A stretch of 64,000 nt of DNA from an uncultured delta proteobacterium (GCA_963708295.1 CAVPSJ010000019.1:81498-145497); one strand, 5' to 3'; shown: positions 1 through 64,000, counted from the first letter of the stretch. A program made the numbers and translations. Notes: generated from the letters alone by a model not told the origin.

Positions 1-10
1 GGAAGACGTC

Positions 11-532
11 ATGGAAGGCTTAAAAGCGTTAATAAAAGGGCTTGCCACCACCTTGAAAATTCTTTTCCGAAAGCCCGTCACCGAGCAGTATCCGGAGGTT
101 AAACGGCTCCTGCCCGCAAGGTCCCGGGCCGTCATCATCCTCACGCGCGATCCGGACGGAGAAGAGCGCTGCGTGGCCTGCTATCTCTGCTCGGCGGTCT
201 GCCCGGTCAGTTGTATCTCCATGCAGTCAGCCCAGCGCGGGGACGGACGCCGTTACCCCCGATGGTTTCGTATCAATTTTGCCCGCTGTATTTACTGCGG
301 TCTTTGTGAGGAGGCATGCCCGACGCTTGCCATTCAATTGACTCCTCATTTCGAGACGAGCCAACGGGATATTTTGAAGCTTGTCTATGAGAAAGAAGAC
401 CTACTGGTCAATCATGGCGGAAAGAACAAGGATTACAATTTCTACCGATATGCTGGCGTCACCATGGTGGGGGATAAAGGAACCCATATTGACGAACAGA
501 AACCGGTCGATTTGAAGAGCAACCTTCCGTAG
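11..532 (+). CDS. nuoI: NADH-quinone oxidoreductase subunit I (2x[4Fe-4S])
   Basis: Two CxxCxxCxxxCP motifs ([24 protein letters not shown]) and VTEQYPE; first gene of the nuoI-N run. Confidence 0.96.
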
Positions 533-540
533 TAACCACC

Positions 541-669
541 TGGAGTAATGGAGTAACGGAGTAGTGAAAAAAAGGCAAAAGAATCTGGAACAATGGAATC
601 GTGGAATAATGGGAAAACAATTAAAACCTTTATACCCAATATTCCATTCTTCCAATATTCCAGTATTCC
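541..669. repeat. 8-nt-period imperfect inverted repeat array between nuoI and nuoJ
   Basis: Left arm TGGAGTAA/TGGAACAA/TGGAATAA units; right arm TCCAATAT/TCCATTCT/TCCAGTAT units. Confidence 0.8.
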
Positions 670-721
670 TGAACACTCTATCGGAGGTCTGAACTGACTC
701 TTCCATGCCGTTATCTTTTAT

Positions 722-1240
722 GTGCTCGGCATCGTCATCCTGACGGCAACGGGACTCGCCGTCACCCGGCGGCAACCGGTTCATGCCGTGCTCTATCTGA
801 TCGTTGCTTTCTTGGGCACAGCAGCTCTTTTCTTCCTGCTTGGGGCACCGCTCTTGGCCGCCTTCGTGGTCATCATCTACGCAGGGGCGATCCTGGTCCT
901 CGTCCTATTTGTGATCATGCTGCTTCAGCGGTCTCCCCGGGAGCTCAGTTTGCGGTCTGAGTGGGGGCCTGCCGTGCTTTTGGGAATCATCTTTCTCGCC
1001 GTTGCCGTTGCGACGGTCTTCAAGGACCCCGGCAGCAGAATCGTCCTCCAGGGCGCTGTCGCCCAGCCCCGCGACTTCGGTCGTTTCCTCTTCGACAGAT
1101 ACTGGCTGGCCGTTGAGATCGTCTCCATCCTGTTTCTCGTTGCTCTGGTGGCTATCCTTCACTTAGGTAAGAGAAGGGAAGCGGACGGCGACGAGGACCC
1201 CGTTAGAAATCCCAACGGGGCAAAGGAGGGCCACTCATGA
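722..1240 (+). CDS. nuoJ: NADH-quinone oxidoreductase subunit J (true start probably slightly upstream)
   Basis: Hydrophobic; PVHAVLYL and IIYAGAILVLVLFVIMLL motifs; the frame is open back to 698 and there is a GGAGGT at 683. Confidence 0.92.
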   Translation: MLGIVILTATGLAVTRRQPVHAVLYLIVAFLGTAALFFLLGAPLLAAFVVIIYAGAILVLVLFVIMLLQRSPRELSLRSEWGPAVLLGIIFLAVAVATVFKDPGSRIVLQGAVAQPRDFGRFLFDRYWLAVEIVSILFLVALVAILHLGKRREADGDEDPVRNPNGAKEGHS

Positions 1241-1542
1241 TCGTTCCTTTAGGCCATGTCTTTCTTCTGGCAGGGATTGTCTTCGCCATGGGCCTCGTCT
1301 GTCTCGTGGCCCACCGAAACTTAATTATGACACTCATCGGTGTGGAAGTGATGATGAATGCGGCGGCCATCGCCTTCGTCGCGGCGGCCTTGCGCTGGAG
1401 GTTGATGGAAGGGCAAGCCTTTGTCCTCTTCATCCTCGCGGTGTCCGCGGCCGAGATCTCCTTGGGGCTGGCGCTGGTCGTCAGTCTGTATCGACGAACC
1501 GGCTCGATCGATCCGGACCGTTACGACATCTTGAAATGGTAG
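1237..1542 (+). CDS. nuoK: NADH-quinone oxidoreductase subunit K
   Basis: RNLIMTLIGVEVMMNAA and AAEISLGLA motifs; ATGA overlap with nuoJ. Confidence 0.96.
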   Translation: MIVPLGHVFLLAGIVFAMGLVCLVAHRNLIMTLIGVEVMMNAAAIAFVAAALRWRLMEGQAFVLFILAVSAAEISLGLALVVSLYRRTGSIDPDRYDILKW

Positions 1543-1551
1543 TTAAAGAAA

Positions 1552-1601
1552 CTGGAATAATGGAACGCTGGACCCATCATTCCAATATTCCATTATTCCA
1601 T
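1552..1601. repeat. 8-nt-period inverted repeat array (same monomer family as 541-669)
   Basis: TGGAATAA TGGAACGC TGGA / CCCATCAT TCCAATAT TCCATTAT TCCA. Confidence 0.75.
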
Positions 1602-1612
1602 CCGGGTCTCCG

Positions 1613-1720
1613 GGCCCCCCTTTTCCCCTCCCCCTTGGGGGGAGGGCGAGGGTAGGGGTGAAATCCCGGGTGAATTTGGCCCCCTCACCCCAACCCTCTC
1701 CCTCCAGGGGAGAGGGAGTT
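1613..1720. repeat. REP-like doublet of GC-rich palindromes
   Basis: CCCTCCCCCTTGGGGGGAGGGCGAGGGTAGGGGTG facing CCCCTCACCCCAACCCTCTCCCCTCCAGGGGAGAGGG. Confidence 0.75.
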
Positions 1721-1751
1721 ATTGGATGAAAACAACCGAGGTAAGCCAACA

Positions 1752-3635
1752 ATGACTTCCTGGTTACAAGATCCGACGTTGATGGCAGCGATACTGACCA
1801 CGTGGCTGCCCTTCATCTCTTTCCTGCTCATCATGGTGTTCACCAGGAATCATCGGCGCCTCTCAGGCGTAATCGCTGTTGCGGCGGTGACCGGCTCGGT
1901 CGCGGGGGCCGTCTTCCTGCTGACGCGACACTGGGGTGCCGGCCATCCCATCCACTACTCGTCAAGATGGCTCATCGCGGGCGATCTCTCCATCCCCTTC
2001 GGGTTTCTACTGGACCCGGTGAGCCTGCTCATGCTCCTTCTGGTGGCGGGCATCAGTTTTCTCGTTCAGGTGTATTCCTTCGGCTACATGGCCGGCGACC
2101 CGGGGTTCTCTCGCTACTACGCTTTTCAGTCGTTGTTCGCCTGGGCCATGATGACCTTGAGCATCTCTTCGGCCATGCTTCAGCTTTACGTTTTCTGGGA
2201 GCTGGTCGGGCTTTCGTCGTATCTGCTTATCGGTTTCTGGTACGAGAAATTCAGCGCCACCCAGGCGGGAAAGAAGGCCTTTGTCATGACCCGTCTGGGC
2301 GACGTTGCGTTTTTCATCGGCCTTCTGCTGGTACTGCTTCACCTGGGGAACGTGGACATCCTGGAGATGAACAGTCCCGAGGCAGCGGCCAGCATGAACT
2401 CCGGGTTTCTGACCCTGGCGTCACTGTTGATCTTCGGCGGAATCGTAGGCAAGAGCGCTCAGTTTCCGCTGATGACGTGGCTGCCAGACGCCATGGAGGG
2501 CCCCACACCGGTCAGCGCCCTGCTCCACTCTGCCACCATGGTAGCCGCAGGAGTCTATCTTTTCGCCCGCCTGTTTCCTTTCTTCAGCCATTCGGCAGAC
2601 GCCATGACCGTGTTTCTGGCCATCGGCACTGTCTCCATGCTCCTGGCCTCCACTATGGCCATGGTCAGCCGGGACATCAAGCGGGTCTGGGCGTATTCCA
2701 CCATCAGCCAGCTGGGGTTGATGATCATGGGGCTTGCTGCGGGAAGCCTCTTCGCGGGGACCTTTCATCTCACCACTCATGCGGGCTTCAAAGCGCTGCT
2801 TTTCCTCTGTTCAGGCATTTGGGTCCATCTGTACGAGACGAACGATGTGTACGAGATCTCCAGGCGCGGAGGTCGACGGTTGAAGACTCCGATGGTGTGT
2901 TTGGTCATCGCAGCGGCAGCCCTTTCCGGACTGCCGCCGTTCTCGGGCTTTTTCAGTAAAGAGGCCGTGCTCGGGGCACTGGCCGGACTGGAGAGCCCCG
3001 CCTGGCTGGCGGCCGGGTTACTCGGCGTCTTCCTCACCGCTTACTACGCGTTCCGGCTGATATTCATCATTCTCTTCCCGCGGGAAGAAATTCAGAGAGA
3101 GCCTGCCCCTCATAGAACGGAAGGGATGGGCGCTCTCTACTGGGCCATGGGTTTACCGCTACTCATCCTGGCCGGTGTGACCGTGGTGCTGGGGTTTCTG
3201 GAGATTCCGCTCCGTGAGTTTCTCTCAGGGGGCATGACCGCCCACACGTATGGGGATCATACATGGCTTCCCTATATCAGCGTACTGCTGGCAGTCCTGG
3301 GTGTGGGTATCGCCTGGTTTGAGTTTGGCCGCCGCGCTGCCCCTCAGGTCGGTTTCGTCGAGAAGCTCCCGGTACTTAAGGAGCTCTTTGCCCAACGCTG
3401 GTATCTGGACCATGCGTACCGGAGATTTGTGGACACCGTGATCGACGGTCTCCTTTCCAAGGGATGCGCCAAGAACGAAGACAGGGTGATCAACAAAAGC
3501 ATCGATGGGTTCTGCGACTTCATTTTGGACAGCGGTTACCTGTTGTCCTTTCTGCAGTCCGGAAAACTGAGGTACAATCTTATCGTCATGTTCGCCGCCC
3601 TGGCTTTGGTGGCGTTGTACTTTTTGTTCGCTTAG
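1752..3635 (+). CDS. nuoL: NADH-quinone oxidoreductase subunit L
   Basis: FWELVGLSSYLLIGFW and GKSAQFPLMTWLPDAMEGPTPVSALLHSATMV; GAGGT upstream of ATG 1752. Confidence 0.96.
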   Translation: MTSWLQDPTLMAAILTTWLPFISFLLIMVFTRNHRRLSGVIAVAAVTGSVAGAVFLLTRHWGAGHPIHYSSRWLIAGDLSIPFGFLLDPVSLLMLLLVAGISFLVQVYSFGYMAGDPGFSRYYAFQSLFAWAMMTLSISSAMLQLYVFWELVGLSSYLLIGFWYEKFSATQAGKKAFVMTRLGDVAFFIGLLLVLLHLGNVDILEMNSPEAAASMNSGFLTLASLLIFGGIVGKSAQFPLMTWLPDAMEGPTPVSALLHSATMVAAGVYLFARLFPFFSHSADAMTVFLAIGTVSMLLASTMAMVSRDIKRVWAYSTISQLGLMIMGLAAGSLFAGTFHLTTHAGFKALLFLCSGIWVHLYETNDVYEISRRGGRRLKTPMVCLVIAAAALSGLPPFSGFFSKEAVLGALAGLESPAWLAAGLLGVFLTAYYAFRLIFIILFPREEIQREPAPHRTEGMGALYWAMGLPLLILAGVTVVLGFLEIPLREFLSGGMTAHTYGDHTWLPYISVLLAVLGVGIAWFEFGRRAAPQVGFVEKLPVLKELFAQRWYLDHAYRRFVDTVIDGLLSKGCAKNEDRVINKSIDGFCDFILDSGYLLSFLQSGKLRYNLIVMFAALALVALYFLFA

Positions 3636-3674
3636 GACGTCGCCGAATGGACTCGGTGATTTAGTTGTCGCAGT

Positions 3675-3761
3675 CGGAGTAATGGAATATTGGAGTGATG
3701 GAGTAATGGTCATGTCTTTTTTCTTTTTTATCTCCAACATTGCAGTACTCCAGCACTCCAT
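3675..3761. repeat. 8-nt-period inverted repeat array between nuoL and nuoM
   Basis: CGGAGTAA TGGAATAT TGGAGTGA TGGAGTAA / TCCAACAT TGCAGTAC TCCAGCAC TCCA. Confidence 0.8.
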
Positions 3762-3784
3762 TTATCCAGTCTGAGAGTACACCA

Positions 3785-5266
3785 ATGAATGTTGAAGTGG
3801 CTCATTTTCCGTATCTTTCCGCCATCCTTCTCAGCTGCGTGGTGGGCCTTGTGGTCATCCTTTTCATTCCCCGCGAGCGAGAAACCCTGGTCAAGGGGGT
3901 AAGCCTGGTCTTTTCGGGGATCGCTCTGGCGCTTTCCATCTATGTTTTTTGCGCGTATGACAGGGCGCAGGGAGGCCTTCAGTTCGTAGAGAAAGTGCTT
4001 TGGGTGGAGCGGCTGGGAATTCACTACTTCAACGGAGCGGACGGCTTCAACCTTCCTTTGATCCTCCTCACCGGGATTGTGCACTTCACCGGCGTTTTAA
4101 CGATGTGGGAGTTAAAGGGACGGGTCAAGGAGTTCTTCGCCTTTACCTCCGTGCTCGTCCTCGGCGTCTTCGGATTCTTCATGAGTATGGATCTCTTCTT
4201 TCTCTTCGTCTGGTACGACGTCTCCCTTTTCCCCATGTATCCGCTCATCGCCATCTGGGGAACGACGCGAAAGGAGTACGGGGCGCTGAAACTCTTCCTT
4301 TACCTCCTGGCGGGAAGCGCCCTGGTCCTTCCGGGCATCGTGTATCTCGCGGTGGTCTCAGGGTTGCACACCTTCGACATCTTGGCCCTCATGCAGCCGG
4401 GGGCCTTGACGCCCGGGCAGCAGAGGTTTGCCTTCATCCTCTTTTATCTCGGCTTCGGGATCCTCGCGGGCGTCTGGCCTTTTCATACGTGGTCGCCCGT
4501 TGGCCACGTGGCCGCGCCCACATCCGTGAGCATGATTCACGCTGGAGTCCTGATGAAGGTCGGCGCCTTCGGAATTCTGCGGGTTGCGATTTTTCTCTGC
4601 CCGATCGGGTGGGCGTACTGGGCGCCCGTGATGGCCGTTTTGGCAACCATCGGCATCGTCTATGGAATCTTCGTCGGGCTGAGACAGACCGACCTCAAGT
4701 ATGTGGTTGCCTTTTCCAGCGTCTCCCACATGGGGATCGTGGGGCTGGGGCTTTCCACAGTCACTGCGGAGGGGCTCAACGGGGCTGTCTTTCAGATGTT
4801 TGCCCACGGCATCATGACCGCGCTTCTCTTCTCATCCCTGGGTTACATCTACGACAAGACACACACCAAATTGATCCCGGAACTTGGCGGAATGAGCAGG
4901 GTCATGCCCGTGGCCTCGGGTTACTTCATCGTGGCTGCACTGGCCGGAATGGGGGTACCCGGTTTCGCCAGTTTCTGGGCGGAGGTGACGGTCTTCATCT
5001 CTGCTCTCGAGGTCTACCCCGTCCTGGGCGTGCTGGCCATCTGTGCCGTGGTCCTGAGCGCCCTCTACATGCTGAGGGTGGTGCAGAAAACCTTCTACGG
5101 GGAACGGAACGAACGCTACGCTCATCTGCCAGACGTCTCCTTCAGCCTCGGCCTGCCCAGGATGATCCTGGTTGCGGTCATGGTTCTCTTCGGCCTGTTT
5201 CCCAGACTGATGCTCGATCTCATTCAAACGGCTGTCATTCCATTGATGGGAGGGGCGCCCAGATGA
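3785..5266 (+). CDS. nuoM: NADH-quinone oxidoreductase subunit M
   Basis: WPFHTW, AFSSVSHMG, FQMFAHG and PGFASFWAE motifs; located between nuoL and nuoN. Confidence 0.95.
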   Translation: MNVEVAHFPYLSAILLSCVVGLVVILFIPRERETLVKGVSLVFSGIALALSIYVFCAYDRAQGGLQFVEKVLWVERLGIHYFNGADGFNLPLILLTGIVHFTGVLTMWELKGRVKEFFAFTSVLVLGVFGFFMSMDLFFLFVWYDVSLFPMYPLIAIWGTTRKEYGALKLFLYLLAGSALVLPGIVYLAVVSGLHTFDILALMQPGALTPGQQRFAFILFYLGFGILAGVWPFHTWSPVGHVAAPTSVSMIHAGVLMKVGAFGILRVAIFLCPIGWAYWAPVMAVLATIGIVYGIFVGLRQTDLKYVVAFSSVSHMGIVGLGLSTVTAEGLNGAVFQMFAHGIMTALLFSSLGYIYDKTHTKLIPELGGMSRVMPVASGYFIVAALAGMGVPGFASFWAEVTVFISALEVYPVLGVLAICAVVLSALYMLRVVQKTFYGERNERYAHLPDVSFSLGLPRMILVAVMVLFGLFPRLMLDLIQTAVIPLMGGAPR

Positions 5267-6675
5267 AGTGGTTGATCCTCGGGCCGGAGATTTACTTTCT
5301 CGCAGTCGCCGCCGTATTCCTCATCTTCTCCATGACGCGCCCGAAGGGGAGGCGTGATTTCTCGGCTGCCTTATTCCTCGCCGGCCTTGGGGTGGCGGTG
5401 ACGCTGGCGGCCGTCCGCCTGGAGGGATCCCTTTTCCACGGAGCTTATCGAGTCGATCTCTTCTCCCAACTCTTCAAGGGCTTGTTGTCCGTTGGATTCT
5501 TCCTCGTGGTCTGTCTCTGCTCAAACCTGAAAGGAATTCACGAGACAAAGCAACCGGAGTTCTATCTTCTGCTGGCAACCTGTACCCTGGGCATGATGTT
5601 GTTGGTCAGCAGCCTCGAACTACTGACCCTCTATGTCGCACTCGAGCTGGCCAGTTACTCGCTCTATGCCCTCGTCCCGTTGAGAAGCGGCAGCGGCCAG
5701 CAGATCGAGGCCGGGATCAAGTACTTTCTTACGGGGATCGCCACCTCGGCCCTGATGCTTTTCGGCTTAGCCTCTCTGTTCGCGGCGACGCAGACCACCT
5801 TGATCAGTGAGCTGATTCTGAAGCTGCCCGCCTTGCTCAACACCCCCATGGCCTTCATCGGGCTGCTGCTCACCCTGTGCGGTTTTTTCTTCAAGCTGGC
5901 CCTCTTTCCGTTCCACGTCTGGGCACCCAGCGTGTACCAGGGAGCCGCAAATCAGGTGACGGCGTTTCTGGCCACTGCCACAAAGGTAACGGCCATGGCC
6001 ATGCTCGTCCGCCTGGTATCCATGAGCGACGGCAACATATCCTTGGCCCACGTGCTCATCGCGCTTGCCATCGTCTCCATGACCTACGGGAACCTGGTCG
6101 CGCTGGTTCAGAAGGACTTCAAGCGCCTGCTGGCTTATTCGGCCATCGCCCATGCGGGCTACTCGCTCATCGGCATCCTCAGCATGAATCCAACCGGCTA
6201 CGCCGCCGCGGTCTTCTACGCCCTGGCTTACCTCGCCATGACCTTCACTTGTTTCCTCGTCGTGGTGAAGGTCGCATCGGACGGCCGCGACCTCCCGATC
6301 GTCCAGCTGGCGGGGCTTCACCGTCGCTCGCCGCTCCTGGCCATGGCGCTCATGGTGGGCGTGTTCAGCTTGGGGGGTATCCCTCCGACGATCGGATTCA
6401 CCGGGAAGTTCCTGGTCTTTAATGCGGCCATGGAGAGAGGATACTTTCTGTTGGTCCTCATCGCCATGATCAACGTGGTCGTTTCTCTCTACTATTACAT
6501 CCTGGTGGTGAAAGCGGCTTTCCTCCTCGAGCCGGACGAGGAGCTACCGCCCATCCATCTCTCTGCCCCTGCGACCCTTCTCACTGTGGTGATGGTTCTC
6601 GTGATCGTCGTAGGGGGTATTTGGCCGGGCCAGCTCTTCGAGTTGGCTCGGACCGCCGTGCAAACACTCCGGTAA
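5263..6675 (+). CDS. nuoN: NADH-quinone oxidoreductase subunit N
   Basis: EAGIKYF, FKLALFPFHVWAPSVYQGA, KRLLAYSAIAHAGY and SLGGIPPTIGFTGK; ATGA overlap with nuoM. Confidence 0.96.
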   Translation: MKWLILGPEIYFLAVAAVFLIFSMTRPKGRRDFSAALFLAGLGVAVTLAAVRLEGSLFHGAYRVDLFSQLFKGLLSVGFFLVVCLCSNLKGIHETKQPEFYLLLATCTLGMMLLVSSLELLTLYVALELASYSLYALVPLRSGSGQQIEAGIKYFLTGIATSALMLFGLASLFAATQTTLISELILKLPALLNTPMAFIGLLLTLCGFFFKLALFPFHVWAPSVYQGAANQVTAFLATATKVTAMAMLVRLVSMSDGNISLAHVLIALAIVSMTYGNLVALVQKDFKRLLAYSAIAHAGYSLIGILSMNPTGYAAAVFYALAYLAMTFTCFLVVVKVASDGRDLPIVQLAGLHRRSPLLAMALMVGVFSLGGIPPTIGFTGKFLVFNAAMERGYFLLVLIAMINVVVSLYYYILVVKAAFLLEPDEELPPIHLSAPATLLTVVMVLVIVVGGIWPGQLFELARTAVQTLR

Positions 6676-6739
6676 CCTTCTCTTCCATGGGTGACGTATG
6701 CTATAATGTCTTTAAAAAAATAACAGAAAGGAGGTCAGC

Positions 6740-7291
6740 ATGAGAATAAAAGTAATTTACGGATGGGTATTCCTGGCAATGCTCCTACTCTTTCTTCTTC
6801 CCCTTTCCGAGGTGAAAGCCGCGAAGAAGGTAGAGCTCGTCGGCAAGGAGACACTCAATTTTACCCTGCCATCCACGCAGGACCGGTTGATCAATTATGC
6901 GGATGAGTATTATGGAAAGCATTATCTCATCATCACATTCTTCCCAGCGGCTTTCACACCGGTCTGAACGGGCGAGATGGAGGGTCATCAGAGGAATCTT
7001 TACCTCTATGACCGCTTCAACGCCCGCGTCGTGGGCGTCAGCCGGGACGATGTGACCACATTGAAATACTGGGGGAAGGATCTGGGTGTCACCTTTCCGC
7101 TTCTTTCAAACATCACTGGGTTCTTGGGTGTTACTTTCGACACGCTCATCGAAGGGAAACCCATCTTTCGAAGGAGAACGGTGATCATCGATAAAACCGG
7201 GATCATTCGCTATGCGAGGGATGGTTCACCCGACTTCAAAGATATTCTCCTCTTTCTCAAAAAACTGAACCAGGAAGGAGGAAAACCATGA
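6740..7291 (+). CDS. Exported peroxiredoxin-like (AhpC/TSA, BCP/AhpE-type) protein, probable selenoprotein (UGA 6965-6967)
   Basis: ORFs 6740-6967 and 6977-7291 are in frame; FFPAAFTPV-UGA-TGEM matches PxxxTxxC; downstream VVGVSRD, FPLLS and RRTVIIDKTGIIRY complete the Prx fold; N-terminal signal peptide. Confidence 0.88.
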
Positions 7292-7899
7292 TGAGAAAAG
7301 GTTTGACGATTCTATTCTTTCTGTGGGTGAGTGCCTGGCTTTCCGGATGTGCCACCATGGAAACTCCCAAGCAGGTTCCTTACAAGGTGATGCCCGGAGG
7401 AATAGTTGTCTGGGAAGATGAAATCGAGTTTAAGATTCCTCCTCCTGGATGGAAATTGCTCCGGGTGGAAGCAGGAGAGAATGACATCAATTTCGGATTT
7501 ATGAGATCAGACCCAGGAGGATTTCCCTCTGGCACTACTTTCGCCTATGATGAGGAGCCTTTTGGGTGTTCAGCAGCCTCGTTCGACGGAAGAGAAAGGG
7601 AATTCTTCAAGAGGTTTCTTTTCAATGCGATTCTCCAGTTTCAAATTCTGGAGAGAAAAAAGGTTCAGGTGGTCGGAGGAGAAGGGCTCCAGGTTGATGT
7701 GGAGGGAAAGGACCCGGTCAAAGGCGAGAAAGTCCGGGCCCGGGTCGTCTTCGGCAAGCGAGGTGATCGGATTATAGGATTCTATATCACCCAATGGAGG
7801 CCCATGGCTGGAACGTACGATCTCTCGGCCTTTGACGTCTTTGACAAATTTGTGAGCTCCTTCAAATATTTAAAGAAATCTTTTTACGAAACTCTCTAA
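7288..7899 (+). CDS. Hypothetical lipoprotein
   Basis: Lipobox LSGC; overlaps the stop codon of the Prx-like gene; GGAGG SD. Confidence 0.8.
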   Translation: MMRKGLTILFFLWVSAWLSGCATMETPKQVPYKVMPGGIVVWEDEIEFKIPPPGWKLLRVEAGENDINFGFMRSDPGGFPSGTTFAYDEEPFGCSAASFDGREREFFKRFLFNAILQFQILERKKVQVVGGEGLQVDVEGKDPVKGEKVRARVVFGKRGDRIIGFYITQWRPMAGTYDLSAFDVFDKFVSSFKYLKKSFYETL

Positions 7900-7962
7900 T
7901 CTGAAGAGTTATTGAGTGAATAAGTTATGGAGTTATTCTGGAAAAGGGTGAGAGAAATTCTC

Positions 7963-9157
7963 TCATCCTTTTTTATTTAGTGCGGTCAGGGCGAGACAGA
8001 GCAGAAACCCTGTCAGGGAAACGATCAGCGTTGATTGAAAAGAACCCGTCGAATCCTTAAGATACCCGCCGGAGATCGTCCCCAAAAACTGCCCGATGCC
8101 GTGGATTAAAGTGACCAATCCGTAGACAGAAGCCCTTTTTTCACCGATCCGGTCTCCAACGGATGCCGCCACCACAGTGACTGTTCCTAAGAACGTCCCC
8201 CCGAAAAGAAAGGCTGAAAAACCCATGAAGAAAGTCTGATGAAGCAGCAGAGGAAGGAGGACGGAAAGCGAGATGATCCCGTTGTTCCAGAGCAATGCCT
8301 TCCGTCGACCCAAACGGTCTGAAAGGTATCCCCAGAGGAGTCCGCTCCCCGTACACATCCAGCCAAAAATGGCCCAGATATCCCCTGCCGTTTTCGCTGT
8401 CAGTCGAATCTCTTCTATCATATAAGCAACAAAGTAGGTCGCATAGATGTTATAAGAGAATCCAAAGATGAAATAGATGACAAAAATGGCCTTCAGGGTG
8501 AGTTCTTCACTCTCTCTCTTGAAGAGGTAGTCGCTTCTTCTCTCCATCAAGACTGGGAGCGAGAAAAGCGGTCTGGCCCGGTTTCTCTTTCAATAATATC
8601 CATCCGAGGACGGCAACCGAAAAAGTGATCAACGCCAGAAGGAACCAGCACTGTCTCCAGGCCTCCTTTCCCAAACTGAGGAGAAGATAGGGAAGCAGGA
8701 GGCCCGTGACAATAATACCAAGGCCTGTCCCGCCTGTGACGACGCCAACGGCCCTGCCCAGTCTTCGCTCTTCGAACCAGACCATGGGTAAAGTGGTTAT
8801 GGAGATGTGAGAACCCGCAGCCCCTGCTCCCATGGCAAAGCTGAAAAAGAGAAGGGAAGGAAATCCTGATAATCTGCTGATGAAGAACATGGAAAGTGCC
8901 CCGCACAGGAGAGAAGCGATCACAATCCTCTTCGGCCCGAATCGCGTGGCTAACATTCCACCAATGAGCGAAAAGAGAAGGTAACCCAGCATGATGGCTC
9001 CGCTCAAAAGCCCCATCTCGCTGTAATTGAACGAGAGCGATGCTCGCATATTGGGCAAAAGCATGGGATAAGCAAACCGGCCAAACCCCAGACCCGTCAT
9101 CTTGACGAGGACCCCCACTCCTACAATCACCCAACCGTAGTGGATCGCTTTCATCAT
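7963..9157 (-). CDS. MFS transporter (YbfB/YjiJ-like), split by one frameshift near 8510-8550
   Basis: GFGRFAYPMLLP, GMLATRFGPKR and GYLSDRLGRRK MFS motifs spread over two overlapping ORFs. Confidence 0.85.
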
Positions 9158-9188
9158 ATATTCCCAATTGAGTCAAGATTTCCGACAA

Positions 9189-9432
9189 ATCCCCTCTGAC
9201 TCTCCGAAGCTGTGAAAAACTTGAGTTTGAGCCGTCACCCCGGTGAAAACCGGGATCCAGTCAGTTCGTAATCCCATGAAGACGCTGGATTCCAGCTGGA
9301 GTTTATCCCGATGAAAATCGGGGCCGGAATGACGTAAAAAAGAACCAAATCGATTTTCTCACACCTTTCCCTTTGCCAAAGGGGAGAACACGTTTTCATC
9401 CCCCTTTGATAAAGGGGGATTGAGGGGGATTT
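9189..9432. repeat. REP-like inverted doublet (ATCCCCCTTT..AAAGGGGGAT family) interrupted by a MITE-like element
   Basis: Left unit ATCCCCTCTGACTCTCC|CTTTGCCAAAGGGGAG; right unit ATCCCCCTTTGATAAAGGGGGATTGAGGGGGATTT. Confidence 0.7.
9206..9368. mobile_element. MITE-like non-autonomous element, copy 1
   Basis: Imperfect terminal IRs GAAGCTGTGAAAAACTTGA / TCGATTTTCTCACACCTT; internal GGATCCAG..CTGGATTCC..GGAATGAC palindrome; homologous copy at 26990-27154. Confidence 0.7.
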
Positions 9433-9537
9433 GTTTACCATCGCTGTAAATCTTACCCCTCTATATTGACGAAGTCAATCCTTTCTGATATGCATGGTTC
9501 TATAAGTCAACGGTTATGAAACAAGGAGTGACCAGAG

Positions 9538-10059
9538 ATGAAAGTCAGCATTCATCAATCAATCTTGGAAATCGTGCAGGGCGATATTACTCTGCAGGAC
9601 ACCGAGGCCATTGGCAACGCTGCCAATTCGGCATTAGCAGGAGGAGGCGGGGTGGATGGGGCCATCCACAGGGCAGGCGGGCCCTCTATCCTGTCGGAGT
9701 TGAAAACGAAATACAAAGGGTGCCCTACAGGATCGGCCGTGATCACAGGGGGCGGGAATCTCAAGGCTAAGTTTGTGATCCATGCCGTGGGCCCGAGATA
9801 TTCAGGGTCACCCAAAGATGCCGAGCTTTTGTCCGGGGCCTATCGAAAGAGCCTGGAACTGTGCACCCAGAATAAAATCTCTTCGATTGCCTTTCCCTCA
9901 ATCAGCACCGGAATTTATGGGTACCCCGTTGAGGAAGCTTCCAGAATTGCGACAAAAACGGTGATGGACTATCTGAGGAATCACCCCGAAATCAAGCTTG
10001 TTCGGTTTGTCCTCTTCGATTCAAAAACGTTTGAGACCTACCAGGAGGCTCTAGAATAG
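9538..10059 (+). CDS. ymdB: Macrodomain protein (O-acetyl-ADP-ribose deacetylase / ADP-ribosylhydrolase, YmdB-like)
   Basis: GDIT, NAAN, GGGGVDGAIHRAGG, VIHAVGP and FPSISTGIYGYP motifs. Confidence 0.93.
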   Translation: MKVSIHQSILEIVQGDITLQDTEAIGNAANSALAGGGGVDGAIHRAGGPSILSELKTKYKGCPTGSAVITGGGNLKAKFVIHAVGPRYSGSPKDAELLSGAYRKSLELCTQNKISSIAFPSISTGIYGYPVEEASRIATKTVMDYLRNHPEIKLVRFVLFDSKTFETYQEALE

Positions 10060-10090
10060 GGACACCTCCCATTTTTAGAAGGAACGGGAA

Positions 10091-11572
10091 ATGCTTGCAA
10101 ACGATGAACTTGCTCTTCTCATCAAGTCAAAATACCCGGTCATCTTTGTAGAATCGATCGACGAGGAATATGTGGTGAACCAGCTCAGGCAGATCACCAG
10201 CCAGCTGGGCCTGATTTTTTACCAGTGGTCCGTGACCGGGGGCCTGCAAAGAGGTTTTAATGAGAACCCCTACTATCAAACAGGCGATCCTGAAAAAATG
10301 ATCAAGACCGTTCTTTCCTTGATCAAATCGGATCGGTCCGAAGTGGGGTTATTCGTTTTTAAAGATTTTGACAAGCACCTGGAAAATTCGATTATTCTGA
10401 GGTTGTTTAAGGATTTAGTGAATCTGATCAAGAACACAAAAATCACGATCGTCCTTCTCGGTTCGGAATATAAGCTTCCAAAGGATATCGAGCCCGATGC
10501 AGCTCACATCGTAGGCGGGTATCCCGACGAGCAGGAAATCGCTTCTGTACTGAAAGGGATGTTTCGTGAACTCACTCGAGACGAGAAGGGAAAAGTATCC
10601 TTGACCGCCGACGAAACAGATCAGATCACTAAATCTCTGAAGGGGTTATCCGTCCAGCAGATCAGGAACGTCATCCACCAGTGTTTTATCGACGATCGTC
10701 TCATCGACATCAAAGACCTGGGCACCGTCGAGTCCTATAAGAAGAAGCTATTTGATCAGGAAGGATTACTCGAGTTTTGCATCACCGAGGATAAAGCCAA
10801 CATCGCAAATTTCGACAACTTAAAACGCTGGCTCGATGAGCGCAAGGAGAGTTTCATCGGGGCGGCCTCTTCTCTCCCTCCTCCCCGGGGGGTCCTCCTG
10901 ATGGGAATACAGGGGTGTGGAAAAAGTCTGTCTATTAAAGCCATCGCCAAGGAACTGGGATTGCCTCTTTATCGACTCGACATCGGAAGACTCTACGGTC
11001 AATACATCGGGCAAACCGAACAGAACCTCAGAAGGGCCTTAGCCACGGTCGATAAGCTCTCTCCCTTGTGTTTATGGATCGATGAGATCGAGAAAGGCTT
11101 CGCGGCATCGGCGGGGGAGTCGGACGGAGGTGTTTCTCAAAGGGTTCTCGGAACCTTCCTCACCTGGATGCAGGAACGGAAATCCAGGTGCTTTCTGGCC
11201 GCCACGGCCAATGATGTTTATCGCCTGCCCCCGGAGTTCTTAAGAAAGGGGCGTTTTGACGAGATATTTTTTGTCGACCTTCCTGATCAGGAACTGAGAA
11301 CGTCCCTTTTCGGGATTCATCTCCGGAAACGAGGCCTGGATCCTAAGATCTTCGACTGTAAATCATTGGCTGAAAAGGCCGCGGACTTCAGCGGAGCAGA
11401 AATTGAGCAGGCCATTATCTCGGCTCTTTATCGAGCGTCGAGCAAAAAAGAACCTGTTTCAACGACGCTTATACTTGAACAGATCGGCTTAACAAAACCT
11501 CTCGCCCTGCTGAAGCAAGAAGAGATTTCCACCCTCCGGGAATGGGCCAAAGAACGAACCGTCCCCGCCTAA
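10091..11572 (+). CDS. AAA+ ATPase (Ycf46-like, degenerate N-terminal AAA plus an active AAA)
   Basis: Walker A GIQGCGKS, Walker B LWIDEIEK, LPPEFLRKGRFDEIFFVDLP and FSGAEIE. Confidence 0.92.
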   Translation: MLANDELALLIKSKYPVIFVESIDEEYVVNQLRQITSQLGLIFYQWSVTGGLQRGFNENPYYQTGDPEKMIKTVLSLIKSDRSEVGLFVFKDFDKHLENSIILRLFKDLVNLIKNTKITIVLLGSEYKLPKDIEPDAAHIVGGYPDEQEIASVLKGMFRELTRDEKGKVSLTADETDQITKSLKGLSVQQIRNVIHQCFIDDRLIDIKDLGTVESYKKKLFDQEGLLEFCITEDKANIANFDNLKRWLDERKESFIGAASSLPPPRGVLLMGIQGCGKSLSIKAIAKELGLPLYRLDIGRLYGQYIGQTEQNLRRALATVDKLSPLCLWIDEIEKGFAASAGESDGGVSQRVLGTFLTWMQERKSRCFLAATANDVYRLPPEFLRKGRFDEIFFVDLPDQELRTSLFGIHLRKRGLDPKIFDCKSLAEKAADFSGAEIEQAIISALYRASSKKEPVSTTLILEQIGLTKPLALLKQEEISTLREWAKERTVPA

Positions 11573-11580
11573 AAAACAGA

Positions 11581-11659
11581 AAAACAGGGACACATCCCAT
11601 TTTTTTCATGTTCATCCGCCCTGAGGGGCTACATTGAAAATAGGATGTGTCCCTGTTTT
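11581..11659. repeat. GGGACACATCCCATTTT-family inverted repeat; probable terminator between convergent genes
   Basis: AAAACAGGGACACATCCCATTTT ... AAAATAGGATGTGTCCCTGTTTT; related sequences at 10058, 42961-43010 and 44295-44341. Confidence 0.7.
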
Positions 11660-12599
11660 AATCCCTGATCTTGGCTAATTTCAGTAAGCCGGAATCACGC
11701 CGGTGGATGGTCTCCTTGATTTTCTCATCGGTCCATTCATAAAAGCCTTTTCCTGTTTTTACTCCGAGCAATCCTTCGTCGACCATTCTTTTCAAGACGC
11801 TCAGGGGCTTCAAGTCACTGCATAATTCCGGGAAGAGATAGTTTTGCACTTCGTGGCCAAGATCATGTCCTGCTAAATCCATGGTCTCAAACGCCCCGAT
11901 AAAGGGAAATCGAGATCCAAAGCTGTATTTGACAACCCTGTCGATGTCTTCAGGACTCGCGATGCCTTGCTCAAACAAAGACAATGCCTCACGAAAAAGG
12001 GCAAGTTGCAATCGATTCCCGAGAAAACCGGGTATGTCCTTAAGAACGCGGACGGGTTCTTTTCCGACCCTCTTCATCAGATCCAGGGTCGTCTGAAATG
12101 CCTCGTCTGAGGTATACTCACTTTTAATCACTTCCACGCACGGAACGGCGTGCGGCGGGTTCCAAAAATGGGTGCCCACAACCCGATCCCTCTTTTGCAA
12201 CCCTTCGCTGATCTTTGCTATCCGGATGCCCGAGGTGTTCGTGCACAATAGGGTTTGCGGAGACGTGTGCCTCTCTAACTCGGCAAACACCACCTGTTTT
12301 ACTCCGAGATTCTCGCTCACCGCCTCGATGATGACATCCATCCCCTTGCATAGATCGGACATCGTATGACAAAGGTCGATATTCTTTAAGCAACGTTCCA
12401 GATCGGATTTCTTGATCAACTCTAGATCCAAGAACAATTGGAGATTCTCGCGGATTTTCCCCGGTGCGTCCTTCAGGATCCCGGGATCCTTATCGTAGAG
12501 ATTGACCCGATACCCTTTCATCCCAAAAACCTGGGCAATGCCATGGCCCATGAGCCCAGCCCCGACAATACCGACGGCTTTTATTTCTTCAACCTTCAT
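11658..12599 (-). CDS. 3-hydroxyacyl/3-hydroxybutyryl-CoA dehydrogenase
   Basis: GAGLMGHGIA Rossmann motif, EAVSE, TNTSG, GTHFWNPP, PGFLGNRL and GVKTGKGFY. Confidence 0.94.
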   Translation of the reverse strand: MKVEEIKAVGIVGAGLMGHGIAQVFGMKGYRVNLYDKDPGILKDAPGKIRENLQLFLDLELIKKSDLERCLKNIDLCHTMSDLCKGMDVIIEAVSENLGVKQVVFAELERHTSPQTLLCTNTSGIRIAKISEGLQKRDRVVGTHFWNPPHAVPCVEVIKSEYTSDEAFQTTLDLMKRVGKEPVRVLKDIPGFLGNRLQLALFREALSLFEQGIASPEDIDRVVKYSFGSRFPFIGAFETMDLAGHDLGHEVQNYLFPELCSDLKPLSVLKRMVDEGLLGVKTGKGFYEWTDEKIKETIHRRDSGLLKLAKIRD

Positions 12600-12745
12600 T
12601 CAAAGCCCCTTTCTAAGGCGCTACGGAGATGTATTTTTCCATTTGGCGGAGAGCCTTTCGACAAACTCAAGGCGCTTGGCGGCTTCGCGCCCCAATCCTC
12701 TGGCGTCTGGAGAGGAAAGAGAGGGAGAGAAGCACGGAAAAAGCG

Positions 12746-14386
12746 CTAAACGGGTTGGTAGGTACTAAAGCGCACGGTCTGAGAGCGGGCACGCGGGTCA
12801 GTGACAACATTGACCACGGCCGGCTTTCCGGCACGCACCGCGGCTTGGGCGCGTTCCAGACTCGGGCGAATCTCGTCGGGTCTTTCTACGTGCTCACCGT
12901 GGCAACCCAAAGCTTCGGCAATTTTGTCGTAGCGGGTAAAACCCAGGTCGCGACCGGCCATCTCACCGACCCCGGCCCAGCCGCCATTGTTGCTCACGAC
13001 GACCAGGATCGGGATGTTCTGCCGCACAGCAGTGTCCATCTCCATTCCATTCAAGCCAAAGGAGCCGTCCCCACTGAGGACGATCACCTGCTTGTCAGGT
13101 TTGGCTATCTTCGCGCCGAGGCCGTAGGGAACCGCCACGCCCATACAGCCGTTGGCTCCGGCGTTGATGCGATGGCCCGGCGCATAGGTGGGAATCGACT
13201 GTCGCGCGTAATTTAGAATTTCGTGGCCGTCTACCGCCAGGATTGCGTCGCGATCCATAAAATCGCGCACTTCTTTGCACAGACGCAAAGGATGAATGGG
13301 CACCGCATCGGTGTTGAGCAGCTCCGCCGCTTTTTCCTCGTTCTGGTGCGACGCCCGTCGCAGATCAGCAATCCAGGGAAGGTCCACTGGAGAGGAGAAA
13401 ACCCTGCGGGCGACCTCCGTCAGCTGCTCTAAGACGCGTCGCGCATCGCCGACGATGCCAATATCGATCGTGCGATTGCGCCCTAATTCCTCGCGAGAGA
13501 TATCGACCTGGATCATCTTCACATCCGATGCCCAACGCGGTGGCAGGCCGAAGCCCACGATAAAATTGAGTCGGGTCCCGATCATCAGGACCACATCCGC
13601 CTCTCTAAAAGCCTTCGAGCGGGCACCCAGGAAAGAGAGCGAATGGTCCTCCGGGATGACGCCCCGTCCCTGTGGCGTGGTGGCGAAGGGAATACCCGTG
13701 GCATCGACGAACATCCGGAGGGCTGCTGAGGCGTCAGACCACAGAATGCCGCTGCCGGTCAGAATGAGAGGGCGTTTCGCATGCCTGAGGAGTGCCACAG
13801 CTTCCTCGATCAATTCGGGATCCCCGCCAGGCCGTGGCTGTTTGGGCAGATTCCGCGGAAACGGCACTTCATCCAGTTCTACCTGAGCATACAGGATGTC
13901 TCCCGGCAGATCGAGATAGACCGGTCCCTGCTGGCCCTGGGTGGCCATACGGATTCCCTTACCCATCAGCTCTGGAATGCGCCGCGCATCCGTAACGCGC
14001 TCGGCCCATTTGCACACGGGTTTGAAGATGGATAATTGATCGATCTCCTGAAACCCCCCTCGGCTGTTCTGCGTCATCGGGCTTGATCCTCCCAGCGCCA
14101 CGACGGGCGTGGCATCGAGAAAGGAATTGCCGATGCCGGTCAGGAGATTCGTTGTTCCGGGTCCGGAAGAAGCAAAGCAGATCCCAGGCTTGCCGGTCAG
14201 GCGACTATAAGCGTGCGCCATCATGGCTGCCGCCTGCTCATGGCGCACGCCAATCGATTTAAGTTGCATCTCTATGCAGAGCCTGGCAACGTCCGACATG
14301 GGCCCACCGGGAAGATAGAAGATGGTGTTGACCCCTTCGTTCATCAGACTTCGCACGACCAGATCGCTCCCGGTCACTTTCGGCAT
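12746..14386 (-). CDS. ThDP-dependent enzyme (2-hydroxyacyl-CoA lyase / oxalyl-CoA decarboxylase-like)
   Basis: RHEQAAAMMAHAY, SGPGTTN, GFQEIDQ, GPVYLDLP and the ThDP motif GDGSFG...NN. Confidence 0.9.
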   Translation of the reverse strand: MPKVTGSDLVVRSLMNEGVNTIFYLPGGPMSDVARLCIEMQLKSIGVRHEQAAAMMAHAYSRLTGKPGICFASSGPGTTNLLTGIGNSFLDATPVVALGGSSPMTQNSRGGFQEIDQLSIFKPVCKWAERVTDARRIPELMGKGIRMATQGQQGPVYLDLPGDILYAQVELDEVPFPRNLPKQPRPGGDPELIEEAVALLRHAKRPLILTGSGILWSDASAALRMFVDATGIPFATTPQGRGVIPEDHSLSFLGARSKAFREADVVLMIGTRLNFIVGFGLPPRWASDVKMIQVDISREELGRNRTIDIGIVGDARRVLEQLTEVARRVFSSPVDLPWIADLRRASHQNEEKAAELLNTDAVPIHPLRLCKEVRDFMDRDAILAVDGHEILNYARQSIPTYAPGHRINAGANGCMGVAVPYGLGAKIAKPDKQVIVLSGDGSFGLNGMEMDTAVRQNIPILVVVSNNGGWAGVGEMAGRDLGFTRYDKIAEALGCHGEHVERPDEIRPSLERAQAAVRAGKPAVVNVVTDPRARSQTVRFSTYQPV

Positions 14387-14817
14387 GGTTCTCCTTGCAG
14401 AGCTTTATTGTTGTAATCCGTCACCCAGTTCTGGATTTTTTTGCAAATTGTTTGGACGGTTTGTGAAATAGGCGTCACAAAGTCCGTCTTTCTAATCTCT
14501 TTGTAAAAGATTGCGACTAGATTTACAACTAATACCGCCTGCGCAGTCCACCTATCTATCGTCGATGGCAAGATGATCTCGGAGTTTAGGATTACTGATC
14601 AAAATGTGTAAACAAGGTAGCTTACTACATTGGAGATAATACGTACATATCGAAGAATGAGAAAAATCCTTGACAAGTCCCAATTTTTATGCCTTTATTT
14701 AGGCAAATAGACAACCAAATTGTTTTGAAGGAGGTGATGGAATCAGCAATTATTGGAATTTTTTAGCTCAGGGAAATTCCTGATATTATTGATATTATTA
14801 AGGAAGGAGGGAGAAGA

Positions 14818-15381
14818 ATGAAAAAGGAAATATCGGTCATATTGGCGTTTATCCTTACATTCATTATTCACGGGGCGGCTTTTGGTGGGTTCGCACCTCC
14901 ACCAGCGATCCCGAAACCTCCCGAGAATCCCACAGGAGCCTATGTCAAAGGTTATTTCACTGTTGCTTATGACAAAGCCCATCTCGCCCAGTTCACACAC
15001 TATAATGTTCACTTTGTGTTAGAATGGGACAGGGCCGGCGTAGGAGAAGGGATGGTGAAAGGGATTGAAAAAGGAAAAGTAGGCAGTTTCGATTTGAAGG
15101 AACTCACGGGAAGAGTCATCCCAGTCGAAGCGGTGCATCTTTTTTCTGCAGCCGTTCCCGGACCAGGTCAAAATCTCTGTAATTATACTGATGATTACAT
15201 TAGAGCAACAGGCTGGTACCTCCCCGAAACACTGGGTGTTCCAGCGGTCTTTGGTATGCCTGAATTTAAGTATTACATTACGAAACTAAAAATAATAAAT
15301 AAAGATTTTTGCGGTGATGTCACTAAGGAAGAACCAGGTGCAATGATCCGTGGAGAGATCGAGATCCTCCTATATAAGTAA
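14818..15381 (+). CDS. Hypothetical secreted protein
   Basis: AAGGAGG SD, signal peptide (AAFG), Pro-rich linker and a terminator-like hairpin downstream. Confidence 0.75.
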   Translation: MKKEISVILAFILTFIIHGAAFGGFAPPPAIPKPPENPTGAYVKGYFTVAYDKAHLAQFTHYNVHFVLEWDRAGVGEGMVKGIEKGKVGSFDLKELTGRVIPVEAVHLFSAAVPGPGQNLCNYTDDYIRATGWYLPETLGVPAVFGMPEFKYYITKLKIINKDFCGDVTKEEPGAMIRGEIEILLYK

Positions 15382-15404
15382 TCTGATAATGATTCATTAA
15401 TGGA

Positions 15405-15430
15405 CAGGTGGAGTCTTAGCGCTCCACCTG
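15405..15430 (+). terminator. Putative intrinsic terminator hairpin
   Basis: CAGGTGGAG-loop-CTCCACCTG 24 nt after the stop codon; weak U tract. Confidence 0.5.
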
Positions 15431-15721
15431 CTTCCTCGCATTGGATGGAAGTGCTCTTTTCTCGTCCCCTTCTCCCTTATGACGATTATCCCTTATAATC
15501 TGGTATAGTCATGGGGGCCTCACCTTGAGGATTTCAGGAAGGAAGAGTTGAAAAGGAGCTTGTTTAGTTCACCACAAGTCAATACGGGCAACCATATTCA
15601 GGAACCGAAGATTACGACTTGAAAGTAAGCCTAACGATGCCGGTGACCGGTGGGTTTTAAAGCGTAAGGTCGAGCAGCTAATTCGCAACTTCCCATAATA
15701 TACGAGAAATCGGTTCCCGAT

Positions 15722-15904
15722 TCATAGATCCTTTCTCTCCTTTTTCAAATAGAATGATTTTAATTTTAAGGTATTCACTTCTGTTAAAATCTGTCTCCTC
15801 CTGTCTTGGGATTCAAGAACAGCCATATCGTTTACAATCTTCTTAACTGCAAAATCCATCCCATCCGAAGATTTCTTGAACATGTCCCCCTCCTTGATGT
15901 TCAT
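15722..15904 (-). CDS. Small hypothetical protein
   Basis: AAGGAGG SD upstream of ATG; 60 aa with a small beta-barrel-like pattern. Confidence 0.6.
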   Translation of the reverse strand: MNIKEGDMFKKSSDGMDFAVKKIVNDMAVLESQDRRRQILTEVNTLKLKSFYLKKERKDL

Positions 15905-16014
15905 AAAGGCCCTCCTTTCATGCCCTTTTCCGTAGGATATTTATTATGAAAAATTCAACAAAATAAATGCCCAGGAATTTATAGCTTGAAAATGGGTCAA
16001 CCGGGAATCAGGTA

Positions 16015-16716
16015 TCATGAAAAAAGATCCTTAATTCGTTCCCATATTCCCCTTGATCTGACTACAATATCTGACTGGTCACGAACGCTGGAGGCAGCAG
16101 CAAGAGGTTTATCCAAAAGCTGAGGGCGGAATACCTTAAAATTAAACACACGAGGTGCATTATGCCATTCTATCTTTTGGCCTACAGCAAGATACCAGTC
16201 GATCAAACCAATGATATGAACACGATCTTCGGCTTTATAGGTGACAATTCTTATATTTTCGTTGGTTTTATTAGTGAAGGTGACGTTTTTCTTCCGCTGG
16301 CCCGAAATTTTGATATTCTTCCGGTCGCCCGCGATTTCTACGTCCGAACCGATGATCCCACTTTCCGCCAAAATTCGTTCAAACAAGCCGCTGGCGTTGG
16401 GTTTGACGACCTTGAACCGATAATTGTCAAGCGGATAGGTTACGCTTTTGTCGGGTTTCAGAACCCACCCCGTCCTGGCGACCCATCGAACCCAATCGTC
16501 ATCATTATAGACATAAACCCTTACAGTCATTTTTGACCTGTTTGTAATGGTCATATTTTCAGGTACATCGGGCCTTGCAACCTCAACTTTTACCTGATCA
16601 CCTTTTGTCGGAAATGGCAAATCCTTGGTCAAGCGGGATAACAGATTGGGTCCAAGGAAGTAAATTATAAGGAAGATCGCAACGAGGATCGAAAGAAAAC
16701 CAATAACTTTCTTCAT
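16015..16716 (-). CDS. Membrane-anchored hypothetical protein with two tandem beta-rich repeats
   Basis: N-terminal TM helix; repeats ITNRSKMTVRVYVYNDDD..W..FKVVKP and FTNKTNENIRIVTYKAED..W..FKVFRP. Confidence 0.75.
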   Translation of the reverse strand: MKKVIGFLSILVAIFLIIYFLGPNLLSRLTKDLPFPTKGDQVKVEVARPDVPENMTITNRSKMTVRVYVYNDDDWVRWVARTGWVLKPDKSVTYPLDNYRFKVVKPNASGLFERILAESGIIGSDVEIAGDRKNIKISGQRKKNVTFTNKTNENIRIVTYKAEDRVHIIGLIDWYLAVGQKIEWHNAPRVFNFKVFRPQLLDKPLAAASSVRDQSDIVVRSRGIWERIKDLFS

Positions 16717-16855
16717 TTTAATCCCCCTAGAAGGTTAAGGTTCAGTTGGTAGGATGGCTTCTAACGTTTTATTGGGGGGTTCCCTCATCCACCCCCAAAA
16801 GGTGTTTAAGAGGAGGGCAATGAAATGAGCGAAATTAACCGCCTGCTTAGAGAGA

Positions 16856-16872
16856 AGCATAATATATGCCGG
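16856..16872 (-). promoter_or_regulatory. Putative sigma54 (-24/-12) promoter
   Basis: Minus strand CGGCATATATTATGCT (GG-N10-GC) upstream of the 16716 start. Confidence 0.55.
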
Positions 16873-17403
16873 GTATAATGGTTTGAAATGAGAGAGATTT
16901 TATTTTGAGGTTATGGTCAAATTGACAATTTTGTTACCGTTTAGGACAAATTGGTACTACCCTTGTCATCACCACAGTTCAAAATATATATAGCCTTAAT
17001 TGACGATTACTCCTGGAAATGTTGTAAAGAGGGTTATAAATTGAAAAACAACATTTCAGGAAGCTACTAAACGAAATTTCCGTTTCGGAATTGTTGGAGC
17101 AGGTTGATAGTAAAATTTGGCGAGTTCATTTACTTATCTTGTTGTGAAATGATTTAGAGGTTCAACGATTACGGGTAACAGTGTGCAGGGTTAAGAGAAG
17201 TAAAACAGGGTTGGCTGCTGGCAGCCGATGCCTTCATAAATTCCTTTCGATTCATCTCCTTTGACATAGACCTCCCCTCCATTTCTCTGATTTTTGAAAG
17301 TGAAAATCCAGAACACCCCCAAAGGGACAGGAATCCCCTGCAGACTTCACTTAAGCAGCTGTGCTGGCATGAGCCACTATCTTCCCTTGCTTTGCCGCTT
17401 TTG

Positions 17404-17958
17404 CTATCTTACCAATTTAGTAAACTTCGTCCCTTCGATCGTTGCCGCTGCCATCAAGCCCCTCTGACCGAAGAAAAAGGCTACAATGGGGTCCTTCACA
17501 CTCACGGTGTCAAAGGATATTTCCTGCCCTACGTCTATGAAGGATGCGGTCCCGTCGACTCCTGCCTTCCAGCCAGAACTGGCACGGAATTTCTTAAGGG
17601 CTTCGTCTTTCATAAATACAAGTACTAAGTTCATCTTTTGAGCGCCGATCTGAAATCCGACCGAACCAGCTGCGATGCTGTAATATTCAACCGTCTTTCC
17701 TTCAATTCTCAAGGCACCCTCACCGTATAGGCCCCCCACACCAAGTCCTGCCTTAATGATGTTCGGTATGACGAGAACACCTTTCGCATCCCGAAAGAAT
17801 TCCTGGCCTCCCTCCACGTGTTGCCGAAATAGCTCCAGAGCAACATTCACCTCCGCATTGAGCTCACCGGCCGTTTTAGCATAGGAAGGTATGGATAGAA
17901 AAGGACTAAGAATAAGTGTCAAACATGCAACCATCCAAAAGATTCTTCCCCTTTTCAT
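17404..17958 (-). CDS. Ysc84/SYLF lipid-binding domain protein, exported
   Basis: AKGVLVIPNIIKAGLGVGGLYGEGAL, SVGFQIGAQ and GLMAAATIEGTKF; AAGGAGGT SD before ATG 17958. Confidence 0.9.
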   Translation of the reverse strand: MKRGRIFWMVACLTLILSPFLSIPSYAKTAGELNAEVNVALELFRQHVEGGQEFFRDAKGVLVIPNIIKAGLGVGGLYGEGALRIEGKTVEYYSIAAGSVGFQIGAQKMNLVLVFMKDEALKKFRASSGWKAGVDGTASFIDVGQEISFDTVSVKDPIVAFFFGQRGLMAAATIEGTKFTKLVR

Positions 17959-18197
17959 ATTTTTACCTCCTTTAAAATAAAATCCTTTAGTCGATACGAG
18001 TCTACTAATTTTGAAAGAATACTTCAACAAGAATTATCAATTCCCATTTGACAGGTTGTACGATGGGGGTTTTAGAAAATCACGAGCACGGGAATATGCT
18101 CTCAGAAAACTGCTTGCGGCTTTTACCCACAAATGTTCTATTCAATAGAGTTTAGATAGCTGATGATTACTATTTGAAAAAGTGGATGAGGGGCGAA

Positions 18198-18419
18198 TCA
18201 AACTCTTGACATCGGCTGATCAGTAAATTTGTTATAAAGGCGGTAGACCTTGCAGTATTTACAATCCTTAAGAATGCCTATCAGGATTTCACACTGAGTG
18301 TAAAGCACCTCCCAGCATGGTCTTTCGGGATTAAGATAAGCAGGACATTTTTTGTAAACATATTCCGGACAGTCCATTAACTTCAAGCAAGCATATTTGT
18401 CCTTCCAAAAGGCTGCCAC
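18198..18419 (-). CDS. Small Cys-rich protein (two-CW-domain-like)
   Basis: C-x5-C-x7-CPAY..PCWE..C..CxxCxVY pattern. Confidence 0.7.
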   Translation of the reverse strand: MAAFWKDKYACLKLMDCPEYVYKKCPAYLNPERPCWEVLYTQCEILIGILKDCKYCKVYRLYNKFTDQPMSRV

Positions 18420-18518
18420 TTCTTTCTCCCAAGAGTCGTTCTGAATTTGTTATTTAATCTGGCAATTCAAACGTTCCGACCGCCTAATTTTTATAATAGT
18501 TGATCTGGATCAGTCTCC

Positions 18519-18989
18519 TCAATTGCCCAAGAGAAATATTTTAGATGGATTCTCTACATAATCGGAATATTCTTTTATGGCCTTTTTTAATAGGTCTTTA
18601 AGATTACTTCCCCTCTCTTTCCTCCTTCTCTCAATAACTGTCCCAAGATAAACCATCGAACGGGTAAGATCATCTCTATGATAGACTTTAAATTCGACGG
18701 GCTTCTTTCCCGACGATAAAAGTTCAGTTTCCATTTTTTCAAAAATGGGGAGGAAACCATTGATCCCCTCTTTCTCAGGATATAATTGCTCCCATTGTTC
18801 CAACCTTTCCACGAGGCATCCTTTTCCCATTAGCTCTGAAACGCAAAAATGAATTCCTTGATACTGCAGGGAGAAACCACATGGTTTTGCACCAATTAAG
18901 CAGTTGGATATCCTCTGGTTTGCCACCAGCGTAAAAAGGCTCCCTCTACTCATCCTCTTCAATTCACTTCTTCCTTCTAGAATATCCAT
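18519..18989 (-). CDS. Hypothetical protein
   Basis: GAGGT SD before ATG 18989 and a consensus sigma54 promoter immediately upstream. Confidence 0.6.
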   Translation of the reverse strand: MDILEGRSELKRMSRGSLFTLVANQRISNCLIGAKPCGFSLQYQGIHFCVSELMGKGCLVERLEQWEQLYPEKEGINGFLPIFEKMETELLSSGKKPVEFKVYHRDDLTRSMVYLGTVIERRRKERGSNLKDLLKKAIKEYSDYVENPSKIFLLGN

Positions 18990-19026
18990 AGAGACCTCAA
19001 AGTAAAAAGCCCATATTACAGGAGGG

Positions 19027-19042
19027 AGCAAAAGTTGTGCCA
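19027..19042 (-). promoter_or_regulatory. Sigma54 promoter
   Basis: Minus strand TGGCACAACTTTTGCT is an exact TGGCAC-N5-TTGC consensus. Confidence 0.8.
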
Positions 19043-19385
19043 ATGAATATAGATTGTAAGATATTGATATTATAAGTATTATTTGTTTAAACATCTTGCG
19101 GTGTGAAATTTTTTTGTACACCTTCTAACATTTTTGGCCATAAGCCTTGTGAAGCGAAATGACTTTTACTATATCCAATTTTGCGAATTGAGGAGATGCT
19201 CTTGATTTGCACTTGAAAGATTGTATTCAGGGACAAAATTTGAAGCCTTAGAAGAGGAAGTACTGTTGCGCGGCGATTCTGGCAGGATTAAGAAACTCAA
19301 TACCATTCCTAATCTCACTTTAATACCTACTTTTTCCTCTCAAAAGTTCGAGATCAGAAGTATGGGTGCTTGAGTGGAATAAGAA

Positions 19386-19592
19386 TTACTCAAGGATCTG
19401 GCTCAGCTTTTTGAGTGATTCCTTCGTAAATTCGATGGCATTTTTGCAGTTCTTCATTCTGGTATCCCATTCTCCTTGCTCTAAGGGGCCGAGTCCGGAA
19501 AGATCGAGTTGGCTGCAAAACCGCATAGCCTCATCCAGATGAAATCCAATCCGCTCCAATGCCATTCTGTTTCTTTCTTTGTCAATTTCCAT
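19386..19592 (-). CDS. Small helical hypothetical protein
   Basis: 68-aa ORF with an amphipathic helical hairpin pattern; GGAG upstream. Confidence 0.6.
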   Translation of the reverse strand: MEIDKERNRMALERIGFHLDEAMRFCSQLDLSGLGPLEQGEWDTRMKNCKNAIEFTKESLKKLSQILE

Positions 19593-19774
19593 CGCCGTGG
19601 CTCATCTCCCTGCCCTTGTTCTTTGACAACTGAGTAAGGTTTTTCTTGAGAAGTGCACTTACAAAGAATTAAGATACGTTCTCTACTTGACCTGAAGATT
19701 TACGATTAGAATCGAGAATAACGATTCAAGTCGGTGGTGGCTGCAAGCTATCCGGCGGAGTTATTGGTAATGTC

Positions 19775-20158
19775 TTAAAACTTTATTAAGAATACAATTG
19801 CCATGACCACACCGGCAGTGAACCATAATACCAAGAAGACGGACGCATACCACTCAATTACTCCTTTACCAGAGGCATAAAATCTCGGAAATGCATTCTG
19901 TAGCTTTCTTGAAATTAACCTTGGAGGTCGTTCTGAAAACCATGCCTCAATGCAAATCATCCCCCACGAGGCCACAATTACGAATACTCCAAGCGCCATT
20001 GGTATTTTAAAAAATGATTGTCCTCCTTCAAGGGCTATGACGGAAAAAGGGATGACAACAAGAGCTAAGCCAACAGTGGCCGAAATCCAAAGAAGGAGTT
20101 TATGTGGCCTTAACCACCTTGCAATTCTTCTTAATGTATTCGGCGTAAACATCTCCAC
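19775..20158 (-). CDS. Hypothetical membrane protein (about 3 TM)
   Basis: Three hydrophobic segments; directly follows the 20171 gene. Confidence 0.6.
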   Translation of the reverse strand: MEMFTPNTLRRIARWLRPHKLLLWISATVGLALVVIPFSVIALEGGQSFFKIPMALGVFVIVASWGMICIEAWFSERPPRLISRKLQNAFPRFYASGKGVIEWYASVFLVLWFTAGVVMAIVFLIKF

Positions 20159-20170
20159 CCGTCATTCACA

Positions 20171-20728
20171 TCACCCCAGGATCTTCTTGAGGGCTTCGTC
20201 GGTTTTCTTTCCTCGGGGGCCTTCCCCTGGAAGGTAGAGCATCACTCCCTTGCCACTCCTGAGCGGGACGATTTCAATCTTCCCCTCGGAGACCATCCTG
20301 CTTGTGAATTCGATCGGGTCTTTGTTGAAATGCTTTCGGAAGGCATCATTGAACCCGGTGAAGACGCTGTGGATTCCCCGGTATGGCTCTTTTCTTAGCT
20401 TTTTGATCCCCTCGGTAACGAACTCTTCTTCAGAAAGGGGCGTGCCTCCGGATCCCATAATCAACTGGATGATCTCTTCGGCAGATGGCCTTTTCGGAGC
20501 CTCTCCGGGGAGAAAAAGCATGACCCCTCCTTTAAAAGGCCTCGTCTCTATTTTTCCCTCAGCAGCCAATTTGGAAGTGGCTTCGACCGGATTGGTCTGG
20601 AAGTATTTTCTAAAGGCCTCGTTAAAACCGCTGTAGACGCTATGGATTCCCCGGTATGGATCTTTCCTCAATTTCTTGATCGCCTGAAGGACAAACTCCT
20701 CTTCGGTCAACTTCTTTTCCTCTTCCAT
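20171..20728 (-). CDS. Hypothetical protein with two tandem copies of a ~80-aa basic domain
   Basis: EEEFVxxxIKKLRKxPYRGIHSVxxGFNxAFRKxF...EGKIE..P..G.GVMLxLPGExP occurs twice; GGAGG SD. Confidence 0.85.
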   Translation of the reverse strand: MEEEKKLTEEEFVLQAIKKLRKDPYRGIHSVYSGFNEAFRKYFQTNPVEATSKLAAEGKIETRPFKGGVMLFLPGEAPKRPSAEEIIQLIMGSGGTPLSEEEFVTEGIKKLRKEPYRGIHSVFTGFNDAFRKHFNKDPIEFTSRMVSEGKIEIVPLRSGKGVMLYLPGEGPRGKKTDEALKKILG

Positions 20729-20905
20729 CGGCTTCCTCCGTTCCTACCATCTTTTGCCAAGGGGTAAAAACCCGGCCGGCCTGCCCATCAGGGGCAAAAA
20801 AATTAGAAAGTTCTAATTCTATTTTAATCTTCTTTTAATGTAGATCGTGTATACTGGTAAGTAAGAATACAAAAAACTCTTTCCTCCTATTTAACCCTTT
20901 TCCTC

Positions 20906-20944
20906 AAAAATCCATCGAGCCCAGTGAACTCGATGGATTTTTTT
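20906..20944. terminator. Intrinsic terminator after the DGQHR gene
   Basis: AAAAATCCATCGAG-N9-CTCGATGGATTTTT. Confidence 0.8.
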
Positions 20945-22070
20945 ATGGGGTCTTCAGGGCATCTCGAAGCTCCCGGGTGAGAAGTTCTACGGTCCCCCGG
21001 GTCCCCCCCGCCAATTTCCTCCGCCACTCTCCCTCCGTCTCGAATCGGTCTTCTCCGATTCTATCCCCCCAGGGTTTGATCGCCTCTCGAATGCCAAAAT
21101 AATCGAAAGAATCATTCTTTAATTCCTTCGATCGCGCCATGACATCCGGGCTTACTCGAATAAAGGCGCGAAGAGCGGCTCCGGTCTTAATACTGTATTT
21201 CCGGCCCGCCCAGGCCTTCGGGAAGAGTGCCAGAACGGCCTTGAAGTAGTTCAGAAAGAATCGCTTTCCGTTCTCCTCAAATCCCTTGAATCGCTCCTTC
21301 CCTCCGAGTTTCTCGATGTTGCTAAAAAGCTCCACCATTTCATCGGCCAGCGAGGCCTGGGAAACACTGCCCTTCCCGACGCCCAATATTTTGACTTCTC
21401 CCTTCAAAGGAGAGCTCTCTTCTTCATTGAGCTCGCGAATGACATCATGCGCCAATGCCTGGTACCGGTCGGCATAAAGCCTTCGGCCCGACAGGGAGAT
21501 AAGATGGGAGGGATTGAGCCGGGTGTGCTTGGCATTGATCGTGACAAAAAGCTCGACGGTCTGGCGAGGATCCAGGCTGTCGAAGAGGACCGCGGGGACA
21601 TCGATGTCAATCTCTTTTTCGGTCTGGGCGCTGAGGGCTAACAATCGGTGCTGACCATCCAGGCAGCGAAGGATCCCGGTTTCCTCCGGGATCTCGAGCA
21701 TCCCCAGGTTGGAATTCTTTCCGACGGAGGAGAATCGAAGCCGTTTCTCCGTAATCATGATCACGGCACCCGGGATGGCGGGTAGATTTCTGGCCTCCTG
21801 ACAATCCGAATAATACCGGACCAATTCACGGATCTTCTTCTGAATCATCGGCCTTTGAAAGGCGGCCTCGCTCCTCCCGATCCTTTTCTCCAGCAATTCC
21901 CAGTTGATGGCGGAGGCTTTCCCGGTTTTTTTTCGCTCCTTCTCATCCGCGACCGCTGGATAATTCAACACTTCAAATTTAACCAGCTTCTGGATATCGC
22001 CCGATGTAAAAGAGGTTTGATAGAACTCCACCCCAAATTGTCTAACCTTATGGGCCGGGACTGTGATCAT
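20943..22070 (-). CDS. DGQHR domain protein (DndB/DpdB-related, ParB/Srx-like fold)
   Basis: FQRP, LDGQHRLLAL and FVTINAKHTRL motifs; AGGAGG SD before ATG 22070. Confidence 0.9.
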   Translation of the reverse strand: MITVPAHKVRQFGVEFYQTSFTSGDIQKLVKFEVLNYPAVADEKERKKTGKASAINWELLEKRIGRSEAAFQRPMIQKKIRELVRYYSDCQEARNLPAIPGAVIMITEKRLRFSSVGKNSNLGMLEIPEETGILRCLDGQHRLLALSAQTEKEIDIDVPAVLFDSLDPRQTVELFVTINAKHTRLNPSHLISLSGRRLYADRYQALAHDVIRELNEEESSPLKGEVKILGVGKGSVSQASLADEMVELFSNIEKLGGKERFKGFEENGKRFFLNYFKAVLALFPKAWAGRKYSIKTGAALRAFIRVSPDVMARSKELKNDSFDYFGIREAIKPWGDRIGEDRFETEGEWRRKLAGGTRGTVELLTRELRDALKTP

Positions 22071-22293
22071 AACCCACCCCCTCCTTGACGGATTCAACCA
22101 CGCTACGCGCATAGCGCCAAGCACTTAGCGCCTTTCCATAGATACATAGATACCAAAATTTCTATACCGAAACAAGCAATTTCTGTTCCTCTCCGATTGA
22201 TTTTGGTTGCTTTTGGGGTGCCCGTTTGTTAGATTTGAACTATATCGCTTTTTTGTTTCGAGGGATAACGTTAATCAAGCCAGGAGGAATCGA

Positions 22294-22698
22294 ATGAAAA
22301 AGAGATTATGGATGAGCCTATTCGCCATCTTCTTTATGGTCGGGATACTGGCGACTTTTGCCAAGTCTGCGGACGTCCCCAGGATGAAAAAAGATGAGCT
22401 CAAGGCAATGCTCGACAACCCTGATCTGGTCATCCTTGATGTGCGCAGTGAAAACGACTGGAAAGATGGCGATTCGAAGATCAAAGGAGCTGTTCGAGAA
22501 GATCCGGAATCCGTTAAACCCTGGGCAGAGAAGTACTCAAAGGATAAGACCTTGGTTCTTTACTGTGCCTGACCTTCGGAGGGAACCAGCGCCCGTGTGG
22601 CGCAGAAGCTGATGGACATGGGATTTACAAAGGTTTATGCCCTCAAAGGGGGCTGGAGGGAATGGCTCAGGGCCAACTACCCCACCGAAAAAAAGTGA
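22294..22698 (+). CDS. Exported rhodanese-domain protein, probable selenoprotein (CxU; UGA 22570-22572)
   Basis: VILDVR..IKGA..LVLYCA-UGA-PSEGTSARVAQKLMDMGFTKVYALKGGWREW completes the rhodanese fold; hairpin GCGCC-CGTGT-GGCGC at 22589-22603. Confidence 0.9.
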
Positions 22699-22830
22699 GT
22701 TTTTGTTCCCGTCTATTCGCGGTTCTGGAGAGTCTCAAAGATATAAAAGCCTCACAAAAGGATTGCGCTGTCTAATCGCCTTGCCCTACGACTGGAATCT
22801 AAAACAGTAAGAAAACAGAGGAACTGCTCA

Positions 22831-23433
22831 ATGAAAAGAATGTGTTTCATCTTGATGTTTCTGCTTTTTTCTTTCACGTTACCCTTGTTTCAGGCTTTTT
22901 CACAAGAAGTTCGATACAAAAGATTCTCACCCGAGGAGGTCAAAAAGATGTCCGAACAGCAAGCAATCATCCACACAAGATTAGGAGATATTACTTTGAA
23001 GTTCTTCCCTGATATAGCGCCCAATCATGTGAATAACTTCATCGAACTTGCTAAGAAAGGCTTTTACAACGGAACGATTTTCCACAGGGTCGTCCCCAAG
23101 TTTGTCATTCAAGGAGGGGACCCGAACTCAAAAGATCCTGACCGTTCGAAGCATGGCACGGGAGGTCCCGGTTATAGCGTCAAAGCAGAATTCAGCAAGA
23201 CCCCTCATAAGCGCGGAACGCTCTCCATGGCCAGGTCTGCCCATCCAGACAGCGCCGGATCCCAGTTCTTCATCTGCGTTGCGGCTGCACCTTTTCTCGA
23301 TGGAAAATATACGGCCTTTGGAGAGGTGGTGAAGGGAATCGAGGTCGTGGATAAGATCGTTTCCCAGCCCAGAGATGGTAACGATAATCCAAATGACCGA
23401 ATCGAAATGACGGTCGACATCGTCACCGAATGA
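22831..23433 (+). CDS. Cyclophilin-type peptidyl-prolyl cis-trans isomerase
   Basis: FYNGTIFHRVVPKFVIQGGDP, RGTLSMARSAHPDSAGSQFFI and LDGKYTAFGEV. Confidence 0.96.
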   Translation: MKRMCFILMFLLFSFTLPLFQAFSQEVRYKRFSPEEVKKMSEQQAIIHTRLGDITLKFFPDIAPNHVNNFIELAKKGFYNGTIFHRVVPKFVIQGGDPNSKDPDRSKHGTGGPGYSVKAEFSKTPHKRGTLSMARSAHPDSAGSQFFICVAAAPFLDGKYTAFGEVVKGIEVVDKIVSQPRDGNDNPNDRIEMTVDIVTE

Positions 23434-23792
23434 ATATGAACCAAGGACAGAAGAAAATGCCTTTTCAGGATGAGTGGGGCCATGACGCCTCGGTTCAAAG
23501 TATGCGACGGGTCTTTTCCTCCATCGAGGAGGCTCAGCGGGAATTATTATTCTGTTTGAATATTTCCTATCTGGACCGGAGACTACGGCGCAGTCGCGAA
23601 CAGGCGCTTGAGCTTTTCGAACGGACCTGGACAAAGGCCCTTCGAAAGGGAGGGATGGACGAAAAAGATGCCGCTCCCCTCTATCTTCACTGCCTGGCGC
23701 GGACGTTGCGTTCAGCCGGGGTTGAAGTCTCAGAGGAAGTGTTGCCCAAGGATGAAAAGGTCATTCACCTTCTACGAAAGGACCCGTCATGA
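23430..23792 (+). CDS. Hypothetical protein
   Basis: ATGA overlaps with both neighbouring genes. Confidence 0.7.
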   Translation: MNMNQGQKKMPFQDEWGHDASVQSMRRVFSSIEEAQRELLFCLNISYLDRRLRRSREQALELFERTWTKALRKGGMDEKDAAPLYLHCLARTLRSAGVEVSEEVLPKDEKVIHLLRKDPS

Positions 23793-24124
23793 TCCGTCTC
23801 CGCTTGTTTGGCCGCTGCAGGATTTATCACGATCCTGTCAGCCCGGTGCTTCTTGCCCCGGCACAAATCGGCTGGAAAGCGTGGTTTCGGAACATTGATC
23901 TGGTCACTCCGCAACCGCTGAAAGGTGAAGAACTGCTCCTCCGGACACGCGGCTGGTGGACGGTGGAGCCAAAGGACGTGGCCGAGGTCGTCAAGAAATA
24001 TGGTCGGCTCATGGTGGGGGAAGAAGGAGACCTGATGACCGAGTTTGACGACCAGAATGCGGCGGAGTCCCTTTCAGCCGAGTTGAAGGAGCGCTTCGGA
24101 GACCAGGTTCAGCTTTCGCCGTGA
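23789..24124 (+). CDS. Hypothetical protein
   Basis: ATGA overlap with the upstream gene; ordinary codon usage. Confidence 0.7.
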   Translation: MIRLRLFGRCRIYHDPVSPVLLAPAQIGWKAWFRNIDLVTPQPLKGEELLLRTRGWWTVEPKDVAEVVKKYGRLMVGEEGDLMTEFDDQNAAESLSAELKERFGDQVQLSP

Positions 24125-24212
24125 TAACCCAAAAACCGCACAGGGCATAGCGCATAGCGTAAACAATACAGCGGGAGAAAACGACACTCGTTAATAGTGG
24201 AAGGTGGCTTAA

Positions 24213-24548
24213 ATGAAAAACAAACCTTATCGAATCCATCATAAGCAACCTCCTCAAAAACCGGGTGACTACCCGTCGATTGAGGAGGCTCTTAAGAAAT
24301 TAAAGAAGGCCGAGCCGCCGTGGAGTGATTATCGGGAACGGTCCCTCAAAATCCACGGCCTGATTTGCGCCAAGTGCGGAAGAGAATTTGATGAAAAGAC
24401 CCGGCACCTTTTGACCGTCCACCACAAAGACGGCAATCACCTCAACAACCCCCCCGATGGATCGAACTGGGAGAACCTGTGTGTCTATTGCCACGATGAC
24501 GAACACAGCCGGGAACTGCTGGGAAAATATTTATCCGAAGAAAAATAA
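24213..24548 (+). CDS. yajD: YajD-family HNH nuclease
   Basis: YRERSLK..CAKCGREF..LTVHHKDGNHLNNPPDGSNWENLCVYCHDDEHSR. Confidence 0.9.
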   Translation: MKNKPYRIHHKQPPQKPGDYPSIEEALKKLKKAEPPWSDYRERSLKIHGLICAKCGREFDEKTRHLLTVHHKDGNHLNNPPDGSNWENLCVYCHDDEHSRELLGKYLSEEK

Positions 24549-24550
24549 AA

Positions 24551-24574
24551 AAGGGCGGGAAAAGTCCCGCCCTT
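24551..24574. terminator. Intrinsic terminator between convergent genes
   Basis: AAGGGCGGGA-AAAG-TCCCGCCCTT preceded by an A run (U tract on the minus strand). Confidence 0.75.
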
Positions 24575-24605
24575 CCGTGATTGCTCCAGTTTAACCATTC
24601 CCTAT

Positions 24606-25307
24606 TTAATATCGGATAGAGAACCCGGCGCTTACGAACCATTCTTTCCTGAATTTGTCCATTTCTTCAACGGATGGCGTATTTATCTCAAACCCGTTTC
24701 CGCTGGTGTCCAATCTTCTATAACCGCCTCCCAGGAAGGGCTCAAGAATAAACCGCTGCAGTTTCACCGTCCCGCCGGCAAATGCCCCGACTCCCCACCG
24801 GTTTCCGTCCAGGGATATTTTATCAAGGAAATTGCTTGGCAAGGAATCCGCATATTTGAAATTAAGGTCCTCGCTGATCCAGCCATAGAAGAAGTTTAGA
24901 CCGGTCCTCAATGTTACCGAGGGGGAAACCACTTTCTCTCCGGCCAGTTTTAGGATAATTTGATGTTCGGTATGATTCGGATATTTTCCATAATCGAAGA
25001 TTCCGAAGTCGACACCATCCGTACCAAAGGCCCAAAACGAGGTCTTTTCGTCGAGAAACGCATAATAGATTCCGGCGGCGATGGTTGTCCCTGCGGAAAA
25101 CTCCTTGCTCACGCCTCCACCCGCCTCAAGGAAAAGAATCCTTTCTTCATGGATGTAATCAGCAGTGCCGTTTGCGAAGAATAGGCTTCCCGGCCCGGAG
25201 CCGTCTTTTCTCTTCTTCTGGTAATTAATTCTTGCGCTGAAGGGTAACGTAAGACCGCCCGCGAGTTGGATGGAAGAGACTTGGGGGCAGCCCTTGACCG
25301 GTGACAA
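24606..25307 (-). pseudogene. C-terminal fragment of an outer-membrane beta-barrel protein (probably 5'-truncated)
   Basis: Alternating beta-strand pattern and a terminal FVSAGFSIRY aromatic signature; no signal peptide or convincing start. Confidence 0.55.
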
Positions 25308-25409
25308 AATGGACGAGGACGGGATGAAAGGAACGTTGGAACTTTGAATTGTCGACTTGCGAAAAAGAAAGAACTCCTAGAAAATTGGGGGTACGAGAAA
25401 GAAAGGAAC

Positions 25410-25745
25410 TTATAATTCAACGCGGTTGATGATTGTGATTCCCGTATGATAACAGCAGCAGGCGCTGTCAAAACTATTATCAAAGACCCTCTGTTTGCCG
25501 TCCTGGAAGAGAATTCGAGCATAACACATCCCCCCGGGTAAATCAGAGGCCCATGTCTCCATCACCATCCCCCCTCCCCAGGATTTACACTTCTTATGAA
25601 ACACCTTGTCTCCAACACGAAGATAAGTGTGTTTCCCATTCTTCTGCTTTTGCGTTGAGCAGATCTCGCTTCTTTTCTGAGGGAGGTTTTTCATCATCAG
25701 GAAACTCTCTTTTTCCTCTCCCACCTTCGATGGACCCAGAACCAT
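25410..25745 (-). CDS. Small DUF3553-like protein (true start probably near 25640)
   Basis: YLRVGDKVFH..WGGG.V..GG.C..RILFQDG..R.F...CCCY..GI, an SH3-like pattern recalled from deltaproteobacterial proteins. Confidence 0.6.
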   Translation of the reverse strand: MVLGPSKVGEEKESFLMMKNLPQKRSEICSTQKQKNGKHTYLRVGDKVFHKKCKSWGGGMVMETWASDLPGGMCYARILFQDGKQRVFDNSFDSACCCYHTGITIINRVEL

Positions 25746-26587
25746 TGATCAGGATACTGTCGGATCATGGATTCAAGGGTATGATTGAAAAGTTGAGTAT
25801 TGGTCTCCGCATCTTTCTTGATATCTCTGGTATGGACCAACTCGAGCGGCTCTTGAATGATGAGCCGATGCTTTCCAAACCCATTTCGAACCATAAAAAC
25901 CGGCACTACAGGGGCTCCCGTCTTCATCGCCAGGACGGCCAAACCAGGAGTGGTCGGCGCCTTCTTCCCAAAAAAGTCAGCCCATACCCCTTCGCTTCGT
26001 TTCGCCCTCTGGTCGATCAAGATCCCCACCACTCGATTTTTGGAAAGCGCCTTGATCACGGTCCGGCTCGCCTTGATGCTCGAAACCACTTCAAGACCCG
26101 CGGCGTTTCTGATCTCTGTAATATATTGATCCATCCTCATATTCTTTTTCATCGGTTTCGCAATCACCATGATCGAGTCCCCGATCAGCTTGGACATGAT
26201 TCCCATCATCTCCCAATTCCCAAAATGGGAAAGAAGAAGGAGTATCCCTTTCCCTTTCTCAAGAAGCCTCAGGGCCTGGTCTAACCCCTCAATTGTAACC
26301 CTTTTTTTGAACGTTTCCACATCCATCCTGGGGATCCTGAAGAACTCGACGGCCATCATCCCCAAATTCTGAAAGGCCTTTTGGGCAATCGCGTGACGCT
26401 CCCTTTCGGATTTTTCCTTACCGAAAGCGACTTGAAGATTCTCAAGGGCCACCTTCCGCCGCTCCCAATCCAGATGAAAAAAGATGCCCCCCAACTGCCT
26501 CCCGCACCAAAGGGCAAAACCTTCCGGCAGAAAGTTAACAAAGAGGCTGAAACCTTTGATCAGTAAGACCTGGAGGTAACCCATCAA
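25697..26587 (-). CDS. lpxL: Lipid A late acyltransferase (LpxL/HtrB family)
   Basis: HFGNWE, ILIDQ, FFGKKAPT and YPDQWFWVHRRW. Confidence 0.92.
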   Translation of the reverse strand: MMGYLQVLLIKGFSLFVNFLPEGFALWCGRQLGGIFFHLDWERRKVALENLQVAFGKEKSERERHAIAQKAFQNLGMMAVEFFRIPRMDVETFKKRVTIEGLDQALRLLEKGKGILLLLSHFGNWEMMGIMSKLIGDSIMVIAKPMKKNMRMDQYITEIRNAAGLEVVSSIKASRTVIKALSKNRVVGILIDQRAKRSEGVWADFFGKKAPTTPGLAVLAMKTGAPVVPVFMVRNGFGKHRLIIQEPLELVHTRDIKKDAETNTQLFNHTLESMIRQYPDQWFWVHRRWERKKRVS

Positions 26588-26600
26588 CCGTTTTTCTCCC

Positions 26601-26714
26601 TAAATTCCAAATCCCAAACAAGCTCCAAAATCCAATTTCTAAATGACCCAAACAGTCTCGTTTGGAATTTTGGTGATTGGAATTTATTTGAAATTCGGTA
26701 TTTGGTATCTAAAA
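26601..26714. repeat. 7-nt-period imperfect inverted repeat array
   Basis: AAATTCC AAATCCC AAACAAG..AAATGACCCAAAC / GTTTGGAATTTTGGTGATTGGAATTTATTTGAAATTCGGTATTTGG. Confidence 0.75.
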
Positions 26715-26727
26715 TGTGATGCTTATT

Positions 26728-26913
26728 CTACTCCTCCCCCTGATAGGGAAGCGCTTCGTCAATCAACATCACGGGGATATCGTCCTTGATCGGGTAGAGC
26801 AAATGACACGCCTTACAGATCAAGCCATCCCCTTTACGATTCAGGAAAATATCTCCTTTGCACTTCGGACAGGCCAAAATCTCCAAAAGCTCTTTACTGA
26901 TAACCATTTTCAT
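26728..26913 (-). CDS. Trm112/YcaR family protein
   Basis: LLEILACPKCKG..LICKACHLLYPIKDDIPVMLIDEA. Confidence 0.93.
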   Translation of the reverse strand: MKMVISKELLEILACPKCKGDIFLNRKGDGLICKACHLLYPIKDDIPVMLIDEALPYQGEE

Positions 26914-26989
26914 TCTCCTTTTCTATCTCTTTCCTACGATAGATTCATCTCCCATGGAGGATCAAAATGAATAATCCCCCCTCCCCTCT

Positions 26990-27154
26990 GAAGCTGTGAA
27001 AAAATTGAATTTCAGTCCCGCCGTAGCGGGATGAAAACCGGGGTCCAGCCGGTTTGTAATGTCATGAAAACTCTGGATTCCGGCTGGAGTTTATCCCGAT
27101 GCAAATCGGGGCCGGAATGACATGAGAAAGAACCAAATCAATTTTTTGCACTTC
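26990..27154. mobile_element. MITE-like non-autonomous element, copy 2
   Basis: GAAGCTGTGAAAAAATTGA..TCAATTTTTTGCACTTC ends; core CTGGATTCCGGCTGGAGTTTATCCCGATGCAAATCGGGGCCGGAATGAC nearly identical to copy 1. Confidence 0.7.
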
Positions 27155-27182
27155 CCCTTTACTAAAGGGCGGGGATTTTACC

Positions 27183-27761
27183 CTAAGGCGATTCCTGTTG
27201 AAGAATCCACTGAACAGCTTCAAGAAGGTCCCCCGCCACGTAATCAGGTTTGGCCTCCCATTGGCCGCTGAAATATTCCCATTCCCCCCTCCCATACCCG
27301 GTCAGGACCAAAATCGCTTTGGCTCCAACGCGACGGGCAAATTCTATATCCGCTCCTCGGTCCCCGACCACGTAACTCCGCAACGGGTCAAGATCCAGCT
27401 CTTTCACGGCCTCTTCGACCAACCCGGTCGCCGGCTTTCGACATCGGCACTTCTGCCGATACGGAGGACTCCCGATCTCGGGATGATGGGGACAGTAATA
27501 GATCCCGTCGAGATGGGCCCCCTCTTTCTTCAAGAGTTCCTCCATCTTCCGGTGAACTTGATGAACCAGGGACTCGGGAAAATATCCTCTCGCCACGCCC
27601 GACTGATTCGTGACCACCACCGCCTTCCATTCGTATTGGTTCAACAATCGAATCGCCTGACCCACGCGGGGAAGAAGATAAAACCGTTCGATATGGTTTA
27701 CGTATCCCACCTCTTCATTGAGGGTCCCGTCCCGATCAAGAAAGACCGCCTTGTGTGTCAT
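27183..27761 (-). CDS. gmhB: D-glycero-D-manno-heptose 1,7-bisphosphate phosphatase
   Basis: FLDRDGTL, TNQSGVARG, YCPHHP..CRCRKP and VVGDR. Confidence 0.94.
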   Translation of the reverse strand: MTHKAVFLDRDGTLNEEVGYVNHIERFYLLPRVGQAIRLLNQYEWKAVVVTNQSGVARGYFPESLVHQVHRKMEELLKKEGAHLDGIYYCPHHPEIGSPPYRQKCRCRKPATGLVEEAVKELDLDPLRSYVVGDRGADIEFARRVGAKAILVLTGYGRGEWEYFSGQWEAKPDYVAGDLLEAVQWILQQESP

Positions 27762-27777
27762 ACCTCTTCCCTAAGAC

Positions 27778-27988
27778 GCTGAGATGGCGCGATAGCAAGA
27801 CACGGGGAAACCACTTCACCCCGTCACCCGATCACCGTGTCACCGCGTCTCCTGATCGCTGGGTCTTTAATCCCCCCATCCCCTTATCTCCCTATCGCCG
27901 TGTCGTGACTCTCTCCGTCACCGGGTCTCTCCATCGCCCTATCTTTAATCTCCCCATCCCCCCATCTCCGTGTCTTCGTTTCGCCGGA
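27778..27988. repeat. 8-nt-period repeat array (CCGTGTCA/CCCATCCC type)
   Basis: CCCGTCAC CCGATCAC CGTGTCAC CGCGTCTC; TTTAATC(C/T)CCCCATCCCC occurs twice; short complementary arm at 27778-27808. Confidence 0.7.
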
Positions 27989-28768
27989 TCACCCTTCGTT
28001 GTATCGTTCCAGTTCAAATCGATCGGGAGGGGTAAAACGCAAGAAAGACCGGTGAACCACCCAATCTCCTACATTGTAGTAAAGACATCTCCTCCCATCA
28101 ATCCACTCCTCAACCCCTTCCGGGAAATGGGAGTGGCCGAGGATGACGATCTCAAACCCCCGCAAAAACTTCTGATGAGCAAAAGCCCTGAAAGCCGGGG
28201 GGGGAGCAGGCTGCTCTCCGTCATGATATTTTTGATAAGTGACGTCGCTTAATCTTTGAGCAATGTGCCGAGAGATCCGAGGACCGACAAAATGGATGAG
28301 ACGATAGGTCAGTGCGTTCTTGAGAATTCTTCGGAAGACCCGGTAAGTCCACTGCCTTGGATTCGATAAATCTCCATGGGCGATGAAGGCCCTGCTTTCT
28401 CCCAACCTTTCTTCACACCCGTCGGGATAGACCTCAACCTCCATCCCAAATTGTTCCGGGAAAAAGGAATGAAGAAAGAAATCGTGGTTCCCCTCGAAGT
28501 ATTTAATTCGGATCCCTTCGTGGTACAAGCGTTGAAGCTGATTAAGAACGGGGAGGTAATCGGAAAACAAAGAAGGTTTCTCGGTTGAGGAACCCTTTTT
28601 AAAACCGAAGAAGAATTCGAAAAGATCGCCCAGGATCACCAGATGGCCAATCCGCTTTTTCTCTGAATCCAAGAATCTGAGAAAACCCTCCATGGACTCA
28701 GAATCTCGTCCGGTGAAATGGGCATCGGAAACAAAAATCCAGTCCTTTTCGGAACGAACCAATCCCAA
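27989..28768 (-). CDS. lpxH: UDP-2,3-diacylglucosamine diphosphatase
   Basis: Metallophosphoesterase motifs SDAH, LGDLFE, GNHD, HGD, GHSH and GDW; LPS operon context. Confidence 0.88.
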   Translation of the reverse strand: MGLVRSEKDWIFVSDAHFTGRDSESMEGFLRFLDSEKKRIGHLVILGDLFEFFFGFKKGSSTEKPSLFSDYLPVLNQLQRLYHEGIRIKYFEGNHDFFLHSFFPEQFGMEVEVYPDGCEERLGESRAFIAHGDLSNPRQWTYRVFRRILKNALTYRLIHFVGPRISRHIAQRLSDVTYQKYHDGEQPAPPPAFRAFAHQKFLRGFEIVILGHSHFPEGVEEWIDGRRCLYYNVGDWVVHRSFLRFTPPDRFELERYNEG

Positions 28769-28771
28769 CCC

Positions 28772-30076
28772 TCACCTTCCAACACCACAATAATCAAACC
28801 CTAATTGCTTCATGTGCTCCGGGTCGTAGACATTTCTCAGATCGATGAAGACCGGGGCTCTCAGCAACCCTTTGATACGCTGAAGGTCCAGACGTCGGAA
28901 TTGATTCCATTCTGTCGCGAGGACCAACGCATCCGCTCCCTTCGCCACATCGTAGGCATCTTTTCCAAGTTCAACCCCGGGGAGAGCCGCTTTAGCTTCC
29001 TCCATGGCCGCCGGGTCGAAGGCCTTCACTTTGGCCCCCAGGTCCAAAAGACCCTGGATGATCACAATGGAAGAGGATTCCCGGATATCGTTCGTATTAG
29101 GCTTGAAGGAAAGGCCCAAAATCCCTATGGTTTTACCCTTCGGATCCCCGACTTTCTCTGTAATCTTGCCGATCATCCGCCTCTTTTGTCCCTCATTGAC
29201 TTCGATGACCGCTTGCAGGATTTTGAAAGAGTACCCCTTCTCCTGCGCGATCTTTGACAGGGCCCGGGTATCCTTCGGAAAGCAAGAACCTCCGTAGCCA
29301 GGACCCGGGTGGAGAAATTTTTTCCCGATCCTCCCGTCCAGACCCATCGCCCTTGACACATCGTGAACATCCGCCCCCACCTTCTCGCAGAGGTTGGCGA
29401 TCTCATTGATGAAGCTTATCTTGGTGGCCAGGAATGAATTGGACGCGTATTTGATCATTTCAGCCGTTTCCAGAGAGGTAATGACAAAGGGAGTTTCAAT
29501 CAGATAGAGAGCGCTGTAAATGTCCTTCATGATGGCAGCCGCCTGTTCGCTTTCGGCCCCCAGGGTAACCCGGTCCGGCCTCATGAAATCCTCTACGGCG
29601 GAACCCTCCCTTTGAAATTCAGGATTGGAAACGACATCAAAGGGAGTGGGTTTGGTCTGATGATCTTTGATCAGTTGTTTCAGACGACGACAGGTCCCGA
29701 CCGGAACCGTGGATTTCACCACTACCACCTTATAGCCATCCATGTTCCGAGCAATCTCCTTGGCCACTTCTTCCACGTACTTAAGGTCGGCAGAGCCATC
29801 GTCACCGGAAGGAGTCCCCACGGCAATGAAGATTACCAGACTCGATTTCACACCCTCCCCGATACTCGTTGAAAAAGAAAGCCTTCCTTCCCTCATATTC
29901 TTCGCGACGAGGTCCTCAAGCCCGGGTTCGTGGATGGTCACCTTCCCCTGCCGCAAGAGGTCAATCTTGGAGCGATCGTTATCCACACAGATCAGATTCA
30001 TTCCAAACTCGGCTAAACAGGCTCCCGTGACCAGTCCAACATAACCGGTTCCGACAATACAGATATTCATAGCCAT
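28772..30076 (-). CDS. ugd: UDP-glucose 6-dehydrogenase
   Basis: GTGYVGL, KSTVPVGT, SNPEF, GYGGSCFPKD and FKPNTNDIRES. Confidence 0.95.
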   Translation of the reverse strand: MAMNICIVGTGYVGLVTGACLAEFGMNLICVDNDRSKIDLLRQGKVTIHEPGLEDLVAKNMREGRLSFSTSIGEGVKSSLVIFIAVGTPSGDDGSADLKYVEEVAKEIARNMDGYKVVVVKSTVPVGTCRRLKQLIKDHQTKPTPFDVVSNPEFQREGSAVEDFMRPDRVTLGAESEQAAAIMKDIYSALYLIETPFVITSLETAEMIKYASNSFLATKISFINEIANLCEKVGADVHDVSRAMGLDGRIGKKFLHPGPGYGGSCFPKDTRALSKIAQEKGYSFKILQAVIEVNEGQKRRMIGKITEKVGDPKGKTIGILGLSFKPNTNDIRESSSIVIIQGLLDLGAKVKAFDPAAMEEAKAALPGVELGKDAYDVAKGADALVLATEWNQFRRLDLQRIKGLLRAPVFIDLRNVYDPEHMKQLGFDYCGVGR

Positions 30077-30091
30077 ATTCCTCCTCTTACC

Positions 30092-30976
30092 TCACCTGCT
30101 CATCGGATCAGCTGAGGGCCGGTGATAAGTGGAAAGGTAATCCTTCAGGGCATCGAACCACGGTCGCATCGTCCGTCCTGTCTCCTTTTCCAACTTTTGA
30201 CAATTGAGGACAGAGTAAGAAGGCCGGGCGGCCGGGCGGCCGAGCTCCTTCGAAGACATGGGGAGCACCTTCACCCGATGGATTCCCGAAAGGTTCAAAA
30301 TGGCCTGGCCGAAGGCATACCAGGTACAGATCTCACTGTTCGCGACATGAAAGATCCCCCGGGCGTCAGCCTGAATCAGATCGCGAATGGCTTTCGCCAA
30401 GTCAACGGTGTAAGTGGGCGACCCCGTCTGGTCATCGACAATGGAAAGCGTCTTCTTCTCTCCTGCCTGTCTGAGAATCGAGTCCACAAAGTTTTTTCCG
30501 AAGGGTCCGTAGAGCCATTGGGTTCGAATGACGACAAAGTCCCCTCCTCCTTCTTGAACGTATTGTTCTCCCTTTAACTTGGAATGGCCATAGACATTCA
30601 GAGGATGGGGAGGGTCACTCTCTAAATAGGGGTTTTTTTTCTCTCCATCGAAGACATAGTCGGTGCTCAGGTAAATCATTTTCGCGCGGCATTTCGAGGC
30701 CGCCAGCGCCACATGCCTCGTCCCTTCCGCGTTCACGCCAAAAGCCCTCTCCTGGTCCGATTCACACCCATCGACATCGGTGTAGGCGGCGAGATGGATC
30801 ACAACCTCAGGCCGAAGCGCCGCAATTTTGCTGACGGAGTCATCTTCTTTTCGGACATCTATTTCTTCGATATCCCAGCCGATGACCTCATCCTTCGAGA
30901 ATGCGGAACGGAGAATGCCCATCAGATCTCTTCCCAGCATTCCTTTCGCCCCGGTCACCAATATCGTTCGCCTCAT
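30092..30976 (-). CDS. rfbD: dTDP-4-dehydrorhamnose reductase
   Basis: GAKGMLG, STDYVFDG, YGHSK, DQTGSPT and RPAARPSYS. Confidence 0.95.
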   Translation of the reverse strand: MRRTILVTGAKGMLGRDLMGILRSAFSKDEVIGWDIEEIDVRKEDDSVSKIAALRPEVVIHLAAYTDVDGCESDQERAFGVNAEGTRHVALAASKCRAKMIYLSTDYVFDGEKKNPYLESDPPHPLNVYGHSKLKGEQYVQEGGGDFVVIRTQWLYGPFGKNFVDSILRQAGEKKTLSIVDDQTGSPTYTVDLAKAIRDLIQADARGIFHVANSEICTWYAFGQAILNLSGIHRVKVLPMSSKELGRPAARPSYSVLNCQKLEKETGRTMRPWFDALKDYLSTYHRPSADPMSR

Positions 30977-31039
30977 CTTCGAAGTGAATCCATTTCTCCC
31001 TTGGACGGCACCCTCGAGAAAATTGCCATCCGAGCGGTT

Positions 31040-31250
31040 AAAATCCGAAGCACGAAATTCGGGCGAAGCATCCCGCAGGGATCAATACGAAATAATTTGA
31101 GGCTCCTCGCCGACACACGGAGCTTCCCAGATACGTGGTCTCAATTTTACTGTTGTGCCCTCTCAGGGCGCGTTGCCGGCCAAAAACCAAATTCAAATGC
31201 TCCAAACTCACTTTGAAAATTGTGTCATTCGATATTCGGATTTGTTATTC
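31040..31250. repeat. 7-nt-period inverted repeat array with internal insertions
   Basis: AAATCCG AAGCACG AAATTCG .. AAACCAAATTCAAATGCTCCAAAC / TTTGAAAATT..TTCGATATTCGGATTT. Confidence 0.7.
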
Positions 31251-31264
31251 AACAAATGCACACT

Positions 31265-32281
31265 TTACCTATCTTCATACATGCGTTTGTAGTAGTCTAG
31301 GTATTCTCCTGTCTTGATCTTTTTCCACCATTCGGGATGAGCTTGGTACCATTCCACGGTAAGCCGGATCCCCTCTTCAAACGAGATAGAAGGCCTCCAA
31401 CTCAACTCTCTTTCGATCTTAGAGAAGTCAATCGCATATCGACGATCATGACCCGGCCGATCTGCGACAAATCGGATCAGGGAATGGGGTTTTCCCAATC
31501 GATCCAATATCGTTTTTGCCACCGCCAAATTTGGCTTCTCGCTCCGGCCCCCGACGTTGTAAACCTCCCCTTCTTTGCCATGGTGCAACACCACATCCAA
31601 CGCCCGGCAATGATCTTCGACATAGATCCAATCCCGTACATTCATCCCATCGCCATAAATGGGTAATTCTCTATCTTCAATGGCATTCGAGATCATCAAC
31701 GGAATCAGTTTTTCGGGAAATTGGTAAGGTCCATAATTATTGGAACATCGGGTGATGAGAGCAGGAATCCCATAAGTATGGTGATAAGCCCTGACGAGCA
31801 TATCCGCTGCCGTTTTACTCGCTGAATAAGGACTATTGGGCGCGAGGGGGGACTCTTCCGTGAAAGCTCCGGTCTGTCCCAGAGAGCCATAGACTTCGTC
31901 GGTGGAGATATGAAGAAAACGTATCGTTTGCTTCGAGAAAACCTTTCGCACCGCTTCGAGGAGGGTGAAAGTCCCGAAGACATTCGTCTTCATAAAGGCG
32001 CCGGGGTCTTCAATGGACCGGTCCACATGGGATTCAGCGGCAAAGTTCACGATGGCCTCCACGCCCTTGCGGACCAATTCCTCTATTCGAGGGGCGTCGA
32101 CAATGTCCCCTCTGATAAAATGATAACGGGGAGAATGGGAGAGATCGGAAAGGTTTTCCAGGTTCCCCGCGTAGGACAATTTATCGATATTAATCAAAGA
32201 ATAATCCGGGTAAGATTTCAGACAATGACGAATGAAGTTGCTCCCGATGAATCCGCAACCCCCTGTGACCAATATTTTCAT
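31265..32281 (-). CDS. rfbB: dTDP-glucose 4,6-dehydratase
   Basis: GGCGFIGSNF, AAESHVDRSI, STDEVYG, PYSASK, FPEKLIP and DRPGHDRRY. Confidence 0.97.
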   Translation of the reverse strand: MKILVTGGCGFIGSNFIRHCLKSYPDYSLINIDKLSYAGNLENLSDLSHSPRYHFIRGDIVDAPRIEELVRKGVEAIVNFAAESHVDRSIEDPGAFMKTNVFGTFTLLEAVRKVFSKQTIRFLHISTDEVYGSLGQTGAFTEESPLAPNSPYSASKTAADMLVRAYHHTYGIPALITRCSNNYGPYQFPEKLIPLMISNAIEDRELPIYGDGMNVRDWIYVEDHCRALDVVLHHGKEGEVYNVGGRSEKPNLAVAKTILDRLGKPHSLIRFVADRPGHDRRYAIDFSKIERELSWRPSISFEEGIRLTVEWYQAHPEWWKKIKTGEYLDYYKRMYEDR

Positions 32282-32338
32282 TTCCTTCTCACCTCTTCCA
32301 ACTATCCGACTCAGTCATCGCTGCCGAAGGAGCGGTCA

Positions 32339-32500
32339 AAACTCGAAATCCGAATATCGAGCGAAGCGTCCGTTTCGGACCAATCCGAAATATACATCAA
32401 ATTCAAATGACTAAATTTATGAAACATGCTTTGACTTCATCCCGAATTTGGCGCTTTTGCAATTTGGATTTGTTTCGGATTTCGTGCTTCGAGTTTGAAG
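32339..32500. repeat. 7-nt-period inverted repeat array
   Basis: AAACTCG AAATCCG AATATCG .. / TTTGGATTTGTTTCGGATTTCGTGCTTCGAGTTT. Confidence 0.8.
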
Positions 32501-32506
32501 TTCTTT

Positions 32507-32962
32507 TTATCCATCTTTTCTCGCCCAGTCATAAGGAACATCTTTCCCATGCGGGGGCAGACGGTACTCATCGGGCGCGCCGTGAACATAGACTTCCGTC
32601 GGAACGTTGATGATGATGGCTTCTTCCTCGCTGATGCATTTCCATCCATGATAGATCCCTTTCGGCACTTGAACCAACAGGGGATTGTGGACCCCGATGA
32701 AGAACTCATTCATCTCCCCTTTCGTCGGAGAGTCTTTGCGCGGATCATAAAGGACCAGTTTGATCATTCCCTGGATGGCACAGATGTGATCGGTTTGGAC
32801 CCTATGATAGTGCCAGGCCTTCACCACCTCGGGATAGGTGGTAGTGATATACACCTGGCCGAATTTCAAGAACAGGTCATCATCCGCCCTGAGGATCTCC
32901 ATCAGCCTTCCCCGGTCATCCGGGATCGCCCGCAACAACTTCGTCCTCACCCCTTGGATCAT
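32507..32962 (-). CDS. rfbC: dTDP-4-dehydrorhamnose 3,5-epimerase family protein
   Basis: DDRGRLME, VVKAWHYH, DPRKDSPT and VPKGIYHGW cupin motifs; rfb context. Confidence 0.9.
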   Translation of the reverse strand: MIQGVRTKLLRAIPDDRGRLMEILRADDDLFLKFGQVYITTTYPEVVKAWHYHRVQTDHICAIQGMIKLVLYDPRKDSPTKGEMNEFFIGVHNPLLVQVPKGIYHGWKCISEEEAIIINVPTEVYVHGAPDEYRLPPHGKDVPYDWARKDG

Positions 32963-32989
32963 CGCAGCCCCCTTACATTCCCTCATGAA

Positions 32990-33125
32990 TCAATTTCAAA
33001 CGTGAAATTGAACCCACACCTCAAATGCTAGAATGTTGACTTCGAAATTTGAAATTCATTTGCCTTTTGGATCTTAGACATTGGGCGTTCATTTGAAATT
33101 GGTCATTTAAAATTTGAAATTGATT
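32990..33125. repeat. 7-nt-period inverted repeat array
   Basis: CAATTTCAAACGTGAAATT..CAAATG / CATTTG..CATTTGAAATTGGTCATTTAAAATTTGAAATTG. Confidence 0.7.
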
Positions 33126-33127
33126 GA

Positions 33128-33856
33128 TCAAAGTTTGTTGGCTCCCGTTTGGGCCACCAGTTGATTTGCGCGAAGCAGGGATTCGAACGTCCCCGCGTCA
33201 GTCCACCACCCCTCTAAAATATCCCATGTCATCAGCCCTTTTTCAATATACTGATTGTTTACATCGGTAATCTCCAACTCCCCCCGGTCAGAGGGCTTGA
33301 GCGTTTTGATGGTGTCGAAGACCTGCTGATCAAAAAGATAGATCCCGATCACGGCATACCCGGACTTGGGTTCCTTGGGCTTTTCTTCGATTCCGGCGAT
33401 CCGATCCCCCTTCAGCTCGGCAACCCCGAATCGCTGCGGGTCGGAGACTTCTTTCAACAAGATCTTCGCCCCTCGCTCTTGTTTTCGAAAGTTTTCTACC
33501 GCCTTTCGGATATTTTTTTCGATGATATTATCTCCCAACACCACACAGATTTTCTCTCCGGAGGCAAAGAACTCGGCCAGCCGGAGAGCTTCGGCAATTC
33601 CTCCTTCTCCCTCCTGATACGTGTAGTTCATATGTTTGAGCCCGAATTCCTTTCCGTTTCCCAAGAGCTTCAGAAAGTCTCCGGCATTGTTTCCGCCCGT
33701 AACGATCAAGATGTCATCAATCCCCGCATTGATCAGAGTCTGGATCGGGTAGTAGATCATCGGTTTATCGTAGACGGGAAGGAGGTGTTTGTTGGTCACC
33801 TTGGTCAATGGGTAGAGCCGGGTCCCCAAGCCACCCGCCAGAATCACACCTTTCAT
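33128..33856 (-). CDS. rfbA: Glucose-1-phosphate thymidylyltransferase (short form)
   Basis: LAGGLGTRLYPLT, LLPVYDKPMIYYP, EEKP, SDRGELEITDVN and WTDAGT. Confidence 0.92.
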   Translation of the reverse strand: MKGVILAGGLGTRLYPLTKVTNKHLLPVYDKPMIYYPIQTLINAGIDDILIVTGGNNAGDFLKLLGNGKEFGLKHMNYTYQEGEGGIAEALRLAEFFASGEKICVVLGDNIIEKNIRKAVENFRKQERGAKILLKEVSDPQRFGVAELKGDRIAGIEEKPKEPKSGYAVIGIYLFDQQVFDTIKTLKPSDRGELEITDVNNQYIEKGLMTWDILEGWWTDAGTFESLLRANQLVAQTGANKL

Positions 33857-33878
33857 GAGTCTCCTCCTGAATCGTTGA

Positions 33879-36053
33879 TCAAAATCTCATAAGACTAGGC
33901 GCGCGTGCACTCGAGCCGAGATTCAAAAGATTGACATAAAAATGATACTTCACTTCCTTTTTCTGTGTTCGATCAGGAGACTCGTTTATACCCTCGACGT
34001 AAAAGCCCGCTGACCAGCACTGGGCCTGATAATACGCCCCGAAAACGGCCTGGACCCATGTTCCTTCCAAGAGGTTGTAGTAAAATGAACCAAACAAGTA
34101 CAGGGGTGGGATTGTCTTCACCCGGGCATCGAGATTGATCTCCCGAATGGTCCCCCGGGTGTCCCGATATTGTACCTGGATCGCATCATTTCTTCGATCT
34201 TTGGCAATGATCGCAAAATTAGCGATATCGAAATTCGTCTGGTAAGGGTTGAATTCTCCATCCCAATGAGCAGAAAGATAAGGTCCGAAATTTAACCATA
34301 GTTCTCCTTGAATGTTTGAAAAGGACCGGTTCTTCCCGCTCGAATCCGTGAATGGATCTCCGAGACTATAACTCTGAAAGATCATTAATTTCGCGTATTC
34401 AACGGGTCCTGAGTTCACTCCCACTTTTTCCGGCCTTCCTACAAGACGCTGGGTGATCCCGTAGGTGATCTGATTCGTGTAGGGGATCTGATCCACGTCG
34501 TCGTCGAATGCAGGAAGATCATCTTGATTCACCCGAGGGATGTAACTGTAACCCACGAAGGGTTCAAGGGTGTGCATCCATTTGTCCACATAGTATAGGC
34601 CCGAAAGCTTCGAGAAGGTTTCGGCATCATAGACCCGGTAAAACTCCGTTGACATCAAGGCATTCGCTTCTACCAGTTGTCTCGATCTCCACCCCTTGAA
34701 TGTGCCGGTGGGATCATTTTCACTACCGTAAACGGTTCCTCTCCATCCGACATCGGATTCAAACTTTAACACATTGAAGAGCCGCGTCGGAAGGGTTATC
34801 CGGGGAAAGAGATCTCCCCGGTTTGCCTCGATACCTTTCTCGCGCCAGAAGTTGGTATACGAGGAGGTCAGGTCAAAGAAAAGAGGAGTTTTAAAAAGGG
34901 ACTGGGGATGGGCATAAAAACTGATCTGTGGAAGTTTTTGAACTGTCGCATCGTTGCTGTCTTTGGTCAGATCATCGTAGACCGCAGTCTGAGCGACGAG
35001 ACTCGTATGGTCCCAGTTTTTTCCTCCGAACACAACCGATCGCAGTAGCCTCGCACTCCACGAATCAATCGCCTCCACCTTCGCGGTTGACGGAAAGTAC
35101 TCATCTGTAAAATCTCGAAGATACTCATGGTCGCTTACACGATTGATATCCGCCTTGAGATAAAAATCATAGGGAAGTTTTTGTTCGTGTTCAACAAAGA
35201 AGGAATATCGATTCTTATGGAGCTCCTGATCATCGATGAAGTTGACATTGACCTGTCCCCTCGTCTCTCGGCCGAAAGCGTACCGATACTCGAGGCCTTC
35301 TTTAAATCCCCGACTTCCCAAGTAATCGAAATAAAGCGTGGCATCCATATTTTTTGCAAAAGCCCAGTAGAAACCGTTATAGATTCTCGGACCCTCCGAA
35401 CTGGAATATCCCGCACGAGGGATCAGAAAGCCGGACTGCCGTTGCTGTCTTACGGGAAAGGCTCCCCAGGGAAAATAGAGAACCGGGATATCTTCGAGGT
35501 AGAAAATAGGCCCTTTGGCCGTCCCCCATCCTCCCAGCGCCATCTCTTTCACTTCCAATTCCTTCACACTGAATTTCCAGGGTGGCCGTGTCGCATCGCA
35601 GGTCGTCAACGAACCCTCCCGAATGCGATAGTGATTTTCCCCTAATTTCTCCACCTCCTGGCCAGTGATGTGAAAATTCTGTTCTTTCAAAAAAAGTCTC
35701 GCCTGATAAATCCTTCCCGATCGGGTGTCCAGATTGATTTCCAGGCGTTGACATTCAACCACATCTTCTCCTTCCCTCAATAGAACATTTCCCCACGCCA
35801 CCAGCTCTTTGGTCGCCATATTCAGCCGGCCGTGATCTGCCTTGAGAGAGAGATCTCCCCGGCTCACTTCCACTCGTCCATGAGCCTCATAGGTCTGGGT
35901 CTCCCTCTCATACGTGAGCTCATCCGCCTCAATGTCCACCGGTCCTTCTCCCTTCGTCGCACCCATGTCCCCTACTATTGAATGGGCAGGAGATGAAGCG
36001 GTGACGATGAAGAGAAGAAAAAAAAAGCCCAGGATGAAAGGGTGAGATCTCAT
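33879..36053 (-). CDS. lptD: LPS-assembly outer-membrane protein LptD
   Basis: Signal peptide from ATG 36053, OstA-like N domain (VDIEAD, TTCD..PPW), RQSGFLIP and a C-terminal barrel with QCW. Confidence 0.92.
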   Translation of the reverse strand: MRSHPFILGFFFLLFIVTASSPAHSIVGDMGATKGEGPVDIEADELTYERETQTYEAHGRVEVSRGDLSLKADHGRLNMATKELVAWGNVLLREGEDVVECQRLEINLDTRSGRIYQARLFLKEQNFHITGQEVEKLGENHYRIREGSLTTCDATRPPWKFSVKELEVKEMALGGWGTAKGPIFYLEDIPVLYFPWGAFPVRQQRQSGFLIPRAGYSSSEGPRIYNGFYWAFAKNMDATLYFDYLGSRGFKEGLEYRYAFGRETRGQVNVNFIDDQELHKNRYSFFVEHEQKLPYDFYLKADINRVSDHEYLRDFTDEYFPSTAKVEAIDSWSARLLRSVVFGGKNWDHTSLVAQTAVYDDLTKDSNDATVQKLPQISFYAHPQSLFKTPLFFDLTSSYTNFWREKGIEANRGDLFPRITLPTRLFNVLKFESDVGWRGTVYGSENDPTGTFKGWRSRQLVEANALMSTEFYRVYDAETFSKLSGLYYVDKWMHTLEPFVGYSYIPRVNQDDLPAFDDDVDQIPYTNQITYGITQRLVGRPEKVGVNSGPVEYAKLMIFQSYSLGDPFTDSSGKNRSFSNIQGELWLNFGPYLSAHWDGEFNPYQTNFDIANFAIIAKDRRNDAIQVQYRDTRGTIREINLDARVKTIPPLYLFGSFYYNLLEGTWVQAVFGAYYQAQCWSAGFYVEGINESPDRTQKKEVKYHFYVNLLNLGSSARAPSLMRF

Positions 36054-37342
36054 GATTTCCTCGCGGGGAGGAAATAGGCTCTCGCCTCCCCGACGGTGTA
36101 AAGGGATCCGGTAATGCAGAGGAGGTCTTCCTTCCGGGTTAGGGCAAGGCCTTTCGCAATCGCCTCCTTGAGATCTTCCACGGTCTCCGCTTTCTTCCCA
36201 TTCTGGTCCAAGGCCTTTTTGAGCAACCCGGGAGCCGCGGCACGGTCCGTATGAGGTCGGGTGAGAATGATGTGATCCGCGAGGGGAGCCAGAAGATGAA
36301 GCATGGAATGGGTGTCTTTGTCCTTCATGATTCCAACCAGAAGGATGAGGTGGTGATATTGGAACTCTTTCTCTAAAGACTCCTTCAGAGCAAGGGCTCC
36401 TGCCGGATTGTGGGCGCCGTCGAGGATGACTCTGGGAGAAGAAGAAACCAACTCCAACCTTCCCGGCCAATCGACCTCTCTCAAGCCATCGATCATCGCC
36501 GTTGTGGAGACCGGATATCCCAGATCTTCCAAAACCTCCATGGCACCCAGTGCCGTCGTCGCGTTGAGAACCTGGTGAAGCCCTTTGAGATTGAGATGAA
36601 TATCCCACAATTTTCGATTGAGACCTTCATAATCGAAATCTCCGTCTTCTCCCCGGATAGATCGAAATTCCTTCCCCACCCGGAAAAAGGGAGATTTCCT
36701 CTCCTGACAGATTTTCGAAAACAGACGAATCACCCGGGGCTGCGTGGCCGCTGTAATCAACGGCCTTCCCTTCTTGATGATGCCCGCTTTCTCTCCGGCA
36801 ATCTTTAGGATCGTCTTGCCCAGGTAGGCCTCATGGTCTTTCGCAACATTGGTAATGATGGAAATCAGCGGATCGACCACATTGGTCGAATCGAGTCTCC
36901 CACCTAGCCCGACCTCTAAAATCGCAAGATCCACCATTTTCCGGTTAAAATACGAGAGGGCCATCGCTGTGGTAAAATCAAAAAAGGTGAAGGGAGAGGC
37001 GATGCCCGCCGCTTCGATCTCTCTTCTCATCCATCCCGCCAGGGCCGCCACCTCTTTTTCCTCGATCTCTTTTCCGTTGACCTTGATTCGCTCGGTGAAT
37101 CGATTCAGATGAGGAGACGTGTACAGCCCCACCCGGTAGCCCTCTCTCCTCAGGATCGAACTCATCATCGCCGCCGTGGACCCTTTCCCGTTTGTCCCTG
37201 CGACATGGATGGTCTGAATTTCTCTGTGCGGATTTCCCAGGGCGTTGAGGATCTTCTCCACCTGAGCCAGTCCAAAGATCATTCCGAACTTCTCGAGATG
37301 GTAAAGATAGTCCAGCGATTTTTGATACGCGTCTCGGCCCAT
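36050..37342 (-). CDS. folC: Folylpolyglutamate synthase/dihydrofolate synthase
   Basis: VAGTNGKGST, YTSPHL, EVGLGGRLDSTNV, WPGRLE, DGAHN and TGSLY. Confidence 0.96.
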   Translation of the reverse strand: MGRDAYQKSLDYLYHLEKFGMIFGLAQVEKILNALGNPHREIQTIHVAGTNGKGSTAAMMSSILRREGYRVGLYTSPHLNRFTERIKVNGKEIEEKEVAALAGWMRREIEAAGIASPFTFFDFTTAMALSYFNRKMVDLAILEVGLGGRLDSTNVVDPLISIITNVAKDHEAYLGKTILKIAGEKAGIIKKGRPLITAATQPRVIRLFSKICQERKSPFFRVGKEFRSIRGEDGDFDYEGLNRKLWDIHLNLKGLHQVLNATTALGAMEVLEDLGYPVSTTAMIDGLREVDWPGRLELVSSSPRVILDGAHNPAGALALKESLEKEFQYHHLILLVGIMKDKDTHSMLHLLAPLADHIILTRPHTDRAAAPGLLKKALDQNGKKAETVEDLKEAIAKGLALTRKEDLLCITGSLYTVGEARAYFLPARKS

Positions 37343-37358
37343 GGACGAAGTCTCTCCC

Positions 37359-38213
37359 TTAGTTCCCGGGTTTGAGCATTTCTAATAAGGAGGCGAGTAT
37401 ATGTCGGAGGTCCTTCCGTTCTACGATCAGATCCACCATCCCATGCTCGAGAAGATGTTCCGCTCGCTGGAAACCTTCCGGGAGTTCTGCCCGGATCGTG
37501 TCCTTGATCACCCTGGGACCTGCAAATCCGATCATCGCCTTGGGCTCAGCAAGGATGACATCGCCCAGCATGGCGATGCTGGCGGAAACCCCGCCTGTCG
37601 TAGGATCGGTCAAAACCGAAATATAGGGAACTCTCGCTTCATGGAGCTTCGCCAGGGCCGCGCTGGTTTTCGCCATCTGCATCAATGAAAGGATCCCTTC
37701 CTGCATCCTGGCTCCCCCCGAGGCACAGAAGATGACCACACTCACTTTCTTCTCGACGGCTCGCTCAATCATGCGAGTGATCTTTTCTCCCACCACTGAC
37801 CCCAGACTTCCCCCCATAAAATTAAATTCGAAAATTCCGAGCATCACTGGCTGGCCTTCAATTCTCGCTTCCCCGCAGATGATCGCATCTTTGTGCCCGG
37901 TCTTTTCCTGGGATTCTTTGACCCGTGTAGGATAGCGCTTTGAATCCTTGAATTCCAAAGGGTCGCCAGAAACGATGTTCACATCGTATTCGACGAAAGT
38001 CCCGGGGTCCGCAACGCAATCGATTCTCCTCCGGGCAGGAATCTGGAAATGGTAGTTGCACTTGGGGCAGACTTGAAGGTTCCGTTCAATCACCTTCCGG
38101 TAAATCAGCTCATTACAAGAGTTACATTTCGTCCACAGTTGTTCAGAGGGCTTCAGTTCCTCTCGTCGATCTCTCTCTCTCCCCTCTTCTTCACCTTTCT
38201 TGAACCAGGTCAT
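37359..38213 (-). CDS. accD: Acetyl-CoA carboxylase carboxyltransferase beta subunit
   Basis: C4 zinc finger, FMGGSLGSVVGEKI, SGGARMQEG, PTTGGVSAS and GFAGPRVI. Confidence 0.97.
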   Translation of the reverse strand: MTWFKKGEEEGRERDRREELKPSEQLWTKCNSCNELIYRKVIERNLQVCPKCNYHFQIPARRRIDCVADPGTFVEYDVNIVSGDPLEFKDSKRYPTRVKESQEKTGHKDAIICGEARIEGQPVMLGIFEFNFMGGSLGSVVGEKITRMIERAVEKKVSVVIFCASGGARMQEGILSLMQMAKTSAALAKLHEARVPYISVLTDPTTGGVSASIAMLGDVILAEPKAMIGFAGPRVIKDTIRAELPEGFQRAEHLLEHGMVDLIVERKDLRHILASLLEMLKPGN

Positions 38214-38323
38214 TCTCTTCGGCCATCCCTTCTAGTCAAGTGATTTAACGTAACAAAATCACGGCGAGATGTCAATTCATTCTGCCTCTTTCTCTCTGAA
38301 TCCATTGAACATCCTACCCCTTC

Positions 38324-39625
38324 ATGCTATTTTTATCCCTAGTGAGAAAAGTTCGGGTCCTTATCGAATCTTTGGCATATAAAGGGTACGGAGTGGCTCG
38401 AGTCGACGGCAAAGTGGCCTTCGTCCCCTACACCCTGGCCGGCGATGAGGCATGGGTTGAGATTACGGAGGAGAAAAAGACATACTCGGCAGGAAGGTTA
38501 ATTCAGCTCCTCAAACCTTCTCCCGGGAGAGTGACCCCCCCGTGCCCCTACTTCGGAACTTGTGGCGGCTGCCAATGGCAACACATCGACTATCCGATTC
38601 AGGCGGAGCAGAAGAAAGAGATCTTAGGAGAGACCCTCAAAAGATTGGGGGGCCTGAAGGAAATCCCTCCCATCAGCGCGGTCCCTTCGCCTAAACCCTA
38701 TGACTATCGGGTCAGGGTCCAGTTGAAAGCCAAGGGAAAAGCGATGGGCTATTATCAGGAAAGATCCCATCGGATTGTCGATGTCGAACGCTGCCCCATT
38801 TCACATCCTCTGGTCAATCAGATCATCCAAAGCCTGCGTGATCAGTTAGGCATTTTGTCTCGCATCGAAGAGGTTGAGATCAACGTCTCTCCGGAGGAAG
38901 GGAGAGGAGTCCTCTTATTCCATCCTCATTCCTCTGACCAACGGGCCGAGCCTTTCACGACAGATCTCCTCCAGCGTCAGCCGTTGTTGAAGGGGATCGC
39001 CATATCCCGAAAAGACGGACACCAACGGATCGGTGATCCTACTCTGAACTTCACCCTTCTTTTGAGTCACTGGAAAGAAAAAAGGGAACTCAAACTTCGA
39101 ATCTCCCCAGGGAGTTTTTCTCAGGTCAATCCGGAGCAGAACCAAAGACTCGTCCAGACGGTTCTTCAGTTCTCAGAAGTGAATCAGGAAGACAGGGTGT
39201 TCGATCTCTATGCCGGCGCGGGAAACCTGACGCTCTCGTTGGCCACGGAGGCGGGGGAAGTCTTGGGAATTGAAGAGAATAGAATAGCCTCCGAGGATGC
39301 ACAGTTCAACGCGGAAAGAAACGGGATTAAGAATTGTCGCTTTATTCACGGGCGGGTAGAAGATGTCCTCTTGGACTGGGAAAGAGAGTCCCCTGATCTT
39401 ATCGTCCTCGACCCTCCGAGGACAGGGTGCAGGACCATCCTCGATCCCGTGGTCAGATTGAAACCCAAAAAAATCATCTACGTCTCTTGCGAGCCGACGA
39501 CCTTTGCCCGGGACCTCCGGCTCTTTTGGGAGAGAGGGTATTCCCCGCAAAGACTTACCCTGATCGATATGTTCCCGCAGACCTACCACATGGAAACGGT
39601 GGGACTATTATTACCGAAAGCGTAA
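38324..39625 (+). CDS. rlmD: 23S rRNA m5U methyltransferase (RlmD/TrmA family, TRAM domain); start may be GTG 38342
   Basis: CPYFGTCGGCQWQH, FSQVN, DLYAGAG, LDPPRTG, YVSCEP and DMFPQTYHME. Confidence 0.9.
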   Translation: MLFLSLVRKVRVLIESLAYKGYGVARVDGKVAFVPYTLAGDEAWVEITEEKKTYSAGRLIQLLKPSPGRVTPPCPYFGTCGGCQWQHIDYPIQAEQKKEILGETLKRLGGLKEIPPISAVPSPKPYDYRVRVQLKAKGKAMGYYQERSHRIVDVERCPISHPLVNQIIQSLRDQLGILSRIEEVEINVSPEEGRGVLLFHPHSSDQRAEPFTTDLLQRQPLLKGIAISRKDGHQRIGDPTLNFTLLLSHWKEKRELKLRISPGSFSQVNPEQNQRLVQTVLQFSEVNQEDRVFDLYAGAGNLTLSLATEAGEVLGIEENRIASEDAQFNAERNGIKNCRFIHGRVEDVLLDWERESPDLIVLDPPRTGCRTILDPVVRLKPKKIIYVSCEPTTFARDLRLFWERGYSPQRLTLIDMFPQTYHMETVGLLLPKA

Positions 39626-39666
39626 CGTCAGCAGCACGGCGCTGCAGATACCAAACAAGCCACAGA

Positions 39667-39809
39667 AAATCCGAAATCCGAATATCGAAATCCGAAACAA
39701 GCTCAAAATTCCAATAACCGAATTTCCAAAACTCGTTTCAGTTTCTGTTTAGAATTTTGAATTTACGCTATTTGATATTGTTTCGAGTTTCGGATTTCGT
39801 GCTTCGAGT
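39667..39809. repeat. 7-nt-period inverted repeat array between convergent rlmD and hisG
   Basis: AAATCCG AAATCCG AATATCG AAATCCG AAACAAG / TTGTTTCGAGTTTCGGATTTCGTGCTTCGAG. Confidence 0.85.
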
Positions 39810-40682
39810 CTAAATCACTTTATTCAGCGGATATTCGATAATCCCCACCGCTCCGAGTTTCTGCAAGTTCGGAATGAGTTCCCGGACGATCTTCTCGGAA
39901 ATAATCGTCTCCACAGAAAACCAGTCATTTTGGAATAGGTTGGATACCGTCGGGGCCGTGATGCTGGGGAGGATTTCAATCACGCTCTTGAGGTCATTGG
40001 CCGATACGTTCATCTTCAGCCCAACCATCCCCTCCGCCCGGAGGGCTCCCTGAAGCAGCAGCGAGATCTGCTCGATCTTCTCCCTTTTCCAAGGGTCCTG
40101 ATAGGAAGAACGATTCGCGATCAGCTGGGTATTGGTCTGCAGGAGCTCTTCGACGATTCGCAGGTTATTGGCCCGCAACGTACTTCCGGTCTCCGTGACC
40201 TCAACGATGGCATCGCTCAACCCTTCGATGATCTTTCCCTCGGTCGCTCCCCAGGAGAACTCCACCTGGACGTGGATTTTTCGCTCGGCAAAGTATCGTT
40301 TGGTGAAATTGACAAGCTCCGTAAAGATCTTTTTCCCCTCCAAATCCTCCAAGTGGCGGATGGGAGAATCCTCTGCGACGACCAGGACCCATCGTGCAGG
40401 GGTGGGACTGGCTTTTGAATAAACCAAATCTTGGACCACGACCACATCGGAATCATTTTCCATGATCCAATCCTTCCCCGTCAGCCCTACATCCAGCGTA
40501 CCGATTTCCACAAACCTCGACATTTCCTGGGCCCTGACCAGAGTGCAGCGGATTTCATCATCATCTACGATGGGAAAGTAACTCCGGGAACTGACCGAAA
40601 TCTTCCAGCCTGACTTCCTGAAGAGCTCAATGGTGGCGTTTTCAAGACTTCCTTTAGGGATTCCAATTTTCAGTATGCTCAC
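39810..40682 (-). CDS. hisG: ATP phosphoribosyltransferase (long form)
   Basis: [37 protein letters not shown] and a C-terminal ACT-like domain. Confidence 0.96.
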
Positions 40683-41056
40683 TCTCCGTACACCTCCCTC
40701 GGGTCGAAAACTTTCTTTCCCTCAACCTTCCATTTCCCTTTTTCAAACCGTTGGTGGAAGCAGCTCCGGAAACCGGTATGACAGGCAGCCCCTCCCTTCT
40801 GATCCACCTTGAGCAGGAGGGTATCTCCGTCACAGTCAAGATAAATTTCCTTGATCTCCTGAAAGTTCCCCGACGTCTCTCCCTTTACCCAAAGCTTATG
40901 GCGAGACCTTGACCAGAAGGACGCCTTTTTCGTCTCCAGCGTCTTCTCCCACGATTCTCGATTCATGTAGCCTAACATCAAGACTTCATCGGTGGAGGCG
41001 TCCTGGATGATGACCGGGATGAGCCCGTCCCCTTTCTGAAAATCGATCTCGATCAA
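40679..41056 (-). CDS. hisI: Phosphoribosyl-AMP cyclohydrolase
   Basis: [20 protein letters not shown] and [10 protein letters not shown]. Confidence 0.96.
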
Positions 41057-41077
41057 TTTATCTCCTCCTTGGAGAAG

Positions 41078-41153
41078 TTCGGAGTAGTTTCGTTCGGAGT
41101 TCGGAGGGCATCATTCATATATCGATATATCCCCGAACTCTGAACTCCGAGCT
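41078..41153. repeat. 7-nt-period inverted repeat array (GTTCGGA type)
   Basis: GTTCGGAG..GTTCGGAGTTCGGAG / CCCCGAACTCTGAACTCCGAGC. Confidence 0.7.
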
Positions 41154-41956
41154 CATGACTGCTGCTCTGCGAGCAGCTTCGCCATCTGGGCAGCGTTCTT
41201 AGCCGCAGACCCGGAATAACAGTTATTAAAAAAGATGAGGGTCTTCGCCGTCCTCTTGGAAATGTCCTTGATCCCTGGAACAAATTCCTTCAGCTCTTCC
41301 TCGCGGTAAAGGTAATCATACCGCACCTTCAACGGAACGTTGAACCAATTCGGATTTCTGCCGTGGAATCGGAAATAACCGATTTCCGAAGTCGCCTTGG
41401 GATGGTACGGCATCAACTGGGGCAATCTGGGTTCGTCCACGATGCAGAAACCGATCTCCTTTTTCTCCAAGAGTTGGAAGGTGTCTTCCTTCAACCAGGA
41501 TTTGTTCCGGAACTCAACCACCAGCGGAATCTCCTCCATCTCTTCTTTGAACTCCTGAAGATAACTCAGATTCTCCCGGCTGGGAAAGAATCCGTAAGGA
41601 AACTGGGCCAGGACACAAGCCAGCTTCTTCTCTTCGATCAGGGGAACAAGGCCATATACAAATTTCTTAAAGGTTTCCCGATGATCGATCCTTGTACGAG
41701 TTTCCTTATTCCAGATTTCATGGGTCATCCCCTTAAAAGACTTTACCACAAATTCAAAATTCTCGGAGGTCTTTTGGGCCATTCCCGCCAGACTCTTCTG
41801 GGAGGGAAGGGTATAATAGGTGAAATTGACCTCCAGGACACGGAACCCTAACTCCTTTTCATAGAAGGGTAACATGTCTTTTTCTCGAATGCCCTCAGGA
41901 TAAACCGTTCCCTTCCAATCCGGGAACGAGAACCCGCTCGTACCGACCTTGATCAT
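41153..41956 (-). CDS. DUF72 domain protein
   Basis: VGTSGFSFPDWKGTVYP, EVNFTYY, VEFRN, YFRFHGRN, YDYLY and FFNN. Confidence 0.92.
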   Translation of the reverse strand: MIKVGTSGFSFPDWKGTVYPEGIREKDMLPFYEKELGFRVLEVNFTYYTLPSQKSLAGMAQKTSENFEFVVKSFKGMTHEIWNKETRTRIDHRETFKKFVYGLVPLIEEKKLACVLAQFPYGFFPSRENLSYLQEFKEEMEEIPLVVEFRNKSWLKEDTFQLLEKKEIGFCIVDEPRLPQLMPYHPKATSEIGYFRFHGRNPNWFNVPLKVRYDYLYREEELKEFVPGIKDISKRTAKTLIFFNNCYSGSAAKNAAQMAKLLAEQQS

Positions 41957-42164
41957 CTCTCGCCTCGGAGCCCCACGATCCGGCGTAGAAGGTCTCAACC
42001 GAGAGCTCGCACGGAGCAATATCCCAACCGACGAATAGGCAATTTTTTCTGCAGGGATAAAGGAATCGGGCCCGAGGGCCCGATATCTTAAAAGATAGAA
42101 CGAATGGAAGGAAGTTGTCAACCCCGATGTTGCGAGGGTCGGGAGCAATGAGTTAAGAAGGGGC

Positions 42165-42962
42165 ATGGCCAGACATCAGGTGATTCTGACATTTTTCATT
42201 TCTTTCTTGGTCTTCTCCGCCTGGATGGTTGAATCAGTACAGCCTCAAGAAATCGGAACAAAGGAACAGATCATCGCCAAATTTTCCGGCCGCGTCCCTC
42301 GCGAATGGGGAGAGGTCGTGAAGGGGGTCAGAACCAGATTGATGACCGACCAGAGGGTCTTAGCACTGACTTTCGATGCCTGTGGCGGCCCGAAGGGAAG
42401 TGGTTATGATGCTACGGTGATCGACTTTTTGACCCGTGACGCGATTCCTGCCACATTGTTCATCAGCGGCAAATGGATTGATGCAAACCCCGGTCTTCTC
42501 CAGGCATTATCCAGAAACCCTCTCTTTGAAATCGAAAATCATGGGTTGAAGCATAAACCATGTTCAGCGATCGGCCGCTCGGCCCATGGAAAAAAAGGGA
42601 CAAAGAATGTTGGAGAGATTTTCGATGAAATAGAATTGAATGCTTTAAGAATTCAAAGCATCACTGGCCATAGACCAAAATATTACCGACCCGGGACAGC
42701 CTATGGCGATGACGTTTGCGTAGAGATCGCCAACGCCCTAGGGTATGAAGCGGTGAATTTTAGTGTTCGGGGGGATGCGGGTGCCACCTATTCAAAGCAG
42801 CAAGTAGAAGAAACCCTCCTCCATTCTCCTCCTGCTTCGATCGTTCTCATGCACATGAACCATCCTGAAAGCCAAACGGCAGCGGGTGTAATCGAGGCCG
42901 TTCCTGAACTACGAAAACGTGGGTTCAGATTTGTAAAGTTGTCTGGCTTCGCATTGAAATAG
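42165..42962 (+). CDS. Exported polysaccharide deacetylase (CE4/NodB)
   Basis: ALTFDACGG, IENHG..H, YRPG and LMHMNHP. Confidence 0.9.
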   Translation: MARHQVILTFFISFLVFSAWMVESVQPQEIGTKEQIIAKFSGRVPREWGEVVKGVRTRLMTDQRVLALTFDACGGPKGSGYDATVIDFLTRDAIPATLFISGKWIDANPGLLQALSRNPLFEIENHGLKHKPCSAIGRSAHGKKGTKNVGEIFDEIELNALRIQSITGHRPKYYRPGTAYGDDVCVEIANALGYEAVNFSVRGDAGATYSKQQVEETLLHSPPASIVLMHMNHPESQTAAGVIEAVPELRKRGFRFVKLSGFALK

Positions 42963-43013
42963 GGACCCATCCCATGGATCCCGCGACCACAGAATACAGA
43001 CGTGTCCCTATGT

Positions 43014-44093
43014 TCACCCGATGCATTGCTTCATGACCCGGAATAAATTGCCCCCCATGTAGGCTGCGATTTCGCTTCGTTTAAACCCAACTTCATCCAT
43101 GGCCTCCACCAACTTCGGAAGATCCAAAATACTCTCATAATCGTCGATCAGGGCTGGAAGCCCACCTCCTCCATCCGTTCCCAGACCTACATGTTCGATT
43201 CCAATCTCTCTGGCAATTTCGAGATTTTCTTTTGCCCAATCAAGAAAGCTCGTGCGATGGTGGCTATCATCAACATACCAGCCCATAGGCCATGTGCAGA
43301 CGACCCCTCCTGTTTCTGCGACCATTTCCATCTCCTCAAAAGCACGTAACCTTGTCGTACCATACGGATTTTCCCTATGGGTCAGGCTCGTGTGGGAATC
43401 GATAATGGGAACACCATTGATGCGAGCTATCTCAGCAACCCCTTGAAGGGTATTGATATGAGCATGAGCTATATCCACAATGATCCCCAAAGATACCATC
43501 CGCTCTACCATCTGCTGTCCGACAGCAGTTAGACCGCCATTGGATGGTGCCGCGGTCATAATATCCCCAATGAGATTGATCTTCTTATGCATAGGAGTAA
43601 TCAGACGCACCCCTAGATCATAAAGCTCATCAACCCGATTGGGATCCGTTTCTAAAGGAGTTGCGCCTTCCACGGCCAATATCGCACCGGGAGTAAATCC
43701 CGGAGGGTGATTAGAATGGGCCAAGTCCGAATGTCTCCTCATGATTTTGATTTTTCCTTCGGCTTCGAGGGCTATCACGTCGAGAAGGTGACCGATTAAA
43801 CTCTGAAACCCTACTGTGGGATTTTCATCTTCGACCACAGCAAAACAGCTTGCGTTCATTCCGATATCCATTATGTCTTCCAGCGTTGATGTTTTATCAC
43901 AGAAGAAATCCGTACAGGGAAAAATGTCCGGATGGGCGTGGGCATCAATAACCAGCATCCCCTGAGGAAAACCATTGGTCTTTTCATTTGTCAGCCACTT
44001 CGCATCGGCAGAAGTTTTTCCAAGAGCGACGGATGCGCCTAACAATGAACAACACTTCAAAAATTCTCTTCTGTTCATAATTGCCCCCCTCAA
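43014..44093 (-). CDS. Tat-exported membrane dipeptidase (M19) family protein
   Basis: NRREFLK Tat motif, DAHAH, VEG, VDIAH, DSHT and HVGLGTD. Confidence 0.88.
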   Translation of the reverse strand: MRGAIMNRREFLKCCSLLGASVALGKTSADAKWLTNEKTNGFPQGMLVIDAHAHPDIFPCTDFFCDKTSTLEDIMDIGMNASCFAVVEDENPTVGFQSLIGHLLDVIALEAEGKIKIMRRHSDLAHSNHPPGFTPGAILAVEGATPLETDPNRVDELYDLGVRLITPMHKKINLIGDIMTAAPSNGGLTAVGQQMVERMVSLGIIVDIAHAHINTLQGVAEIARINGVPIIDSHTSLTHRENPYGTTRLRAFEEMEMVAETGGVVCTWPMGWYVDDSHHRTSFLDWAKENLEIAREIGIEHVGLGTDGGGGLPALIDDYESILDLPKLVEAMDEVGFKRSEIAAYMGGNLFRVMKQCIG

Positions 44094-44344
44094 ATTTTTA
44101 CTTTTTCTATTCAGGCTCTGCAGCCGGTTGCAGGATTGTCAAATCAATCTTTTCATATCGCGGAAAGAAATATCGTGGAGCCTTCCAGGCTTTTTCATCT
44201 CTACTTTACTGATAATTTTTCTTATTGTCAAAGATTATCGGGAAGTATTCTAGGAGGATAAAGTGGTGTAAATACCTGTAAAAACGCGGTCACGGAGACA
44301 CTCCCACTTTTGCATCGCGGGAAAAATGGGATGTGTCCCCATGA

Positions 44345-46660
44345 TTAGTAGAGGAGATATTTCGACCGGAGCATGCAAAACTGTTCCAGTGGCCCCTGCC
44401 AGTCCTGCACAATGGCGGCGGGATCTTGACCCGCCTTAATGGCCTGCAGAACCTTGCGTGAACCGATCAGCCCCACTGTCTTGTCGATCTGGAAGTTCTT
44501 CGGATAGAGCCTGTAAAGGGCACTGGCAATTTCCAGTCCCAGAGCGGGAGAATCCAGCATCTGTCGATTGAGAAGAACGATCCGGACCCCGTGGCACGAC
44601 TGATTCTTGAAAGGGCCGCTTTTGGGTTTGAAGTCCATCGGGATGAATTGGACCCCCTGGACATTCCGATCATTCAGGTAGGACGCTAGCTCTTCTCCGT
44701 TCATCCAGGGGGCTCCGAAGAGTTCAAAGGGCGTCTTCGTCCCGCGACCCACGCTCACGTTTGCGCCTTCCACCATGGCTACTCCAGGATAAAGGATGGC
44801 TTCCGTGAGCGTCTGCAGGTTGGGAGACGGACTTAGCCACAATAAGCCGGTCTCGTCGTACCAGTGGCCGCGTTCATAACCTTGCATTTTGATGACGTGC
44901 AACTTCACCCCCATCTTCTTTTCTGCATTGAACATCTTGGCCAGTTCCCCCACGGTCATACCGTGCCGGATTGGGAGAGGAAAATATCCGACAAAGGACC
45001 TCAAATTGCTGTCCAGGACAGGCCCCTGAACCAGCAACGCATTGATCGGATTCGGCCTGTCGAGAACGTAGAAAGGGATCCCCTTCTTTGCACATGCTTC
45101 CATCGCGTAACCCATGGTCGTGATATACGTGTAGAAGCGAGCGCCTGCATCCTGGATGTCGAAGACAAGCGCATCCAGACCGGCGAGCATCCTGTTGGTG
45201 GGGGACAAAGTATCTCCGTAAAGACTGTAAATAGGGAGGCCTGTCAAATTCTCTTTCGTCGAGGAGACCTTTCCTTCCGCCCTTCCCGAAAAACCGTGCT
45301 CCGGGGTAAAAAGCGTCACCAGTTTTACTCCCGGAGCTTTGTGGAGAAGATCGACGGTGCGTCTTCCGGTGGAATCGATTCCCGAATGATTGGTAATCAG
45401 CCCTAAACGCAACCCAGCCAGGGAGTTAAACTTCTCCGAAGCCAGGACATCGATTCCTGTTTGCACCTTTTCATGATTGCTCTCCCCCGGTTCAACCTGG
45501 CTGGGCAACGTCCTGCTGGCGAGATGACGCTCCATCGAAACCGGGCCAATCGTTCCATTTACAAAAGACAGTATCTTGGTTCGCAACGACTCCACTTTTC
45601 CTTTGCCGTTTGGGTGGACCCGATTGGTCAGGATAATCACATAAGTATTGGAAACCGGATCAATCCAGATTCCGGTTCCGGTGAATCCTTTGTGTCCGTA
45701 GGAGCCTTCGGAGGCGAGGGACGAGTCGATATTCCAGCCCAGTCCCCTCAAAGGCATCTTGTCAGGCGGGGATTGGGGGGTGGTCATGTTCTTGACCGTC
45801 CGAGGGCTGAGAATCTGCACGTTTTTTCTCCTGCCCCCATCGAGGACCATCTGGGCGAAGATGGCAAGATCATCCACAGTCGAGAAAAGCCCGGCGTGTC
45901 CGGCCACACCCCCCATATTGTGGGCGATCGGATCATGAACTTCTCCCCAGAGCATTTTCCCTGTCCCGTTTTGGTACTCGGTGGGTGCGATGCGAGATCG
46001 GAAATCAGACGAAGGCTTAAACCCCGTATCGTCCATTTCCAAAGGCCTGAAAATATGCTCGGCGCAATAAGCGTCCAGGGGCTCCCCCGAGAGGCGCCAG
46101 ACAAGCTCGCCCAGTATGATAAAATTGATGTCGCTATAAATGAAATTTGTCCCGGGAGGGGAGAGAGGTTTCTCTTCTTCAATCATTCTCAGGGCAGCGA
46201 CGTACCCTGACCAATGGGGCTTCATGTCCAGAGCGGGTCGAAGACCGGAATAGTGCGTCAGGACATCGCGCACCGTGATCTCTTCTTTGCCGCTTCCCTT
46301 AAACTCAGGCCAGTATTTGGCAACCGGGTCTTCGAGATTCAATTTTCCATTCTCCACCAGCTGCATCATCGCCGTGGACGTTGCGACGACCTTCGTCAGG
46401 GAAGCGATATCAAAGATGGTATGGATGGTCATGGGGACTTTCTTCGGTTTGAGTGCGCTCAGGCCGAAAACCTGACGATAGATTATCTTCCCCTCATGAC
46501 CGATGAGAATGACAGCGCCGGGAATTTTGCCGGCTTGAATCGCCTTCCTCGTTATCTCCGAAATGGGCGCCATTTGCTCTTCCCGAAGCGCCTGAGAGGA
46601 CGCGGAGCCGGCCACGATCATAGAGAATATCAGCGGAAAGAGAATCCTCCACACCATCAA
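44345..46660 (-). CDS. Fusion of a beta-lactamase-family serine hydrolase and DUF1343/NamZ exo-beta-N-acetylmuramidase
   Basis: N half: SLTK (SxxK), YSD and HKGFTG; C half: ITNHSG, PEHG, FDIQDAGARFYTY, LDRPNP, RHGMTVGE, SPNL and VGRGT. Confidence 0.92.
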   Translation of the reverse strand: MMVWRILFPLIFSMIVAGSASSQALREEQMAPISEITRKAIQAGKIPGAVILIGHEGKIIYRQVFGLSALKPKKVPMTIHTIFDIASLTKVVATSTAMMQLVENGKLNLEDPVAKYWPEFKGSGKEEITVRDVLTHYSGLRPALDMKPHWSGYVAALRMIEEEKPLSPPGTNFIYSDINFIILGELVWRLSGEPLDAYCAEHIFRPLEMDDTGFKPSSDFRSRIAPTEYQNGTGKMLWGEVHDPIAHNMGGVAGHAGLFSTVDDLAIFAQMVLDGGRRKNVQILSPRTVKNMTTPQSPPDKMPLRGLGWNIDSSLASEGSYGHKGFTGTGIWIDPVSNTYVIILTNRVHPNGKGKVESLRTKILSFVNGTIGPVSMERHLASRTLPSQVEPGESNHEKVQTGIDVLASEKFNSLAGLRLGLITNHSGIDSTGRRTVDLLHKAPGVKLVTLFTPEHGFSGRAEGKVSSTKENLTGLPIYSLYGDTLSPTNRMLAGLDALVFDIQDAGARFYTYITTMGYAMEACAKKGIPFYVLDRPNPINALLVQGPVLDSNLRSFVGYFPLPIRHGMTVGELAKMFNAEKKMGVKLHVIKMQGYERGHWYDETGLLWLSPSPNLQTLTEAILYPGVAMVEGANVSVGRGTKTPFELFGAPWMNGEELASYLNDRNVQGVQFIPMDFKPKSGPFKNQSCHGVRIVLLNRQMLDSPALGLEIASALYRLYPKNFQIDKTVGLIGSRKVLQAIKAGQDPAAIVQDWQGPLEQFCMLRSKYLLY

Positions 46661-46718
46661 AGTTCTCTGCCCTTTGAAGCGGTCTTCTAGAATTTCTGGC
46701 GAATGAACCGAACGAATC

Positions 46719-47996
46719 TCAGCCCAAGGGCTTTTCTTTTTTCAGGCCTGCTGACGAATAAGAGTTCCTTGGATTCCAGAGCATCCAGCCATGGGAACCA
46801 AATCCTTCAGCCGCCCTGACCTCTCCCATGATCTCTTTATCATTAAAGTTTCTTCCGTCAAAGGCGTAATCTCTGAATGCCTGTAGCCACGGTCTGAAAC
46901 GATGGGATGGGAGATTGGTCCGTTCCTGGGCTCGTTTGAGGGAAAGATAAATGATTTCATAGGGGTTTGCAACAGGATTTCTGTAACCGGGAATCCCAAA
47001 CTGAAATCCGGATGGGTAAAGCATCGGGCAGAGATAGTCCAGATGAGAGGCAAGGTCTTCAAGCCTTTGTCCGATCTTGGTATCGTTGAGATTCCAACAA
47101 ACATAACCGAAGATATCCCCAGAGAGAAAAACATTGTAAGGAGCCAGTCTCCTCCTGGCTTCCATGAGAAACCCGGAAATGGCCTGGACCCTGTTCTCCT
47201 CTGTATTGGGCATTGAAAACCGGGGGGCCGAGGCGTCAGGAAACCGAACGTAATCGAACTGGATTTCATCAAATCCGTATTGAGCCGCTTCGATGGCAAC
47301 ATTAATATTATAGTCCCATACCTCCTTATTAAATGGATCCACCCACGCCAGGTTTTCCCGATCGCGCCATGTTTCTCCGCTCTGAGTCTTTATCGCCCAG
47401 TCAGGCTTTGCCTGGGCGAGGGGATTGTCTTTAAACACAACGATCCGTGCAATGGTATAGATTCCTTTTTCTTTCAGGGACTTCATCAGAGGAGCCATTT
47501 CTCTGACGGTGGTGATTCGTTGAGCGCCCACTTCAGCGGCCAGGGGGACAGCGCTCTTATAAGGAATCATGCCTTTGTCCCCTTTCACGTCGATGACAAG
47601 GGCATTGAGCTCGGTCTCCTCGATGAGTCGGATTGCGGATTCCCGCAGGCCCCTATCCCCTATTCCGTAAAAGGAGAGGTAAAGGGCTTTGGGTGTGAAG
47701 GGCATGAGCTTGATCTCCTGGGGTGTCGTGTCGAGAGGAGTGATAGTCTGCTCGGCTCTTCCGTATCCAGGCGCCCTCACCGCCAGTTTATTCAACGCCG
47801 TGTTCACGGTGAAAATCCCATTTTCGTCCGTCAGGACCACATCATTATTCAAAGTAACGAACGCTCCTTTGACCGGCTTCCCCGTGAAAAAATCGACCAC
47901 TCTTCCTGTGGTATAGGCCACGCTATAGACGGGCAGCAATAGGAGAAGGATCGCGGTCAATAACATGAATGTCTTACGTCCTCTCGAGATAAACAT
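46719..47996 (-). CDS. Putative exported glycoside hydrolase (DUF4015-like) with N-terminal carboxypeptidase-regulatory-like domain
   Basis: NALVIDVK, IARIVVFKD, GFDEIQFDYVRFPD, PMLYPS, RPWLQAF and WMLWNP. Confidence 0.85.
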   Translation of the reverse strand: MFISRGRKTFMLLTAILLLLLPVYSVAYTTGRVVDFFTGKPVKGAFVTLNNDVVLTDENGIFTVNTALNKLAVRAPGYGRAEQTITPLDTTPQEIKLMPFTPKALYLSFYGIGDRGLRESAIRLIEETELNALVIDVKGDKGMIPYKSAVPLAAEVGAQRITTVREMAPLMKSLKEKGIYTIARIVVFKDNPLAQAKPDWAIKTQSGETWRDRENLAWVDPFNKEVWDYNINVAIEAAQYGFDEIQFDYVRFPDASAPRFSMPNTEENRVQAISGFLMEARRRLAPYNVFLSGDIFGYVCWNLNDTKIGQRLEDLASHLDYLCPMLYPSGFQFGIPGYRNPVANPYEIIYLSLKRAQERTNLPSHRFRPWLQAFRDYAFDGRNFNDKEIMGEVRAAEGFGSHGWMLWNPRNSYSSAGLKKEKPLG

Positions 47997-48000
47997 CTTT

Positions 48001-48786
48001 CTACCTCCTCGGTAAACCTGCGAGCATTGTCGTCAATATCCTTCCGCTATCTCCATTCGTCATGAGATAACGTGGAAGGGCCATCACCCTGTCGAGAGTG
48101 TTTGCAGGATGGCGCTCCATCGTATAAGTGGCGACATATCCTGCTTCTTTGGCCCGATCGATGAGGTCGTCGTCATAGATACCGAAGGGCCATGCCAGCA
48201 TATCGACTCTGACACTCAGCTCCCTCTCCAGTTTCTCCCTCGACTTCCTTAATTGCGTGCTCACAAGGTTTTCATATTCAACTGGGGTTAACCTCTTCTT
48301 TTCCTTTTTGAAGTTGGGATGCCAAAACGTATGAGATTGGAGGTCAAAAATCCCTGATTCCTTCAACTCTCTGAGCTGACCCCATGTCATGGCGTAGGGT
48401 GCGTTCGATATGGCCGAAGGATAGATGAAAATCGTCGCCGGAACACGGTACCGCTTGACAAGGGGAAACATGTCTCGATAGACGGAAATGTGGCCATCGT
48501 CGGCGGTGATCACGACGGAATGCGGAGGGGGCCCCCCCCTTTTCCCGAGAAAGTGGTCGACGAGGTCCCTGAGAGGAATCACTTGATAGCCATTGTCCCT
48601 GAGATATTTCAAATGGGACTCGAAAAGGGTTGTCGTTACGGTCATGCTGTCGGCGGCGACAGGCCCAAAGCGATGGTAAAGCAGAATGGGGACTTGGGCC
48701 GATGCCTGGGCCCGCGCCAATCCTGGCGGAGAAAAAAAGAGGATTACGGATGAAACGGCTAATATCGCAATGAGTGTCTTGTTCAT
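48001..48786 (-). CDS. Exported polysaccharide deacetylase (CE4; IcaB/PgaB-like)
   Basis: PILLYHRF, ITADDG, QSHTFWHP and AWPFG. Confidence 0.9.
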   Translation of the reverse strand: MNKTLIAILAVSSVILFFSPPGLARAQASAQVPILLYHRFGPVAADSMTVTTTLFESHLKYLRDNGYQVIPLRDLVDHFLGKRGGPPPHSVVITADDGHISVYRDMFPLVKRYRVPATIFIYPSAISNAPYAMTWGQLRELKESGIFDLQSHTFWHPNFKKEKKRLTPVEYENLVSTQLRKSREKLERELSVRVDMLAWPFGIYDDDLIDRAKEAGYVATYTMERHPANTLDRVMALPRYLMTNGDSGRILTTMLAGLPRR

Positions 48787-48878
48787 TATAAATTATAAAA
48801 AACGTCCCTTCAGGGACCGTTGCATCGCGATGCCTCGTCCGAGGAAGGGGGTTACCTGTTGTCTATGGGTGCTGTTGT

Positions 48879-49070
48879 CTATGGGTGCTTTTGCCTCTGC
48901 CTTTTCCTTCTGAGATACAACGCTAATGCTTCGTCGATCACTTCCTTGATCTTCTTTCTTTCCCAGTAGGCAGAGACCTTGAGTCTCTCTAAGTAGTCCC
49001 TTCTTAGGATGAACGTCGCTCTTGTCCATCCTTCTTGAAGCCCTTTTTCTGAGGTCTTATTCAAAGCCAT
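48879..49070 (-). CDS. Small ribbon-helix-helix-like protein
   Basis: WTRATFIL beta strand followed by two helices (LERLKVSAYWERK, IKEVIDEALALYL). Confidence 0.7.
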   Translation of the reverse strand: MALNKTSEKGLQEGWTRATFILRRDYLERLKVSAYWERKKIKEVIDEALALYLRRKRQRQKHP

Positions 49071-49129
49071 TGTTTCCCGGAGGTCATGTCTGTAAACCCT
49101 GTAAACAAAGTAAATCTTTCCAATCGGAT

Positions 49130-49145
49130 TGCATCTTGTGTGCCA
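49130..49145 (-). promoter_or_regulatory. Putative sigma54 promoter
   Basis: Minus strand TGGCACACAAGATGCA (GG-N10-GC) with an AT-rich tract upstream. Confidence 0.65.
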
Positions 49146-49458
49146 CCCACATGGAAATTCAAAGAAAATGTATCTATTTGAATTTACAAATTCTTTTTCT
49201 TCAGACCAAAAACATCCAGCTAGAGCAAGACCCCGAAAGTAACAAGAAAGGGCACCGAGGCGACAAACTGTCGTTTCCTGGCTGACCCCATGGGTTCGAA
49301 TTGTCTTGCTGGCTTAAGAAGAAACAGAACGGAGACAGGCTTCAGAACAGTGGATGAATCTAGGTAAGAAAATCCCGGCTGAAACTGGAAAAAAGCTGAA
49401 TGATCGAATGAAGAGGAGAGGGGAGCGCTGATGGGAGGATTCTTCCTGATCGAGGAAC

Positions 49459-49926
49459 TTAATCCTCCTTTAAGGTTTTCTCCAGTTCGCCCACAAGGTC
49501 TTGGACATTCTCGTCTGAACCCTTTTCGCTCCTCAATCGCTTGATCGTTTCCGAGTCTTTAATCATCTTTTGTAATTGAGCGAAGAACTCGTCGGGAGTG
49601 AAAGGTTTCTTGATGTATTCTCGAGCCCCTGCTGCAATCGCTGCCCCTGCAGAATACTCTTCACCAAATGCCGTCATGACCAGGATGGGAAGGCCCGGGT
49701 TTCTCTTCAAAATCTCAATCGTGAGAGCGACCCCGTCCATATTGGGCATTTTAATATCTGTGATGACGGCATCAATTTTATTTCCCTTCATCCGGTCCAG
49801 CGCATCCACGCCATCAACGGCTGCGATCGATGTATGTCCCGATCTGGATAATAAGGTAACGATCAGGTTTCTGACCAGCTCTTCATCATCAACTACAAGA
49901 ATCGTATATTGAGCAGATTCCGCCAT
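49459..49926 (-). CDS. Single-domain response regulator (receiver) with a C-terminal tail
   Basis: ILVVDDE, ITDIKMPNMDG, MTAF and YIKKPF. Confidence 0.92.
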   Translation of the reverse strand: MAESAQYTILVVDDEELVRNLIVTLLSRSGHTSIAAVDGVDALDRMKGNKIDAVITDIKMPNMDGVALTIEILKRNPGLPILVMTAFGEEYSAGAAIAAGAREYIKKPFTPDEFFAQLQKMIKDSETIKRLRSEKGSDENVQDLVGELEKTLKED

Positions 49927-50195
49927 AAGATTCTTGCCCGGAGTGTGCTCTCCCGTCATCACTGGGGTCATTCTATTCGAAATTGGGCGGAGAAGTCAAC
50001 ACCTGTTTAACAACTGTTTAACAACTGGTCAACTGTTTAAAGGGCGGCCCTCCCGGAGCTCTTTAAAATCATCCAGGGATGGAAAAGGGAGTCTGAGTCT
50101 ATTGAGGGAACCGAGAAAGTCCGGTATGGTAAACCTGCGGCGAGAAGAAAAACCGGGGTACTCGTTGATGTATTATCCAAAAATTTGCAGGAGAA

Positions 50196-50855
50196 CTATT
50201 TTTGAAGATCCTTGCCGTTCAAAAGCAGGCTGAGGAGATCGAGATGGTCTTCCATAAGAAGGTCATCAGCAATCTCTCTGTTCTTATAGGCAATGAACGT
50301 CACACCAGAAGACACAGCCGTCTCCTTGTCGACATCAGAATCTCCCACAAAGACAGCCTCCTCTTTCTTGAGTTGAAGGGCGGCGATGATCTTCTCTACG
50401 GATTCAGGGTGAGGTTTTGGGTTTTTGACGTCGAGGGCAGTCACTACCATGTCGAAATAGGGGCCGAGGTTAAACCTTTCCATGATATGCTTCATGGACG
50501 TCGTCCGGTTGGTGTTGATGACCCGAAAGATTCCTTTTTCTTTTAATTTCTCCAGCGCTTGAAAGAGATGGGGCTCGATTTTTAAATAGACGATGTAATT
50601 TCTAAAATCGACCTGTTTGATAGATTCCAGCGCTTTCTTTTCCAAATCACTTTCTTTCCCGAAAATGAAGTGAATCGCTTCATAGACCGTGTGGGTGTGA
50701 ACATATTCCATCTCTTCTTCCCTCAGAGGGACCCTCCCGACCAGGGCGCAGAGATCATTATATAATTTTGTGTTGGCTTCGAAGGAATCGAAGAGAACCC
50801 CATCGCAATCGTAAATCACGCATTTCAACTTCGATTTCTTTTTATGAAGATTCAT
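50196..50855 (-). CDS. HAD-family hydrolase (phosphoglycolate phosphatase-like)
   Basis: YDCDGVLFDS, NTN, KPHP and FVGDSDVD. Confidence 0.9.
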   Translation of the reverse strand: MNLHKKKSKLKCVIYDCDGVLFDSFEANTKLYNDLCALVGRVPLREEEMEYVHTHTVYEAIHFIFGKESDLEKKALESIKQVDFRNYIVYLKIEPHLFQALEKLKEKGIFRVINTNRTTSMKHIMERFNLGPYFDMVVTALDVKNPKPHPESVEKIIAALQLKKEEAVFVGDSDVDKETAVSSGVTFIAYKNREIADDLLMEDHLDLLSLLLNGKDLQK

Positions 50856-50931
50856 CCTGCCTGCCTTTTTTACAATGGCCAGAAATTAAACCTGACCCCT
50901 TCCTCCCCTTTCCTAAAGGGAAGAAAAGGAT

Positions 50932-51585
50932 TTACAACCGACGGCTATGTTCTGAAGGGGGGTTTGGGGAAGAAGAGAAAAATCCCTCCCTGATCTCACC
51001 ATCTATGAAGTGCGAAACCCTGGCCTCACCATTTCTTTCGACCAGATAGACAAACCCGTTATGTTGCTCCGTCCTCTGGATCTCCTCCAGCGGATATTCA
51101 AGGAGCATCCCGATCAGGAACCGGTTGACAATCATGTGCCCGATGACCAAGATTTCCTGTCCTGTATGGTCCCGGAGGATTTTCTCCTTGAAGGGCTTTA
51201 ATCGGGTTGCCACATCGGTAAAATTTTCCGCCCCGGGGATATGGTAAGTAAAACGGTTCTCCTTGAACCGTTCCCATTCTCCTTTCAGCTCTTCAGTAAG
51301 GCTCAAAACCTGGACTCCCTCCATAATTCCAAAGGCAATTTCGTCCAATTCCGGTTGCTTCTGAATGGGGAGGTTCAAGAACTTTGCGATGGGCTGAGCG
51401 GTGTGAATGGACCGCTGCAGCGTGCTGGTATAAATGGCTGAAATAGGCCTGTCTTTGAGTTGCTCAAGCAATGCCAGGCTCTGGGCAACACCTTTGGGAC
51501 TCAAATCCGGGTCGCTTCGTCCCTGGATCCTCCCTTCTACATTCCATATTGTCTCCCCGTGCCTCGCAACGTAAATCTTGATCAA
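50932..51585 (-). CDS. Histidine phosphatase (phosphoglycerate mutase family)
   Basis: RHGETIWN, STLQRSIHTA, E..FG..EG and VIGH. Confidence 0.9.
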   Translation of the reverse strand: MIKIYVARHGETIWNVEGRIQGRSDPDLSPKGVAQSLALLEQLKDRPISAIYTSTLQRSIHTAQPIAKFLNLPIQKQPELDEIAFGIMEGVQVLSLTEELKGEWERFKENRFTYHIPGAENFTDVATRLKPFKEKILRDHTGQEILVIGHMIVNRFLIGMLLEYPLEEIQRTEQHNGFVYLVERNGEARVSHFIDGEIREGFFSSSPNPPSEHSRRL

Positions 51586-53734
51586 TCTGCCTCTGGACCT
51601 CTCACTTCAAAATAGACATAATCTAAAACGTTTTCATCCTCGTCCGCAATAGCGAGATGATATTTACCTTCTCGGGGAATCCAGGGGATGGCTTTCCCTG
51701 TGTCTTCCAGGACGGATCCGTTCAGTACCCATTGGAAATGATCTTCGTGGACCTGGGAGACAAAGAAGACTTTTTGAAGTTCGCGAGGAATATCCGGATC
51801 GACGGCCATGACGGCTCCGGATGGGGGATAAAGGATTCTCGGGTTGAATTGCCCTGTTTTCTGATTCATTGAAGTTGGGTTCTGTCCCGCGGATGAACCA
51901 TTCCTCTCTGGAGGCAGTCCCATTCTCTGGGAAAATTCTATCCTCTTTCGCACGAGGCCGGAAAGCGCCTCCCTTGGGACACTGGAGACATCCCGATGAA
52001 GAAAATCCATCATCTCCGCCCAGATCGGAGCCGCGCCGGTCACGCCGCTCACATTCCACATGGGCTCCCCGGAAAAATTTCCCATCCAGACACCCACCGT
52101 GTACTTCCTCGAATATCCGATGCACCAGTTGTCCCTCATGTCCTTGCTCGTGCCGGTCTTCACCGCCGTCCAGAAACGGGTGGCCAGGGGATTCTCAAGG
52201 CCAAAGGTGGCGCTTCGGGCTTCCCGGTCAGACAGAATATCCGAGATCAGAAAGGCCGCCTCTCTTGAGAATACCCGATTCTTCCGGGTTGGTTCATCTT
52301 CTCCAGAGATAAGACGGGCTCCGCTCCATTGATCCTTCGTTGGCCAGGCATCGATAGGCATTGACAAGTTCCCAGAGAGCTCACATCCGCTGACCCAAGG
52401 GCGAGGGAAGGACCGTAAAAATCACCTGACTCATTGAGTCCCTTGATCCCCAGTTGCCGCAGCTTATTCAAGAAAGGTTCAATCCCGACCAGGGATAAGG
52501 TCTTGACAGCGGGCACATTGAGAGAGGAAGCCAGGGCAATCCGCGAAGTGACCAATCCTTTGAACTGAGAGTCATAGTTTCTGGGGTTGATAGATTCCGC
52601 TGATGACAGCCATATCGAGAGGTGAATCATCCAGAAGAGAAGCCGGAGTGAGGATCCGCTGATCAAAGGCAAGGCCGTAGAGAAAAGGTTTCAAGGTAGA
52701 ACCCGCCTGCCTCCTGGCCTGAACGCCATCCAAAAATCGGCTGGAAGAAGGCTCTCCGCTGTAACTCACATACGCAAGGACATCTCCTGTGCTGTTCTCC
52801 ACAACGAGAAGAGCCCCATCCTTGACATTCTGCGATCTTCAGGGAGAGAAGATGATGAGCGAGACGATCCAGGGCAAAGCGCTGTATTCGACCGTCCAGA
52901 GTGCAGGTGACGGTACATCCCTTGGGTCGGCCCTGTAACAACTGCCTGGCCACATGAGGAGCAAGGGTTGCCCGTGGCCGAATGAGATTAGGTCCTAAGG
53001 ATACCTGTCTCACCTTAGCACTGAATTTCATCGGTCTCTACTGGCCAATTCATCGCCCGATTAAGAAGCAAAGCCCTTCTGGATACTTCCATGGAAGAGG
53101 CATTGGGCGATCGGATCAAGGAGGCCAGGATGAGAGACTCTGATTGATCCAGGCCATGAGGGTCTTTTCCGAATAACCCTCTTGAAGCAGCTACAGATTC
53201 CCTGAAGCTCTCCGCGAAAGGTGACGAGGTTAAGGTAGGCCTCCAGGATCTCTGTCTTTGACCAAGCTCTTTTCAATCTCCCAGGCCTTCCGGATCTGCC
53301 TCTCCTTTTGCCAGAAGGATCGCTTTCCGTTTTTCGATTGAAGTTCTCTGTCCAGGAGAGAGGCCAGCTGCATCGTGATCGTGCTTGCTCCGCGAAGGCT
53401 CTCGGAAGTCAGTCCATGAATCAAAGCCGCCCCGATGGACCGATAGTCCACTCCGCCGTGTTCATAGAAGCGCTTGTCTTCAGCCTGAATCACGGCCTCC
53501 TTCAAGGCAGGTGAAATATTCTTGAGGGATGTCCAGTCAAGCCTTCTCCGCTCCCTGATCCGTCCTCAATTCATGAAGGACTTCACCATGGCGGTCGAGC
53601 AGGAGGGAATCCGATTTGACATAGGACTGCCGGACCTCTTCGTAGGAAGGCAGGGCATGGGCCGCTCCGGCCAGTAAAGAAAAACACAGGATAAGAAAGA
53701 GAAGAACTGTTTCATCTGCGTGGACACCCTTCAA
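51582..53734 (-). CDS. pbpC: Penicillin-binding protein 1C (multiple frameshifts in this sequence)
   Basis: Fragments carry EDKRFYEHGGVD, GASTITMQL, ILEAYLN, GSTLKPF, SLNVPAV and KTGTS; lies downstream of alpha-2-macroglobulin. Confidence 0.88.
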
Positions 53735-53856
53735 CTACGATAAGTTTCCTCCGACTCTGTCAATGCCGAACTCCTGATCTGCGACAAGTCAGGTCGAGAT
53801 CAATTCTCCGTCCCTTCTGTGCCATGAGATTGGTTACTTGCGAAGCGATCTGATTC

Positions 53857-56800
53857 TCATGGTTGAACCTCCACCGTCTTGTTCGGAATCTCTCCGAACA
53901 TCTCCGGAAAATAGAGGGCCTCCACTCTCGTTGTCGGGCAACTGGAAAAACCCGCTCTGGTTCAAGCCGGATGGTGTATTCCACCGTCCACTTCCCTTTG
54001 GGAACATATTCATAGTAGGCCCGGAAGGCCTCGAAGGAGCGTTCTTCAAAGGCCGGCCAGACCCACCCCTTCCGTTCCTCCCCTTTCGTCAAGAGCTGGG
54101 AGTCTCTTCCAAGTCCGCTTCCGAGGATCGTCGCTCCCGCAGGAATGGGATCGCTCACAACCACCCAGGTCTGGTCGGCCTGAGCCTCCATTTCCAATCT
54201 GGATTCGAACGATATCTCCCCGGCTCCATTGCTTTGGTCTGCTTCTGTTCAATGGGAATGACCGTCTTCTTGATCTTGTACCCGCTTGAGAAAGGCTCTT
54301 TCAGAGGAATGGCAGCAAGGCTCTGGATGGTCAGCCATGGCTTTCCTGTCCCCTGATGGGAGACGGAGAGATCTTCTTTCTTGGCAGGCCAGGGAAACTG
54401 AGAAACTTTTCCCTTGGGTGAGGTATTCCAATCGACGGTTTGAGATTGCGTCGACAGGGCCGACACGGGTGGAACCGGTGACCGGGACGGCTTCAAAGGT
54501 CTTGGAAAATTTTTCCATGGCCAGGACACCCCAGGCATTGGCAAGGGTCAGATCCCATCTCCCTCTGATCTGCCGGGCCAATGCCCCCTGGACCATTCTC
54601 GGCATGTCCTCTTTCCACTTCTCCGAAGGAAGCAGCGACAAGATGACCCGGACGGCATTGACATCGTTTGAAACCATCAGCCACCAGAGAGCAGTCCGTC
54701 TTCTCGGTTGAAAAACCCATGATCGTGCCCTGAAAATTGAGGCGGGACCGGATGATCTGCTCTGCCTCTTTCATTCGCTCTTCCCGATTCGGAATGTTCC
54801 GCACATTCTGAAGGATATTGAGCCAGTCGATCACCGCAGAGGTCGGCCAGAGATTGGGCTCGATGGAGATGGAGCTGAGTAGCTTCGCCTCCGCCTTTCC
54901 ACTCCTGGATAAGGCCTCGATGGCCGAGAGTTTTCTGATGGAAAGATCGGCCGTCGGCAAGGGTGAATACCTGGCAGATCGTTCCCTTCGACAAAATTCC
55001 TGAGGCCGGTCTCCATCTTCTCCCTGGTCTCATCAGGAATGCTCCATCCTGCCTCATGGCCGATGGCGATGATGTAGGAGGTCAGCACCGGACTTCCATA
55101 AAGACAGGGCGGAAAATACTTGACCAGCCCGTCTGCGTCCAGGTAAGAGGGAAGCTCGGACATCCACCGTCTTCCAGAGATTCTCATCCCGCAGTGCAAC
55201 GGCCACGGAGATCTTCTGCTCCATGCAGGTGTAGGGATATCTTTTCATATAGTCGATGACGCCGCTCAGCCCGTCGGCGATCTTCGGCCGGAAAGTGACC
55301 CTGACGCCGCCCCGGCCCGGCAGGGCATCCTTCGGCCGCTCCACGGAGAGACGAAATTCTCTTTCCATCTGAGTCGATCGTGGCCTGGAAGGTGCTGACG
55401 GGAACGACAGGAACCACTTTCTGTGTGACCTTGATTCGGTCCGTCTCATTTGTCCCTCTCTCCTTCACCTCCACCTCCCACTTCAATGTCTCAACACCGA
55501 TCGATGCAGCCACATCCCATCCGATCTCCTTCGCCTCTCCTGGCGCCAAGGAAGCGGCCTGGGAAGCGAGGGGTGCTGAAATTCCTTCTGCCTTTGCAGA
55601 AACATCGACCTCCATGTTCCGATTCGTCGTATTTCGAAGCGTAAACCCTGCCCTGAACCGATCCCCTTCTCGGACGAGAGGAGGCAAGCCCGACAAGACC
55701 ATCAGGTCCTGCGTCGACTGGATCGATGTTGACACCTGTTCCAAAGAGCCCGGCTCCACCGGTCGCCACGGCCACAATTCGAAAACTGGTGATCGAGTCA
55801 TTCAGAGGAACCTCAACCGATGCCTCTCCATTCGCATCCAGGGGAACACGGGCCTTCCACAAAAGAAGCGTATCGAAGAGTTCCCGCGTCGTCTGTCTTC
55901 CTCCGCCTCCGCCCTGGGGCAGCGCCTTCAGACCGAAGTGACGTTTTCCGATCACCTGCATCTGGGCTGTTGCGGTCTGGACGCCATACCCCCTCCGCCC
56001 CATCATGGCAGAAAGGATCTCCCAGCTCCGGTTGGGCATCAGTTCGAGAAGACCTTCATCCACGGCCGCCAGAGCCACTTCGCTTCCTGCCGGAGGGGTC
56101 TTCCCATCGGCGGTCTGCGACCTTGATTTTGACCTTCGCCTTCTGGCGGACCTTGTAGACCTTACGGTCCGAGGAGACGTTCACCTTCAGCTCATGCTCC
56201 TTCCATCCCACGTTGATCTCGGCGATGCCGAGTTTGTAGGCAGGCTTCCCGAGATCGACCATGGCCGTCGGCTTCACTCCGGCCACGCGGCCCCTCACGA
56301 CAAGGGCGGAGACATAGACATTCGGGGCATAAGTCCCTTTGATAGGCACCTCGATCACCGGGCTTCTTTCCGGAGATCTTTTTGACCCAGGCCTCGATCA
56401 CCCCTTCTCTTTCCACGGTGATCAGGGCCGTCGCCTCTCTGAAGGGCATCCGGACCTGGAAGATCGCCTTCTCACCGGGTTCATATCGCTTCTTCTCGGG
56501 GATGAAGGTCGATCCGGTCATGATCGCCGACTTCAAACCACCACTCTCCTTTTCCCGCCACCCAGACATCCCTGTGGGCAACCGTCCTGTTGCCTGCCCC
56601 ATCGAAAGCTCTCGGCCTGAAGAATCACATTTCCGGAAACAGGGGATTGGACCTCGCAGATCAGAAGCCCTCTGGAATCTGTCTTGCCCTCGCAGAGGGT
56701 GGCGATCTTCTTCGTCTCTGTCGAATGCTCGTAGGCATAGAACTCCTCCGACCAGGCGCTTTCGGTGGGTAAAGGTCTTTCTTTGAAAAAGATCCACCTT

Positions 56801-59623
56801 GACCGGCGCCCCTGAGACAGGCTTTCCGGACAGGTCGACCACCGCCACATGAAATTTGAAGGCATCCTTCGAAACGGCCCACGAATCCGGCTTGATTCCG
56901 ACGAGATATTTGGAATTCCATAAAGGAATCCTGGAAGAGACGGTCTGGATCTCTCCGTTCGGATCTCTGAACTCCATTTCAGCCAGTATCTCCTTTGGGC
57001 GTTTCGGCTTCGGGCAAATTGGAGAGGGTGGTCCGGCGGATCCGGACGGATCCAGAACCAGATCGATGGTCGGAGGCTTTACCTTCTTCTTCTCCTCCCG
57101 TCGCACCTCAGCCCCTTCCTCCTCTCCCTCGCCTTCTCCCTCGGACTCCAGGACCTCCCCTCTTCGGACGATCTCTTCTTTCACCGGGCCGTTGCTAAAG
57201 ATGAAATCATCAAATCCTTCAGGAGAGAGGAATATACCTGGGCTCGATTTCGTACCGGAGCTTGACAGGAAGAAGGCTTGCTCCGCCCCCGGCAAGATAC
57301 TGAACGTTCAGATCGAGGGTGACCTCTTTGGCCTTGATCAGGGGATTCGCAGGCGGCTGGATGGTTCCCTTGGTGAGGGGAATTCGAAACTCCTCCACCC
57401 TGAAGCTTCCGGAAATCCACTTCCGGGCCGTCTCATAATCTTGCTCTTCAAAATGTTCCTCTCCTTCGCGATCGATATAAGTCAGCCGCTTTATTTTCTT
57501 GCTGTGCTTTTTTTCGACGAAGAGGACATCATAGTTTCCGAGCTTTGCATCCTTTGGAATGGACCAGGTCGGTTTCAGCAATTCCATTCGCATCCCACTT
57601 CAAAGGAAACTCATATTTCTGTTCGCTTCCGTAATGCTGGATCGAAACGAGAGCGGGCATCTGATCTTGAGGCACGGGGGAAAACCCTCGGGTCGTATGC
57701 TGTCGAAGGATATGCTTCATGTGAACGGTCTCGCCCGCCCGGAGCAAGGTTCGATCGAAGATGGTATGGCCGATGATGGGATCCAGGGACGACTCCCTGG
57801 GCAGCTGAAATCTCCAGGGCTCGATCCCTTCATCCCAGCTGGAGTGAACAAAGGACATGTCATTCTCGGTCGCGTGCCGTAACGAAAAGACCTTCCGAAA
57901 GAGAGTGAAGCGCACCCATCTGCGGATAATCTCTATAATCCAACTGGTAAGAGCAGCGGGGAAGCGTCATCGATCGGGAGCGGCTGTTGCGATCCTGGCA
58001 ATCCCGCTGACATCGGTCTTTCCCTTCCACAGGACTTTCTCCTGACAGTCCCTGACGGTCACCGCTGCATCCTTCACCGGCTCTCCTGTGTCGAGGGTGG
58101 TCACCCAGACCAGGGAAGATTCCCTGCCCCACTTGAAGTGAACGGAGAGATTGGTCACCAGGACCGCCGTCGGAACATACATGGGCCGGGCTTGCCGAGC
58201 AAGGCGTTTCCCAAGATCTCGCTTTCCAGCTCAACGATATAGAGGCCGGGGTCTTTCAATGGAATCCCGACGACCTCAAAGGCCCTGGAGCCCAGGCTTC
58301 GGGACCTTGAAATCCTTTGCTCTCCTCTCACCGCTCAGAATAGATTTTTCCCTTGATGCCGAAGCCACCTTTCTCAGCCAGGCCTGGATCTCATCGATCT
58401 TCTCAGGCGGCACATTCAGAACTCTTCCCATCACCTTTCCAACAACGCCTTCCTCTTTATCCACCTTCATCACTCTTGCCTTGACCTCAGGCTCCAGGTT
58501 TCTCAAGGTGACAGGAAGCACGGGATCAGCCTTCAATTCCAGGATTCCGAATCGTGCTGAAAACTTGGCCAGAGGAGGATATCTGTCGGTCCGGACCGAC
58601 AGGGGAAATTTATCTGCATTGACAAGGGGTCTTCCGGAGATATCTTTAAGCCCGGGAGGAAGCTCAACCATAAAACTTGCATTCTCCGGGAAAGGGCTCT
58701 TGAAACGAGACCGAGCTCGCCTCCTCTTTCACACTGGGCTTCCATATCTTTCCATCGGGTCCTTTCAAGACGATCTTATTGGCCTGGTCCTCGGAAATGG
58801 CAGCAGAGAAATTGAGGCACATGGGCTGGATGGGAATGCAGGCCGCCTTCGGATTTTCTCTCTGGCAGGAAAACTCGACAGAAAAGAGAGGCCTTACCTG
58901 GAAGCGAAGGATCTGATCCTGATCTGTGGCCACTCCGGTCTTTGACATCACTCCCTTTCCCCAGATCAGGCTGATCTTCGCGTCCGAAGGAAAACGCTGC
59001 TTGCTCTGGATGAGGATCATGGGAAAGGGCGGCGGTTTCCTGTATCGGAATCTGGCTTTTAATATCTCTTTCCTCTCTTTCTCCCTCAATGATTTTGATT
59101 CCGATCTGGTCCTGGATACCCTCCACTGAGAAAGAAGACATGCTGAATCACGGATTCGTTAATCGGCTCTGCATCCAGGGTGAGGATGAATATCTGCTCC
59201 TCATCGAGCCACTCGGCTCCTTCATAGGGGATAGAAGCTCGAATCGAAGGACCGCCCGTGGAAAAGGAGAATACCTTTTGCCCTGCCATCTCTTTTCCGG
59301 AAAGGGTCTTGAGCTCCGGCTTTCAATTTGAATTCACAGCGAATCCCCGCGGGAAGGTCTTTTTCGAAATCAAAGACCCAATTCTTCCCGTCGGCCCACC
59401 GGCTGGTTCCTTTTTCAGAACAATCGATATCAAAGGGCTCGATGAGACCCCTCGGATCACCGAAGGGCACCATCTGCTCCGAGAATCGGACGCTCACCTG
59501 GCGAACGGTCTTGACGGTCCCCTGGGGCGAAAAGAACTCGACCTGAGGTTCTTCCTCTGCATAAACCAGAGGGATCATAATAATGTTGATGAGCACGAAT
59601 ATTCCCAATAGTCTCAGCTTCAT
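53857..59623 (-). CDS. Bacterial alpha-2-macroglobulin (MG2 domain) protein (multiple frameshifts in this sequence)
   Basis: Signal peptide, DRTLLRAGETVH, FRVEEF, AAVDEGLL, RELFDTL, LPPLVREGD, thioester YPYTCMEQ and DPIPAG; canonical pairing with pbpC. Confidence 0.88.
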
Positions 59624-59794
59624 ATTTCCTCCTCGCATCATCTCGCGAAACCCTTTCAAACATATTTGAAATTTCAGTGTTATCTTTTTTCCGTCATTAC
59701 CGGCGGGAATGACAAGACCTTTATATCAATGTTAGAAGAAAACTCCCAGGCCTAAATATGTAAAAACGGTTCCTCTGGGTTTCTTGTGGATTAC

Positions 59795-59885
59795 CTCCCC
59801 TTAACTTAAGGGGAGGTGTGGAGGGGTTACTTTCAGCGTAACTCCCTTAACCCCTCTTCATCCCCCCTTAATTTAAGGGGGGGAC
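59795..59885. repeat. REP-like doublet of palindromes
   Basis: CTCCCCTTAACTTAAGGGGAG and CCCCCTTAATTTAAGGGGG. Confidence 0.6.
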
Positions 59886-60414
59886 AGAAGCGAGTGCAAG
59901 AAGGGGGAAACACCCATACAAAAGCCATAAAGAACCATAAAAATTTACGAAGATGCAATACTCCTGCCATAAAAATACTAAAGATAAGGTTTGCAAACTA
60001 TTAAATATTTTCAGCACTCCTGTTTCTTCTCCTGATATCTTGTTCTAAAAAAGAAACATAAATTGTCACTCTCTTACAAAAATGTCCAACGATTATAATA
60101 CCATAAGAAGGAAAGCTCTTTAATTATTATTCCTCGACACCGTTCCTTCCCAAGGAATGAAAAAAGGTGTATATTATACAGAGACTGTATTTTATGCTGA
60201 ATAATTCTGACTAAAGATTTTCTCCCAAAAACGGGACACAAGACCATTTTGGAATCAAATAGGATCTTTACAGATTCTGAGAGGTGCGTTCTTAGCAAAA
60301 ACATAGAATCAGCATAAAATGTTATCTCGGCGTTCAAAAGGTTCCAAAGAATTACGCGCAGCAGAGTCGATCTTAGTATCCTAAAGTTAATTGATGAGAG
60401 AACTGGGGGTTGAT

Positions 60415-63400
60415 ATGCCTGCACCATTCAAAGTTGAATCTAGTGACGTAAAGGATCTGAACGCTCTCCAACTCACAAAACTGCTAAAATTGTTGCTCCA
60501 TCTTGAGGCTAGGAGTTCAGGTATTGCGGAAAGGGCTGTGGACGTTGCTCTAAATATCTCCGTTCGCGATGGTGGCGAAGATGGAAGGATTCGTTGGAGA
60601 GATGGTCCCCCTAATACGGACTATCTGCCAAATAGGTTCGTACAGTTTCAAAATAAAGCCACCAATATGGGGCCTGTGGATTGTGCTAATGAAATTGTGA
60701 ATAATGACGGCTCAATGAAGCATATGGTTGAGGAGGCTCTTGATGATGGTGCCGCGTATATACTCTTTATCAATCAAGAGCTAAATTTCGAGCAAAAAAC
60801 CGAGAGAATTACTAAAATTAGAGAGAAATTGGCTCAGTTGGGGAAGCAATATGCTGAGACAGCAACGATTGATATTTATGACGCCGCAAAAATAGAAGGA
60901 TGGGTGAATAAGTTCGTATCGGCCATCGTCGCAGTGCTGAATTGGGTGGGTCGCCCATTGTCACAAGGACTTAAGACATGGAATGACTGGAGCCAACATA
61001 GTGAACACCAACGTTTTTCATTTGTTGCCGACACTGAAAGACAGGCAGCGTTAGCAAATCTAAAAGACCTACTATCTCAACCTCGGAAATGCGCGCGAAT
61101 TATTGGGCTCTCTGGATTCAGAAAACAAGGCTAGCCCTTGAGCTCTTTCGGGATGCAAAAGAGAACGATGATTTGAGCAATCGAGCCGTCTATGTCGATG
61201 CCAGCGCAAACGCGTCCATCTCAGGCTTAGTTAGTGATTGGGTACAATTGGGAATCGAGGGTATCGTTGTTGTTGATAATTGTGATGTTTCTCTACACGA
61301 CAGAATGAAGCAAGAAATACAACGTGCCGATAGCAAGATGGGTCTGCTTACCCTCGATTACAATTTGGAAAAATCGAGCCAAACGGCTACTGTTCACCTC
61401 AAGCAGTTTGTCAGATGACTACATAAAGCAAATGCTCGAGCCCGTTTATGGCAAGCAAATACCAGACCTTGATCGGATAGTCTCGTTTGCCCAGGGGTTC
61501 CCTCAGATGGCCGTGTTGTTGGCAGATGCCCGGCTTGAGAGGGAACCTGATATGGGAAGACTTACGGACGACGAACTGGCGCGGAAGATGTTATGGGGAG
61601 GCCGAGATCCTGTCGAAAGAGATGAAAGGGTTTTGAAAGGATGTGCACTTTTTGATCGGTTTCGATTGGACGCTGAAGTCTCGGGCGAATATGAGTTCAT
61701 CGCAAAACAAATAGTCGAAGTTAACATCAATGATTTTTATGACTGTGTAAAAAGATTTCGAGACGGCCTAATCAACAACGGGGACAGCTGCAAGATTAGT
61801 CCCAAAACCCCTAGCGATCAGGCTTGCTGCGGAGTGGTGGCGGAGGACTCGACGAGAAAAGCAAATGGAAGTTATAAACGCCGAGATGCCAGGCGGTTTG
61901 GTGGAAAGCTTTTGCGATCAGATTTCTCGCCTTGATTTTCTACCCGAGGTCAAAAAGCTGGTCGAAGACTTGTGTGGTCCTCAAGGCCCTTTTGGGCAAG
62001 CGGAAGTGATCCTATCTGAACGGGGTTCGCGTCTCTTCCGCTCTTTGGTGGAAGTGAACCCCGAAGCCACAAACAGAGCATTATCAAGTGTTATTCACAC
62101 CTTAAATGAAGAAGGGTTACTTGCGGTTCGTGGCGATGTCCGCCGCAATCTCGTGTGGGCTTTGGAAAAGCTATGCTTTCACAAAACGTGCTTTGAGGAG
62201 GCGGCAAATTCGCTTTTGCTTTTGGCATCTGCCGAAAACGAAAACTGGGCTAACAATGCTACAGGGCTATTCAAACAGTTGTTTCGAACTTTTTTATCAG
62301 GTACTGGAGCTCCTCCCAGTTTGCGAATGAAAGTGATTGACTCTGCCTTAGGCAGTAACAGAGAATCTGTCAGAAAACTGGCAGTCGAAGCCTTGGCAGG
62401 TAATAGACACCCATGGCGGCGCCAGGAGCGTGGGATCCAGATATCAGGGAAGTGGTGAGCCTCTTGAAGAATGGCGACCTAAAGTCTGGGGGGAGGTATT
62501 TGAATATTGGGATGACGCGTTAAAACGATTATGTAACCTGGTCGTAGGACGAGACCAACTTGCAGCAGTCTCAAAAAAGTCAATTGCGCCACATATTCGA
62601 GGCCTTATGCAGTATGGACGAGTGGATTCGCTCGATACCACCATTAGAAAGATAGTAGAATCCGATGGTCCACTTTGGCCGGATGCATTAGATAGCATCA
62701 AAGATAGCTTGCGCTACGAAGGGGACAAAATGCCCTCCGAGGGAAAAGGAAAACTGAAAGATTGGATTCGCTTGTTAACCCCTCACGATTTAGCTGACCG
62801 ACTGAAACTGTATGTGATTAAACCACCTTATGAACATGAAAAGGGAAGGGATGGACACTACATAGATTTGGCGGCAGAAAACGCTAAAGCACTGGCGGTT
62901 GAACTTGCATCGGATCTCGATTCTATAATTCCTTATCTAGTTGATTTATTAACCGATGAACAGCGGATGTCTTATTGGTTTGCAAAGAATTTGGTCCAAT
63001 CAGCGGGCAGATGGGAACCCTTGCTATCACAAACTGTTGGAAAAGTAACGCAAATCGAAAAGCCCAATATTAGCTTTTGCTCGGGATTGTTTAACGGAAT
63101 TTGGATCTTGACTCAATCGCAATGGGAAGGAGTTGTAAAAAGATTATCGGAGATGAGAAGCATATTATTCCTTATTATACTAATATCGCAAATTCGGGTA
63201 AAGCAACACCGGAGCGACTGAGTTTGTTGTTAAATTGCTAGAACAAAACATGATTATGCCTATCTCAGCAAGTCCCCTTTCGCCTATGGTAAGTCATGGA
63301 ACATCTTTCTTTCGATATCGTTTGTAATTTCGCGGTGGAACTTTCTTCCATATCGCCTTCTGCGGCGTGGGTAGCCCTTGATATACTATCCATGTATTGT

Positions 63401-64000
63401 TATGGCAATCAAGAAAGGTGGGAACAATGCAGGAAGACCTTCAGGGAAATCGTAGTTGGGATTCCTCTGTGTGGAGGTCCAAAACAAACCCAGCTTGATA
63501 TGTATGATTGGTATGAAGTGTCGAAAAACTTTTGATTTCGGAGGGCAAGGAATTTGCTAAGGAGATTTCTCTGAGAATTGTTGAAGGCTGCGGTGAGAAT
63601 GTGGATTTTAGTGACATATGGGATTACGTGCAGCCATTAGTTGAGTAAGATATTCCAGAGATTTGGACGGGACGTATGGCCTATATTCTCTCAGGCAATA
63701 AAGAATGCTGATTCCACAGAACGGTATATGTTGACCGAGCTCCTTGGTTCTGGAGATGGATTCGACAAAAAGAACCCAAGCGTGCTAGCGGAACTCCCTG
63801 ATGAGTTGTTGAGGGAGTGGTGCTTCCGAGAGCCTGACATTGCTCCCAAATTTGTGGCCGAAGCAACTGATGTATTGTTGGATAGCGAGGAAGGGGTTCA
63901 AATATCACCCAGGGCAATATTTTTGCTCGATAACTTTCGGAGACGACAATAGGGTTTTGTCTTCTCTATCGACGAATCTGGGTTCTTTCGGATGGACCGG
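60415..64000 (+). CDS. Large REase-like nuclease-STAND NTPase-helical sensor protein (Avs-like); frameshifted in this sequence and running off the window
   Basis: N-terminal DGGEDG..FQNK (PD-(D/E)xK, QxK variant); Walker A IIGLSG.KTRL broken at ~61120; Walker B IVVVDNC; GxP motif FAQGFP; long alpha-helical C region; AT-richer than the core genes. Confidence 0.78.

Follow-up and report, generated by a model that had tools for sequence, protein, structure and literature searches.

REP/BIME elements and MITEs are small, non-coding, multicopy inverted repeats that lie between genes, often past stop codons inside operons. The 23S rRNA IVS of Coxiella has a 28-bp stem, carries an S23p ORF oriented like the transcript that hosts it and bears, just upstream of the ATG, two to three tandem heptamers whose copy number varies among strains. 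According to the part of the report available, RNase III cuts this IVS where the first repeat begins, and IVS excision is cited there for other bacteria as well (PMC4990558). In Geobacter metallireducens, three classes (1–3) of 'global regulator binding sites' occur as opposite-strand pairs at variable distance. Each site comprises three to five tandem 7–9-nt repeats, and one pair separates proB from proA; in the portion of the paper drawn on here, the authors propose that IHF/HU binds them (Aklujkar 2009, PMC2700814).

We analysed a 64,000-nt stretch of DNA from an uncultured delta proteobacterium (hereafter the window; positions are counted from its first nucleotide). On balance, we think that the periodic arrays at its gene junctions belong to a dispersed family of small hairpins, as copies that lack the PF05635 gene carried between the arms of the full-length form.

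Periodic inverted repeats between genes

A preliminary description had proposed that arrays of 7- or 8-nt units occupy gene junctions in this DNA. The ten main elements all fall in gaps between NCBIfam- or Pfam-named genes, in the nuo, LPS/rfb and his clusters, and none intrudes on a reading frame. They are listed below with three half-arrays. Lag values are identities, followed by the number of 1000 shuffles per element that matched them (maximum taken over lags 4–12); z refers to folding, followed by the number of 200 dinucleotide shuffles that equalled the element.

541..669, plus strand: nuoI–nuoJ element, starting 9 nt past the nuoI stop; 8-nt units, left arrays at ~541-566 and 586-614, right array at 636-669; TRF period 8; lag-8 0.58 (0/1000); z −2.55 (3/200).
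1552..1601, plus strand: nuoK–nuoL element; a short hairpin, close to perfect, built of 8-nt units, arms 1553-1572 and 1581-1600 85% complementary; lag-8 0.67 (0/1000); z −4.49 (0/200).
3675..3761, plus strand: nuoL–nuoM element; 8-nt units around a T-rich loop, TRF period 8 in both arms; lag-8 0.54 (0/1000); z −3.38 (1/200).
26601..26714, minus strand: trm112–lpxL element; 7-nt units; lag-7 0.45 (0/1000); z −4.11 (0/200).
27778..27988, minus strand: lpxH–gmhB element; single long 8-nt array, purine-rich on the transcribed strand with GA at every 8 nt, only its ends complementary (27789-27808 and 27965-27984, 80%); lag-8 0.52 (0/1000); z −3.31 (1/200).
31040..31250, minus strand: rmlB–rmlD element; arms of AAATCCG type confined to the ends, non-periodic interior, small covarying hairpin at 31070-31082; weak periodicity (40/1000); z +0.27 (116/200; fold of 31030-31262).
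32339..32500, minus strand: rmlC–rmlB element; AAATCCG type, small hairpin with covariation at 32368-32380, arms 32336-32354 and 32474-32492 84% complementary; best lag 9 (22/1000); z −1.82 (8/200; fold of 32330-32506).
32990..33125, minus strand: rmlA–rmlC element; 7-nt AATTTCA-type units, arms 83% complementary; lag-7 0.46 (0/1000); whole-element fold (32990-33128) not significant, z −1.08 (26/200).
39667..39809, no strand assigned: hisG–rlmD element, between convergent genes; AAATCCG type, the best-preserved copy; lag-7 0.51 (0/1000); z −2.90 (plus strand) and −4.24 (minus strand).
41078..41153, minus strand: DUF72–hisI element, ending just short of the hisI ribosome-binding site; 7-nt CGGAGTT-type units; lag-7 0.41 (12/1000); z −2.52 (3/200).
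7905..7937, no strand assigned: one-armed half-array of 8-nt units; lag-8 0.64 (5/1000); no hairpin, z 0.03.
22101..22132, no strand assigned: one-armed half-array of 7-nt units, GCATAGC type; lag-7 0.60 (3/1000); z −0.84.
24135..24162, no strand assigned: one-armed half-array of 7-nt units, GCATAGC type; TRF period 7; lag-7 0.71 (0/1000); z 0.40.

The periodicity held up against shuffling. In seven of the ten elements the best lag was 8 (identity 0.52–0.67) or 7 (0.45–0.51) and was matched by no shuffle; it was weaker in 31040-31250, 32339-32500 and 41078-41153. When the whole stretch was scanned, 16 of 10,659 48-nt segments attained an identity of 0.60 and merged into five regions (block-shuffle mean 0.15), four of them wholly within gene gaps; the fifth, 27943-27996, extends 15% into lpxH. 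Across the window and 18 related loci (376,778 nt), period 7 was the most frequent among TRF rows (113), followed by 8 (57) and 9 (40), with 8, 25 and 16 rows at the neighbouring periods 5, 6 and 10, respectively.

The arms are also complementary beyond shuffled controls, as had been anticipated: seven of the ten elements folded at z-scores of −2.5 to −4.5, beating at least 197 of 200 dinucleotide shuffles. The folds of 32330-32506, 32990-33128 and 31030-31262 missed this level, and no hairpin was found in the half-arrays (z about 0). The left and right arms of one element paired at −27.6 kcal/mol, versus −14.8 kcal/mol across elements, and the monomers differ among elements; the architecture is thus shared and the sequence is not, in keeping with the original proposal. 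Three elements call for amendments to that proposal. The left-arm/right-arm construction does not extend to 27778-27988, a single array; in 31040-31250, recognisable family arms are confined to the ends; placement inside operons does not extend to 39667-39809, which separates convergent genes. Among 88 spacers, the sense strand folded better in 57, the antisense strand in 30 and neither in one, a difference confounded by sense-strand G-richness and shared ancestry. Folding nine copies of the family to a consensus yielded no useful covariation.

Turnover at orthologous junctions

For comparison we used 18 syntenic Thermodesulfobacteriota genomes, which are metagenome-assembled, such that repeats are possibly misassembled, and which contain N runs in two loci (L012 and L013). 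Gene order is kept in all 18, and the spacer at the same junction varies from 17 to 278, 38 to 417, 36 to 632 and 31 to 435 nt at four junctions; other junctions are constant at 16–28 nt. Presence, absence and monomer type all vary at the orthologous sites, which supports the original proposal: a given junction may be empty, may hold the same architecture built of other monomers or may hold unrelated small repeats. In a weak sense, the label 'landing pad' fits these junctions, since unrelated small repeats occur there as well. The lpxL/trm112 gap measures 74–235 nt in relatives and contains other monomers, and in most relatives the lpxH–gmhB gap opens with a similar 8-mer array. At DUF72–hisI, a two-armed 7-mer element of one of four monomer types is present in eight of the nine relatives that have the junction; the L015 gap of 71 nt has no clear arms. 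Monomers of the GCATAGC type form two-armed elements at rmlC–rmlB of three relatives (L003, L008 and L016).

Elements also recur between junctions. Among 129 spacers, blastn returned 50 cross-junction pairs, including whole elements with their loops, as in a multicopy, dispersed, non-coding MITE with terminal inverted repeats. Whole-element matches include alignments of 138 nt (87%), 143 nt (80%) and, within one genome, 117 nt (80%). The hisG–rlmD element 39667-39809 and the rmlA–rmlC element of L001 share 80% identity across 143 nt, and the 3' arm of 31040-31250 matches elements of L018, L012 and L002 at 81–84% over 55–58 nt. Since junctions that are not orthologous share entire elements together with their loops, we consider the elements dispersed and multicopy rather than products of local slippage. 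The flanks, compared by eye, contained no consistent target-site duplication and no transposase was found, so it is the distribution of the elements that argues for mobility.

That rmlC–rmlB, rmlB–rmlD, lpxH–gmhB and DUF72–hisI are occupied in most relatives that have them, by different families, would also suit RNA elements retained by the host as intercistronic stabilisers, attenuators or translational couplers, some hairpin being needed at each junction. The ribosome-binding site downstream stays clear of the elements, whose purine-rich arms bear repeated GGAG-like motifs. We nevertheless judge this explanation unlikely: in L013, L015 and L017 some of these junctions are 31–47-nt spacers with no element, the same junctions accept unrelated small repeats, and decayed, one-armed remnants persist in L007 and L014. 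No element has a sense-strand U-tract terminator, and terminator-like sites were not enriched (15 versus 19.8 expected and 10 versus 9.9 expected).

Association with a four-helix-bundle gene

In L018, positions 14689-15093 encode a PF05635 protein (E 7.8e-13; PDB 2rld, E 8e-15) in the direction of the operon, bracketed by arrays. This IVP gene sits at the rmlB/rmlD junction, orthologous to window element 31040-31250, which contains no gene. In L004, at another junction, the same array accompanies the 5' end of the gene (86% over 90 nt) and the gene body is gone. The cargo gene sought in loops at such junctions exists both as an intact copy and as a gutted shell. The window contains no PF05635 ORF, and the 18 relatives yield this one intact gene and one remnant.

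The association extends to plasmids of other phyla. Seven of nine sampled plasmid IVP genes sit between two co-directional genes, and inverted 7/8-nt arrays surround six of the nine, across Cyanobacteriota, Bacteroidota and Spirochaetota; the other three lack clear inverted arrays. In four 50-kb regions, picked after the flanks had been seen, 11 arrays lie within 350 nt of the gene versus 1.76 expected. The expectation that such arrays flank four-helix-bundle genes is therefore borne out in L018, L004 and the six plasmid cases, but its extension to GxxExxY genes is not, as none is listed for the 119 ORFs of the window or the 72 of the related loci.

For the hairpin family we infer cleavage at the RNA level, a mode of spread and whatever role the four-helix-bundle protein may have. 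The full-length form would comprise a four-helix-bundle gene (S23p / 23S rRNA IVS protein, PF05635) between two long, mutually reverse-complementary arms, each a run of degenerate 7–9-nt units. The elements occupy permissive spacers right behind a stop codon, leaving the downstream ribosome-binding site free. Co-transcribed with the operon, the arms would pair into an imperfect double-stranded RNA stem of 20–60 bp. By analogy with the 23S rRNA IVS, processing of the window elements in mRNA by RNase III is plausible; a cut in the stem would divide the transcript of the operon, with a hairpin stub remaining on either product. For the host, the consequences would probably be slight.

Comparison with known systems

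According to the available text, the Geobacter sites resemble the window elements in having several families per genome, in lying between genes, including within operons, and in belonging to a related deltaproteobacterial lineage. Compared by description, the window elements are likewise intergenic opposite-strand pairs of three to five 7–9-nt units at variable distance. The Geobacter pairs were interpreted as protein-binding sites, and a unit of one class resembles those of 27778-27988 (PMC2700814). The arrays could accordingly act at the DNA level, with paired tandem 7–9-nt units binding an oligomeric or nucleoid protein (IHF/HU or some other regulator) that bends or bridges DNA, and strict periodicity suits repeated protein contact. 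We think this quite improbable. Because the monomers differ completely among elements of one genome and among relatives at one junction, no single regulator fits; sites are gained and lost among close relatives, and two independent binding sites need no complementarity between arms. In the portion of the Geobacter work available, the binding protein was never identified and, in contrast to our reading of the window family as hairpins, the sites are read as DNA-binding, with no mention of a link to four-helix-bundle genes or the IVS (PMC2700814).

Equally doubtful is that the arrays are simple repeats arising by local replication slippage, devoid of mobility or function, the G-rich ones perhaps forming quadruplexes. 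In the source available, many bacteria have heptanucleotides as their commonest long simple repeats, which are ascribed to polymerase slippage (Mrazek 2007, via PMC4679880), and the GGGAATC repeats of Xanthomonas, with 70–75 convergent pairs, form quadruplexes in vitro (PMC4692102). As far as these reports extend, the heptamers of Xanthomonas and Nostoc/Anabaena and the TAACTGA repeats of Beggiatoaceae share with the window elements a tandem, mostly intergenic arrangement nearer the upstream gene, many convergent pairs and some sites within operons (pecE-pecF). Unit copy number differs among relatives here too, and 27778-27988 has many G-runs on its transcribed strand. Slippage alone, however, cannot yield two complementary arms; whole elements with non-repetitive loops reappear at other junctions and in other genomes, and the cross-phylum tie to one gene family is left unexplained. 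Unlike the window elements, the heptamers were investigated for direct repetition or quadruplex formation, paired forms are few in Anabaena and Beggiatoaceae, and the consulted portions of these reports describe no cargo gene. In an established element, slippage probably does shape the length of the arms.

The element placement resembles that of REP/BIME sites and integron cassettes. Like them, the arrays are imperfect palindromes, multicopy, intergenic and often located in operons directly past stop codons, and the loop of one holds a gene that lacks a promoter. That a RAYT or integrase encoded elsewhere moves them as single-strand DNA recombination sites of REP/BIME or attC type, along the lines first suggested, is nonetheless very improbable, and finds no evidence here because no RAYT (Y1 transposase), integron integrase or GIY-YIG family is listed among the 119 window and 72 locus ORFs (64 kb and 312 kb examined) and the arms are long tandem arrays rather than a single 20–40-nt palindrome. 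REP/BIME elements are associated with a Y1 transposase gene and have a short conserved palindrome head, and integron cassettes form an array beside the integrase, whereas the window elements are scattered through housekeeping operons. The sole integrase-core match, at the end of L008, is a fragment of an IS; a more distant gene in the genome may exist. REP/BIME elements and MITEs differ further in having unique terminal repeats where the window has tandem arrays. The ORFs scanned include neither a RAYT nor a transposase partner, and the single form with a gene bears one for a four-helix-bundle protein, which is not a known transposase.

We return to the hairpin reading and its relation to the 23S rRNA IVS. 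The window elements lie in intercistronic spacers of mRNA rather than in helix 25 or 45 of 23S rRNA, and an Rfam search of the window returned no rRNA and no other family. Unlike the subset of IVSs with an S23p ORF in the loop, they contain no such ORF within the window, and their arms are long, multi-unit arrays. As described in the accessible part of the report, the IVSs of Coxiella, Leptospira and others share with the hairpin family a long stem formed by terminal inverted repeats, as in the seven elements that outfold their shuffles, together with sporadic distribution and ORF decay. With the L018 and plasmid forms they share a loop that contains a four-helix-bundle ORF, read in the same direction as the host transcript, and nearby heptamers of variable copy number (PMC4990558). 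Overall, the window elements look like ORF-less, IVS-like hairpins in mRNA spacers, kin to the selfish elements that split rRNA elsewhere.

Array anatomy and genetic setting in the window

According to NCBIfam and Pfam naming, the window (G+C ~0.50) carries nuoI-J-K-L-M-N on the plus strand (2-6675), a minus-strand cluster comprising lpxL, a trm112-like gene, gmhB, lpxH, ugd, rmlD, rmlB, an rmlC-like gene, rmlA, lptD, folC and accD, and, past accD, rlmD (plus strand), hisG, hisI and a DUF72 gene. No tRNA genes were found in the window, and a search of its whole length with Rfam at gathering thresholds returned no matches. On reading the sequence, the ten inverted-repeat arrays of 7/8-nt units that the preliminary description had placed between 541 and 41153 were seen as described, all ten lying in gene gaps. 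In the stretches read beyond 41 kb, no more arrays of this kind were seen.

Periods (Tandem Repeats Finder) and families (arm duplex energies) of the window arrays
Three nuo elements and 27816-27966: period 8
33091-33121, 39667-39697, 39780-39809, 41092-41106 and 24137-24159: period 7
Family: three nuo elements
Family: three AAATCCG-type elements
Family: two AATTCCA/AATTTCA-type elements, pairing only partially with each other
Family: one GGAGATNG-type element
Family: one CGGAGTT-type element

Periodicity was assessed as the best of lags 4-12 against 1000 shuffles per element. In seven of the ten elements, no shuffle matched the observed lag-7 or lag-8 identity, which bore out the reported periodicity; the signal was weaker in 31040-31250 (40/1000 shuffles), 32339-32500 (22/1000, best lag 9) and 41078-41153 (12/1000). 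When the whole window was scanned with a sliding frame, an identity of 0.60 was reached by 16 of 10,659 frames, versus a mean of 0.15 frames in block-shuffled sequence. These 16 frames merged into five regions, four of them fully intergenic and the fifth (27943-27996) overlapping lpxH by 15%.

In most elements, the arms were also complementary beyond chance. Against 200 dinucleotide shuffles per element, seven of the ten folded with z-scores of -2.5 to -4.5, at most 3/200 shuffles being equally stable. Folds were weaker at 32330-32506 (z -1.82), 32990-33128 (z -1.08) and 31030-31262 (z +0.27), and the three half-arrays (7905-7937, 22101-22132 and 24135-24162) gave no fold in the same test. When duplex energies between the arms of all ten elements were tabulated (10 x 10), the elements fell into about five families, with a mean duplex energy of -27.6 kcal/mol for an element's own arms versus -14.8 kcal/mol for foreign arms. 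Two generalizations of the preliminary description needed qualification: the two-arm design does not extend to 27778-27988, which is one array of 8-nt units, purine-rich on the transcribed strand and pairing at its ends only, and placement within operons does not extend to 39667-39809, which sits between convergent genes.

The start of nuoJ is unusual. There is no ATG, GTG or TTG from the in-frame TGA at 695 to the GTG at 722, and no good Shine-Dalgarno motif is present other than 684-688, 33 nt 5' of that GTG, with an out-of-frame ATG at 705. The start itself could be unusual, the frame could contain an error, or the adjacent element could have disturbed the start region.

Other features of the window
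6740-6967 (+) and 6977-7291 (+): a short ORF without family match immediately 5' of an ORF matched by the AhpC/TSA profile over its last 69 of 124 positions only; looks like a frame break
7963-9157 (-): MFS transporter as two overlapping ORFs; looks like a further frame break
14000-20900: low G+C (0.40-0.45), nearly all ORFs without family match, adjoining a DGQHR (DndB/DpdB-like) gene at 20943-22124; may be an acquired island
22207-22700 (+): rhodanese-like gene stopping at a TGA right behind '...LYCA'; with this TGA as selenocysteine the frame gains 41 residues before another TGA is reached, and the match to the 'rhodanese-related (seleno)protein' family becomes complete; probably one selenoprotein that ordinary ORF calling has split
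51582-59659 (-): pieces of penicillin-binding protein 1C (transglycosylase, BiPBP_C) and alpha-2-macroglobulin (MG2, A2M, bMG10) in many short ORFs and different frames; either a decayed gene pair or a stretch rich in indel errors

Turnover and dispersal of the arrays in relatives

An LptD scan of species-representative genomes yielded 18 syntenic loci (L001-L018). The nearest genomes found were metagenome assemblies of Thermodesulfobacteriota that bear the labels Syntrophaceae, Syntrophorhabdus or deltaproteobacteria; their LptD identities were 58-85%. All 18 loci kept the gene order between the DUF72 gene and lpxL, and four spacers varied greatly in length. By contrast, the accD-folC spacer measured 16-28 nt, and hisI and hisG overlapped or nearly did so.

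Variable junctions in the 18 loci
rmlA-rmlC spacer: 17-278 nt
rmlC-rmlB spacer: 38-417 nt
rmlB-rmlD spacer: 36-632 nt
lpxH-gmhB spacer: 31-435 nt
rmlC-rmlB, AAATCCG-type two-armed elements: window, L001, L004, L012, L018
rmlC-rmlB, version with the unit changed in both arms together: L009, L014
rmlC-rmlB, GCATAGC-type (monomer of the window half-arrays): L003, L008, L016
rmlC-rmlB, fourth type: L002, L010
rmlC-rmlB, no element (38-39 nt): L013, L015

Units of 9 nt also occurred (rmlB-rmlD of L001, L003, L008 and L017), as did one-armed remnants (lpxH-gmhB of L007 and L014). In the Tandem Repeats Finder output for the window and 18 loci, period 7 formed a sharp peak (113 rows), followed by periods 8 (57) and 9 (40); periods 5, 6 and 10 accounted for 8, 25 and 16 rows, respectively. 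Pairing of the consensus units showed only 13 of 56 neighbouring array pairs to be inverted, a floor rather than a count, as degenerate arms are missed by this program.

Unrelated small inverted-repeat insertions occupy these junctions also (L011, L015, L018). A second repeat family (GGGAGAGGG / CCCTCTCCC; G-rich/C-rich hairpins) was observed in the window (1601-1720 and 59794-59883) and in L003, L007, L014 and L017; in relatives, GGGAGAGGG-type hairpins are nested within the loops of periodic arrays (e.g. L014, L017). The gmhB-trm112 spacer of the window (26909-27182; 269 nt) holds other small, hairpin-rich, non-periodic insertions. Of 17 relatives with this junction, 11 have 23-41 nt and the other six 68-275 nt; the insertions of L017 and L018 there differ.

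All-versus-all blastn of 129 spacers returned 50 matches joining different junctions, several of them spanning the whole element, including the non-repetitive loop.

Examples of blastn matches between junctions
L002 rmlA-rmlC versus L004 lpxH-gmhB: 87% over 138 nt
Window hisG-rlmD element versus L001 rmlA-rmlC: 80% over 143 nt
Two L001 junctions versus each other: 80% over 117 nt

Repeats that arise by slippage alone, or that form quadruplexes, would explain part of the pattern, and unit number was probably altered afterwards by slippage. Slippage in place, however, cannot put one loop at different sites; the arrays are therefore multicopy dispersed elements. For annotation, array-bearing spacers are repeats, neither missed genes nor regulatory regions particular to the flanking genes.

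The sense strand folded more stably in 57 of 88 spacers, a bias that we do not count for RNA function because this strand is G-rich and the sequences are related. Seven AAATCCG-type copies have, within the 3' arm, a 5-bp hairpin followed by a conserved GCTTCGC motif (window 31070-31082 and 32368-32380, minus strand; L002, L004, L012, L017 and L018). In this small sample of seven related sequences, two-sided compensatory changes occurred at 3/5 pairs, 94% of cells were paired and the covariation score was reached in 0/500 shuffles. All seven lie on the sense strand, from which we draw no strand conclusion because they go back to only ~4-5 independent insertions and share a single gene direction. 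When nine AAATCCG-type copies were folded together with RNAalifold, the consensus was uninformative (-3.29 kcal/mol, positive covariation term, 5/22 pairs compensatory); on tandem units the aligner can slip register. The elements are not intrinsic terminators, a reading that was considered and rejected.

Four-helix-bundle genes between arrays

Outside the syntenic genes, the loci had 81 ORFs with 70 aa or more, of which we scanned 72, leaving out nine long ones. A single ORF of the 72, L018:14689-15093, matched PF05635 (S23p, the intervening-sequence (IVS) protein of 23S rRNA; E 7.8e-13); it also matched PDB 2rld (E 8e-15). This gene lies in operon direction within the 632-nt rmlB-rmlD spacer, flanked by a ~100-nt left run of A-rich 7-mers and a complementary right run. 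Its first ATG is inside the left run, such that ~22 N-terminal residues would be array-encoded. The junction is the one occupied in the window by 31040-31250. The link to four-helix-bundle genes made in the preliminary description is supported. At a different junction, L004 contains an L018-like left run with the gene's first codons (86% over 90 nt), unrelated sequence and a right run; this copy is a cassette with a decayed gene. No PF05635 gene was found among the 119 window ORFs scanned. The proposal that the window arrays are an 'empty' form is likewise supported.

Recombination sites of the REP/attC type would likewise explain part of the observations. The GxxExxY, Y1-transposase and integron-integrase families were absent from the ORF listings of the window and loci, leaving the GxxExxY, RAYT and attC parts of the earlier interpretation without support; GIY-YIG was not among the families listed for these ORFs either.

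A tblastn search of a plasmid collection with the L018 protein core returned 29 records, most of which bear the annotation 'four helix bundle protein'. Nine (L019-L027) were taken for taxonomic spread before their flanks were seen. Inverted tandem arrays of 7- or 8-nt units lay on both sides of the gene in six of the nine (Nostoc, Planktothrix, Anabaena, Gloeocapsa, Chondrinema and Treponema); the remaining three had direct arrays (Bernardetia), a long-period repeat (Pseudanabaena) or a weak signal (Chlorohelix). Seven genes were situated between two co-directional genes, such as RND adaptor/permease, helicase/methylase and DUF1156/Swt1-type HEPN gene. One was co-directional with cas1 and had no annotated gene upstream, and one was antisense between cas2 and cas1. 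The plasmid genes often lie within defence or mobility gene sets (helicase-methylase, DUF1156-Swt1-type HEPN, beside cas1/cas2).

Across four 50-kb stretches centred on genes of this kind, the number of arrays within 350 nt of the gene was 11 versus 1.76 expected, an illustrative enrichment as the stretches were chosen with their flanks already known. The three gene-flanking arrays were by far the strongest in the Treponema stretch, and in that of Chondrinema the only 7-nt arrays with at least three copies were the two flanking the gene. The Nostoc stretch held several gene-less inverted pairs as well. A blastn search of the plasmids with the best-preserved element gave no match, possibly due to low-complexity filtering.

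Proposed origin and relation to known elements

We propose that the window arrays are ORF-less, IVS-like hairpin elements. They would occupy permissive spacers past stop codons and be transcribed along with the operon, and their transcripts would fold into imperfect double-stranded stems. By analogy with the rRNA IVS, RNase III probably cuts these stems. DNA-binding arrays and host-selected regulatory hairpins, like recombination sites and slippage or quadruplex repeats, each account for part of the data, but every one of these four fails on cross-junction homology, monomer diversity, the lack of a recombinase among the ORFs scanned or the existence of empty and decayed sites.

The anatomy, dispersal, turnover and gene association of the arrays are shown by the data; cleavage, how the arrays spread and what the protein does are inferred. 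In a broader and rather doubtful extension, the IVS would be one face of pan-bacterial selfish cassettes, an S23p/Avd-like gene in tandem 7-9-nt inverted arrays, residing within host transcription units (mRNA operons, 23S rRNA). Such cassettes would borrow host promoters, be excised by RNase III and decay to ORF-less arrays that explain much of the hitherto unexplained surplus of heptanucleotide repeats in bacterial genomes, the protein recognising the periodic arms. The data suggest that one kind of element underlies three separately treated puzzles: heptanucleotide over-representation in some bacteria, the paired 'regulator sites' of Geobacter, and the origin of 23S IVSs and S23p. This predicts that operon transcripts are cut by RNase III at the arrays and that the arrays are bound by the four-helix-bundle protein. 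Should this hold, there would be a context for thousands of genes annotated 'four helix bundle protein', and built-in processing sites would have to be considered when operons are mapped in many environmental bacteria.

The literature searched yielded no paper linking four-helix-bundle genes with flanking arrays outside rRNA and none treating 'four helix bundle' and 'GxxExxY' together. Among the titles and abstract openings listed for the IVS protein family, none concerned flanking arrays, and among the matches listed only a Coxiella paper joined IVSs and heptamers. The Coxiella 23S IVS (428 nt, 28-bp stem) carries an S23p ORF in rRNA sense, with two or three tandem heptamers, their number strain-dependent, immediately 5' of the ATG; the stem is cleaved by RNase III where the first repeat begins (PMC4990558). 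Its authors restate an older idea that IVSs were once mobile elements, the ORF serving mobility (PMC4990558).

Geobacter metallireducens has opposite-strand site pairs of several classes, each site with 3-5 tandem 7-9-nt units, at variable distance and in one case between proB and proA; they were proposed to bind IHF/HU or an unknown global regulator (PMC2700814). In Xanthomonas, a heptamer repeat forms 70-75 convergent pairs, mainly intergenic and near the upstream gene, and a related Anabaena repeat has one copy between pecE and pecF (PMC4692102). TAACTGA repeats occur in Beggiatoaceae (PMC4679880). Judging from the literature searched, the window elements are of a kind seen before in Geobacter, where the likeness is one of description, in Xanthomonas and in cyanobacteria, and never explained; tying this kind of array to IVS elements and the IVS protein appears to be new.
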